Shown one piece after another: positions 1 through 64,000 of a stretch of DNA of 64,000 nt. Source of the stretch: Leucoraja ocellata. Its lineage: Eukaryota. The position numbers were made by a program, and so were the translations under genes. The stretch spans positions 62,001 through 126,000 of the forward strand of contig JAWMAR010000715.1 of assembly GCA_036785375.1 (NCBI GenBank), written 5' to 3'. The notes under the pieces are model-generated. The model ran no database searches and had not been told where the DNA came from. It worked only from the letters and a program-made list of their open reading frames with translations. Numbering within the stretch: the first letter of the stretch is position 1; each line of letters begins with the position of its first letter.

Positions 1-181
1 AAGGGCCGGTTTTCCTGCTGTATCTTTAAAGTAAAACTTAAAAATAAATGTGATTAATAGGCAGCTGGTTCTCACTGGCCAATATCCCAGGGAAACGTAG
101 ATCTGAGCCAAATGGCTGATGGTCCTCTCTCCTTGACCTTCATCACAGCTTGTGAGTACACTGAGCTGCCACGTAACACAT

Positions 182-759
182 TGTTACGACTCCCGAATGC
201 AGGTACTTCAGAGCCGCGTAACATAATTCAAAAACCAGGTTCAAGTTCAAAAATCTTTTAATTCAATGGAACACAAAACCCAAACCTGATTTAAACAACC
301 CAGTCAGGGATATGGATGGACTAACAAACAATTAAACAGTGCTCCAGCCAGCCACATAATGGACCGTCGAACCAGAGACTCTAAAACCTGCCTAAAGAAA
401 TATAACCCTGAAACAAAATACACGAAAACACTAAGGTCAGCCCTTATCCATCCCAATTCAATATTTGTTAACAAGTAATGGTGAAAGTACACAAAGTTCT
501 ATGCCATGTGGCCAGGCCTTCCTCAGCTCACACCAGCAGACTGCTCACATGTCAGGGTCGACGAAGAAGAGAGAGAATCCTGGGAAACTCTGGTATTTAA
601 GATGCAGATGAGTCACCCGTCACCTGACGCAGCTTGGCCAATCGGGTACAGGAGCCTTTAGCCCCTTGATTCCAGACTCACAGCCACGAGGCCTGTACTC
701 GGGGGAGAAACAGAGAAAGGTAAGTACATAGCATTCACCAGGGGGGGGAGCGCCTAACA
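182..759 (-). mobile_element. Solo LTR of an LTR retrotransposon/ERV (~578 bp)
   Basis: Termini TGTTA...TAACA (182-186 / 755-759); near-perfect 5-bp TSD CACAT (177-181) / CAGAT (760-764). Read on the minus strand: inverted CCAAT (~638-642), TTAAATA TATA-like (~600), ATTAAA poly(A)-like (~257-262). TGAGTCA AP-1 site ~609-615. No internal coding sequence. Confidence 0.6.
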
Positions 760-837
760 CAGATAGACCATCCTCACTGAAAAATACACCAACAAAACCA
801 CTAGGTAACAGAGTTTCTGTCAATGCACTGCTGGAAT

Positions 838-1153
838 TTTTAGTTTAGTTTAGTTTAGTTCACAGATACCGCGTGAAAATATGTCCTTCTGCCCACCGGG
901 TCCGCGCCGACCAGCGATCCCCGCACATTAACACTTCCCACCCACACTGGGGAATTTTTTTTTACATTTACCAGGTCAATTAACCTACATGGCTGTATGT
1001 CTTTGGAGTGTGGGAGGAAACCGAAGATCTCGGAAAAAAATCCCACGCAGTCATGGGGAGAACGTACAAACTCCATACAGACAGCACCCGTAGTCGTGAT
1101 CGAACCCGGGTCTCCGGCGCTGCAGGCACTGAAAGGCAGCAATTCTACCGCTG
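838..1153 (-). mobile_element. tRNA-derived V-SINE (HE1-like)
   Basis: Reverse strand has B box GGTTCGATC, V-domain GGAGTTTGTACGTTCTCCCC...GGTTTCCTCCCACACTCCAAAGAC and a (CTAAA)n tail. Confidence 0.85.
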
Positions 1154-2209
1154 TCCCATGAGCCGTATCCTTTCAAGGTGATTTGTAGTTTACACTGAAC
1201 ACAAATCTCATTTGGTCAATGGTTCTTTTATTACCATGTGCACTAAAGTACAGTAAAATACATTTGCAGAATTTGCAGCAGTTTCTGACATTTTAAATAA
1301 AGGGTTGCTTTGATTTCAGAGTTTCTCTCAATTAGAATTGAATCTAAGGAGGATTAGACATTATTGCCTGGGTCTGTGGCGATCTTGACCAAGTTAACTC
1401 CAATGCAATGAGTTTCATTTCCTTTGAAATGCAGGGTTGATCTGATTTTTCTCTCTTAAGACCAAGACAATTTAGTATGCTGAATGAAGAATTCTGTAGA
1501 ATCTGTTCTAAACTTACATTCAGCTAAAGATTTGAAAGCTGCATATCTGGGAGGTATGATAGGAAACTATGACAAGATACATAAAATGAAGGCATCTTGT
1601 TTTAAAGGAAGATGGAAGCATTTTAGAATTGGAACCCAAACTCTTGGAGCAAAATAGAACAGGCTTTGCTCTAAACCTAACAATGATGTCTCTAATTGAT
1701 TGAACCCCATTGCTTGGCACAAACCCTCTTCGTCTAATTCCACATCAACAGAAATAAATGTTGAGCTGAAACATAATGCCACAATATTCCATCTACTGTT
1801 GGATTCCAGTTCACCATGTTCAGAAGCGCCAGATATATTTCTGCACTGCATCCAAACAATAAAACAGGAGTTAATCAAGATAATTTTGTTTTTTATTTCC
1901 TGGTTCTCTCTTTTCTCCTAAAGACAACGAGTCTCATGGGTATGACTTCACATGTACTTGTATTCACCTCGATAAGATCATCCCTCAGACTCCTATGCTC
2001 CCAGGAATAAGGTCCTAGCCTGCCCAACTTCGACCCTTTGGCTCAGGCCCTTGTGTTCTGGCAACACTCTTGTAAATCTTTTCTGCACAAATGGCGGTTG
2101 CTCGTGGACAAGTTGAATAAGTAGATTTTGGCTCCTTTCCATAGTATCTGCTGCTATGGTTGCCCTTTGAGTTAGATGGTGACTGTAGGATGGCTCCTCA
2201 GTTCCCTCT

Positions 2210-2510
2210 AGTTGGCATCACAGGTGGACAGGGTGGTGAAGAAGGCTTTTGGCATGCTTAACTCCAAGGCGTAGAAGTTGAGACATTATGTTATAGGTGT
2301 ACGAGATGTTGGTGAGGCTCCACTTGGGGTGTTATTTTCAGTTTTGAGTCACCTTACTATGGGAAAGATGTAATTAAGCTGAAAAGATGCTGGTAAATAT
2401 TTACAAGGATACTGCCAGGACCTGAGGGCCTGAGCTACAAGGAGAGGTTGAGCAGGCTGGTATTTTATTTCTTTGATGTGTAGGAGACTGTAAGGAATCT
2501 TGTAGATGAC
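2210..2510 (+). mobile_element. CR1 LINE 3' fragment (degenerate)
   Basis: Decayed CR1 ORF2 C-terminal sequence (LVRPHLEY-like to ERLSRLG-like), similar to other copies in the window. Confidence 0.65.
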
Positions 2511-2747
2511 CCAAGATGGCACCAAAGCCACGGGACTCTTTGCGTGCTGGTCCCATTCTAGCACGGCTATCATTCATTACTATCACTCCACAAAGGGATG
2601 ATCTTGCCTCTTTTGTGCCCTAAATAATTCTATGATTCAATCCTCTTTTCCTCTCCTTTTAAAGCTCTTACATGAGCGAGTAGCAAATGTGGCAACAAGG
2701 ATGTGGGTTCTAAAAGAACACCATAACAAAGTATTATTCCACATGCT

Positions 2748-3027
2748 GAAGATAGACACAAAACGGTGGAGTAACTCAGCAGGATAGGCAGTATCTCTGG
2801 AGAGAAGGAATGGGTGACGTTTTCGGGTCTTGACCCTTCTTCGGATTAGTCAGGGGAAAGGGAAATGAGAGATATAGACAGTGATGTAGAGAGATATAGA
2901 ACAAATTAATGAAAGATATGCAAAAAAGTAATGACGATAAAGGGAACAGGCCATTGTAAACTGTCCTGCTGAGTTACTCCAGCATTTTGTGTCTATCTCG
3001 GTTCAAATCAGAATCTGCAGTTCCTTC
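2748..3027. mobile_element. Penelope-derived short inverted-repeat element (hammerhead core degenerate)
   Basis: Family arms AGACACAAAA-GCTGGAGTAACTCAGC...GCTGAGTTACTCCAGC; 12-bp TSD ATTCCACATGCT (2736-2747 / 3028-3039); internal part matches the pLTR at 57.0-57.1 kb. Confidence 0.8.
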
Positions 3028-3329
3028 ATTCCACATGCTATTACTTGATCTAACAGTCACAACACCAAGTGTGGAAATGGGGGAATAGTAATCGGTGTTT
3101 AAATATGTACAGGTCCACCACTGATTTTTCCAGCTGCCTCCCCCACCTCCACAAAAGTCCCCCTAAAAACATGGTGTCTAGGTCTACCCTGATGTGCCAC
3201 CGTAAGCATCTTATATGTTTCAATGTAATCACCAACCTCCTATTCATCCAAAAACTAAATAAATTTAGATCTGATCTCTTTAGCTGCTCATGATAGAAAC
3301 CATGCTCTCATCCCATACATTTATTTTGG

Positions 3330-3855
3330 ACTTTCACTAATGCTAGTGTTTTCTTTCTTCAATAAGAGGACCAAAACAGTGCACAATACTCCAGATGTGG
3401 CCTTCATAAGTTCTAGGAGCAGAATTAGTCCATTCAGCCCATCAAATCTACTCTGCCATTCAACCATGGCTGACCTATCTTCCCCTCTCAGCCCCATTTC
3501 CCTGCTTTCTCCCCATAACTCCTGATACCCAAGGTAGACACAAAAATCCGGAGTAACTCAGCGGGACAGGCAGCATCTCTGGAGAGAAGGACTGGGTGAC
3601 GTTTCAGTTCGACACCCTTCTTCCTGACACCCATACTAATCAAGTATCTGTCAATCTCCACCTTAAAAATATCCATTGACTTGGCCTCCACAGCCGTCTG
3701 TGGCTATAAATTCCACGATTCACCACTCTCTGACTAAAGAAATTCCTCCTCATCTTCTTGCTAAAGATACGTCCTTTTATTCTGAGGCTATAACCTCTGC
3801 TCCTTGGCTCTCCCAGTAGTGGAAACATCTTCTCCACATTCACTCTATCCAGGAC
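3330..3855 (-). mobile_element. CR1 LINE 3' end, interrupted by a Penelope-derived element (3531-3622)
   Basis: ORF 3640..3843 (VEKMFPLLGE...RIKG...RRNFFSQRVVN) is the CR1 C-terminus. The insert is flanked by CCTGATACCC / CCTGACACCC (3521-3530 / 3623-3632). Confidence 0.8.
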
Positions 3856-4399
3856 TTAATGATACCCTATACAATTGTAACCAACTCTCAGAAAAGTCAT
3901 GTTAGAACTCACTCATTTGACTCATCCATGAAGAAAGGTCATTCAGACAAATGCTGGCGGAGTCTCTGGAAGTAGAGACAAAAACAAGAAGTAAAATAAA
4001 ATTAAATTGGATCCCTTTATTGTTTGGATGCATTGGAAAACAAAATATCCCGGGCAGTTCCAAAGAAGATTAACAGGAGAGCAACAAGTTGACAGAATAT
4101 AATAGGTTTATGTTTCAGCTCACAGTGTGATTATTGATGCAGAACTGGGAACAAACATTGATTGAAGACACATGTTGAGCCTGCGTGTGGATTTGGTTGC
4201 TTAACCACGTGACCCTTGGCGTGTACCTCACAACAACATTTCACGAGCTTTGGTTTAAAGGAAATTTTGAAAACACAACAGAATTATTTACAAGGGTAGC
4301 AAGTGAAGAACAGCTGGTCTTAATTGGCTCCGAGCTTTGAGGTCCTCTCGAAGCCTGTTTTCATCTTGGAAGTAAAATGGATATCTATTTCAGTGCACT

Positions 4400-4499
4400 A
4401 GAAGAAGGGTCTGAAGAAGGGTTTCAGACCGAAACGTTGCCTATTTCCTTCGCTCCATAGATGCTGCTGCACCCGCTGAGTTTCTCCAGCATTTTTGTG
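4400..4499 (+). mobile_element. Penelope-derived element with hammerhead core
   Basis: GGGT-CTGAAGA-AGGGTTTCAGACC-GAAAC-GTT-GCCT; exact 14-bp TSD TATTTCAGTGCACT (4386-4399 / 4500-4513). Confidence 0.85.
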
Positions 4500-4727
4500 T
4501 ATTTCAGTGCACTGTTGGGGTGGAGGGGGAAGGGGGGAAGAAGAGGATGGTAGTGTTGTCCTGAGGTTAAATAAATTGATCGGTTTCCTCCTTATGGTGT
4601 AGCATATGACAGCTTGAAAATAACAAAGCATTGGTTTATTTGGGGAAAATCAGTTTTGATAAACCAAATCACCTTTATTATAATATTGAATGGAATCACC
4701 AATGGCTCATTTGACAGCACCATTCAT

Positions 4728-5043
4728 GGCCAGCACGGTGGCATAGCAATAGAGCTACTGCCTGACAGCATCAGAGACCTGGGTTCGATCCTGACAACAG
4801 GTGCTGTGTGTACGAAGTTCGTACATTCTCCCCATGACCTGCGTGGGTTTTGTCTGAGGTCTTCGGTTTCCTTCCACACTCCAAAGACGCACAGGTTTGT
4901 AGGTTAATTGGCTTGGTATAATTGTAAATTGTCCCTAGTGTGTGTAGGATAGTGTTAGTGTGAGGGGATTACTGGTCGACACGAACTCGATTGACCAAAA
5001 GGCTTGTTTCCACACTGCATCTCCAAACTAAACTAAACTAAAC
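4728..5043 (+). mobile_element. tRNA-derived V-SINE (HE1-like)
   Basis: A-box-like GGTGGCATAGCAAT, B box GGTTCGATCC, V-domain, (AAACT)n tail. Confidence 0.85.
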
Positions 5044-5289
5044 CTGCACACTTTGTAGGTCCTAGACCAATCCAGGACCTCAAATGAGACTGATGGAGAA
5101 AGACCATGCACTACCCCAGGGAGGCTGCTGCACCATTAGAGATTCTATCCAATGGATGAAATATTAAACAGCATTCTACCTGCCTCTTTTGAAGGAATTT
5201 ATTCCCTTTGACCTGACCAACGTTCACCCTTCAATCAACATGAAAACAGTTTACCTAACCAATTATCCCAATGCTCTGTGCAAGCTTAA

Positions 5290-5498
5290 AGGGCCTGTCC
5301 CACTTAAGCGATTTTTTTTTAGGCGACTGCCGAAACTTTTTCAACATGTTGAAAATGTTTCTACAACAGTGGTGCCAATTTGGGCTGTCGTAGGTTGTTG
5401 CCAGGTGATGTAGGTTGTCGCCAGTGCTGACTTCGGTGAATTCCATCGTCCTAGTCGCTGGCAGTCGCCTAAAACATCGCCTAAGTGGGACAGGCCCA
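5290..5498. mobile_element. MITE, PIF/Harbinger-like
   Basis: TIRs GGGCCTGTCCCACTTA / TAAGTGGGACAGGCCC extended by AGGCGACTGCC / GGCAGTCGCCT; TAA and TTA flanks; no ORF. Confidence 0.8.
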
Positions 5499-5502
5499 TT
5501 AC

Positions 5503-5787
5503 TTTACTGTAGAGATGCAGCGTGAAAACAGGCCCTTCAGCCCATGGAGTCCCTGCCAACCAGCGATCACATACACTACCTACGCACTTGGGACAATTTA
5601 CAGAAACCAATTAACCGACAAACCTATACATCTTTGGAGTGTGGGAGGAAACCGGAGCACCAGGAGAAATCCCACACGGTTACAGGGAGAACGTATAAAC
5701 TCCGTTATGGATAGCACCCGCAGTCAGGATCGAACCCAGTTCTCTGGCGCTGTAAAGCAGTAACTCTACTGCTGCGCCACCATGCCT
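5503..5787 (-). mobile_element. tRNA-derived V-SINE (HE1-like)
   Basis: Reverse complement of the same A box / B box / V-domain consensus. Confidence 0.85.
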
Positions 5788-6199
5788 CCCTAAAGCTGAC
5801 TGCCCCATTCCCCACGTTACACTGATGACTGGACTTTTCATAAGCAGCAGGATGTCTGGGGATTGTAAAAGGTATAAATGAAAATCCATGTTGTTGTGTG
5901 TTAGCCAATTTTACTGAATAACTGTTACACTGCCATGAATAGACCTCATCTGATTGATAAAGTTCAATTACAGAATAGACCTTCAAACACTGCACTTACC
6001 TTCTGCTGGTTCCTGTTATATAGTCTATGTGTGCCAGACAGATGAGGGCATTGACTGTAAATAGTCTGCCACCCCTCATACATGAAGATGGTATGTGTCC
6101 GTGAAGTAGTGATGGATAGTCACTGTCTGTGCTGCTGCCTTCGTACAAGTGCCAGCTTAGTTGTGCAGCTCGTAGAACCTTAAGTGTGTGAAACCTGAA

Positions 6200-6702
6200 G
6201 TTGTTATAAGAAAGATGGTGTCAAGCTGGAAAGGGTGCAGAGACTATTTACGAAGATGTTGCCAGGAATCGAGGGCCAGAGCTACAGGGAGAGGTTGAGC
6301 AGGCCAGGACTCTATTCATTGGAGCGCAGGAGAATGAGGGGTGATCTTATAAGGGTGTACAAAATCATAGATTAGGTAAACGCACAGAGTATTTTGCCCA
6401 GACTAGGGGAATCGAGAACCAGAGGACATAGGTTTAAAGGGAGGGGAGAAAGATTGAATAGGAATCTGCGGGGTAACTTTTTTTTTTACACAAAGGGTGG
6501 TGGGTGTATGGACGAGCTGCCAGAGGAGGTAGTTGAGGCACATACTATCGCACGTTTAATAAGCAGTTAGACAGGTACATGGATAGGACAGGTTTGGAGG
6601 AATATTGGCCAAATACAGGCAGATGGGACTAGTGTGAATGGGGCATGTTGGTCGGTGTGGGCAAGTTGGGCTGAGGGGCCTGTTTCCGCACTCTATGACT
6701 CT
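6200..6702 (+). mobile_element. CR1 LINE 3' end
   Basis: KLERVQ..FT..LPG..G.SY.ERL..GLYSLE.RRMRGDL-type remnant, CR1 3' UTR and CTATGACT tail. Confidence 0.85.
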
Positions 6703-6951
6703 GTGTGTGGTCCATGAGAAGGTGGTGGTGATTCACCTTCTCAAGGTACTGTCTGACGATGATGATTGTTCCACATGTTGAGGAGAGACGTCCAATATGA
6801 GAGACAAAGATGGGATCGGCCTAATAGTCAGAACCTATTATTCAGGTTGGAAATGGCAAAGACTAAAGGGCTCAGCTTTAAGGTGAGATGGCCAAAGTTT
6901 AAAGGAGATGTGTGGGCATGTTATTTTCTTCACGGAGAGTGGTGGGTCTAA

Positions 6952-7283
6952 TGCCCCTGTCCCACTTAGGAAACCTGAACGGAAACCTCTGGAGACTTTG
7001 CGCCCCACCCAAGGTTTCCGTGCGGTTCCTGGAGTTTTTTGTCAGTCTCCCTAATGGTCGAAAGTGGTTTCCGCTTCTTCTATGTTCCAACAATTATTTC
7101 AAAAAATTAAAAAACGGCCACGACTAAAAATAGGTTGCCGTTTTAAAAATCGGTAATTTTTTAGTCAAAACCGGTTGCGATGCTAGTTGAAGGTGGTTGC
7201 CGGAGGTTGCAGGTAGTGGAAGGTCTTACCTTCCACTACGCGCAACCTCCGGCAACCACCTTCAACCTCCGGTATCCACCTTC
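6952..7283. mobile_element. Truncated Harbinger-like MITE with internal 39-bp-arm hairpin, following a CR1 fragment
   Basis: TAA followed by left TIR TGCCCCTGTCCCACTTAGG; no right TIR; palindrome at 7186-7266. Confidence 0.65.
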
Positions 7284-9082
7284 ATTCTTGTGCTGTACTT
7301 TTGTATGTTCTCTGTTCTGCCATCCCATTCACCACCGTACATGGTTGCTGTAGTTTGAACCATCACCAGAATGTCTAAGTAACCTACCAAGGGTTAGCAA
7401 ACTAGTTACCAACTTCCTAACTAGACAAGCCACCTCCATCATCAAGCAAGACAAGCGTGGTAGGTGCATTGGAACACCACCAACTACAGATTCCCTCCTA
7501 GACAGACACCATCTTGAGTTGGAACTGCACTGTTGCTCATTCACCTGCAGAGTCGTCCAACTCAATGTGTAGGAAAGAACCGCAGATGCTGGTTAAATCG
7601 AAGGTGGACACAAAATGCTGGAGTAACTCAGCGGGACTGGTTGTGTGTAACCCCAACTCAATAGGCTGTGAGAGAAGATATGGGATTTCAGCACTTCACA
7701 AAGTTGCTTTAACTGCCTTTTCAAGACCAGCAGTGATGGACAATAAATGCTGCCCTTCCTGGCAATGTCTGTGCCACCAAAAATTAAATGTAAATAATAC
7801 ATTTTTTGCAATGACAAAGAACAGTAATATAAGTCCGTGTCAGGATAGTGCATGGCTCAAACTGCCCTTGTCTTTCCAGATGGTAAAGATTACTGTACCA
7901 TTTTTTTAATTTAACTTGTTGTTTGCCAGGATTTAAGTACGAATGCTGCGAAATTGGATCAATTTTCATATGCTTTTAGGTGGAAATCAAACATCGCTGC
8001 GTTTCATAACTCACGGAAAGTAAGCAGCAAAGCCTGCGGCAGGTTGGCAAGGAGACATGACGTGAAGGGTCTGGAATGTTCCATCAGTGTGTTGGTCTCT
8101 GGCTTCAGTTTTTTCTTCGTCATTGCATTTCCAGCAAGATGACTGAGCGTGCATTAACTTCTGGCAATCCCGCATAACTCGCTGCGACAGATGCATGTTG
8201 CACGCTTTGCCAGGGATGAGACCATGGCTCCCAGTGGCTTGGGACCTGCTCTGGCATCTCTGGCTTTGCCCCGGCCACTCAGTCTTAGCCTCAGTAGAGG
8301 CGCTGGGTGTCCAGGGTTTCTACCCGGCAACCCAGTCTTGACCATACGGTGGCGCTGTTGATCTTGGGCTTGTCCCAGTGGCTCAGTTCTCCTCGAACCC
8401 GCGACAAGGGACCACAGCAAGCAGGGAGGCAGCCCACCTTGTCCCCCTTCCTCTCGCTCTTCTTTCTTCTTCTCTCCTGCTTCTTCCTTCTCTCTTCTAG
8501 TCTGTGGGTAAAATGCCTGGGGTTTTATAGAGAGAAGGCTGACAAGGTTCAAATGGACAACCAATGCTTGAACTTAGCTATTACCTATTATGCTGGGGAT
8601 TGCACCTCTCTACCTGTCCAAGTGTCTTTTAAATGTTCTTATAGTCTGCTATCATCCCGTGGGCACCTTTCCATCAATTCGGGTCCCTTGGAACAACATT
8701 CTGAAATAATAATTGATCATAACTGAGCAAAACTCCAGAATATTCCCCTGCTTCTGCACCAACTCCCCCTCACCTCTGATTCTCATGACTTCTTGGCTCT
8801 GGAAACCTTTCACTGGCACGTTTGGGAGAACCTTGTTGTGACCAGGCCAACAATAATTCACCGACGAACACTGCAAATAAAAGAGGTTGGCGCAGCACGA
8901 CAACTAATGGGAGCAAGCTCTCCAGAAACCTTCCCTCATGTTTCCTACATTGCAACAGAGAATGCTAATTCAGAGCAAAACTCTATCGGCAGTAAAGTTC
9001 TCAAAGGTATTCTGAAGTTATGAGGTGCAATAGAAATACAACTCACTTACTGGCCTAATTTGGTTGTGTACATGTTCCTTAA

Positions 9083-9560
9083 AGGGGCTGTCCCACTTGG
9101 GCAACCTAATTGGCGAGTTTAGAAGAGTTTGAAAAAATGACATGTTGTAGACCTCCTTCGACCTCCTTCGACTATGTTGAAGACTAGCTTCGACTAACTT
9201 AGGGAAAATTGGACACCGAATAGTGGAGATTGAAGACGACTTCCTTTGATCTCGTCCGACCTCCCTTCGACTATGATGAAGACTATCTACGACTACCTTC
9301 GATTACCCTCAATTACCTACGACTAACATGCCGACCTACTACAAACCTACTACGACTAAACCTACGAGTAAAAAAAGTATTGATTTTTTCCATGGCAACC
9401 TTTTTTACTCGCGGGCATTTTTTAACATATTGAAAAAAACGCCGCGACCTAGCTGAGGCCTCGAGTACACGAGGACTACTCTTGAGCATGAAGGAGAGTT
9501 AAGAAGACCTCCTACGACCTCGTGTCAACCATGCTGCGAGTATGAGTCGAGGGCAAACTC
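9083..9560. mobile_element. Truncated Harbinger-like MITE with CGAC-rich sub-repeats
   Basis: TAA followed by AGGGGCTGTCCCACTTGGGC; many CTTCGACT / CCTACGAC sub-repeats; right TIR absent. Confidence 0.65.
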
Positions 9561-9925
9561 ACCCCTCCATGTAATCCGACCCCTCCATTCCCTGAGAATC
9601 CATGTAGCTATCTACAACACTATTAAACATCACCATTGTATACACCTCCATCACCACCCCTGGCCATGTGCTCTGGGCACCCACCACTCTATGTGTATAA
9701 AAACTTCCCCTGCACATCTCCTTTAATCTTTTCCCCTGTTACTTTGAAGCTGTGCCCTTTGGTCTTTGACATTTCCACCCTGGGATAAAGGTTCTGACTG
9801 TCTTCCCTATTTGTACCTTTTATCACATCTCCCCTCAACCTCCTGTGCTCCAGATAAAACAATCTAAGATTGTCCAACCTCTTTTTATAGCTGAAACCCT
9901 CTAATCCAGGCAGCATTCTGGTAGA
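9560..9925 (-). mobile_element. CR1 LINE 3' fragment
   Basis: ORF 9689..9916 MLPGLEGFSYKKRLDNLRLFYLEHRRLRGD is the CR1 ORF2 C-terminus. Confidence 0.85.
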
Positions 9926-10339
9926 AAGATTAAAAGTATAACCAAAATATCATTTTAAATTAAAAATAATTTTCTATCCTTTAAGCAGATCCACAAAAAA
10001 CGATCCAAAATTTCAGTGTCTGTTTGTCTTAATAAAGAATATTAACATAAAATTATTTACTGCTTTTAATTTTTGCTTCATTTTCCAGGTCCATTTGTGA
10101 CCAAAGACAATCTGTCCCGGAACCACTGATGTTGTCATTGCATTCATTTCCACTAGGAGGAGCACCTGAGATGTTTAGAAAGATTGCTCCAAATTTTTAT
10201 TCAACTCTTTGGCAATAAATTGACCTTGGCACTATAGTGCTGTGGTGTGCGTAGGGAATGGGTGGGGTGAAGCTTCCCCCACCCTCTCCCACTGACCGTC
10301 CAAGTTTCTATGAGGATATTCATGCACACACTAATATTT

Positions 10340-10700
10340 GACCCATAACATGAGAGGAATAGATCGGGAAGATGCACAGACCCTCTTGCCCAGAGTAGGT
10401 GAATTGAGGGCCGGAGGACATAGGTTTAAGGTGAAGGGGAAAGGATTTAATAGGAATCTGAGGGGTAACTCTTCAACACAAAGGGTGGTGGATGTATGGA
10501 ACAAGCTGCCAGAGGAGGGAGTTGAGGCAAGGACTATCCTAACACTTAAGAAATAGTTGGACAGGTAGATGGATAGGACAGGTTTAGAGGGATATGGACC
10601 AAATGGGACCAAAATGGGACATGTTGGCCGGTGTGAGTAAATTAGGCCAACAGGCCCGTTTCCACACTGTATCTATCGCTCAATGCGTATATGACTCTAA
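10340..10700 (+). mobile_element. CR1 LINE 3' end
   Basis: ORF 10338..10556 MRGIDR...GHRFKVKG...RVVDVWNKLPEE. Confidence 0.85.
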
Positions 10701-10855
10701 TATGAAAGACCAGTTTTTGTTACCCTCTAAAGTTAAATTCCCCAAGAGGCCAAGTTGAAGCCAAGGTTAGATAGAAACTTATCATATCAGAGGTACAAAA
10801 TGACAACCTGCTTCCATTATTTATATCACAATTCAGCTTAAGTATAGAGGGCTGT

Positions 10856-11050
10856 TCAAGAAGGAACAGCAGATGCTGGAAATCAAAGGTAGACAAAAGT
10901 GCTGGAGAAGCTCAGCAGGTGCGGCAGCATCTGTGGAGCGAAGGAAATAGGCAACGTCTGAAGAAGGGTTTCAGCCCAAAACATTGTCTATTTCCTTCGC
11001 TCCATAGATGCTGCCGCACCCGCTGAGTTTCTCCAGCACTTTTGTCTACC
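10856..11050. mobile_element. Penelope-derived palindromic element
   Basis: Inverted arms around CTGAAGAAGGGTTTCAGCCCAAAAC; 17-bp TSD, 15/17 identical (10839-10855 / 11051-11067). Confidence 0.8.
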
Positions 11051-11845
11051 TAAGTATTGAGAGCTGTGGGCCAAACGCAAGCAGGTGAGACTAGTGGAGA
11101 TGGAACATCTTCGTTGGCATGTGCAACTTGGGCTGAAGGGACAGTTTACTTGCTATATAACTTCATAACTCTATAATTCAGATTCTTGGTCAAAAAACCC
11201 CAACATCTGGTGCAGTTTGAAGTGATTATATAAGATTAAAAATAAAACAAGAAATTCAGCTAGACTTGCTCCAAATTGTAACTCCTCATAGATTAGCATT
11301 TGTTTCTATTGGAATTGGTTACTGACTTAAAACTGTGTTAAATTTGACTAATTTCCACTTGAGAGATAGTTTTGAAATTCCAAAATAGCTGGGAAAACCA
11401 TAAACTGGCCATGCCTGTGCTTGGAGGTCTTTTTGTTGAATGCTTTGGCAGAATACCTCATCAACACCAGGACTTCCAAATAAGCACCAAGTTCTTTCTT
11501 GGCCAGTGGTTAGATGGGTCCTTCCTGTCAGCTCATTCATACGCTGCTGGAGTCTCTGGAACAAATATTGTGCATTCATCCTAGCTATTCCCCATATAAT
11601 TTCACACACCTATATGAGATTACCCCTCATCCTCCTGCGCTCAAAGGATTAAAGTCCTAGTCTGACCAACATCTCCTTAGGCCCTCGAGTCCTGGCAACA
11701 TGCTTGTAAATCTTCTTTGAATGTTTCCAGCTTAAAGGCATCTTTCCTACAGCAGGGTGACCAATAAAGAACACAATACTCCAAATGTGGCCTCACCAAT
11801 ATCTTATATGACAGTAACACAACATCCCAACTTTTATACTCAATT

Positions 11846-12040
11846 ACACACTAAAAGCTGGAGTAACTCAGCGGGTCAGACAGCATCTGTGGAGAGAAGG
11901 AATGGGTGATGTTTCCGGTTGAGACCCTTCTTCAGTCTGATCAGTCTGAAGAAGGGTCTTGACCCGAAACGTCACCCATTCCTTCTCTCCAGAGAGGCTG
12001 CCTGGCCCACGGAGTTACTCCAGCAATTTGTGTCTATACC
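11846..12040. mobile_element. Fully palindromic Penelope-derived element
   Basis: ~85-bp inverted arms centred on CTGATCAG; 10-bp TSD ATACTCAATT (11836-11845 / 12041-12050); nested in CR1. Confidence 0.85.
11942..11978 (+). ncRNA. Minimal type-I hammerhead ribozyme motif (best-preserved core)
   Basis: CTGAAGA (11946-11952), extra A, stem II GGGT-CTTG-ACCC, GAAAC (11966-11970), GTC (predicted cleavage after C11973). Stem I is weak in this copy; activity untested. Confidence 0.65.
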
Positions 12041-13429
12041 ATACTCAATTCCCTGACTGATGAAAGCCAGCTTGCTGAAAGTCCTCTTGAGCACCCTCTC
12101 TACCTATGTCAGCACTATGTATCTTTACTCCTAGATCTCTCTGCTCGACAGCACTCCTCAGTACCCTACAATTTACTGTGAAACTGTCCTGATTTGACTT
12201 TCCAAAGTGTAACATCTCATACTTGCCTCAGTTAAACTCCATTTCCCATTCCTCGGCCCAGCTAATCAAGAACCCGTTATAATTCTGAATAACCATGATC
12301 TCTTGATCTCATCTATTATGGTGTCATCTGCAAACGGTGGTGTCCTAATCCTTGGTGGGAAGGAAGGACTTTTATCAATGGGGTCTGGCAGGGTGAATAC
12401 CATTTCAAAGTTTGCATGGAAGTTGTAGCTCATGCATAAAAAGGTCAACATCTAGGTATCTTAGATACTTAAAAGGGACCACAGGGACACAGTTTTCACT
12501 CAGAGGGCAGTCTGTATCTGGAACAGATATATGGATAGGATGGGTTTGGAGGGCAATAGGTCAAATGCAGGCTAATGGGATTGGCCTAATATACCAACTT
12601 GGCTGGCATGGACCAGGTGGGCCAAGGGCCCTGTCGTACACCATTTTTCACTTCCTATTGATTTGTGTTGCCACTTTCAGGGAGCTGTGAACTTGGACCA
12701 TAAGATCCCTCTGTACAATGCCATTTAGTGTCCTAGCATTTACTCTATACTTTCATCTTATATTTGACCTCCCAGAGCACACAACTTCACATGTGCCTTG
12801 ATTAAACTCCATCTGTTATTTCTTTGCCCAATTCTGCAACTGATCTTTATCCTCATCTATTCTTTGATACCATTCATTATCAACAATTCCAATAGTTTTT
12901 ATGTAATCTACAATTGTACTAATCACATCATAGTTACATTAAATATGTTAGTTTACATAGACTTTTTTTTGACAATTTACATAGATATCATTTACAATAA
13001 ATGTTTATAAAAATTGTTGAACATTTTGCATATTTTAAAAATGGTAACCGTAATCAGATGTTCACACTAAATATATATCCTATATATAAGACAAAGTGCT
13101 GAAGTAACTCATGGGTCAGGCAGCATTTCTGGAGCACATGGATAGGCAATATTTTGTGTCAGGACCCTTCTTCAGACTCCATCTACAATTGCTCCACCCA
13201 TTTCTGCAACCATATCCTGCTGTATTCTTTGGTAACCTACTTCATTATCAACAAGTCCACAAGGTTTTGTGTCATCTGCAAACTTACTAATCAACCCATC
13301 GAGATGTTTGTACAAATCGCCTATAAATCTTGCAAACATTGCAGTTAAATTAACTCGGTTAAATTACAATGAATGTCTATTAAAATAATTTATTTTGTTC
13401 TTATTTATGAATGGTAACATTAATCAGGT

Positions 13430-14282
13430 ATTTACATTAAATATATATATGATGTATACTATATAGTTTCAGATACATAATGTATAATATATATTTTGTA
13501 TATCTATACTATATCTATACTATATATAGATACGGTAAATATATAGTAAATATATATGTGTATGATATATAAAGATACAACATATAAAATAAACAACATA
13601 TATAAATATATGCAAACAATTAACACATATATATAAATATATGAATATATAATTAAAATATACCCAATGTGACCCCTTTGGTCTGGTATAAATATCAATA
13701 TATGTATATATAAAGATAAAATATATATGTATAAAGATAAAATGTATATAAAAGAATATATATATACATATATATAATATGAAAATAATATATCTATTTA
13801 ATATATATTGACATATAATACATTTAAAGATAGACTATATATGTATATATCTTGTGTAGGAAAGAACTGCAGATGCTGGTTTAAATCGAAGATAGACACA
13901 AAATGCTGGAGTAACTCAGCAGGACAGGCAGCATCTATGGAGAGAAGGAATGGGTGACGGTTCGGGNNNNNNNNNNNNNNNNNNNNNNNNNNNNNNNNNN
14001 NNNNNNNNNNNNNNNNNNNNNNNNNNNNNNNNNNNNNNNNNNNNNNNNNNNNNNNNNNNNNNNNNNNNNNNNNNNNNNNNNNNNNNNNNNNNNNNNNNNN
14101 NNNNNNNNNNNNNNNNATATATATACATAATAAAACAAATATACATTATATGTTTTCTTTTTTATCTGTGCATATAAATATTAAATATATTTAAATATTT
14201 TTTTTTAATATATATAAATAAAAGAAGAGATATATATAAATATAAAGATAAAGAATATATAAAATATATATGATATATATAA
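13430..14282. other. Assembly gap (150 N, 13967-14116) with AT-rich low-complexity flanks
   Basis: N run; TA-rich degenerate flanks; a Penelope-derived arm (13854-13966) runs into the gap. Confidence 0.95.
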
Positions 14283-14449
14283 ACGTTTTATGACTGCTGT
14301 GTTTTATGACTGTAGACAGACTAATTTCCCTCCTGGGCTAAGTCAAGTTCCATCGTATCGGGTCGTATGTACGAACACACACAATATATTTTCTTTCCCT
14401 TCCACGGGAACAAAACACTGGGAAAGAAGGTGTGAACCACAGGATTCTC

Positions 14450-14630
14450 TGCGGCATCCAATCAAAGCCTTGCTGCGGCTCCTGAGTGGCAGGTGTGCCG
14501 GCCAATGGAGCGTGCGGCTGCGGTTGGACCAATGGCGAGGGTCGGCGGCGCTGGGGGCGGGAGCGGGGTTGCGCGTGCGCAGTGAGCGGTGCGGGGAGCG
14601 GCCGCGGTAGGGGCAACAAGTGTGGGCGGT
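14450..14630 (+). promoter_or_regulatory. CpG/GC-rich TATA-less Pol II promoter
   Basis: CCAAT at 14458, 14502 and 14529; GC box GGGGCGGG 14554-14561; NRF1 site TGCGCGTGCGCA 14570-14581 (reverse complement = YGCGCAYGCGCR); CpG-dense in a CpG-poor window. Confidence 0.85.
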
Positions 14631-14921
14631 GAGAGAGTGGTGGAGCAGCAGCGGCAATAGCAGCAGTAGATGCAGTAGATAGCAGCAGCTGCCCACTGCC
14701 TCCCCCCCCCACTGTACACCCACCCACTGCAACACAACACAACGAGACCTCAATCCACCAAACACAGCTCAGCCGGAGAGACAAAAGCTGCATTTTAAAG
14801 TAATCCAGGAAAAAGTGCAATGAGTTGGTCACACACATCCCTGAGAGAATGAGGACGCAGGCAATGAGTGAGCACAGTTAAAAGTTGCTGCTCCAGTCAT
14901 ATGTAACGAGGCCCCATTGAG
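14581..14921 (+). other. Putative non-coding first exon of an unidentified gene (start approximate)
   Basis: Follows the promoter; strong donor GAG|GTAAGG (14921/14922); every ATG opens a short ORF that closes inside the exon; GT/T-rich intron-like sequence follows. Confidence 0.75.
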
Positions 14922-16499
14922 GTAAGGAAGGCTTCGCTTTAGAAAAATAAAACCTTTTCTTGTCCCCTTAAATAAAAATGTGCTCCCAAAGTGTATGTGT
15001 GTTTGCAACCCTGTGTAATTCAATCTCCGTCCTTGTTACTTTGGGCTTTTGTTCTGTTTCTGCTCCAGCTTTGTTACCTGGTGTGTGTGTGAGTGTGTGT
15101 ATTTGTTTGTGGGTTTGGGGATACAATGTAACTGGGGATCGACTCCTTGCTTTGCATGTTTCACTTGCGCGTGTTGGTGTGTGTGTGTTTTTTTTAAGTT
15201 TGTCCCTTCCCTTTTTAAATCTTTTGAACTTTGCATTGGTGTTTTAGTTTCAGAAGTTATATTTTGCAGCCAGTTTTCTAGATTACTCCCCCCCCCCCCC
15301 CCCCCCCCACATTTGTTATTCGAGTGTAATTTATTTTCTTGAATTGAATTTCACTACAGTGTTTATTTGTGATATAGAATAATAACTTGCCTTTTGGGAG
15401 AAAAATATTTAATGTTTTCTTATTAGTCCCACATGTACTTTCTAAAGCAAGATCTTTATCCAGAATTAAAATTCAAAACGCATTTTGTATATCGTTATAT
15501 GTATCGTCGAAGGGTTCATTGTTATTCTTCCGTACCAGGATTTCGCTGGTAACAAAAGCTTCAGGTGCATTTAAAAAAAAAAACATTCTGTGGGTACATC
15601 TGCACAAACTGGCTACAGCTGCACAGTTGGATTGCTGAAAAGTTGCTCACAAATTAGCTTCACGATCAGGTTGCGGGGCTCCGTGTACACGGGTCTATTT
15701 CGTGTTGCTTTGTTTTCACTTGTTTAATGTTCGGTGTGAGGTTTATCTGCTAAAGCAGTAATTTATTTGGCAGGGCCACTAAACAGCAACGGCCGTAATC
15801 AGCTAGCAACTCTAAGTGATAAAAAGGGGTCACAATGTGTGACAGAGAATTGATCCCTGATGTCCGAATCCATAGCTGACATTTAGCGCTATTTTTTGTC
15901 TTTGTTTAAAAAAAAAGAGTTCTAGTCTTTGTTAACAATACCAGTTTGAAAATTGTTGCAACCTGTTTTAAAAAAAATAAGACGCAAGTTGCTGATTCTA
16001 AACATAGAAATCCTATATCAAGTCAAGAGAGTTTTATTGTCTTGTGTCCCAGAAAGGACAATGAAATTCTTTCGTACTGTTATAATAATAACAACCAGTG
16101 ATTTGTGCAGATAGTCAGTTCATGTATGCATGTTTCCTGGGAAAGATGTTTTAAATAAAACTTTGCCAAATTCCTGGAATCCCCTGCAAGAAACGCTGGA
16201 TTTGCAAGCCAGTGCACCTAACTGTGATAAGATCCTCCCATCGTTGGCAGGCCCTTTGCAGTGTCGCATCCAGTATGACATGTTTGGAAAAGTTTTGCAT
16301 GTGCACTCATGCCACCCGTCTAATACAACGTGTACAATCCAGACAGACTTTGTGGCCTTGTTTGGGATGTGGTACATCAACAGAGTGATAGCTTTTATCA
16401 GTTCCCAAGAACCAAGAGCATGAAGACTATCTGAGTGCTAAGGTTTCCGGTTTAATTCCAGCCTGGTGCATACGTAATCTATCCGTGCCCATGTTCGAC

Positions 16500-17072
16500 T
16501 TGGTTTAGTGATACAGCATGGACACAGGCTCTTCTGTCCAGAGTCCATGCTGATCATCAATTACCCTTTCACACTAGGTCTATGTTATCCCCATGAGACT
16601 ATAGTTTAGAGATGCAGCGCAGGAACAGGTCCACCAAGTCCACGCTCATCAGCAATCACCTCGTGCACTAGCACTATCCTACACTCTTGGGGCAATTTAC
16701 AGAAGCCAATTAACCCGCAAACCTACACATCTTTGGAATGTCGGAGGAAACACCTGGAGAAAAACCGCTCGGTCACAGGTGGAACATGCAAACTCCGTAC
16801 AAACAGCGCCAATAGTCAGGATCAAACCTGGATGCCTGGAGCTGCTAGGCGGCAACTCTACCACTGTGCTGCTACCACCCCTTAAACACCAAGGTTTTTT
16901 TAGTTTTTTTTTAACCAAAGCCAATTAACCCACAAATCTTTGAGATGTTGGAGAAAACTGGAAACCCATGTTGTCACAGGGAGAACATGCAGACTCCACA
17001 CAGACAGCACCAGAGGTCAGGATCAAACACAGGTCTCTGGTGCTGTGAGGCAGCAGCTCTATCAGTTGCGTC
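16500..17072 (-). mobile_element. Cluster of HE1-like V-SINE copies/fragments
   Basis: Two reverse tRNA-head plus V-domain segments (ending ~16875 and ~17072) and two tail segments. Confidence 0.8.
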
Positions 17073-17675
17073 ACTCTTCCCAGGAATTTGTGGCATTTAA
17101 AAAATAATCAAAAATTTTTTGTTTGTAAAGTGGTCCTGAAATCTTCAGAGCTCTCCCTAAACGTATGAACTGCTATAGGGGGAGGGGGGGGGACAGAAGC
17201 AAAAGAGACTACATCGGGCAAAGCAGGAGTAAGCCCACCACTCTCAATCCTGCTTTACCGTTCAGTCTGATGATGGAGATCCGATCTTGACTTGCCCTCT
17301 CCCCATTCCCTTGATATGATTTGTCAGTGTGAAGAAGGATCTTGATGCAAAATACCGTCAGTCTGTTTCCCTTCACAGTTGCTACTTGACCTGCTGAGTT
17401 CCTCCAGCACTTTGCTTAAGATTCCACCGTGTGCACTCACTTGGCCCTTGGAGTTCTCTTGGTGCTTGAGGTCCTCTGTGGCTGGAATTGATGTAAGCTA
17501 CATTGAATGGCATCAGCATTACGAAGCAGGTCAATGTTCAGACCCTGTCTTTACTTGCTCTTCTTTCTAACTTCATTTGGAGTTGCTGCTAATACTAGCA
17601 AGTGATTTCTTTGGACTGGTATTAAAACCTAATTTCATGGTGCTTTACCTCAGTTTTAAGTTTGTAGATCTTGAG

Positions 17676-18060
17676 TAGGTACTGGGCTTGTACTTGCTGG
17701 AGCTTAGAAGGATGAGGGGAGCCCTCATTGAAACTTACCGAATAGTGAAAGGCCTGGATAAAGTGGATGTGGAGAGGATGTTTCCACTAGTGGGAGAGTC
17801 TAGGACCAGAAGGCATACCCTCAGAATAAAAGGATGCACCTTTCGAAAGGAGATGAGGAGGAATTTATCTAGTCGGAGGGTGGTGAATCCGTGGCATTCG
17901 TTGCCAGTGACAGCTGTGGAGGCCAAGTCATTGGGTATTTTTAAGGTGGAGATTGACAGATTCTTGAATGGTACGGTGTTGAGAGGGAAAGATAGATCAG
18001 CCATGATTGAATGTTGGAGAGACTTGATGGGCCGAATGGCCTAATTCTGCTCCTATGACT
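17676..18060 (+). mobile_element. CR1 LINE 3' end
   Basis: ORF 17688..18044 LELRRMRGALIETYRIVKGLDKVD...RVVNPWHSLP. Confidence 0.9.
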
Positions 18061-18574
18061 AAACCTATGAGTTAGTTGTTCAAACCAGTTTGAAGGAGAG
18101 GATGAGGAAGCTTAAGTTGAGATATTTGCAGGATCAAAGGCCTGAATTACAATACGTCTCTATTCATATTTTATCCCCAACCACAAAAATGCATTAACCA
18201 GGGTGCTTATTATTTTTGGATCTCCTTTTCTTAAAAAGGGTGATTTTTCTTTCTTAAAACAATATCACTTGTACAACTCTCTTCGTTACAACAATATACT
18301 CGCGTATAGAATCACAAAATGCTGTAGTAGCTCAGTGGGTCGGCCAGCATCTGTGGACATGGATGGGCAACATCTTGGGTCGTGAGCCTCTTCAGACTGA
18401 TTGGAGTAAGGGGTAGAAAACTAGAAAAGAGACATGTAGAAAGGACAAAGCCTATCAAGTGATGGGTAGATGCAGGTGGATGGGGGGGGGGGGGATTGGC
18501 AGATGGGTGGAGTAAGTGGCAAAGACGAGATGTGAAAAGGAGACAAAAGGATGTTGGATAACGAGAGGGGAGAG

Positions 18575-19003
18575 TATGATCCTAGGAATGAGTAGGTTAA
18601 CCTATGATGAGCATTTGTCGGTGCTGGGCCTGTACTTGCTGGAGTTTAGAAGAATGAGGGGACACCTCATTGAAACTTACAGAATAGTGAAAGGCTTGGA
18701 TAGTGTGGATGTGGAGACGATGTTTCCACTAGAGGGAGAGTCTATGACTAGAGGTCATAGGACGTTCTTTTAGGAAGGAGATGATACATTTCTTTAGTCG
18801 GAGGGTGGTGAATCCATAGAATTTTTTGCCGCAGATAGCTGTGTATATTTTTAAGACAGATAGATAGATTCTTGTTTAGTACAGATGTTAGAGGTTATGG
18901 GGAGAAGGCAGGAGAATGGGGTTAGGAGGAAGAGCAGCCATGATTAAATGGCGGAGTAGACATGATGGGCCAAATGGCCTAATTCTACTCCTATCACATG
19001 ACA
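18575..19003 (+). mobile_element. CR1 LINE 3' end
   Basis: MSRLTYDEHLSVLGLYLLEFRRMRGHLIETYRIVKG followed by CR1 3' UTR. Confidence 0.85.
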
Positions 19004-19096
19004 TGAGGAGGAATGAAATGTCAAATCGGAGGGAGGGATATAGGTGGAAGGAAAAAGGGGGGGGGGGGAGAGGGCAGAATAGTGGGAGAAGAGCAA

Positions 19097-20168
19097 GGTG
19101 ATGTGCCTCAATGACTATCGACCAGTGGCACTACCGTCTGCGGTGATGAAGTGCTTTGAGAGGTTGATCATGGCGCAAATCAACTCCTACCTCGACAAAA
19201 ACCTGGACCCACTGCAGTTCGCTTACCGCCACAACAGATCAACGGTGGATGCGATCTCACTGGCTCTCCACTCTGCTCTGGACCACTTGGACAACAAAAA
19301 CTCGTATGTCAGGCTGTTATTCATTGATTGCAGTTCGGCATTTAACACATTCATCCCCTCCAAGCTGGTTACCAAACTCTCAGAACTGGGTCTCTGCGCA
19401 TCCCTCTGCAAATGGATCCTCGACTTCCTCATTCACAGACCACAGTCTGTTCGTATTGGTGGAAATATGTAAACGTCGATAACAATCATCACGGGAGCAC
19501 CTCAAGGCTGCATGTTCAGCCCCCTGCTATACTCACTCTATACTGTTGACTGTGTAGCCGGTCATAGTGCGAACTCCATCATCAAGTTCGCTGACGACAC
19601 TACTGTTGTGGGATGTATCACTCATGGAGATGAGTCAGAGTATAGAAGGGAGATCAACCGACTGACCAAATGGTGCTAGCACAACAACCTGGCTCTCAAC
19701 ACCAGCAAAACTAAGGAACTTGTGGACTTTGGAAGGGGTAGGATGGGTACCCATAGTCCCGTTTATATCAACGGGTCGATGGTGGAGTGGGTCAAGAGCT
19801 TCAAATTCCTGGCGGTGCATATCTGTGAAGATCTCTCCTGGTCCGTGAACACTGATGCAATTATAAAGAAAGGTCATCAGTGCCTCTACTTCGTGAGAAG
19901 ATTACGGAGAGTCGGTATGTCAAAGAGGATTCTCTCGAACTTCTACAGGTGCACAGTGGAGAGCATGCGGACCGGTTGAATCGTGGCTTGGTTCGCCAAC
20001 TTTAGCGCCCTGGAGTGGAAAAGACTGCAAAAAGTTGTAATCACTGCCCAGTCCATCATCGGATCTGACCACCCTACCATCGAGGGGATCTATCGCAGTC
20101 GTTGCCTCAAAAAGGCTGCCAGCATCAAGGATCCACACCATCCTGGCCACTCGCTCATCTCCCCGCTG
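19097..20168 (+). mobile_element. Rex1/Babar-clade non-LTR retrotransposon, 5'-truncated RT pseudogene
   Basis: [81 protein letters not shown]; several in-frame stops. Confidence 0.92.
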
Positions 20169-20194
20169 CAGAGATTCCTGGTTCTGGACTCTCC

Positions 20195-20590
20195 CAACTC
20201 GCTGGGTACACTGGGCTTGTGCTCACTGGAGTTTAGAAGGGTGAGGGAGGACTTCATTGAAACTTACCAAATAGTGAAATGCCAGGATAGAGTGGATGTG
20301 GAGGGGATGTTTCCACTAGTCAGAGTCTAGGACCAGAAAGCACAGCCTCAGAATAAAAGGATGTTCCTATTTAAAAAGGAGATGAGGAGTTTCTTTAGTT
20401 GGAGGGTGTTGAATATGTGGAGGCCAAGTCATGAGGAATTTTAAATGTAGAGATTGACAGTTCTTGATTAATGTCAAAGGTTATGGCGAGAAGGCAGGAG
20501 AATGGCATGAGAGTGGAAGGTACATCAGCCATGATTGAATGGTGAGTAGACTCGATGGGCGAAATGGCCTAATTCTGCTCCTATGACATG
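20195..20590 (+). mobile_element. CR1 LINE 3' end
   Basis: LGLCSLEFRRVREDFIETYQIVK...DRVDVEGMFPLV plus 3' UTR. Confidence 0.85.
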
Positions 20591-22244
20591 AAATTATGAA
20601 CTACTTGTGTCAACTGGAAATACCACCTTTTTAATTAAATAAGATGACAAATTCACAAGTTGTAGGGGTAGATTTGGGCTATTCGGCCCATCGAGTCCAC
20701 TCCGCGATTCAATCATGGCTGATCTCTGCCTCCTCATCCCATATTCCTGTCTTTTCCCCATATCCCTTGACACCTGTTCCCTCGAAGAGGAAAGTCTTCC
20801 TCCAGTGAACCATCTAGAGAGCCAGCCTGCACTGCATGGTTCAATATCTGAAGAGGAATTTGAACCTGGTGGGGAAAGAACTCCACTGTCATGGGTGGCA
20901 GGTAAGGATAGTTCTGTAGTTAGTATTGCTACTTCACACCCCACGGGGCATCCTGGGTTTTATCCTGACCTCCTTGGCGATGCGTTTGCATTTTCTCTCT
21001 CTCTACGACTTGCTCCATCTCACCAGATACTCCAGTTTTCTACCACATCTCAAAACGTGTTAGGAGGTTGATCGACCCTTTGAAGTTGCCCTGTCTGAAT
21101 GTGGGCTACTGTTTTTTTTTAAAAAAAAGGCTACTAATGGAAACACTAGGAACATCAGGTGTTGGAATCATGAGGAAAACACAAAGTGCTGGAGGAATTC
21201 AGTGGGTCAGGTAGCATCTGAGAGAGGGATTTAACGTGATGTTTGAGTCTGGACCTTTCTTCAAACTGAATTTAACTTTCCATTGACTCCATTTATTTCC
21301 TAACCTGATATGTCATCTTTCCATTCTCTCCATCGATGCTTCTGTTGAACTCCTCCAGTACTTTGTTTTGTTCAAAGGCTGTTGGATTGTGTGCACATAT
21401 GCGTGAGAGAGAATGGGCCTGATGGGTTTACTGACAACCCCTTGTCATTATGTTCTTTGATGTTCAATCTCTTAAAAAGAAACCTATAATGTGTGAACCA
21501 TATTCTGCCAGTCCTAAAGAAATGTCTCAACTTGTATTAAAATAATTGTTCCCAGGACACAAGCAGAGCGTTGATGAACAATAAACAAAAACAAGATATT
21601 TTTCAGGTTGTCATAAAGCTGGTGAAGATGACCAAATGAGAGGTGTTTCGCAAAACAAATTCCCAACCTAGAAATTAAGGTTAAAGAGCATGTTGTCAGT
21701 GTGGGAGACAGTGGATTAGTGGCCAGAGAAGGTTAAGAATATAAAAAGTTGGAACGAAGAACAGATTTAAACTTGCAAATGAACATTTTGAGTCTGAGGT
21801 GGTCATTTTCCTTTCTTTGGGGTACATCGTGTTTTATGAACATTGGGGGGAAAAGTGCTTTCAAAATACCACTTCTCACTCGAAAGTGTGCCATTTTGAT
21901 GGAGTTACTAAGAATGTGCTCTTTATTTCATTGCTATTTAATCCACATCCTTCACCAGGCAAATCATTAACAGTCTCTTAATTATTTGTATGGTGCAGGT
22001 TTGTGTAATGACCTTGGATAGTGTTCCATCAAAAAGTATTAATGAAAAAATTAACTGGCCCTAATTAACATTACTTTGGAATGCTGTTCCTCAAGACCAT
22101 GAGGTGTATGGTTTTGTGTATGGCATATCTGGAGAAACATAAAATTTGAGATGCAGATTATATGAGATTGCAGTTGATTAGCCTGCACATGGTCTTTCTC
22201 ATGAGGGAGTTTATCCCATAGATATCGCCGTGAAATTTATTGGG

Positions 22245-22760
22245 AAGCATCACAGCATGGTTTGGACCACAAGAAATTGCAGAGAATTGTGAATGCAGCC
22301 CAGACCATCACACAAACCAACCTCCTCTCCATTGACTCCATTTATACCTCACGCTGCTTCAGCAAGACCACCTGTGCAATCAAGGACGTCGTGCCCTGGC
22401 TACTCCCTCTTCTCCCCTCTCCCGTTGGGCAAAAGGTACGAAAATGCACACCACCAGATTCGGGGACAGTATCTTCCCAACTGTTATCAGGCAACTGAAC
22501 CATCCTACCAACAACTAGAGCAGTCCTGAGCTCCTATCTACCTCATTGGAGACCCTCGGACTATCTTTGATCGGCCTTTACTAGCTTTATCTTGCACTAA
22601 AAGTTATTTACATTATTCCCTTAATAATGTATCTGTACACTGTGAATGGCTTAATTGTAATCATGTACAGTGCATTTATCCGCTGACTGGTTAGCACGCA
22701 ACAAAAGTTTATCACTGTACCTCGGTACGCATGAGAATAGATTAAACTCAAACTCAAATT
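22245..22760 (+). mobile_element. Rex1/Babar 3' end fragment with tail
   Basis: KKLQRIVNAAQTITQTNLLSIDSIYTSRC; 3' UTR ending CACTGTACCTCGGTAC...(AAACTC)n. Confidence 0.8.
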
Positions 22761-23836
22761 TACGTCAAGGTCCATTATAATGTATCGCAGACACTGGCAG
22801 AGGAGGGGTTGAATTGCTGACTGTGTGTGTGGTGTGGCCACATTTTCTGTTAATTATGTAGTCTTGGCCAGAGTCTCCCTTGGCCTCTTGAGTAATTGCC
22901 ACAGTTGTGCAGGTGCAGTTCCAAGGTTGCGATGGGTGGTGCGATTGGTGCCCGGGGCAGAGCGATCTGCAGTGCGTACCCAATGGGGGGAGAGTTTTGT
23001 TGGGCAGCCAGAACAGGAGAGCGTGCCGTTTCGCAGAGCTGATGTCCCGAATGGAAAAGGATAACCTTTCATCTGCATGATGCCAAAAAACAAATGCTCC
23101 CTAGTAGTCGCCTCCCTCAAATGTCTCCACAGTGTCTGTCTGCACTGCCTCCCTTGGCATGATGAGCTCAATAAAGTAGAAAGCCTTTTTTTTAATCGAG
23201 GGAGGGTACGTTAATGACTAAGAAAGCTTTTATTATTCTGGTGAGGCCTTGGCAAGATCTATTTATGTGTGGAATAATGAAGCAAGGGAGTGATTTATGC
23301 ATTGGGAGGCTAATCACAGGATGCAGATGGTATCCCATACAGAGTTATTTGTATGTCAACTTGGCTGACAGGTGTCCATGGCAATGACATCATCCTGACT
23401 ACAAATTAAATGCTTAATGTTATTAACAGCCATTACAGAATGGTATCTGTGCATATGTATAAGGATAGGCATCGCTGATGTCGAGGGTAATGGACTGTTA
23501 TTGCAAGATTCTTGTCAAATTGTTCCATCAAAATCGCATTGTAATTTCATTTAATTCTCTATGAAAAGCTTCCTGCCATGTGACAAAGCAACAACACAAA
23601 CGCATAATAGCGGCAGACTAAGAGACCAATAAATGGAAACATTTGAACGGTGGATAAACGATATGCATCTTGCCATGTCGTTTATTTCTGAACTGAGCTG
23701 TGTTGTATCAGTTCAAGAGTCAGTTGTTGTCACTGTGGTCATAGGAACAGAATGGAGTTGGTATGTTATTTTTACACAGCGATCCATTGAGTTTTTTCCA
23801 TCAACATTTCAGTGTTCACCAGAACCTTAGAAATTG

Positions 23837-24357
23837 AATGAGTAGGAAGGAACTGCAGATGCTGGGTTACACCGAAGAGAGGCACAAAATGCTGGAATAA
23901 TTCAGCGGGACAGGCAGCAGCACTGGAGAGAAGGAAACATGGACTTAGAAACGTAGAAAATAGCTGCTGGAGGAGGCCATTCAGCCATTCGAGCCAGCAC
24001 CGCCATTCATTGTGATCATGGCTGATCGTCCACAATCAATAACCACATATGCCTTTTTCCCCATATCCTTTGATTCCACTAGCCCCTAGAGCTCTATCTA
24101 ACTCTTTCAAATCCATCTAGCGATTTGGCCTCTACTGCCCTCTGTCGCAGGGAATTCCACAAATTCACAACTCTCTGGGTGAAAAAGTTTTTTCTCACCT
24201 CAGGCTTAAATGGCCCCCCCTTTATTCGAAGACCCCGGTTCTGGACTCGCCCAACATTGGAAACATTTTCCTGCATCTAGCCTGTCCAGTCCTTTTATGA
24301 TATTATATGTTTCCGGGATGTGAATGTGTGATGTTTCGGGTCGAGACCCTTCTTCAG
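23837..24357. mobile_element. Penelope-derived element with a nested minus-strand CR1 fragment (~23944-24315)
   Basis: The arm is split by CR1 (RKNFFTQRVVNLWNSL). Minus-strand core CTGAAGA-AGGGTCTCGACCC-GAAAC-ATC at 24357-24330. AGAAATTG is repeated at both ends. Confidence 0.8.
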
Positions 24358-24780
24358 AAATTGTTTATGTTGAGCTTGGGACATGTCTTGAGGCATTGAA
24401 CAAGTTGGCTGCAGGGGCCTTTTTTCCACGGGGTGCAAATGCCAAAGATTAGAGGGCTTGAAGTTCAGGGTGGCAAAGTTTAGAATAAATGTGTATTAAA
24501 AGTATTTTACACAGTGCAGGTGAGTTCCGGGCACCCACTGCCAGGAGTTCTGGTGGAGCCAGATGGGACAGTGGCATTTAAGAGATTTTTGGATGGGGGT
24601 GTGGATTTACAGGGAATGGAGGGATATGGGCCATGTGCAGGCAGATAAGATGAGTTTAATTTAGCATCATGTTTGTCACGGACATTGTGGTCCAACGGTC
24701 TATTTCTGGGGTGAACTGTTTAATGTTCTATTTCTGCAGGAAACTAGTTGAACTGAAGTCAGACAAGGTTGGCTCTAGGT

Positions 24781-25004
24781 ATGGAAATAAGGAACTGAAG
24801 ATGCTGATTTATACAAAAGGATACCAAGTGCTGGAGTAACTCCATGGCCAGGCACATCTCTGGAGAACATGAATAGGTCACATTACAGTCGGGACCCTTC
24901 TTCTGAGTCTAGTCTAAAGAAGGGTCCCATCCCAAAACGTTACCTACCCATGTCTCTAGAGATGCTGCCTGAACCACAGAGTTACTGTAGCACTTTTTGC
25001 TCTT
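24781..25004. mobile_element. Penelope-derived palindromic element
   Basis: Inverted arms; flanking TTGGCTCTAGGT / TTGGTTCTAGGT duplication. Confidence 0.75.
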
Positions 25005-25601
25005 TTGGTTCTAGGTTTGTCATTTTCAATGCTAAAGCTATTTTGAATGGTGGATTAAGGACATTCTACTAGATCCATAAATTGGCTTGAATGCAATATT
25101 CCTGGACTACATTAATGGCAATTAAGTTTCCACTTGCAAATTGCCCATGGTCAACCGAAGAACATATTTTCACATGACGTACGTTGATGGTGAATCTCCA
25201 GAAATCTTCCTCATTGCATGGGTGGAAACTTTGTGACTGTTTAATCTAGCATGTCAACATTCTTTTCAATTATCCATTCACACTGACAATGTTGGGATGA
25301 AGGTGTGATCAAAAATATTTGAAATGCATGTCTTTCTGAATCCACAATACTGACCTTGCTCAACTCTATGTGGTGGAGTCTGACTGGTTATGGTTGTTTG
25401 ATCTTAAAAGGTTACACCCTGGATATAAGTGCACTCACGCTTGTAGTCTCGTACACTTCCATTCCAGCTAACATTTCCGGAATTTTTAGTTCTTAATTCT
25501 TTTAGGATTCTCTAGCTTGTGATTCCTCGCCTGTGAATTGTCTACTTCCTGATTCAGTTGAGTGACTGAAAGCTATCTTTCCCCTGAAATAGGATGCGAT
25601 C

Positions 25602-25790
25602 TGCTGCAGTAACTCAGTGGGTCAGGCAACATTTCTGGTGAACATGGATAGATGGCTGGAGCAATCTCAAGAAGGGTCTTGATCTGAAACACCACCCCTC
25701 CATGTTCTCCAGAGATGCTGACTGGCCAGCTAAGTTACTCCGGCACGTGATACCTTTCTTTTTGTAAACCAGCATCTGCAGTTCCTTTTA
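25602..25790. mobile_element. Penelope-derived palindromic element (degenerate)
   Basis: AGTAACTCAG...AGTTACTCC arms ending ACCAGCATCTGCAGTTCC. Confidence 0.7.
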
Positions 25791-27388
25791 TCTGCGAATG
25801 TTCACCTACCTGGATTGTGGGATTTGATTTTTCTTGTACACAGGAATTAGTAGCATGAGTTGCTGCTTTAGATGTCTTCGAGAACAAAGAATTGAACACG
25901 GGCTGTTGTTGATGGAGAGCTTATCCTTTCCAAAGAAAGACAGTTTTAACTTTTTTTAATTTTTTTTTTCTGGTCATTGACAATTTTTTAATACCATTGA
26001 AGCCAATTGTCATTTGGATGGCATCTTCGCCTGAAGTACAATAGTGTTCCTTTATTTTGATGACAGCCACAGGGAGTAAGTGGTGACCTTGTTCTACTGA
26101 TCCTACCTTCCCAAAATATGGAATTGTGGAAAGTTAAAGAGATGTAATCCCATTCCACACTTTGGACATTTCTTGGTCTATCGTACATTCAAAATCGGAA
26201 TGTTAGTCGAACATTTGCAGATGACCCATCAGCGGGCCTTAATCAGTTCAGTTCAGTTTTATTTGTCGTATGTAAGTTAACGCAGGGTCAACGGTGCAAT
26301 GAAATGTGTTTGACAAAACAGCGGGTCACCTCAGCAATGATATTACAAGGATAAAATTAAGGTAAAAAAGAATAAGATAAATGTGACATTGGTAAGTAAA
26401 AGACAATAATAAATAAAATAATCAACATGATTAAGCTGTGAGGAAAGTATGTTGACATTTGGTCTTGGGTGGTGTGTTTACCATCTTTTTAGGATGGTTA
26501 TAGAAACACTGCAAATTTAAAAAAATTGTCTCATCTGTACAGAAATTGGGTCTTTGGGTTGCTCTTGGAGGATTGGAGATTTGAGTCTCACTGGAGAAAT
26601 TGTCCAGGTTTACTCTGAAGTTCCATTAGTCATTAAACCACAGGTTTATTCGTCCCTCCTGATGGCTGAAGTGGAAACTCCTGTCCGTGGTGTACTGATA
26701 TAAAGACAATGGTGTATCATGACCCATTCTCCTCCTTCGCCAAGCAGTCAAAACCAGATTAACCAGTTGTTTCGTTCCTGTTTTTATTGCAGCACTCTGT
26801 GTGCTTTCTCCAGAGAGCATTTTAAAGTTTACTGTAAATAGAATGTCTTTGACACATATGAGTCCAGTGATGAGTTTCACTTTACCACTTTGTTCTTCCA
26901 CTGCATGATTAGAGGTTTCAGATGTGAAGAGGAACCTGGGGGGTTTATAAGTGGGGGAGAAATAGTTGTATTGGGCTGGGCTGTCACAGATAAATTCACT
27001 TTGCCTGGCAGAGCATGGCCTTGCCCATCACCTAATTGGTATGGTGTGTCATGATACTGTGCAGACCGCAACCCTGGTATGACCAAGCGATTGCAGGCTC
27101 GCTCATCCCGATCTCAAAGGTGTAGCAGAGTTTGGCGGCATTAAATTAAAATAATTCTTGCTTCATTTCAAGCAACAGGTGCCGGTCTTTCTTTCTGATG
27201 TTGACCAGTTTGCATTTTTCTGTTCCCAGTCTTTGATCTCCAAGGTTATCAGTGAACAAAGTTTAAAGTGTGGGAAGGGTGATTCTGTTGTCGGGGAAGC
27301 TTGGGACAGGGGCGTGTGTCTGCCAACCTTGATATGTTCACTTGTGGGTGGAAGCGGCACATATCTTTTGGGCACATCTATTTGTTTT

Positions 27389-27617
27389 GTGTAAGAAGGA
27401 ACTGCAGATGCTGGTTTGCACTGAAGATAGACACAAAGTGCTAGTGTAACTCAACGGGTCAGGCTGCAGCTCTGGAGAAAAAGGATGGGTGACGTTTCAG
27501 GTCGGAACCCATCTTCAGGCAGGTTCTGAAGAAGAGTCCCAACACGAAACGTCACTCAACAATTTTTTCCAGAGATGCTGCCAGACCAGCTGAGTTTGTG
27601 TCTGGCTGTTTTGTGTG
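27389..27617. mobile_element. Penelope-derived palindromic element
   Basis: AAGGAACTGCAGATGCTGG start; two opposed degenerate hammerhead cores at ~27490-27555. Confidence 0.75.
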
Positions 27618-27900
27618 CCCTGATCCACAATCTAACATTTCTGCACACAGTAAAAAGCTTGCTTTCCATTCATCTTTCTATCCCTCTATCTTCTTTTTGC
27701 TTGTCCTTCCCTCATCTCAACAAAATTATACTCTCAATCGATAAGAACCTTATTTATTGAGGGGGAAAAAAATAGTTGGTGTGGATTAAAAAGTATTTTC
27801 TCTACCAGGTTGCTAGTTCTTTGTCACTTTATAATCCAAGTTTTATCTTGTGCAGGTGCATAAGTGGTCGTCTGGTTGCAATCAACAGTATAATCATGTG

Positions 27901-28080
27901 GACAAAAGTGCTGGAGAAACTCAGCGGGAGCAGCAGCATCTATGGAGCAAAGGAAATGGGCAACGTTTCGACCCGAAACATTGCCTATTTCCTTCACTCC
28001 ATAGATGCTGCTGCACCCGCTGAGTTTCTCCAGCGCTTTTGTCTACCTTCGATTTTCCAGCATCTGCAGTTCCTTCTTAA
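27901..28080. mobile_element. Penelope-derived palindromic element, centre deleted
   Basis: Perfect 17-bp TSD AACAGTATAATCATGTG (27884-27900 / 28081-28097). Confidence 0.88.
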
Positions 28081-28574
28081 AACAGTATAATCATGTGTGT
28101 CCCTATGTTATATAAATGGCTCATATGCCAGGCTGGCCTTGATCTGAGAGCCGTGTCGACACCCTGCAGAGGTAGGACATATTGATTGGCCTTGTTGTGC
28201 TCCTAATTGGCAAATGTTATTTGAACTTGATAGCCACATTGTAAAATGCAGGTTGAAGCTCTCTAGCTCAGTACTCTTTGATTCAGCTACCTCCCTGGTC
28301 TGACATGTTTTGAAAATGCAGGAGTAACTCAGAGGGTTGGGCAGTATCTCTGGAGAAAAGGAATAGGTGACATGTTTTTAATCTGTTGCACTGCTCCGTG
28401 CTAATTAAACATTTTAACTACGATAAATACTGACCTCCAGTTAATATACTCCCCAATGCAACTTTGGGGCAATTCTCGATACCGTTGTGTGATCGAGGGA
28501 GCTTTTGTACTTAATACAAATGCTTAATACTTTTGTACTCCTGCTCAGAGTATTATTATCACAGGGTGGTTTTA

Positions 28575-28860
28575 GATTAGATGTTCAGCGACCAGCGACC
28601 CTCATACACTAACACTATCCTACCTACACACCCACACCCACACCCACACTCTCGATGATTTACAATATTTACAGATGCCTATTACCGCTGCCAGATACAA
28701 ACCTGTATTTAAAAAGTATTTGAAGTGTGGGAGGAAACCGGTGCTTCTGGAGAAAACTCATGGGGAGAATGTACAAACTCCATACAAACAGCACCCGTAG
28801 TCTGGATCCGGGTCACTGGCATTGTAAGGCAGCAACTCTACCACTGTGCCACCGTGCTAC
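28575..28860 (-). mobile_element. HE1-like V-SINE
   Basis: Reverse V-domain and tRNA head. Confidence 0.75.
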
Positions 28861-29369
28861 CCTCTGGCCCAACACCACTTGGGTCCCAAGGGGGCCAGAC
28901 GAAGGAGTTTCAGCCTGTGTTTGTGCCATGGGAGCATATTTTATTGAGACGATTTAAAAGAGAAATGATCCCCTTGGTGTAATGCGGTTCTGGACCTGGG
29001 CAGCAATGGCAAAGTGACCTTCAACTCTCTGCATACTGTTATTAATGAAGGGCTTCTACAGACCCTCTGGGTGCCTAGCAACAGGTGCGTCTCTGTTAGT
29101 TAAGAATGTACTTGCAAGTGCAGGTTGCCTTGAATATTCCTTTGTCTGTAGTTTGGCAAGAGATTAGAAACATTCTACTTTCAAGGCTCTAACAAACCTC
29201 AATTCTTTTGATATTCAGTGATTCAGATGTTTAATGCAACTTACAGTGGTGACTTCTGAATGCAGGCAGTTCCTGCTATAGGAGATTGGCAGCCTTTTGT
29301 TGCACCAAGTGGATAACATTCATGGGATTGAACTGAACACTCGAGTGTTTTAGTATCATATGTACCGAA

Positions 29370-29790
29370 ACAGAGCAATGAAATTCTTACTTGCAGCAGC
29401 ACAACAGAGTTGCAAATGCAGTAGATAATATAATAAACAAACGTAAAAAAGACCTTCAATAAAAATAATAATATTATGCAAAAACAAAATCGTGCAACCA
29501 AGGCAGTTTTGAGTTTAGCTGGAGTTTGTATTGTTCAGAGGCCTAATGGCCGTTGGGAAGAAGCTGCTTCTGACCTGTATGTTACCGTTTTCAGGTTCCT
29601 ATACCACCTTCCCAATGGTAGGAATGTGGCCAGGGTGGAGTGGGTCCTTTATGACATTGGCTACCATTTTGAGATGGTGCCACTTATAGATCCCTTCAAT
29701 AATGGACTGGGCTGTGGTCACCTCTTTTTGTAAACTCCTTGGTTCCTGGGCATTTGAGTTGCCAAACCAGGCTGTGATGCAGCTAGTCAA
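29370..29790 (-). mobile_element. Rex1/Babar 3' fragment
   Basis: ILTSCITAWFGNS...LQKEVTTAQSII...IKDPLHPGH (ORF 29599..29826). Confidence 0.75.
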
Positions 29791-30883
29791 TATCACGGGG
29801 AGAACGTACAAAGTCTGTACCGACAAAGATTAGCTTGAAGTTCCTTAGTACGAATCGAACCCGGATCTCTGGCGCTGCAAGGCAGTAGTTCTACCTCTAC
29901 GCCACCATGCTGACCTTCTGTGGCTCTTAAATAGTGCTAAGCACCTACCTATTTGTGTCTTCCTAACATGGACTGAATCTGTGGGATGGTTACAGATCTA
30001 TCACCAATGTTGTTTTGGGACTGAGGTGATGGTGCACTGGTTTTTGTCTCTTTACACATGAAGGTTCAATAACTAAAGATTTAAAAGTCCTTTGGACAGG
30101 CGAATGGATTGGAAATGTTTGGAGGGATGGTGGCGGTGGCATGGTGGTGAATCTCTGGAATTCTCTGCCACAGAAGGTAGTTGAGGCCAGTTCAATGGCT
30201 ATATTTAAGAGGGAGTTAGATGTGGCCCTTGTGGCTAAAGGGATCAGGGGGTATGGAGAGAAGGCAGGTACAGGATACTGAGTTGTATGATCAGCCATGA
30301 TCATATTGAATGGTGGTGCCGGCTCGAAGGGCCGAATGGCTTACTCCTGCACTATGTTTCTATATGGGCCAAATGCAGGCAAACAGGACTAGCTGAGATT
30401 GGGTACCTTGGTCAGGCTGAACGGCCAGTTTTCATGCCATGATTTGTATTATCATTATGAAACTTTTTTTATCGCCTAGTTAGCACGGAACAAAAGTTTT
30501 TCCCACTGGATCTCGGAACACATGACAAAGTAAACTAGACCATTATTGATAAAAGCACAGTGCTTGCATTTCCAAGCCAAAGTGTTGTTTGGAAGATGCT
30601 GTCAGAGTACTGAGGCAACTAACCACAGCACATGGTGCGCTGGTGTTGGACAACATGTTAGATGGAGTCTGGACTGTCAGTCATATCATTCATCTTGGTG
30701 TTGAACTTCCTGGGTATTGCTGGAGTTGTGCTGGTGCAGGCAAGTGGAGAAGATTCCATCACACACCTGCCTTCCAGATGAAGGACTAGCTTTTGTGTTG
30801 GGGTGGGAGTGACTTGTCACAGCTAATATGCCTCTGACCTGCTGTTGTAGCTCAGTATTTCATAAGTCTTAGCAGCAGAATTA

Positions 30884-31201
30884 TGGCCCTGTCCCATTGT
30901 ACGAGTTCATTCAAGAGTTCTCCTGAGTTTGCCCTGATTCGAACTCGGAGATTTATGGTAATGGCAGCTCATGGGTACTCGGGGCTGTCGTGGACATTTT
31001 TCAACATGTTGAAAAATCTCCACGAGTCTTCCCGAGCTAACCGCGATTTCAGAGTACCTGCCGTTAGCATTACGAGCTGCTAAGAGACGTCCTGAGCTCC
31101 TACGTACCCGCTACGTACATTCTACGTGCTTCCATGAGTTTGATTTTTTCTTTTTAACTCTGGAGAGCTCTTGAATGAACTCGTACAGTTGGACAGCCCC
31201 A
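30884..31201. mobile_element. Complete Harbinger-like MITE inserted in a CR1 tail
   Basis: ~39-bp TIRs (TGGCCCTGTCCCATTGTACGAGTTCATTCAAGAG / CTCTTGAATGAACTCGTACAGTTGGACAGCCCCA); TTA and TAA flanks. Removing the element and one flank restores the CR1 motif GCAGAATTAGGCCATTC. Confidence 0.85.
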
Positions 31202-32027
31202 TAAGGCCATTCAGCTAATCAACGGATTCCACAGATTCACCATCCTCGGACTAAAAAAATCCCTCCTCATTTCCTATCAAAAGATACGTCCTTTTATTCG
31301 GAGGCTGTGCCCCTTGGTTCTGGACTCTCCCACTCGTAGGAACATCCTCTCCTCATCCACTCTATCCTGGCATTTCTCTATTCAGCAAAGTTTAATGAGG
31401 TCCCCCACTGTCCTTCCAAACTCCAGCAAGTACGAGTCCAGAGGCATCAAACACTCATCGTACGTGTTTATCTAGCTGGTTTAGTTCACTGCTGGTTAGT
31501 GGGCTTCCTACTCTCCTCTTCACACACGAGGGCGTTGAAGATGAAGAGAATGCCCTTGAATATCATGGGGAAGTGGTTGGGTTCCTCACTTGGAGATGAT
31601 CATTTCTGAGGCATAAGTTAATGGCCACGTGTTGCCCTCCCATGACTGGGTGTGGTGTGGGTCTGGCTGTGTGCAGGCACGGTCTGCATTGTTCTAGTGT
31701 GCTGCAGAGATGTAAATAGAATTGAAAATTATGTAATCCTCGGCGAATGTGCCCACGACTGACCTTGTGATGAAAGGGAGGCCAACAGCGAGACAGCTGA
31801 ACATGGTTGGTACCAAGGACCTCCTGCGGTTTGATGACTGAGTCGTCTGGTCAGTAATTAGTTGGATTGGGGTTGACTTGCTCTTTGTGAGCAGAATGTA
31901 ACCGGGTAGTTTTTTTGCGTTGTTGGGTCGAAGCCAGTGTCCTGGCTGCACTGTAACAATTTGGCGGGTGCTACAGCTGTTCTGGAGCGCAAGCATTCAG
32001 TGCCACAGTTGGAATGTTGTCTGGTAC

Positions 32028-32192
32028 TGTGTAGTGAGGAACTGCAGGTGCTGGTTTACACCGAAGATGGACAAAATGCTGGAGTAACTCAGCGGGTCTG
32101 AAGAAGGGTTTCAACCTGAAAAGTCACCTATTCCTTTTCTCCAGAGATCCTGCCTGACCTGCTGAGTTACTCCAGCATTTTATGTCTGTTTT
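32028..32192. mobile_element. Penelope-derived element with hammerhead core
   Basis: GGGT-CTGAAGA-AGGGTTTCAACCT-GAAAA-GTC-ACCT; 13-bp TSD TGTTGTCTGGTAC (32015-32027 / 32193-32205). Confidence 0.82.
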
Positions 32193-34354
32193 TGTTGTCT
32201 GGTACCATTGTTCCTCTCCCCTCTTTATGTGGAGTACTTCAAATTAGCTTCAGTCTTGCTCTCACAGTTGTTGGGATCTCTGGAGATTCTCTTTCTCTCA
32301 TTCACACTCACGCTCTCTCTCTCTCACTCTCTCTCTTCCCTCTCTCCCCCTCTCCTTGTGTTATGCAGCTGAGGTGTCATTTACTCTGAAGTCGCGACTC
32401 CAAACAAGCCTTGAGCCACCGTTCAGGAGGGGCTGTCTTGGAAATTTGATGCCCTACACTGCTGCTGTTACAATCCAGCATCAAGTTTCAGAATGGAAGG
32501 TCAAAGCTTGTTTGAAATTGAGACTTCAAGTTCAAGTTTATTGTCATGCGTGCAAGTACATGGAGGTGCAGCTACAATGAAAATCTTGCTCGCAGCAGCA
32601 TCACAGTCACGTCGACTCAGACAAACACACACAAATAAATTATACATCAATTACAACAATTCAAGAAGACAGACTGCAAAAAAAAAAACCCCACAACATT
32701 CGCGTAAAATCTTCATCCAGCCAGATTGACAACCTGGATAGTTTCTTGCAACATCCCAACCTTCAAGTAGATTTTACAGTGAAGATGCTTTGCAAGTATT
32801 TAGTTGAAGCTGCTTCATCCTGATTGTGAATGATGCTTGTTTTTGTGTAGTATGTTTCACACCTTCTCTTCTCAAGGCATTAAGGATCAGAGTTTTCTGA
32901 AGTATCGCTCTTTAAGGCAGAATTTAAGGACATTTTGAAGCTGGTTGTCTATACCTAGTCTGTGGCTTTTTAGTGCATCCACTGTAACACTTGGGAAGCA
33001 GTTTCTGAAGCATTTTGGAATGTTTTTCTTTGTTAGATGTTTCCATGTGTGCTTTGTTTTGTTCAATGGGATTGTGGCAGCAGATGGAAAGCAACAGCTA
33101 GGTCCAGGGCAACCCTACAGAGTGGAGCACATCTGGCCATTGGACTCTGGTGCTGGAGAAATAGCACAGCCCGCAGATGTTGGTTCATCTGATAGTCTAC
33201 TGTCAGCCTGATGTGTGTGAATGCAGGAGGCTTTGTTTGATAGTCCTCCAAAGAGCTGATTTAAAACCAAGGCCATTGCCGAGTGATTCAATTATCTTGG
33301 TAGTAGATGGAGGTTAATGTTTGCTTCCCATCCAATTTATTCATTTAGTGATCTAACCATATTGCAAGATGGCGCTGGGACGTGGCAACTCTTTGCAAGA
33401 AGATCTACTATTATTCACAACAATCGCTCGACTCTCTTAAATCTCCATTTGTCTTTTTGCTCCATAAGGCTCAATTTCTGCTCCTCTGGGAGTAGAATTA
33501 GGCCATTTGGCCCATCAAGTCTACTCTGCCTTTCAATCATGGCTGATCTATCCTTCTCTCTTAACCTCATTCTCCTCCCTATAACCCCTGACACCCCCTA
33601 CTAATCAAGAATCTGTAAATCTCTACCGTAAAAATATCCATTGATTGGCCTCCACAACCATCTGCGGCAATGAATTGCACAAATTTACCACCTTCTGACT
33701 GAAGAAATTCCTCCATCTCCTTTCTAAAGGTACATCCTTTTATTCTGGGGCTGAAATAATTAGTTGCTTGCCAGGGACATAACATATAGAACTTGTATAT
33801 TTTGGATAATGAATTTTGTCTATCTGGCTACTGGCAAAATCAAATTGGTTTTAAAAAAAAAAGTTGTTTTTTGTTTCAACGTGAGTAAATTTCACTCTCA
33901 ATTTTTCTCACTCATTAACAATCTTGTTAAATTAAAGGAGGGTTTTTTTTTTATTGGTCTTGTTGCTTCTGTTTGACCTTGGGGAAGGAGCAAACATGTT
34001 GAGCCAGTTTATAAAATTTACTCACCAGCATGGCCTTAAGTGCTAGCTTATGGCAATTAAAACTGTGATGAATGAACTTTGACAGAAGTCCAACAGCAGC
34101 AGCAGTAATAACTATCTATTGCATATTCTTCCTCTTAAAGCAGAACGTGTTAGTCTCTCTTTGACTTTAATCCCCATGTTTAAAGTGATGGGGAAATAGA
34201 TGCTAGTTGTATATGTGGTGTGTGTTATCTTTGTGTGACTGCTCTGAGACCTGAGGATGGTGGGACTAAATTGATAGCACTAACTAACTGAAATAGGAAT
34301 TGCAATTAAAAACAATTGCAGAGGCACAAAACTAGGAAGAACTGACTGGAAAGA

Positions 34355-34622
34355 TTGGCAAGGCCGCCTTTGAAATATTGTGAGCAGTTTTGGGAACTAT
34401 ATCTGAGGAAGGATGTGCTGGCTGTGAAGAGGGTCCAGACGAGGTTTACAAGAATGATCCCAGGAATGAGTAGGTTAACCTACGATGAGGGTTTGTCGGC
34501 ATTGGGCCTGGACTCACTGGAGTTCAGAAGAATGAGAGGAGGATCAGCCATGATTGAATGGCGGAGTGGACTTGATGGGCTTTATGGCCTAATTCTACTC
34601 CCATTCCTTATGACCTTATGAC
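34355..34622 (+). mobile_element. CR1 LINE fragment, internally deleted
   Basis: ARPPLKYCEQFW..YLRKDVLAVKRVQTRFTRMIPG joined directly to 3' UTR. Confidence 0.85.
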
Positions 34623-34855
34623 ATGATTGAAGAACAATAAAACAACTGTACGTTTGAAATTGAAATAACATACTGAAAACTCCTGAAATGTTAACTGTTT
34701 CTCTCTCCACAAATGTTGCCTGATCTAGTGATTATTCCCAATGCTGCTTTTGTTTGCTCAGCAAGGAGCCAGTTTGGATTTGCTGGGCCAAATGGCCACC
34801 TATGCTGTTGCAATGCTCTGATTTCTATAAGCAATGGTATTTGTTTGTAAATTGA

Positions 34856-35160
34856 AGTTTAGTTTAGCTTAGAGATACATCGCGGAAACAGGGCCTTCGG
34901 CCCACCACAGGCGTCGACCAGCGATCCCCATACACTAACACTATTCTACACACTTGGGGCAATTTACAAATGTTTACTGAAGCCATTTTACCTACCAACC
35001 TGAACGTCCTTCAAGTGTGGGAGGAAACCGGAACATCTTGGGGAAAACCCACATGGTCACAGGGAGAATGTACATACGATGTACAGAGACAGCACCTGTT
35101 GTCAGGATTGAACCTAGGTCTCTGGCGCTGTAAGGCAGCAACTCTACTGCTGCGCCACCC
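34856..35160 (-). mobile_element. HE1-like V-SINE
   Basis: (TTTAG)n tail, V-domain and tRNA head on the reverse strand. Confidence 0.8.
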
Positions 35161-37264
35161 TGTTGTGGATAGGTATCATGTGCTTTGTGGATGGCTCGCC
35201 TGAACCAGCTGGCCTACTGAGTTACCTGTGCTGGAACTAAGCAAATATATATGAAACCTGCTCCCGAGCTCGACAAATCAGGTTGCCCCCAGGACAGGCA
35301 GAGCAACATAATTCACCATCCTTCATTCTGTGGCAACTCCCTCTAAGTCCCGGTTGATATAAAAGTGAGTCATAGTGATATAGCACAGAAGATGCACCAC
35401 AAGAATGCAACTAATATCATCAAAGACCCATACCACCATGGCCACGCCCTCATCTCACTGTTGCTATTGGGAAGAAGGCATGGGGGCTGAGAAACAGTTG
35501 CCTCCAGGATCAAGAATAGCTTCTTCCCATCAACAATCTGGCTCTTGAACCATCCTGCACAACCTAACCACAACCTAATTTCATGGCAGTTGTATAAGAT
35601 TACTCTACATTGGTCAAATCCTGATAACTAACCTAGTGACTTGCCAAATCAAGTGCCCCCTTCTCTCAACCTACCTGGGCCGAACAAACTATCTCTCAGT
35701 CTGAAGAAGGGTCTTGACCCGAAATGCCACATGTTCCTTTTCTCCAGAGATGCTGCCTGACCTGCTCCAGCATTTTGTGTCTATCTTCTAACAAACTGTC
35801 CATGTGTACACAATCTAGATTGGTGATTCCAGTCCTTACAAATGAAATCACCACTTTTCACACTTGCCAATTCTCTCCCGACCCACATTGCTGCTTGATG
35901 ATGCGATGAACTGCTGCTTTTAAGAAATTGGGCTGTTCCATGAATGGCGCGTGTACCGAGCTGTTTCACCATTGATGAATCTTCTAACAAAATTCAATCC
36001 ACACAGATGCTCTTGCCTTTCAAATGCATCTTGGGTTGGGAACCACTGAGCCATTGAAAGTTTTCTATTTAGAATTGTCAAAGTAGTTTTCTCCAACCCT
36101 CATCTATTGTGATAATTTAATGTCTGTTACCGTGAATATATGCCTGGGGCCATTACTCGTTTTTGCTCTTTCACCTCCCATGTGTGGAGATCTGTACTAA
36201 ACGCTCTTCGTTGATTTGAACCAAATCACTGTTCATAAGTTACAGGACCAGACTTGGGCCCTTCGGCCCATTAAGTCTACTCCGCCATTCAATCGCGGCT
36301 GATTTACCTTTCTCTCTCAACCCCATTCTCCAGCTTTTTCCCCGAAGCCCCTGACGCCCGTACTAATCAAGAATCACTTCCACTGGTTGTGGAACTTGGT
36401 TTACTTGGGAACAGTGGATTTTGTATTAAATGATTTTTTAAATGGGGAAATCTATCTGATTTCAAAGCCTTCTGACTTTCCATTCCTCCAGCTTTGGCCC
36501 CTTATTACTCCCTCCCTGGTGGCAACACCAACCATGACATTGGTGTTGAGTCACTAAATCCGTCTCCTTTCATTTATCTCCTCTTTACAACGGTCTGTTC
36601 AAACTGTTGGCCATCTCCATGATACATGGTTAGATACCAGCTTTTGCTTCATGGCCCAGTGAAATTGATGCTAAAGATGCCATATTGAGGTTGAATTATA
36701 TTCAAATCACTAATAATGTTAACTGAGCTTTGTGAACATTGAGTAACATTACTGATGGTTTTGCAAGGATAGGGACAGGACTACATGTATTTTTTACGTG
36801 GGCAAAGTTTAAAGGAGATATGCAGGGCAAGTTTTGCTCTTATAATGCAGGGAGTGGAGGGTGCCTGGAACGCCCTGCCATGGTGGTAGTGGAGGCAGAT
36901 GCGATAGTGGCTTTTTAGGTTTGAATAGATAAGATGAGAATAGAGGGATGTGGTTGTGTACAGGCAGATAAGATTAGCTTAGCTTGGCATCATGTTTGGC
37001 ATACATTGCCAAGTTAAACTAAATTAATCTGCCTTTATGCGATCCATATCCCTACTTTCCCCAACTTATCCATATTCCTACGCTGTACTGTCTGTTTCAC
37101 AAGCAGTGTGTAATCATTAAATATAGGCATTAAGATTTAATTCTTAAAAGTTCATGAAGGTCACAGCCTAGTTGGCTTGTGTTTATTATTTTCACATGTA
37201 CTGAGGTACAGTGAAAAGTTTTGTTTTGCATGTTTATTTTAATATAGCTTGTTTCTTTTAACTG

Positions 37265-37780
37265 CACAAATGGTGCAGCGGGTAGAGCTGCTGCTTCACA
37301 GCACCAGTAACCTGTGTTTGAACCTGACCCCAGGAGCTATCTGTGTGGAGTTTGCATGTTCTCCCTGTGATCTTGTGGGTTTCCTCTGGATGGTCTGGTT
37401 TCCTCCCACATCCCAAAGACACGAGGGTTTACAGATTAAGCTTGTGGGTGTGGGTGGGTGTGTGTCAGATGAGAAAGTGAAAAAACATAGCACTAGTGTG
37501 AGCAGATGACCGATGGCTGATGTGGACCCGGTGGGCTGGAAAGAACTGCAGATGCTGCTTTAAATCGAAGGTAAACACAAAATGCTGGAGTAATTCAGCA
37601 GGACAGGCAGCATCTCTGGAGAGAAGGAATGGGTGACGTTTTGGGTCGAGACCCTTCTTCAGATTGATGTCATGGGAGTGGGTGGGACAGAGATAGAATG
37701 TAGTCGGAGACAGTAAGACTGGTGAGGGGAGGGGATGGAGAGAGAGCGAAAGCATGGACTATATGAAATTAGAGAAATAT
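37265..37780. mobile_element. HE1-like SINE (+, 37265-37535) abutting a Penelope-derived element (37538-37780)
   Basis: V-domain TGTGGAGTTTGCATGTTCTCCC, then the AACTGCAGATGCT...GACCCTTCTTCAG arm and purine-rich pLTR body. Confidence 0.75.
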
Positions 37781-38519
37781 TGGAGTGTGTGGCTTATCTT
37801 TGCAGTGCTGGAAGAATAAACTACAATGAAATGTCTTTTCTCATCTGCTGTGTAACTTTTAGCGTGTCATTCAGCGAGATCAAACGGATATAATTTGATA
37901 TTTTGGTGGCCATGCATGTGAGGTGGGTAATTCAGTGGGATTAGTGAATCAAGTGGTTTTTGGGCTGAGCTTGCACAGCAACATTTACCATTGCGTTTTG
38001 AGATAGACTTGTACAGATTAAAGAAACTGAACATATTTTTCAGAGCCCATTTCGGTTCGAGGATAAACACAACAAACTCCTTTTTATTGTTAATGGTTTT
38101 GAGTTACACAGTTGACTTGCCACTCTCACCAAACTCTCCCAGCTGGTCCGTGAGTATTAGATGCAACCTGGCGTGTTAATCTTGCACTGTGGGAAAGATT
38201 TTTCTGGGAGCTCATTTACAGTTCAAGGAAGCTATAATTTCTTCACACTAAGTCTCAGACACGGTGTCTACATCGTAACATGAGAATTTAACGCTTAGCT
38301 AGTTTCCCTTTGTAAAACCTTTTTCTGCTCTAACTAATTGCAACTTAACTGGGCAGATGCATTATGAAATTAGGTTGAGATTACTTTTAGACATTGTCAA
38401 TATGTAATTACATTTCCCTCAAAATGTGAATAATTTTATATATGAAACTGATGCCATGGAGATTAAATGTTTGACCAATAGCTTTTTTCATTGTTTGCCA
38501 TTCCCAAACCATTCAAATA

Positions 38520-39060
38520 CTGGAGGTCATGGCTTTAAGGTGAGAGGGGTAAAGTTTAATGGAGTAGTTTAGCGATACAGCGCGGAAACTGCCCACCGAG
38601 CCGCGCCGACCAGCAATCCTGCACATTAACGCTATCCTACACACACTACATTTACACCAAGCCAATTAACATACAAACCTGTACGTCTTTGGAATGTGGG
38701 AGGAAACCGAAGATCTTGGAGAAAACCCATGCAGGTCACAGGGAGAACGTACAAACTCCGTACAGACAGCACCTGTAGTTGGGATTGAAACCGGGTTTCT
38801 GGCGCTGTGAGGCAGTAAGTAGCTCTACCGCTGCGCCCCTGTGCGGAGCAAACTTTCTAAAGAGGGTAGTGTGTGCCTGGAATGTGCTGCCATGAATGGT
38901 GGTGGAGGCGGATACTATAAAGTCATTTGGAAAGGCAAGTGGATATGTAAGGGAAAATAAGGATATGGGTGTTATTCAGGTAGATAAGTGATAGTCTTGG
39001 CATCATGTTCGGCACAGATATTGTGGGCCGAAAGGACTGTTCTTGTGCTGCACTGTTCTA
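38520..39060. mobile_element. CR1 3' end (+) interrupted by an HE1-like SINE (-, ~38566-38837)
   Basis: CR1 sequence resumes after a well-preserved reverse SINE. Confidence 0.8.
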
Positions 39061-41539
39061 TGTGCCTTGTTTCTCCCATAGACGCAAAACCCGAGTCTGA
39101 GGAAACGTCATCTGACTTTGAACCCTATTGATGCTCCAGGACCTGAACTGTACAAATTGTTCCTGTTGTTTAAACTGCTTATCTTTATGGGATTCTTGAG
39201 CCCATAGAGGTGGGCTGTAGAGGCTTTGCAGGATGCTCACTCTGCAAAGTCCTCAACCAGTTGGGCATTACGGGGCTGGCAAAGTAGAGGGCCATTCAAT
39301 CCGCAAGCGAAGCCGCAGAGAAAGTCACTAGGTGGCTTTGGATTAAGAGGGCTGATCCGTGGGCAGTTACTGCTGGGCCGCGAGTCGGAGCCTGATCAAC
39401 CCCGGCTGGGTCGCCTGGGCGAGGGTGTCTGATGTTGTGAGACCAGGTCACATCACTGAGGATGCGTCCCAGAGCACTAGAAGTATCTTTCACACTCGGT
39501 GTGAACCATATCTTGTAAACCATATTTTGCATGCTTGAAATTAATGGATTTGGCAATTTGCACATCTCGCAAACTGTTGATGCAATGGAGTCTTGATCTA
39601 CTAAATAAAATGTTTATCTTTTTTGATCAGTAAAACAACAGAAATTTGGCCCTTGGAACTTCAAGTTAAGCAAACCATTTGGGACACATTGAAGTGGATC
39701 CATGGGGTTCCTATCACCCATGACCTGTGTAGTTCATTGTTAGATTATTGTACAATTTTTCAATAATGCATCCAGGATTGTAGCTTTGGTCGCAAGTAGA
39801 ACACATTGACAAGGAAGGTCTGATCAGATAATTTTATTGAAAAGCAAATTCCCAATTAACAAATGTGCTGAGGTACAGTGAAATTCATTTTTGTACACAG
39901 TTCAGTAAGTAAACAATTAGATACATATTATACAATGATCTCAGATACCATACAAGTGTATAGCAGTAGTACGGAGTCAGTATCCGAGTCGCCAGTTTGG
40001 TGCCTTTTTCCAAGTTCCTGTTGTTGTAAGTGCCCTGACCACGAAGGTCTTGTGCTGGCAGCGTTGCAGTGGTGGTCTGGCCAAGCGTAGCCGCGGTTTC
40101 CTCCACCGCTGCAGGCCACGTCCCATCCATCTACTTGGCCTCTTGGATCGACGCCCGGTCCAGCGGGGCAGCAGGTTGTTGCAGGGTCTCCAGCAGCCCT
40201 TCTCCATCGTCGAGGCCGTGCACTCCCTCCCCTCATCATCCTGTGTGCAAAGTGATCAGAAAGTACCGTAACATTGCAGTAAATGTGGTTCAGGATTATT
40301 ATTGCCAAGTGTACTGAGGTACAGTGGCAAGCTTTGCGTTTGGGTGCTATCCAATAATTGGATATTGCTACTTATGAATACAATCAAACCAAACGCCTCG
40401 TGCTTATATTGCACCTCGTATAGGTGAAACTAAGCATGGGTTTTATTTTTCAAGGGGGAAGCAGTGTAATATATGCAAGTAGACATTTCGGAACTGAGTG
40501 TAGAACCTAGCATATTCTTGATATATTGCAGTATTAGTTTGAAGGGATTTCCTTAAAAGGAATGTACTGTATTTTACTTTTGCCTGAGTGATAATAGACA
40601 ATAGGTGCAGGAGTAGGCCATCCGGCTCTTCGAGCCAGCAATGCCATTCAATGTGGTCATGGCTGATCATCCCCAATCAGTACCCCGTTCCTGCCTTCTG
40701 CCCATATCCTCTGACTCCGCTATCTTTAAGAGCCCTATCTAGCTCTCACTTGAAAGTATCCAGAGAACCTGCCTCCACCGCCGCCTGAGGCAGAGAATCT
40801 ATGAGAGTGATGATACTGACACGTGGATATCAACCTGACAAAACGCTCATGCACCATCCATCCTCAATCCATGTTAGAAGCTTGTTTGCTTATTCTTACT
40901 CCAGTGAGTATAAACCAATCTTTCTTGGTGTGGGAGAGATGTGGGGGACGTTGATGAAATATTTGGTATATTAGACAAATAAAACATGCATGTGACCAGA
41001 GCTGTGAAATATGAGATGTCCCTATTAAGTCCAATAAAACCAGGAGGACACTATTTACTCCTCGTGGTTGAATGTACAACTCGGTACTTGGTGACTAATT
41101 GCCACATTAAAGGTTGAATAAGCACCCTGGTAGGAACAAAAGATTAGTGGGGTATGCAGATGGGGTGTGATGAAGCAGTGTTAGGGAGGCAAGTGTGGAG
41201 GATAAAAGTTGATATGGACTCATTGCACTGAATGTCCTGCTTCTGTCCTCGTAGGCTGCTTCCTCTTTTTTTAAATATATTTTTGCAGCTTTGACGTTTT
41301 AGTGCAGAACTGTCCATTTCAAGAGTAGTCTGAATCAGCATAGAGCTTCAGAAGTGGAATGTGCCTCACCAAAACTTCTAGGGCATTCTTCCTTGAGCAG
41401 TTGTACAAGTGCAATGTTTGGTGCGGGGCAGAAGGAACTCTGTTTGTCTTTGCAAAAGAAAAGTGCAGATGTAAGGAAATCTTGTAATTACTCTGCCATT
41501 CTTTGAGCTCAATAAATGAAGATTTACTTAAAATGTGTA

Positions 41540-42120
41540 GGATGGAACTGCAGATGCTGGTGTCTGAAGAAGGGTCCCGACCTGAAACATCTGTTTGAGG
41601 CGATGATTAATGATGCAAGTCAGTTTTCAAGGTGATAACTATCCCTATAAATGAAGATAGACACAAAAAGCTGGAGTAACTCAGCGGGTCAGGCAGCATC
41701 ACTGGAGAAAAGGAATGGGTGACATTTTGGGTCGAGACCCTTCGTCAGACCTCTCATCTTAACCAGATAACATCACCCACTCCTATTCTCCAGAGATGCT
41801 GCCTGACCAGCTGAGTTACTCCAGCTTTTTGTGTCTATGTACTAAAAATGTGTTGGCCTCTCCAGTGTATATCTCGCAGTAACTGTTCCTTTTTAGGGAT
41901 GTATAGGAAGGAACTGCAGATGCTGGCTTAAACGGAAGATAGACACAAAAAGCTGGAGTAAATCAGTGGGTCAGGCAGCATCTCCGGAGAACAGCAATGG
42001 GTGACGTATTGGGTTAAGTTGTGAGGTCTGAAGAAGGGTCTCTACCCAAAATGTCACCCATTCCTTTTCTCCAGAGATGTGGCCTGACCAGCTGAGTTAC
42101 TCCAGCTTTTTGTGTCTATC
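41540..42120. mobile_element. Pair of sister Penelope-derived palindromic elements in inverted orientation (41540-41839; 41901-42120)
   Basis: They share a private spacer and have separate TSD-like flanks (TACTWAAAATGTGT; CCTYTTTAGGGAT). Confidence 0.85.
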
Positions 42121-42149
42121 ATCCTCTTTAGGGATAGTTATCACCTTGA

Positions 42150-42225
42150 AAACTGACTTGCCTCAAACAGATGAGTTCTATTTAGAGCAGTAAATAAAAC
42201 TCATCTGTTTGAGGCAAGTCAGTTT
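42150..42225. repeat. Near-perfect 76-nt hairpin
   Basis: 28-bp perfect stem, one C/A mismatch, a 6-bp stem and a 6-nt loop GAGCAG. Confidence 0.95.
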
Positions 42226-43004
42226 AAATGAGGGGAAAGTGCTTGTTCAACTCTAAGTTCAGAAAAACTCAGAGAACATCTAGAGCCAGTATTTACATAC
42301 TTGCAGAATCTACAGTGTCATGTTGCAGGGACTATGGAAACAGATGCTGTGGAGAGCTGGAGTGCTCAAACTGGATAAACAGCCTTATCTCATCATTTTA
42401 TTGTACCGTTACAGTGACAGCTGATCATCCTTGTTGGAGAAGAGATGTTTGGATGCGGCGCTTGTGGTAACAATTGAAGTTCTGGAAATAGAAAAATATA
42501 TATTTATTCCTCCAGCTCCTAAACTTGTAATCGGTGACATACTAATAATTTTAATCACAGTTTAAAATTATAAATGTAAAAAATTCCAAAGCAGTTTCTT
42601 GTGACTTTGTGCACGGTTTGCAGAGGCTCACTTGGATGTCAACGGTATTGCTGTCTGAAGCACTATTTGCATGCCAGCACTCTCTATCTCGGTTAATAGA
42701 TTCTCCGAATCCAGGATGTGAGTGTTGGATGGGGATGTGGGAAGGGAGCCAAGGTGGGAGATTAGCTGTGACTTTAAGGGGCTAAGTGCAGGACTCCTTG
42801 TTTCTTGCCTTGTCAGAAGGAACTGCAGATGTTGGTTTACAAAAAAGAGACAGTGCTGGAGGAACTCAACGGGTCAGCCAGCTTTTCTAGCGAACATGCA
42901 GAGGTGATGTTTCACATCGGGACACTCAGTCTATAGAAGATCTCCAGATATGCTGCCTGACCAGCTGAGTTACTCCAGCACTTTGTGCCTTTCCTGTTTC
43001 CCGT

Positions 43005-43301
43005 CCTTGCCATATTTAACTTCAGCTGCTGTTCACCGGGCCGCGGTGTTTGAGCCGCGGGACTGTTCTTAACATCGCCCGGGGGGCGGGTATCGCCCCA
43101 GCGCAGAGGGAGAAGAGGAGGGAAGAGACTGCGACCTGAGACTTTTGCCTCCATCACAGTGAGGAGATGCTGGGTGGACTCACTGTGGTGGATGTTAATG
43201 TGTGTTTATTGTTGTTTTATTGTATGGTATTATATGTATGATTGCTGCAATTTCGTTCAGACTTCGGTCTGAATGACAATAAAAGGCTATCTATCTATCT
43301 A
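43005..43301 (+). mobile_element. Non-autonomous retroposon 3' end with terminal stem-loop, AATAAA and (CTAT)n tail
   Basis: CGTTCAGAC-TTCG-GTCTGAATG at 43254-43275, AATAAA, CTATCTATCTATCT; body retains CpGs. Confidence 0.6.
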
Positions 43302-44839
43302 AATTGTGCCAGAAAGTGCACAGTCTTTCCTCATTCTTCCCACCGAAATACATCACCGCTCTTGCAGCTCATCAATATCCCACGTCGAACCTAGTCCTCA
43401 GAGTTTTATCATCCTCGCCTCAGTTTGCAACACTACAGAGTTTGTGTATCTGCAAACATCAATGATTCTGCCCTTTTAAATCTAGTTCTGATGTATATCA
43501 AAAACACCAGAAGTTGGATAGTTATATGGACGGGGAAGGTATGGAGGGTTATGGTCTGAACGCAGGTGTATGGGACGAAGGGAGAATATGTGTTCGGCAC
43601 GGACTAGAAGGGTCGAGATGGCCTGTTTCCGTGCTGAAATTGTTATATGGTTATAAGTGCTACTTCTCAGCCTTGAGGTGGGGATGGGAGGGGGAAATAT
43701 CATTGTGTATCTTTTCCCAGTCTGAAAAATTGGCCTTCAATTACCCTGATGGCCAATGTTACAGATTGGAGAAAGATATGACCCTTACTATGGGTGCTGT
43801 CCCAGCAGAGCTTGTGCATTGTTTTGTGACTGCCTGAGTTTTCTCCAGGTGGTCGAGTTTCCTCCCACATTCCATAGATATGCAGGTTTGTAGGTTAATT
43901 GGCTTCTGTACATTTTCCCTAGAGTGTAGGATAACAGACAACAAGTGTGTACGTGTTATCAATGATCGCCATGGAATCTGGGCCAAAGGGACATGCTGTA
44001 TCTCCAAACTTAACCTGTAACAGTAAGTAAGGGAGTCAAAGGTTAAAGGGAGAAGCCTGGAGAAAGGGGTTAAGAGAGAAAAATAGATGAAATAGACGAT
44101 GGGCCGAATGGCCTAACTCTGCTCCTGTATCTTTAAACTTATTATGAATCTCATCTCAATTACTTCCAAAGCTTCAACCTTCTTCCTTAAAGCAGGAGAC
44201 AAATGCTGTACATGGTACTCTGGAGGTGGGCTCGCCAAATGAAGCGTAACATCACTTGTAGGTTGGTTCTGCCACACTGGGTGGAAGTAAAGATTAATGA
44301 ATGTCAAGGACATTTGCTTAGTCATCGTTTTGAACTCAGTTTATTGCACCTTATATCCAGTATCATGCCAAGTAAACTGGCAGCTTCCACTGGATGAAAC
44401 TTATTCTTGTACAATCAGATCACTGTTTACAGCATTGACACCTAGTGACCGACTGATAATACTTACCATGTGACCCTTTCGCACTCATTGTACATAGTAG
44501 CGTGTAGATAATGCCTCATATTATTGATAATGTTGCCCATAAGCATTTACAAGCAAAAACGTGTGCACGTTATTTACTGTGTTGTAAGACATATTTTGAT
44601 GTTTTAATGTATTTTGGTGCATTTATATATTGGGTATTCTCCCCTCCCCCCTAGTTTCCCTTTCTGACAAAGCAACAAATACATTTCTAGAGGAACTTGG
44701 TGGATTGAGGGTGGGGAAGGGCCGAAACTCTATATCAGGAGTTTGTAATAAAGTGACATGCCCTTGGGGGTTGGGTTTGGTTAGGTTAGGTAGGTTTTTA
44801 GCAGGACTGACATAGCCAATGGTAGTGTTGTAGTGCAAA

Positions 44840-45525
44840 GGGATCTAGGAGTGCAGGTACAAAGTTCCTTCAGTGGAGTCACAGGTAGATGGTGGTCAAG
44901 AAGGATTTTGGAACATTGGCCTTCATCATTCATGGAATCGAATATAGATGTTACGATATTATATTGTAATTGTGCAAGACTTTGGTGAGGCTGCATTTGG
45001 AGTATTGTGCTCAGTTTTCGCAACCCTGTTATAGGAATGACGTTGTTAAGCTGGAAAGAGTGCAGAAAAGATTTACAAGGCAGTTGCCAGGATTTGAGGG
45101 AGTGAGCTCAAGGGAGAGGCTGGGCAGGCTAGGGCGGTATTCCTTGGCTCGCAGGATGAGGGGTGATCTTGTAGACGTGGGTATGATCATGAGGGAATAG
45201 GTGGGGTTATGCACAGTGCCTTTCACCTAGAGTAGCAGAATGAAGCACCAGAGGGCATAGGTTTAAGGTGAGAGGGGAACAATTTAATAGAAACACGAGG
45301 GGCAACTTTGGTGGGTGTATGGAACAAGCTGCCTGAGGAGGTAGTTGAGGCAGGTACTATAACAACATTTAAAAAACATTTGGACAGGTACATGGATAGG
45401 AAAGGTTTGGAAGGATATGGGGTAAACACAGGCAGGTGGGTCTAGTGTAGGCGGGGCATCTTGATCGGCATGGGCAAGTTGGGTTGAAGGGCTTGTTTCC
45501 ATGCTGTATCACTCTTGACTATGAC
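44840..45525 (+). mobile_element. CR1 LINE 3' ~0.7 kb
   Basis: KTLVRLHLEYCAQF.QP.YRNDVVKLERVQKRFTRQLPG plus 3' UTR. Confidence 0.9.
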
Positions 45526-46935
45526 CTGAGCAGTACTCCAGTGCAAAGCCACAGTTTAGGGAGGCTGATAGTTCGAGCTGCACTGTTGCAGCAGGTGCCC
45601 TTTGGATATGTTAGTTTTATCATGTGAATGGAAAACCTCCCATGGCTGTATTCCCCAAATCCACTAAACCTCATGTCTGTCAAACACAGTGGGTACAAGA
45701 GCAGGTGGGGAGAGGCTGGATATCCTGGAATTGGGGATGGTCCTTATCAATGACACCCAGCCTCCGTCATTTTAAAAGTGGATTGCCCCATTCTTCAGTG
45801 CTCTTGAGAGGAGCCTGCACTAATGCTGGAGCAGCAGTGTAACTGATCCCACACTCTTGAGACTTGCTGCCATAGTAACATTTAATTGCAAGGTGGTTTC
45901 TCTGATGTGCTTTGTTGATCCAGAGGCAATTGGTGAAGACATATTGGACTCTGATTTCCCAAGTAAATTAAAATGTGGGATCAGTTTCCCCTGCTTGCAA
46001 AACCAATTTTGTTATGGGGCCTCATTTCCCTGCAGTTGTTGGGAAGTTGAGCAGAGGAACTTTTCTGAATTCCTGCTAGTTTAGTTTATTGTCACGTGTA
46101 ACGAGGTACAGCGGAAAGCTTTTTGTTGAGTGTTAGCCGGTCAACAGAAAGATTATACATGAGTGCAATCGAACCATCCACAGCGTACATGAGAGTGCAA
46201 AATAAAGTACAGCAAAGTCTGATTTAAAGATAGTCCAGGGGTCTCCAATAAGGTAGATAGTAGCACAGGATCACTCTCTAATTGGTGATAGGATGGTTCA
46301 GTTGCCTGATAATAGCCGAGAAGAAACTGCCCCTGAATCTGGAGGTGTGCATTTTTACTCTTCTGTTCCTCTTGCCCGATGGGAGAGAGGAAAAGGAGTG
46401 ACCGGGGTGAGACTTGTCCTGAGTCAGCGTGAAATGTTGCGTGGTTGATACTCTTCAGTTGGCAGCTCTCCTGTAGGGTCTAATTGTTCCTCCTTATACA
46501 TCGGAGATGCAAGGAACTGCAGATGCTGGAATCGTGAATAAATAACAAAGCTCTGGAGGAATTCTGCGGGCCGTACAACTTCTGTGGAGGGTACAGATAT
46601 GCACGATTTCAGATCGGGACCCTTCAGTCCCATCAGCTGAAACATTCCCTGTTCATTCAATTTGCAGATGCTGCCAGACCTGCTAAATTACTCCAGCACA
46701 TTGTGTTTCCCTCTGAATACCGTGTTTGTTCAAACCAATGGAGGTGGCCTTGAATATTAACAGCTGCCCATAACTATTGAGATAAAGGGCTAGGTATTTT
46801 GATCCCTTTCCTCCAGCCTCCTTGTTTTTCACCCACCCTCGTCACCATTATCTGCAGATTTGGAGTTTGTCTTTATGGGGACTCTGGTCATTTTTATTTT
46901 GACATCTCAATTTGATTTTTTTTTTTCTTTTCCAG

Positions 46936-46989
46936 ATTGCTGTGGACTTTGGAAGAAAAACATCATCTGACTGGTGATTTTTCCATTGA
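46936..46989 (+). other. Candidate 54-nt internal exon (probably 5' UTR) of the gene starting at ~14.6 kb
   Basis: Acceptor with long T tract ...TTTTTTCTTTTCCAG| and donor TGA|GTAAGT; unique, non-repeat sequence; no ATG. Confidence 0.65.
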
Positions 46990-47529
46990 GTAAGTTTGCC
47001 ATAAATTGTGTAAAAAAATATAAATAATAATAATTATATAACCACCTTCCTCTTTCCTTTCCTAAATAATTAGCTGTGTGCATTATTGGTCTTGGGCTGT
47101 GTGTCTTTCTTGCACACATCAAGTGTTTGGTCTCGAATGCAGTTGTTCTTGGTCCCTGTTGTGAGGGTAAGCCTTAGCTATTGTTTGGAAGGAGCAGTTA
47201 TCAGTTTCAGTTTTGTTTCTTGTCACGTGTGCCGAGGTACAGGCAACATCCTCCCCCTATCTACCCATCAAGACCCCTGTGGATTCTGTTTCAATGCTAA
47301 AGGGCAGTGGAAATGAGCCTCGCCTGTCCAATGTTTTTCACACAAAATAATCCTCATTACAGCCATTATTTCAGCCAATCTCATCTGAACTGCGCCCATT
47401 GCATCAACCCCCCCTCTGTAAATAAGGAGACTGACAATGTGCACAATGCTCTAGACGTGGGCTTGCCAACTGAAGCAGAACCCCTCCATTTGTTTTGTAT
47501 TCTATTCTGGGGGAAATGTGTGTGCAGTG

Positions 47530-47650
47530 GGTCAGGATGGAGGGGCTGTGGGTATTACTTGAATTCAATGTGGTGCCACTGGGGTTTAGGCTACCCAAGT
47601 GGAATATGAAGTGCTGTGCTTTCAGTATGGACTTGTCACTGCACTGGCCT
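47530..47650 (-). mobile_element. Penelope GIY-YIG C-terminal remnant
   Basis: Minus strand reads ...LKAQHFIFHLGSLNPSG, similar to the copy at 57.2-57.3 kb. Confidence 0.6.
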
Positions 47651-49159
47651 CTCTCCTCAAAGATAAAAGAAATGAAGGAATTGATTTGTTAAATTTGTTC
47701 TTTGATTCTGTTTATGCTGGTGCAGAATTTGCACCAACTATTTTGCATGAGATTTAAGGAAAGGGTTATGGCGAATTTCATAAGTTATCAGAGCAAATTT
47801 ACGCCATTCGGCCCATCAAGCTTACTCTGGTATTCAATCACGGCTGATCTATCTTTCCCTCGCAGCCTTCTCCTCAAAACCCCTAACACCATGCTAATCT
47901 GGAATCTGTCAATCCCCGCTTTAACAATACCCAATGACGTGACCTCCACAGCGATTTCCACAGATTCACCACCCTGGCTTTGAATTTGCTGCCTTGCCAG
48001 CATTCTGCAGCCAAATGATGATGTGAAGTTAGCTTGCACCTCCTTGCAATTGCACTATTAATCCTCTCTGCTAAAGATGGAAAATGTTGAATAGGTTCAG
48101 CAGATCAGGCAGCATCTGTGGAAAGGAAAACAGTTGTCGTTTTAGGTCTGGAGCCCTTTCTCAGAACTGGGAAAGAGGAAAAATCAAATTAGTTTCCACT
48201 TTAAAAACTTGTCATGGGATTAGGTCCAGCAATTATTGCTTCAGAATACCTGCTGGTTGTCAGCATACCCAGACATTTGTCTCAACCACTTTGTCTCTTT
48301 CTGATGAAGAGTGGGTTAAAATGACTGCTAGATGTCTCTTGATTTGCTGTTGGGAGGATGGATGTGGTCTGGGCTCTGTACTGTTTGACAATCGGCATAG
48401 ATGGTCGGAACATCTTGGTTGATTGTGGTGGGGAAATGATCAAAGGATGTACCTGTGCAGCAGAAATCGAGTTGTGCCCTTTGAGCCGTGCTGTGTGTGT
48501 GTCTCTGTACTTTTGTAAATTTCTTGCATTGTGTTAAACTCTTGAAAAAGTCGCACCTGGTAAATATCAATTCTGGATAGGGACCAAATTGCATTTTAGG
48601 TTTTCTTTTAGCGCGGAGCTCTTCGCTAATTGATTTTTGTTTAGTCTGCATTTGTGGAGTTTATCGGTTAGCGGTGAGCTGCTGCACAGAGCTTCCAGTG
48701 AAGCTTTTATACTTCTGAAGCACACTTGTCTATTGAATTCTGTTGGGATGCAACTCTAAGGTTTGTCAACCGTTCAAGATTTCCTACATTTTCTAGTTGC
48801 CCGAACGTGCTATGAATTAAGATGATTGTTTACTATTCTAATTGGTATAAAATAATGACAAATGGTGTCAATTAGCTGAGGTATGGATTAATGTGTAGGT
48901 GTAAGAGATGATGGCATGAGGTTAGAGAAGGTATAGTGAAACTCGATTTAGAGGGGATGTTCACTTAATGCCTCTGTGCATCTTCTCTTTAAACATTTAT
49001 CTTTTTTATCTACACTGGCTTTGTATTTACAAACATTTTATCCATGCACCACAATACTGTTCAAACAAGGCTGCCTGCCCCCCCCCCCCCCCCCCCCCCC
49101 CCCCACCCCACCCCCTCCCCATCCAACCTTGTCGGTTCCCAGCTCCCATGTGGCCCCTT

Positions 49160-49455
49160 TTTACCTTCGCCCCAAATTCCTTCAGCAGAACCTCCCTGGC
49201 AAACCCATCGTTTCTGCCTGCTCCTGCCCCACTGAAATAATTTCTGCAAACCTCGATTCCATCCTATTTCACGCCCCCCCCCCCCGGATCCAATCCCTTC
49301 CCACCTATGTCTAAGACATTAAAGTTCTGAGGAAGTGTCCCGACCCAAAACATCACCTGTTTCTTTTCTCCAGAGATGCTGCCTGACCTGCTGAGTTACT
49401 CCACCACTTTGTGTCTATCTCCGGCATAAACCAGCATCTGCAGCTCCTTCCTGCA
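49160..49455 (+). mobile_element. Penelope pLTR remnant
   Basis: Pyrimidine-rich body, then CTGAGGAAGTGTCCCGACCCAAAACATC and the family arm. Confidence 0.65.
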
Positions 49456-52308
49456 CAACAATATCTCGTCGCCAGCTTTTCCTTCTCTTTTTACTGATTA
49501 CATGGTGTTAATATGGTTTGTTTTTCACTGTGTTGATACAAGTGACAATAATAAACTAATACCAGTTTGACTCTTTTAATGTTTCTTGATCACCTGTCCT
49601 TTATCCTCCGCTGTAGTTCAGATGTAGGCACGTCATTGACTTTTTGCGGATTTAGAACATGGTACAACGCAGGAACAGCCCTTTGGGCCCACAATGTCTG
49701 TGCCAAACATGATGTCAAGTTAAACTGATCTGTCCTGCCTGTACGTGATCCACATCTCTCCATTCTCTGCATATCCATGAGTCTATCTAATGACTTCTTA
49801 AATCCCACCCTCATATCTGTCTCCACCACCCCTGACAACGTGTCCCAGGCACCCACCCCCTATACAATTGTGGAGGTCGGAGATGGGGAGATTTGAAATA
49901 AGGATGAGAATTTTAAACAGCAATGTGTTATTGGATAGGGAGCAAATGCTGTTTAATTAATATCTGCTTGTTAATTGATTGCTGGAAGTCATTTTAATTG
50001 CTTGAAGTAACTCTCTGAACAAGAGTGGTTAATCTGTACACCACGATTTATCTACCCTGCATCAGTCCCAGTTGTCTGAGAGTCGAGAGCTGCTAAATGA
50101 TGGCCTTTGTGATGCACATTTTGGCACTTTATTGGAAAAAAAGCACCCTTGAGCTTTCAAAGCTAAAATATAACATGTCAGGTCAAGTGATTGAAGGCAG
50201 AAATTCTCCACTCTAAACTCTCGGTTCCAAGGTAGGAAACCTTCAGATGTGTTTAATGACAAAGAGCTTTAGTTTGACAAATTCAGTAAACTTCCTGCTG
50301 TAGTTTAAACTATATTTCTTTGTTTGCGCCAACAGACGCACAGAATTATAGACGGGCCCTTTAGTTGAGGCCACGCTGGTTATGAAATAGTTACTGCATT
50401 TCAAGGGAGACAAGTTCCCCTCTCCTGCCATCTTTAAGTCTTTCGTGACATGAAGCAGTTGGAAATGTATGATTTGACATGAGTGAGTAATTGGAGCCTT
50501 TGGTGGGTTACATGCAGTAATATCTGTCATGAGTGAACTCTCCTTTTAAAATGAAACCTTTTTGAACAGAAGACTACAGAGCAATAATAAAGAGTGAAAA
50601 TGTCCTGCCCAGAAAGTTTCTTCCCACACTGACTCACCACATCTATAATTCAGGCAGTTCGACGTAAAAATAGTTTGACACTGGCATTGTTTGATCTTCA
50701 AAGAATATTGGGCATGTCATTAAAGGCCCTGTAAAGAGAAAAGAGGCACTTGCTATGGTTTTGACGGTGGCTGGTTGAGGAAGTGGTGAGGGTGAGATAT
50801 ATAAAGAATTGAAGAGATGGTATGTTTCAGAAAGCGGGGAAAAGTCGCAATTATTGGACATTATAGACAATAGACAATGGGTGCACGAGTAGGCCATTCA
50901 GCCCTTCGAGCCAGCACCGCCATTCAATGTGATCATGGCTGATCATCCACAATCAGTACCCCGTTCCTGCCTTCTCCCTTCATCAGTTTAAATATATATC
51001 TGTGCTGTGTTTAGTTATGTTGCTTTTCACCAACTGGCTTTTTTTTGGTGCCATTTCCATGATGAGTATGGAACTGTCATGAATTATACATCTCTGCAGC
51101 CTTGACACTGCTCCTCTACACTGGGACATAGTTAGACCAGGCTTGGATTCTGCTCTCTGGTGGCAAGAAACGTCATGGCCATCTTTTCAATCCTTCTCCC
51201 ACCTTGAGGAAATTTGTCCCAGTCACTGTCTCCATCCCGGTGGAACGAAACAAGAGGTGTAGAAAATCATGAGGAATGGATCAGGTAAACGCAGTCACTC
51301 GCCCAGTGTCGGAGAATTGAGAACCTTGGGTTTAAGGTGAGGGGGAAAGATTTAAAAGGAGCCTGAATGGTGAAGTTTGTACACACGGTGGCGGGTACAT
51401 GGAACCAGCTGCTGGAGGATGTGGTATTGTGACATTTAAGAAACATTTAGACAGATACATGGATAGAGCGTAGGTTTAGAGGGATATGGGCCAAACACAG
51501 GCAGATGGGACATGTTGGTCAGTTTGGGCTGAAGAGCCTGTTTCCACTCTATATGACTCTTGTCTTGAAGATTATTTGGAACCTTGGCATCATATTTGAC
51601 CCTTAAGTTGACTTTTAGACTACTAATCTGTGCCCATGTCCCTGTAACATTGCTCTATTCTGTCACTGTTCAGCATCTGAAATCCTTAATCACATCTTTA
51701 TTTCTAGAGTTGATAATAACAACACACACTTGTTTTTACTCTCTTTAAAAAAATAAATAAAAATGGAGTTGATTCCAAAATGTTGCTGTTCTCCTTTTAC
51801 CCGGTGCTTGCTGCTGGTTTAGGCAGGTTCCAGTTATGCAAAATCATAAGTTTCAAATGGCACATGGACGTTCTTGAACCTATCGGGTCTCCAGATCAAT
51901 GGCCTTGTGTATCTGGGCGTTTCCAGCTCCACTTCCAGCCAATTTCAAATTGATAAATGTGACACCACGGGCGCCGCACGATTGGCAGCCCCGCCAACAG
52001 TCTCTGTTTTTTCGCCTTTTTAATTTTTTTTATTGTGTATTGTTGTATTTTTTTTTATTGTGTATTAAAAATCTGTGTAAATGTTCTCCGGTTTGTTTAA
52101 TGTGGGGGGAGGGGGTCGGGGGAAACCTTTTTCCAGTTTCTTACCTTGCCGGAGATGCGATTGTTTTCCGGGTCGCATCTCCGGTCAGTGTGAGAGTGGG
52201 AGTGGGATAGTGAATACAAGTGTTTACCATTCTGCAGCCTCTTGCTTTCCTGTGCATTGGAAATGCCACACTGGGCCATGATGCAGCTAGTCAAGATACT
52301 TTCTAAAG

Positions 52309-52444
52309 AATGCAGGAAGAAACTGCAGATGCTGGTTTATACCAAAGATAGACATGAAGTGCTGGAGTAACTCAGCCGGCCAGGCAGCATCTCTGGAGAA
52401 AAAGGGGTGACGTTTCATGTCAGTCTTTTTCAGACTCTCGAGTC
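52309..52444. mobile_element. Penelope-derived element nested in a minus-strand Rex1/Babar fragment
   Basis: 12-bp TSD TACTTTCTAAAG (52297-52308 / 52445-52456). Confidence 0.8.
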
Positions 52445-52713
52445 TACTTTCTAAAGTGCATCTGTAGAAGTTTGGGTTTTCAGAAACATATCAAATCTCT
52501 GAACGTGAGGAAGTAGAAGTACTGGTGTGCCTTCATCATGATTACATCTGTGCTCTTCATCATCTCTGACTTTAATCAGTCTAGTGGTAGTGGTTGTACC
52601 TTCAGCTGCAATTCCTTCCCTGAACCTCACCATCTCCTTTACATATTCTGTTGTGTTGCTGCAAGTAAGAATTTCATTGTTCTATCTGGGACATAAAACG
52701 TTTGTGACTCTTT

Positions 52714-52876
52714 GTTTAAGAAGGAACTGCAGATGCTGGAAAATCGAAGGTACACAAAAATGCTGGAGAAACTCAGCGGGTGAAGAAGGGGTTTGGCCCG
52801 AAACGTTGCCTATTTCCTTCGCTCCATAGAATGCTGCTGCACCCGCTGAGTTTCTCCAGCATTTCTGTGTACATTC
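52714..52876. mobile_element. Penelope-derived palindromic element
   Basis: 10-bp TSD GTGACTCTTT (52704-52713 / 52877-52886); core GTGAAGAAGGGGTTTGGCCCGAAACGTT. Confidence 0.82.
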
Positions 52877-55800
52877 GTGACTCTTTACTCCTTTAAAGCT
52901 GCTCATTAATAGCAGCTCTTTATGCAAGCTTGCGAACATTTTCCATAATACCTTTATTTACTTATTATTATTTAATAACAATAATAATACATTTTATTTA
53001 TGGGCGCCTTTCAGGACTCTCAAGGACACCTTACAGCAAATTACAAACATATAAACAAAATGAGACAAAGTAGTAGGGACAGCAACAATACACAATTCAA
53101 AGAGAGAGCTTCGGCAACTAGTCGTGCCAGCGTTCACGCACCAGGCCCCCTCTTCTTGTAACGTCCATGTGTAAAAAATCTCATGGTGCAAGGCTGGAAA
53201 AGGTGCAAGGAGTTCAACAGATGTCCTGCCAACATTCTGCTTTTAGTCAACATTGCCACAGATGATTAATTGGTGACTCCCTCCTTTCCCTTTTGTGGGA
53301 CCTTTGTGTGCAAGCAGGCAATAATATTTACCTGTTGAACCATGATAGAACTCTGTAGTTCATTGTACACTGAGATGTTGACAGAATGATAAGATACTGT
53401 AAATGCATAGTGTATTTGCAATCTGCTCCACCTGTTTAAAGGCAGTAATAGGCTTTCCTTTGAGTATCATGACCCAGTTCATTTGCACCCATAAGAGGCT
53501 TACAAAACCAGCGCCAAATGTGACGCAGTGAAAACTTGGACAATTGATTTCTAAAAGCAGTAGAACGCAGGTTAGAATGTATGAACGTTATTTCTTCTCT
53601 TGACATTTTCTTGACCAAAAAAATAAAATTGGACTATTTCAGTGTTGAGAGTTTGCTATTAAGGATTTCTGGTGGTTTGTTTGTATTTATTTGGGTAGGT
53701 GCGGAGAAGCAAATGTTCTGAGCAGTTAAGCACTCCCTTTCTCAGGACTGAACTGCCGAAAGTGATGTTCTGCTTATAAACGGCACCATTCATTCCCTGA
53801 AACCATTTATGTACAAGGAAACCAGTCTAGTAAATTATGTCAAGTGGAAGGTTGTCTGTAAATAGTGCACTTTTTATTTCAGTCTAATTGCTCACTTCCT
53901 TTAGTTCGGTTTTATTCCCGTGCCAACAGAGCACCCGACAGACCACATATATTGCTCATCTCCTTCATAGTATGGCAGTCGGTAGCAGCCAAAAGCCTAT
54001 GGATTTCCCTGATCTTTGATTATAGGCGAATAAAGAATTTCCTCCTAATTCTTTTCACCCCTTATTTTCTTGCCTTGAATGTTGATTTGGAGATTTTATG
54101 TAAATACAGCAGAGGAAGAGTCCCTTGAGGGATTCTGTCAAAACTTTCTTCAGCAAAAACTTTCTTACAGTGATCTCATTTCCATGCCCATGCTCATATC
54201 ATTTTGTGTTCTCCATTTTCCTTTTTTTTTCTAAATCTCAATCTTTGTTTCAAAAGCCATTTGAGCCAATGTATTCTGTACTTCTAACACATCTGTGTGG
54301 GAGGGATTCCTCTGATTTCTCTTTTTAAATGTTCTGATAATTATGAGTCGACAGCTCCTGTTACTAATTCACCAACCAGCTGGCACGATCTTTCACTAAC
54401 TACTCACTCAAAACGATTATGTTAAACATCTGTTGGATTTCTCCTTGAACTTCTCTCTTCCGGTGGAAAGGGGCAATTTTCTCCTTGTGCTTTTGTAACA
54501 CTGAGCAGGGGATCGTAAATTCTTTCTTGGATTGCAATATCCCGGGCATGAAACCCTCTGAACTGTATACTGTCCCACTGTGGTTCAACTAATGACACAA
54601 ATAAAATAAAATCTGGTAGTCTATGTATCCTGTTTGCCTTTTGCCTTCCAGCTGTGTCTTGTGAGTATGTGTATAGCTACACCTCCTGGATCCCACTTTC
54701 CCTCGGTTTGCATTAAGCAGGTGCTGGCTATGGTCCAGGTGGCAGTCCTTTGAAATCTTAACCTGTGCTTGTAAGACGTGACGATGTCGCTGGGTTTAAG
54801 GTGCCGGCGCTGACCAAACGTGATTGTCCATCCTCACGGTGGCACCTCTTTATCTAATTCCGAGCACTATCGTTGTCACTTCTTCCTCAGTGTACATGTT
54901 CATGGTCAGGCAGCTGTGGCCGTGACTGCACCCAATTTACCACCCCATCCACTGTCATTTCATTTCTAACTCCCTTTCTGTTCCCGTCGTCTGAATTATT
55001 TCAATACTGAGGAGTAATTGTATTCGCTCCTTCGTACTCGACCACAATAATTGCCAGATTTAAGCCGGTGCTATTTTCATTTTCACACCAGAATACAACA
55101 TTTTGGGGTAAAAGCCACGTTGCAAGACTAGAATGTGTCTCAATCTCCTGTTTGCAGCACAATTGGTGAGGATCTTCACTGGAGACCTTTGAGCAATCTT
55201 TAATCCAACTTCAATGTTATATCTTGCATGATATGTTGGGGGCACCTTTAACCTTTATCAGTGGACTATGGTTAGCTTGTTTGTATTCACGTATAGTCTT
55301 TTATTTGACTGGATCGCGCGCAAACAAATGCGATTCACTTTCCTTGGTGCACATGGCCTTAAACTAAGGTATTAAGCTTTGTTTTCTCTCCTCCCCCCCC
55401 CCCCCCCCTCTTTCCGCCCGGTGTGTGATCAGAGGCAATTTACAAACTGCTTGACCATGACTTCACATCAATCACAGCTGTCTCATTCACGGGGTTATTG
55501 TGTTGATTGGTGCTAATTAATAATCCTTTGAACTAAATTTTTTTCCATTGACACCACTTTGAATTCCCGTTCTTTAAATTATAATGCGTTTTGGAGAAGT
55601 TTGCAGTTCACTATTCTATTCTGGAGTTTCCAGATGCCCTGTAGCAGCCTTGTTTGTGCTCTTGTATTAAGGGTTTCCTTTCCTCCCCTCCTGCCGAGTG
55701 TGCCATATGTATTCTAGCTTACCTGCTGCTATAAGAGTGGACGTTTTCAAAGTGGATCCAAGAAACGCTGCCCCATGAGAGGGGCGCTTAAGTGCAGTCC

Positions 55801-56924
55801 CTTGACACGGCCTGATGATGCTAATGGCTGCTTAAACACAAATGTGCTGGAAGTGCACAGCAGGTAGAATTGCTTTGGAGAGGAAGATAGTTAGGGTTTC
55901 ATGCTGGGACCCTTCTGCAAGAAGGCTTTTTAATGAACGATGTTGACATGCAGTGCTGGTTCAGATGCTAATTGATTGCTGCACTTATTTTATATTTCCA
56001 ACTTTTTTTTTTAAACTGGCTCTAAAATCCATTTGATTTTCATGGTTTCTCTGTTAGCAATTGAATAACCTAATTATTGGCAAAGCAAGTCTTTTAGCAA
56101 ATTAGTGAGATGGCATAAAAAGTCTGGTGTTTTAAAATAAATCTAGATTGATTGAACAGGAAATATTGGACCAAAAATGCAGGTCAGGCCATTCCCAGAG
56201 TATTGTCTACAAATTTGGTTCCCTGCGTTGTAAAAATATTTGGTAGTACAGAAATTGGTCACTGGATGAATGCCTGGGATCAGGAGGTTGTCGTGTAACA
56301 AACGATAGAGTAGACTCACTGTAGTCTCTAGAGCTTGGAGGAATAAGGTGAGATCTTGTCAACGTTCAACAGAATCTTGCACCTTGACATTGTGGATGGT
56401 GTGAGGAGGTTTGCCTGTGTAAGGGACGTCTGTTCTGGGGGACACAGTCTCAGCAAAAGGGTTGGCATTAAAGATTGAGATGATGAATTTCTGGTTGGAA
56501 GTGAGGATTCTGCATCCAATAGTTGTGCAGCATCTTTAATGCCGAGAGATTTTTCGATGAGTGACTAGAATTCTGGAGATCAGACATAAGAATGGATTGA
56601 GGTCAGCAATTAGATCAGCACAGGATCATGGGGTCTTGTGTAGGAAGGGACTGCAGATGTTGGAATAGCTACTTCCCCACAGCCATCAGGCTATTAAACT
56701 CGGCTTGGCCAAAACTCTGAACATTAATAGCCCATTATTTGTTTATTTGCACTTTATCAGTTTATTCATGTATTATATTTATATAATGGTATATGGACAC
56801 ACTGATCTGTTCTGTATTCATGCTTACTATGTTCTGTTGTGCTGAAGCAAAGCAATAATTTTATTGTCCTATCAGGGACGCATGAGAATAAACTCTCTTG
56901 ACTCTTGGTTTAAACTGAAGCTGG

Positions 56925-57324
56925 ATTAGCTCAGCGGGACAGGCAGCATCTCTGGAGAGAAGGAATGGGTGACGTTTCAGGTCGAGAACTTATTCAGATT
57001 AGAGTCTGGGGAAAGGGAAACGAGTGATATAGACATTAGAGTAGAGAGACCTAGAACAAATGAACAAATGAACAAAAGACATGCAAAAAATGTACTAATT
57101 ATAAAGGAAACTGACTATTTGTTAGCTGTTTGCTAGGTAAGAACGAGAAGCTGGTGCGACTAGGGTGGGGGAGGGATCAAGAGAGAAGGAATGCAGTGGT
57201 TACTTGAAGATAGAGAAATCATACCACAGGGTTGTAAGCTGCTCAAGTGAAATATGAGATGCTGTTCCTCCAATTTGCATTTAGCCTCACTCTGACAATG
57301 GAGGAGGCCTAGGACAGAAAGGTC
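56925..57324 (-). mobile_element. Penelope-like element 3' end: GIY-YIG endonuclease C-terminus plus pLTR with degenerate hammerhead
   Basis: DLSVLGLLHCQSEAKCKLEEQHLIFHLSSLQPCGM (within ORF 57160..57462), contiguous with the repeat-family arm. Confidence 0.85.
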
Positions 57325-57769
57325 TTGTGATTTCTTTATCTCTTTCAAGGGAATTGAATCCATTTGTAGCGATTTCAAGGTGGGGACACTGCCATTATGG
57401 GCAGTCGCAGTAACCCCCCCCTCCCCCAATGTGAAGAGAATTTGTGCACATACATCATCCACTCTTCAGAAGTATTGATGTTGATCATGGGACTTGGGAC
57501 CTCTGGAAAAAACATCGAAGCCGCTCTCGTAATGTGCTAATGTAATTTGAGTTCCATCATACAGGATATAGACACAAGAAGCAGGAGTAACTCAGTGGGT
57601 CAGACAGCACCTCTGGAGAAAAGGAATGGGTGACATTTCGGGTTGAGACTCTTTATCAAGAATCCAAGAATTGCAGCAGTTCTTACATTGATTACACAAA
57701 ATATTTTTTATCAACAAAATCACCATACAGGTCTTTGTAGACCAGTGGCAACATTAATGTAAACCCCTC

Positions 57770-58128
57770 AAACAGCACCTTCCAAATCGGAGACCTACAC
57801 CGCTTGGTCAGCTTTCAACCCAGTGGTATTAATATTGATTTCTCTAATTTCAAGCATTCCCTCTCTCTCCATCCCTCCCACACCCAAGTTGCACCAGCTT
57901 CTCGTTTTCATCCAACATACAGCTACAATGGTCTGTTTCCTTTATCATAGTTTCTTTTTTGCATATCTTTAATTCATTGTTCTTTATCTCTCGACATCAT
58001 CTATATCTCTCATTTCGCTTTCCCCCGACTAGTTTGAAGAAGGGTCTTGACCCAAAATGTCACCCATTCCTTCGCTCCAGAGATGCTGCCTGTCCCGCTG
58101 AGTTACTCCAGCTTTTTGTGTCTACCTC
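57770..58128 (+). mobile_element. Penelope-like element 3' end (second copy, opposite orientation)
   Basis: SFQPSGINIDFSNFK remnant, pLTR body, then TTGAAGAAGGGTCTTGACCCAAAATGTC and the arm. Confidence 0.8.
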
Positions 58129-58221
58129 TACCGCAAAGATGGACAATGGCAACAGGGACAAGGGAACACAACTGCCTGCCGTTTCTCCTCCAAGTCATCC
58201 ACCATCCTGATTTGTTGGAGA

Positions 58222-58375
58222 CGCAAGGAACTGCAGATGCTGGAATCTTGGGTAGAACACAGTGCTGGAGTAACTCATCGGATCTGAAGAAGGGGTGCCA
58301 ACCTGAAAGATTGAACTATCAAAGTTCACCAGACATGCTGCCTGTCCTGTTGGGTTACTTCAGCACTTTGTGTTC
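58222..58375. mobile_element. Penelope-derived palindromic element (degenerate)
   Basis: AAGGAACTGCAGATGCTGG...CTGAAGAAGGGG...GAAA...GTTACTTCAGCAC. Confidence 0.7.
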
Positions 58376-60747
58376 CATTCTGTTCCTTCTTATTGCTGAA
58401 CCCAAATTCTTGGAGTACCTTTACCCGAAGCACTAGCAAATTAAGAAAGTTAAAAGATAGCGATGAAGTGCCTTGAGGGATGAGCAACATACTGTGACCC
58501 CGCCAACAATGATTACATCCTGCAGAATAAGTCTCTCCAAAATGGCTGGATTCTCCAGATTCCCTTAGGATTGGTAACAGACCTGGTGTTTTTTTATGGA
58601 AGGTAAGTTTGATGATGTTTAACAAACAAATATCAGTATCAGTAATTTACCCAGGTTGGTTGCCTTGCCTGCACTTCAGAACACTGGAGGCCAGTACATA
58701 AGTGCAGTGTAGTTCTTGACCTGCTCCTAGAACCTGTGCTGAACGATAATGAGTATCCATTCTTATTTTTCAGGCCGTTATTGCCTTCGGGCTGTTGTAC
58801 AACAGCGCGCAAGCTGGTGGTTCCTTGTATAATTGTAAAGCCGTTTTTTTGGCCAGTGTTATCTTGCCTGTTGCCTTTGGGCTGCTGTCTGTGAAAGGAG
58901 GAACAGAGTCAGGCCTGTTTTCATGCTGCATCAGGGTGAATGATTTTAAAATAATTCAATTCGGGGATGTGAAAAGGAACTTTGTTTTATAAATGCCCAC
59001 TGCTTCTCCATGCAAACCCTCTCTGACAGCTACAATTCACGAGTAATATTGAAGAAGGGAAGACTGATAAAGCTTGCATTGATGAGGAGCAGAGTCTGGA
59101 TGTGAGCATAAGGTAGTATAATAGAAATCCCACATCAGCCTGTGACCACCTATAAAGTGGCAGTTGAGTTTTTGGGCTGTGCGGACTAAAGGGAAATGGA
59201 CTTCTGTGTGCAGCTGTTTAGAATTGCAAAACACTGACTGTTAGTAGAAACCTTGATGGAAGTGCAAGAGGACTTCTCTATTGCAGCAGGAAGCAAAATT
59301 TGATACCTTTGCAAGAAAATGAGATCTGGTTTTCATGGGATTAAAAATAAAATGGGACCCCTGGAACTCATGGCTAGGTGTTGGGGCAAATGTAATAACT
59401 CAACAATATCTCAAATATATTCAAGTTCTAAACTGATAGCACTAAAGAACAGCATAAACAAATAACCTTTTTTGGTCTGAAGGGTCCCGATCCGAAATGT
59501 CAACCCATTCATTTTCTCGAGAGATACTTAGTTACTCCGGCACTTTGTGTCTACCTTTAGCACAAAAGAACAGCATTCAGTGGGCTCTTGACCGCCCTCA
59601 TCTCATCCATGTGTTGCCCTTCCAGATCTTAAAACATCCCTCAAATCAAGGTTCCCAACCCAAAATGTCCATTCGCTCCTCTGATGCTGCCTGATTTGCT
59701 GAATTCCTCCAGCACTTTTTGTTAGTCTCACATTTGCCTGATTTTTTTATTTTTTTTATTTTTTTATTATCCAAGCACCAACACTCTTCCCTTTGTGCCC
59801 TTTTCCACCTCTTGCCACCATGTGATGTTTACTGCCTTGATGACACAATTTAATGTGGTTAATTATTGTTTAAATGTTTCATTGCCTTAAAAGAAAATAA
59901 TTGTTCATTTGGCCACCGTGGAGTTTGTAAAATAAGGGTAAGAGTTGGTAATTTAGAATGGGAAGACCTAAAACTGTATTGGGATGAATGATTCTAGTAG
60001 TCACTTTAATAATAATGAAGGCCCACCTTAAGCCTGTTAAAATAGATTTGTTCTAATCATTGGGCCTGCAGTGATTAGCTTTTATCATTAGTGTGGCTAA
60101 TAAAACATGAATTTGCCATCATTGTGAACTGGGCAGATGAATGAATGAAATGAGTGTGTGATATTTTATGAAAACGAGCATTCTGCAAAGAATTAAACTC
60201 CCAATTAAGCTCACAATCTGTGTACGTGGTTTCAACGAGCAGTTAATTGCATCAGCTATGCGCTTGTTCGAGTCTGCAAGCAGGTAAACCACATAAAATA
60301 GGGCATTGAAGGAAGTGGATTTTCAGCCGTTCTTTCCATTGTCGCAGTGTTGCAATTTACTTTGTGAAACGAGCTGAGCATCAGTGTATTGTGAAGAGAG
60401 ATGCTGTACACACCACATTCACTTGCACCACTACTGAACGGATTAACAGTCAATTGTTTGCAGTTAGACTGTGCTGTGTACTTTGTTAGAAATAACAGTT
60501 TAGAAATGGTCTATTGCACACGGTGCCCATTTTCTCCCATTTTGTTGTTTGGATGTTGGGGATCAGGACAAAAACCAGCATTCACTGCCCTTGTGTGGTT
60601 ACTTGTGAGGTGTGTGGTAGTTCAGCTGTGCACAGTACTTTGATACAGTAGGGTTGTCGAGCACATCTGTTGTTCTGGAGTCGGGTGTGGGGGCCAGATC
60701 AGGCAAGGGTTGTGCATTTCCTCCCTTAATGGCAACACTGCACAAAA

Positions 60748-61035
60748 GGGCGGCACGGTGGCGCAGCGGTAGAGTTGCTGCCTTACCTCGCCGGAGACCC
60801 AGGTTCGATCCTGACCACAGGTGCTGTCTGTACAGAGTTTGTACGTTCTCCCTGTGACTGCATGGATTGTCCCTAAGTGCACCGGTTTCCTCCCACACTA
60901 CAAAGACGCACAGGTCTGTAGGCTAATTGGCTTCAGTAAAAATTGTAAGTCAGTAGAATAGTGCTAGTGCACAGGGATCGCTGGTCGGCATGGACTCAGT
61001 TGGACAAAGGGCCTTTCTAAACTGAATTAAACTAA
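60748..61035 (+). mobile_element. HE1-like V-SINE, full length
   Basis: A box TGGCGCAGCGG (60759-60769), B box GGTTCGATCC (60802-60811), V-domain, AAACT-type tail. Confidence 0.9.
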
Positions 61036-61279
61036 TTAGATGTGTGGTTTTTGTGGTTATCATAATTATCCTCTTGTATATATGCCAGATTAATTTAAAT
61101 TCTGCAGTACTGTGTAGCGAAATAATAGTGCAGACTTGGTTTACTAGCCAACCAACATCAATACTATGTCATCATACCTTTGTGAAAATGCTACCGATTG
61201 TGCCTATGTATAGTAAGATTTTCATTGAACTGCAAAAAGGGATTTCATTGTATCTAGGTATATGTAACAATAATATACC

Positions 61280-61750
61280 ATAGTCATACAGTGTGGGAAC
61301 TTGCCCACACTGACCAAAATAACCCATCTTCACTCGCTCCACCTGCTTGCGTTTGGCTAGTATCCCGCTAAACATATCCTATCCATGTACCTGTTGAAAT
61401 GTTTCTTAAACGGTGCAATAGTATCTGCCTCAAACACTTCCTCCAGAAGCTCATTCAATACACCCACCACCCTTTGTGTAAGAAAAAATGTTGCCCCTCG
61501 GGTGAACCATTGAACTATTAAATCCCAGTTTTTGTCCTTTTATGAAGACACATGGAACTACAGGTGCTAGATCCTTGAGTAAAACAGTGCTGAAGGAACT
61601 CGGCAGGTCTGGCAGAATCTGCGGTGGGAATGGAGAGGCAATGTCTCTGGTTCGGGACCCAGTCAGAAGAAGAGTCCCAACCCGAAGTGCCGCCTTGTCC
61701 ATCCCCTTCCCAGAGACTGCCAGGCCCGCTGAGTTCCTCCAGCACTTATA
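61280..61750. mobile_element. CR1 3' fragment (-) followed by a Penelope-derived palindromic element (~61555-61750)
   Basis: Reverse CR1 3' UTR; arms GTGCTGAAGGAACTCGGC / GCTGAGTTCCTCCAGCAC around a collapsed core. Confidence 0.7.
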
Positions 61751-63254
61751 GTGTTGTGGTTTGTCCTTTATGATATAGGCTCTGTTTTGTGTATGTATCA
61801 GTGGATTAATTGATGCGTGAAACCTAAAGCTCACAACCAAGCATGTCATACACATTGTGTAGATCGGAACAGCCTAGTGTGGGATGCTGGTTTATTTGCA
61901 GATATCCGCATTAAGATTTGCATTGAATTAAATTTAAACTAAGCCCACAAAAGATTTTGACAGGAAATTTCACCAATTGACGTGCACTACTCATCAGGTT
62001 GGGTCTGCTTTGATCTCCTTCCAAGTGACAGCAAGATTGAGAGCAGATAGAGACACTGCAGTACGTAGATACGGTCGCAGTATTTTACTCAGTTGTTGGC
62101 AAGGATCAGAATTGGAGAGAGCTTGATTCTGCACCACCTTGCTATCTGACATGGAGAAAGCCAGCGAGTTGTCTATTTCCTTCTGCCGCCACTGCTCCAC
62201 CACCCCACTCCCCACCTCCACGTATCTATAGCAACCTGCGTGTAAATGGTAGAAGGTAAGTGATATATCTTCCACTTAGGACTTAGTAAAAGTTAGATCA
62301 CAGACTGTGCCTCATACAAGACAAAACTTCCCTGCAGAGTAATGGTAGCTGTGTAAACTAATTTAGTGTGGGTATAAAATATCTTTAACCTTCACAGATA
62401 CTCTTGTGGCTGAGAGCTTTGGTTTAAATGCTGCTTTTTGGCAACTTTGATTTAATTACTTCATGTTATTTGAACCAAAAGGAGCTGTGTCGGTTCACTC
62501 CTAGTCCCCATTTGCAGTGTTAATGTGAAAGGTTGTGGCCATTTTCATATGCTGTGCTGAAACTTGTGCCTCTTCATTTCTATGGAGCGTCCTCCATTCT
62601 GTTGTTTGTTGTGTAGGAGGGCACATGGGTTCAGCTGAACACTCCATGCGTGAACTCTCTCAATAACCCCAAAGTGTTTTTTGTGAATCCAGGGCCAAGG
62701 GTCCCAGGACTCTTGATTTCAAGGTCGGCATCTTGCAATTGTAATGCTGGAGAAGAAAGGCAAGGGGAATAGTATCACTGCTGTGCGGAGAGAGTCCTTT
62801 TGACAGGGAGCTTCATGAATCTGCTTGAGAAAAGCTTACACATTGTCTTCTCCCGGCGTTTACTTGTGGAAATGTTCACACAAGTCCAGAAAGTTGTCCG
62901 AACTCCCGACAGTTTGGGTCAGGAGTGTCAGATACTTGTAATCCTTTTATTTCTGGCTATCAAAAAAACCTGTCAGCACCCACGATGATGAATTGTCAGG
63001 AAGCATGCATGCAGTTGGCATTTTGGCATCAGTGAAAGCTGTTTTTAAATATTGGTTTAAGGGAAGTATTGGAATTTCTGCTACTGAAGCGACCTCCCCT
63101 CTTAATTCCTTCTGACAGCAGTCTCTGCATTAATTTGCATTGATTTGAAACTGTTTTCACAGCAGTACATCTGTGAATGTAGTGAGTTCGGAGAATTTTA
63201 GGGCTTGCCAAGCTTGAATGAGGTGCATATCTGTGGAAAAGACAGAGGACATTT

Positions 63255-63716
63255 CTGTAGGGAGAGGTTGAGTAGGCTGGGTCTCTATTCCATGGAGAGT
63301 AGGAGGATGAGGGGAGATCTTACAGAGGTATACAAAATCATGAGAGGAATAGATTGGGTAGATGCACAGTCTTTTACCGGGAGAAGGGGAATCGAGGACC
63401 AGAGGACATAGGTTCAAGGTGAAGGGGGAAAGGTTTAATAGGAATCCGAGGGATAACCTTTTCACACAGAGGGTGGTGGGTGTGTGGTGAGGGGTAACCT
63501 TTTCACACAGAGGGTGGTGGGTGTGTAGAACAAGCTGCCAGAGGTGGTAGTTGAGGCTGGGACTATCCCATTGTTTAAGAAACAGTTGGACAGGTACATG
63601 GATAGGACAGGTTTGGAGGATTAAGGACCAAGTGCAGGCAAGTGGGACTAGTGTAGCTGTGACATTGTTGGGCAGAAGGGCCTATTTCCACACTGTATTA
63701 ATCTATGATTCTATGA
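63255..63716 (+). mobile_element. CR1 LINE 3' end with a ~38-bp internal tandem duplication
   Basis: RERLSRLGLYSMESRRMRGDLTEVYKIMRGID; TAACCTTTTCACACAGAGGGTGGTGGGTGTGT occurs twice within 63448-63526. Confidence 0.9.
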
Positions 63717-63789
63717 CATCCCTCTAGTGCCGTCTTACCAAATAGTTTAAATGCATCTCCTGCAATGCTTTTCCAGGGAAGCTTCTCCA

Positions 63790-63960
63790 TTTCACACAGA
63801 CCAGACTCCCCACCATTGACTCCATCTAAACTTCGTGTTGCTTCAGGAAAGTAGCCAACATAACCAGACCTTTTCCATCCTGGTCATTGCTCCTCCTACC
63901 CACCCCAACCCCCTTCCAGACTCGGGAACAGCTTCTTCTGAGTTATCAGACTTCTGAACT
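63790..63960 (+). mobile_element. Rex1/Babar 3' remnant
   Basis: Similar to 22300-22500 (CCATTGACTCCAT...CCTGG...CTCC...GGRACAG). Confidence 0.6.
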
Positions 63961-64000
63961 ACCCTTCCATAAGTTAGGGTCCTATCTGATTCTCTACCCC

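Follow-up and report, generated by a model that had tools for sequence, protein, structure and literature searches.

The window analysed here, a stretch of 64,000 nucleotides of the Leucoraja ocellata genome, is crowded with short repeats that often lie as two inverted arms. The question is whether these form a palindromic, non-autonomous family of their own or are the ordinary ends of a Penelope-like element (PLE). An iterated nhmmer model gives 57 arm matches between 2740 and 61748, and none in five dinucleotide shuffles or in the reversed window. The matches group into 41 loci, made up of 16 head-to-head pairs and 25 single-arm loci, with no tail-to-tail pair among them, and together occupy 6057 bp, or 9.5% of the window. 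The first-pass annotation thus correctly described a repeat with frequent inverted arms, and its estimate of 25-30 copies was too low.

The repeat is the pLTR (pseudo-LTR) of a PLE with several subfamilies, probably of the Neptune type. Longer arm copies continue upstream into the terminal part of a GIY-YIG endonuclease frame. The ORF ends at 57324-57193 (-) and 57795-57860 (+) match the C-terminus of proteins from Leucoraja and sharks in which Pfam recognises both a GIY-YIG and an RT domain. There are three such endonuclease ends in the window, two of them continuous with UTR, core and arm, and one PLE RT remnant of 55 aa. The PLE origin claimed at first reading is borne out by these junctions of arms with the ORF end and, once, with the RT fragment. 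The window holds no full-length element or full RT-EN ORF, so the partner ORF is known from remnants of 22-55 aa and from the proteins of other species; the full ORF is seen only in database homologs. No partial-tandem pLTR-ORF-pLTR copy occurs within the 64 kb. All five aligned homologs carry a C-X4-C-X2-C motif in the linker from RT to EN, a region absent from the window. This CX2-5CxxC motif is reported as common to Nematis as well as Neptune (PMC8557442). Neptune-clade PLEs, as described there, share the order of RT, linker motif and GIY-YIG with the homologs of the skate ORF end. They also share 5' truncation, an inverted 5' copy, a tail of 30-40 bp usually at one end and a pLTR hammerhead. 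The skate window differs in holding only ORF remnants and mostly very short, pLTR-only insertions, and its assignment to the clade is provisional.

Table 1. PLE-derived features of the window
Feature	Position	Strand	Remarks
Head-to-head pair	2748..3027		tail-less arm extends ~130 nt into UTR; tailed arm from +56; 10-bp duplication
Single arm	3526..3623	-	tail-less; 12-bp duplication
Single arm	4409..4506	+	tail-less; 13-bp duplication
Single tailed arm	7575..7640	-	from ~+58; 10-bp duplication
Head-to-head pair, second subfamily	10862..11054		left tail; 17-bp duplication
Head-to-head pLTR pair	11846..12040		both arms tail-less, both begin 5 nt before C3; 10-bp duplication 11836-11845 / 12041-12050
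Best-kept minimal hammerhead motif	11946..11973	+	C3 = 11946, H17 = 11973; 4-bp stem II, CG at 15.2/16.2, 2-bp helix I
Single arm	13090..13178	-	tail-less
Tailed arm	13862..13966	-	interrupted by assembly gap 13967-14116
Single arm, old	17297..17433	+	
Single arm with some UTR	18308..18442	-	
Head-to-head pair, old	21148..21367		left tail
Single tailed arm	23848..23936	-	from +33; 8-bp duplication
Core fragment, 37 bp	24322..24358	-	second hammerhead example of the first-pass annotation
Head-to-head pair	24790..25003		left tail; 12-bp duplication
Head-to-head pair	25594..25786		right tail
Head-to-head pair, core on both strands	27397..27607		left tail; 10-bp duplication
Head-to-head pair, second subfamily	27896..28074		junction inside stem II; right tail; 17-bp duplication
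Single arm fragment	28313..28375	-	9-bp duplication
Head-to-head pair	32037..32196		tailed arm from +58; 13-bp duplication
Arm fragment, old	34682..34731	+	
Single arm	35695..35790	+	tail-less; 8-bp duplication
Tailed arm with UTR	37541..37778	-	extends upstream to about the stop codon; two HMM matches
Composite insertion	41539..41836		inverted tail piece, core fragment, copied ~55 bp of host flank and neighbouring palindrome (41935-42175) minus its tail; 17-bp duplication
Head-to-head pair	41909..42122		left tail; 14-bp duplication; template for copy inside 41539..41836
Head-to-head pair	42818..42995		left tail; ambiguous junction
Head-to-head pair, old	46512..46719		left tail
PLE GIY-YIG ORF-end remnant, isolated	47517..47649	-	without arm
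Old arm	48070..48180	-	core flanks would pair as 5-bp helix I (by eye)
Composite insertion	49057..49451	+	PLE RT fragment 49153-49317 (in-frame stop), then tailed arm 49326-49448; 12-bp duplication flanks both
Single tailed arm	52318..52444	-	from -3; 12-bp duplication
Head-to-head pair, second subfamily	52722..52877		tailed arm from +58; 13-bp duplication
Single arm, old	55815..55920	-	
5'-truncated PLE	56645..57326	-	ORF end, 3' UTR, decayed core, arm, tail 56645-56663 separated by later insertion; 9-bp duplication
Single arm	57561..57659	-	tail-less
5'-truncated PLE	57782..58129	+	ORF end, UTR, core, tail-less arm; candidate 11-bp duplication
Head-to-head pair	58226..58380		tailed arm from +58
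Two diverged direct arms	59479..59731	+	59479-59574 and 59648-59731, 74 bp between; not a tandem array
Head-to-head pair, old	61554..61748		left tail; 10-bp duplication

The copies are flanked by target-site duplications. Nine of the 16 pairs reach a duplication score of at least 10, as do 12 of 41 loci, compared with 0.5% of 400 mismatched flank pairs; 7 of the 16 pairs lack a strong duplication. Among the 21 loci measured, which were chosen for having a duplication, its length ranges between 8 and 17 bp, and the duplications are 64% AT versus 57% for the window. The 3' ends of the arms are bimodal, with tailed and tail-less alternatives ~30 nt apart. Exactly one arm is tailed in 14 of 16 pairs, and both arms in none. 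After one duplicated pair is dropped, the rule holds for 14 of 15 independent palindromes (p=0.0017), the only independent pair tail-less on both arms being 11846-12040. In 14 of 16 pairs the two arms are closer to each other than to the median other arm, and paired arms mostly have diagnostic bases in common. Most junctions differ between copies, and several subfamilies each form palindromes, which does not fit the earlier idea of a palindromic family spreading as a unit; three pairs have a near-identical junction, with +58 joined to about -2. Since the head-to-head arrangement with one 30-nt tail is textbook for PLEs and junctions mostly differ, a separate non-autonomous family is unnecessary. 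The arms show neutral decay.

It is therefore likely that the arms are the pLTR ends of a Neptune-type PLE family with several subfamilies, inserted by ordinary target-primed retrotransposition, and that the palindrome forms anew at each insertion. ORF-end linkage, variable duplications, two 3' ends, head-to-head geometry and neutral decay are visible directly in the copies; the DNA cutting, priming and joining steps would be as follows. The PLE endonuclease would cut both target strands 8-17 bp apart, and each cut 3' end would serve as primer for reverse transcription of uncleaved PLE RNA. On one strand, priming at an outer start site would produce the tail; on the other, priming at an inner site would produce the tail-less arm. 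The far ends of the two cDNAs would then be joined through 1-5 nt of microhomology or short filler. Published PLE insertions likewise have inverted pLTRs, a 31-bp tail at one side and duplications of 9-10 bp (PMC3846280, PMC8557442). In Adineta vaga, Pen2, Pen2a and Pen3a show these features with duplications of 8-10 bp and also have unrelated DNA captured between the pLTRs; they are low-copy with long, ORF-containing inserts, whereas the 64 kb skate window has dozens of inserts of 100-300 bp (PMC3846280). The Poseidon element PAc of Anolis carolinensis resembles the skate family in its two 3' ends a tail apart, ends away from the hammerhead cut site and AT-leaning targets, and two RT start sites are reported to determine its tail (PMC11167929). 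PAc belongs to the Penelope/Poseidon clade and its ORF begins at stem II, whereas most skate arms have no start codon there.

Core-reaching arms mostly stop at the hammerhead's 5' edge rather than at its cleavage site. Among the 32 curated core-reaching arms, 26 end within -6..+2 of C3, against 1.4 expected from the downstream truncation rate (an automated count places 18 of 55 arms near C3). Of 45 at-risk arms, 1 terminates no more than 4 nt from the cleavage site, with 1.9 expected. This boundary and the one-tail rule fit two-strand priming in which uncleaved RNA offers two start sites. Tentatively, and at somewhat below even confidence, the short copies may derive mostly from the 5' pLTR of an ordinary PLE transcript. 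A dimeric RT-EN would prime both cut strands at two internal starts ~95 and ~125 nt from the RNA 5' end, which would lie at the hammerhead 5' edge, and each event would leave a hairpin-forming mini-element with one tail. Random truncation would not predict so sharp a 5' boundary, which counts against the main reading and may point to source elements that are short to begin with.

A possible but rather doubtful alternative is that most copies come from a distinct SINE-like PLE derivative of ~125 nt that begins just before the hammerhead core, with palindromes forming during its insertion. The sharp boundary favours it, and non-autonomous PLE derivatives have been published (PMC8557442). One palindrome was also demonstrably re-copied locally with its host flank, which shows that palindromes can occasionally serve as templates. 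However, the 5' end of an ordinary PLE transcript would produce an identical boundary, the same subfamilies also yield copies extending into UTR and ORF, and in one case an RT fragment and a short arm lie within a single duplication.

It is unlikely that the inverted arm of the same PLE arises by fold-back self-priming with an antisense template (the model put forward for rotifer Penelope) instead of two-strand priming. This route is published for head-to-head PLE junctions (PMC3846280), and several skate junctions have short palindromes or microhomology. Junction microhomology fits twin priming and antisense self-priming alike. In 6 of 14 one-tail pairs, and ambiguously in one more, the tailed arm reaches equally far or further 5', which is compatible with fold-back. 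In the other 7, by curated 5' ends, each arm has sequence missing from its partner, so neither was copied from the other, and simple fold-back of the first cDNA cannot yield them, though self-priming on antisense RNA would be compatible with these pairs. A PLE protein, moreover, cuts and extends both target strands in vitro on sense RNA, with hammerhead cleavage dispensable (PMC11167929).

The hammerhead core order CUGANGA-A-stem II-GAAA-CG-UH is present at 11946-11973 (+), as first reported. The second example, at 24357-24330 (-), is a genuine core, but decay has turned its self-complementary CG at 15.2/16.2 into CA. Of 31 core-spanning arms, 9 retain the full set of 11 core bases together with three or more of the 4 stem II pairs, and 4 of these 9 have the CG as well. 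With 4/4 stem II pairs and the 2-bp helix I added, only the copy at 11946 is complete (1 of 31); the other core-spanning arms show CpG decay. It is exceptional for a pair to carry a core on each strand, since C3 lies in both arms at only 3 of 16 pairs (11841/11926, 24790/24856, 27397/27525). Rfam gives no match in the window at the gathering score, and no hammerhead family is among the 15 weak Rfam matches at 11800-12100. The majority sequence and the 11946 copy nonetheless match the published consensus of the minimal type-I PLE motif in core bases, bulge, G10.1-C11.1, palindromic 15.2/16.2 and NUH. Across 29 arms, helices I and II are 82.9% paired versus 79.7% shuffled (13/500), with both-side changes in 4 pairs (68/500) and 6 cells (42/500), and RNAalifold predicts no consensus pairs across the aligned arms. 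Predicted stem II pairing probability is <0.01 in the single arm 11943-12036 and 0.000 in three palindromes. Palindromic transcripts are predicted to fold arm-on-arm into a long hairpin that abolishes stem II, and opposite-strand cores in one palindrome cannot supply a hammerhead dimer within a single transcript. Published minimal PLE motifs self-cleave weakly or with protein assistance. The hammerhead appears to be the usual minimal pLTR motif of the element, a passenger unnecessary for these insertions.

The first-pass reading of a retrozyme, a self-cleaving non-autonomous element that forms circular RNA, is very improbable. The core order is present, and retrozymes are said to derive from pLTRs and to occur in one chondrichthyan genome (bioRxiv 2026.07.22.740005). 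Metazoan non-LTR retrozymes share with the skate copies a type I hammerhead, short non-coding copies and pLTR kinship, but form head-to-tail tandems expressed as circles, whereas the skate copies are dispersed, single or head-to-head, and have target duplications (PMC7229834; bioRxiv 2026.07.22.740005). Tandem Repeats Finder lists 18 tandem-repeat rows in the window, none with the pLTR unit, and no adjacent direct arm pair with two cores was found. This absence of tandem arrays speaks against a retrozyme, as do the lack of helix III, a helix I of just 2 bp, the scarcity of ends at the cleavage site and the predicted loss of stem II. Short, abundant, inverted arms might suggest a MITE, or another DNA-transposon derivative bounded by terminal inverted repeats. 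That reading is ruled out by arms that extend into a retrotransposon ORF and by retro-type duplications of no fixed length, and fits neither the unequal ends with a tail on one nor the 25 of 41 loci with single arms.

The class itself is not new, since minimal hammerheads in PLE pLTRs have been published, as have inverted copies and tails, and the skate family is another such PLE. About one-tenth of the window is pLTR sequence, which repeat annotators could mislabel as MITEs or microRNA hairpins. The high copy number permits a statistical test of how PLEs make inverted ends, and the one-tail rule and sharp 5' boundary relate the copies in the genome to the pair of start sites observed in vitro. 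If the short copies do come from the 5' pLTR of ordinary transcripts, these two features would document the PLE mechanism across the whole genome and decide between twin priming and antisense self-priming. Skate genomes would then also supply intronic double-stranded RNA hairpins at high density, and these could be re-copied.

The minimal PLE hammerheads of fish, coelacanth and Xenopus share CUGANGA, an unpaired base before stem II, G10.1-C11.1, GAAA, a palindromic CG and UH with the skate motif (PMC4209133). The genomes described there carry thousands of single motifs each, with opposite-strand pairs noted, and no cartilaginous fish was found among the hosts in the parts of that paper searched. 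With 4 bp in stem II and 2 bp in helix I, the skate motif is among the shortest of the published range.

The hammerhead-bearing repeat of the window is the 3′ pseudo-LTR (pLTR) of a Penelope-like element (PLE), and its core, the minimal hammerhead motif, lies in the sense strand. This conclusion is drawn from an ORF end, a reverse transcriptase (RT) remnant, and a homolog in the shark Stegostoma. At 57326-56645(-), the end of a reading frame is followed by a pyrimidine-rich stretch of ~200 nt and then by one copy of the repeat, termed an arm. The frame end shares 77% identity over 35 aa with a Leucoraja erinacea protein, and the closest protein matches of the remnant frame come from the little skate, a second skate, a ray, and sharks, so that the source animal is probably a skate or another cartilaginous fish. 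The frame-end region recovers seven longer proteins. All five proteins scanned have a Pfam GIY-YIG match (two above the curated cut-off), and three also have an RT match. A C-X4-C-X2-C linker is visible in the alignment of the longer homologs, and the one that is sufficiently long contains a DKG motif; passages of PMC8557442 give both as features of Neptune and Nematis PLEs. A Pfam scan of the window's own endonuclease remnant did not find GIY-YIG and returned one unrelated weak match. The RT remnant and the arm behind it are enclosed by one 12-bp duplication. The Stegostoma protein continues beyond the usual stop into SPSLMKGLRPKRQ, which is paralleled by TSLKKGLDPKCH, reading across the core in the window. 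Judging from sequence, the same motif would follow the ORF in this shark. The PLE origin proposed in the first-pass annotation is borne out by the frame-end, RT-remnant, and GIY-YIG homolog matches.

Coding remnants of the PLE and examples of a second repeat family in the window
Feature	Position	Method
Endonuclease-end remnant	57324-57193	tblastn
Endonuclease-end remnant	57795-57860	tblastn
Endonuclease-end remnant	47643-47557	tblastn
PLE RT remnant	49153-49317	tblastn
~300-bp family	4731-5043	
~300-bp family	34856-35165	
~300-bp family	60747-61027	

As a protein query for cross-species covariation, the translated arm gave 0 matches among 8 candidates. According to 10.1101/443036, the whale shark has abundant PLEs. 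Predicted skate isoforms of myocardin and the neuromedin-U receptor (NCBI; P0003, P0010) include the PLE endonuclease end, which suggests that the repeat leaks into gene models.

The window is eukaryotic and repeat-dense, with ~43% G+C and one gap. An nhmmer model of the arm, made from 15 seed stretches in four iterations, has 57 matches in the window and none in five shuffles or in the reversed window, so the repeat family first noticed by inspection is real. These matches form 41 loci, made up of 16 head-to-head pairs and 25 singles; no pair is tail-to-tail. The arm tree contains several subfamilies that differ in age. Literature searches turned up no account of this family for skates or sharks; the retrozyme-preprint supplements and supplement file 1 of PMC4209133, outside that scope, may list chondrichthyan families.

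Arm positions are numbered in core orientation from the first core base, C3 = 0. Arms have two classes of 3′ end: one lies at ~+90 to +100, and the other bears a tail reaching +118 plus a few bases. The tail is found on exactly one arm in 14 of the 16 pairs, on neither arm in 2, and on both in 0; with a duplicated pair removed, 14/15 have one tail (p=0.0017 vs random placement). Flanking direct repeats scoring at least 10 occur at 9/16 pairs and 12/41 loci, as compared with 0.5% of 400 mismatched flank pairs. The duplications are 8-17 bp long at 21 loci, selected for having a duplication. The pairs share the anatomy of rotifer Penelope insertions, described in parts of PMC3846280 as an inverted pLTR, a one-sided 31-bp tail, and a 9-10 bp duplication; PMC8557442 includes a summary of the same anatomy for PLEs generally. 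For PAc, the Poseidon element of Anolis carolinensis, sections of PMC11167929 report cleavage and extension of both strands by the purified protein, with reverse transcription beginning at two internal sites whose spacing equals the tail. The duplicated pair, 41651-41841, is one of the two tail-less pairs and a copy of 41935-42175 within a composite insertion that has a 17-bp duplication. The source arm of this re-copied palindrome is tailed and the copy stops at ~+94, which agrees with internal reverse-transcription starts. Adjoining it, at 42150-42225, is an inverted repeat (35 bp, 6-nt spacer), and the copied flank stops inside this repeat. The 150-N assembly gap at 13967-14116 opens at the stem II hairpin of a tailed arm, in a TA-rich stretch; a palindrome may have caused this break.

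The palindrome, i.e., two head-to-head arms, is mostly not a replicating unit, because junctions vary among copies (1-5 nt overlaps or 2-26 nt filler, by eye), palindromes arise within different subfamilies, and in 14/16 pairs the partner arm is nearer than the median of the other arms. The separate palindromic family suggested earlier is therefore not upheld. Pointing the other way, three pairs (32037, 52722, 58226) have a near-identical junction, even if they differ in their diagnostic bases, and local copying of a palindrome was seen in one case. In the 14 one-tail pairs, the arm with the further 5′ reach is the tail-less one in 7, the tailed one in 4, tied in 2, and ambiguous in 1 (curated). 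In the first 7, copying of one arm from its partner is impossible in either direction, which rules out simple fold-back of the first cDNA. The antisense self-priming model in the Discussion of PMC3846280 may be compatible with these pairs.

The 5′ ends were placed by eye for 53 arms. This set was obtained from the 57 matches by excluding 13862 (assembly gap), 41651 and 41758 (duplicates), and 47517 (no arm), merging 37716 with 37541, and adding a tail piece at 41542. Among 32 arms reaching +2, 26 stop between -6 and +2, where 1.4 are expected from the downstream truncation rate. A stop at most 4 nt from the cleavage site is observed in 1/45 arms (1.9 expected). An uncurated strict alignment places 18/55 arms at the core-edge boundary and 1/55 at the cleavage site. 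Arm 5′ ends show no excess at the cleavage site and gather at the core edge; therefore, the templates were not cut at the hammerhead site. Sections of PMC11167929 describe PAc templates as likewise uncut there.

The boundary sits on TCAGT and is preceded by a pyrimidine tract. It could be an initiator, by comparison with the initiator consensus, or mark where a short source element begins. It could also be a 3′ splice site; the Drosophila virilis intron terminates at helix I (PMC4209133), and an intron is located 46 bp after the start (PMC2377424). A shared upstream exon from a spliced template is not supported for arms starting at the core: their 14 upstream 30-mers do not match the upstream model and, on average, resemble one another no more than random sequences do. 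One pair among the 91 compared scored 9, a value that 0.35% of random pairs attain. A second truncation hotspot is formed by five tailed arms (2961, 7635, 32098, 52781, 58281) that end at +56 to +61, immediately 5′ of the conserved GCTGAGTTACTCCAGC box.

The majority motif matches the published minimal hammerhead consensus, and at the level of sequence the arms would qualify as hammerhead-bearing, as first annotated. Its core letters are identical to those of fish minimal hammerheads in supplement file 2 of PMC4209133. Sections of that paper already report thousands of single motifs per genome, plus opposite-strand pairs. The motif combines a 2-bp helix I, made of U-A or U-G followed by G-C, with a 4-bp stem II; these are short, yet inside the minimal-hammerhead range given there. 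Among core-spanning arms, 9/31 retain all 11 core bases together with three or more stem II pairs, and only the copy at 11946 is complete. Core losses track CpG decay: CpG columns are 65% conserved, with G12 changed to A in 15/44 arms, and the core is hardly better preserved than the arm. The idea that genomic copies are under selection for the core is rejected, with non-CpG core columns 90% conserved vs 84-87% downstream.

In 29 arms, helices I and II are 82.9% paired vs 79.7% on shuffling (13/500), with both-side changes in 4 pairs (68/500) and 6 cells (42/500). No consensus fold was predicted for these arms. The predicted stem II probability is <0.01 in the 11943-12036 arm, 0.000 in three palindromes, and 0.84-0.99 in the 24322 fragment, which is without the downstream arm. 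Palindrome 11845-12036 is predicted to form a single hairpin (-142 kcal/mol). A double-hammerhead fold of two 43-nt copies was discarded (-12.7 kcal/mol vs -22.9 for the best dimer), as was a stem of AUGCUG with the first CAGCAU box as an RT recognition signal (77.4% paired vs 78.2% shuffled, no covariation). Rfam found nothing at gathering score over the window, and only non-specific hairpin families at 11800-12100. For published minimal motifs, parts of PMC4209133 and PMC11167929 describe self-cleavage as weak or protein-assisted.

Retrozymes, as portrayed in portions of PMC7229834 and bioRxiv 2026.07.22.740005, consist of units bearing type I hammerheads, repeated head to tail and expressed as circles. 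No head-to-tail array of arms is present within the window, and the retrozyme reading falls. The window is an ordinary PLE insertion landscape, neither a retrozyme nor a separate palindromic family. Most deserving of follow-up are the one-tail rule and the 5′ boundary.

Other repeats are also present. A second abundant family of ~300 bp, with a short simple repeat at its end, is found at 843-1159 and 12 other places and is probably a SINE; ARAGORN, used to look for a tRNA head, found 0 genes. Four repeat clusters (12, 10, 6, and 4 segments; 17675-18083, 18573-19004, 44945-45515, 30144-30363, 36800-37001, and others) presumably resemble the 3′ ends of CR1-type LINEs. A broken LINE reverse transcriptase is located at 19083-19766(+) (Pfam RVT_1, E 4e-14), with stops farther along. 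The GC-rich segment 14490-14930(+) has two CCAAT boxes and then an exon-like stretch, likely a first exon, to a GTAAG donor near 14922 (by eye). If so, many downstream arm copies would be intronic in a + strand gene. Further inverted repeats, at 7186-7266, 30881-31204, and 5287-5501, have no relation to the PLE arm and are possibly true MITE-like elements.
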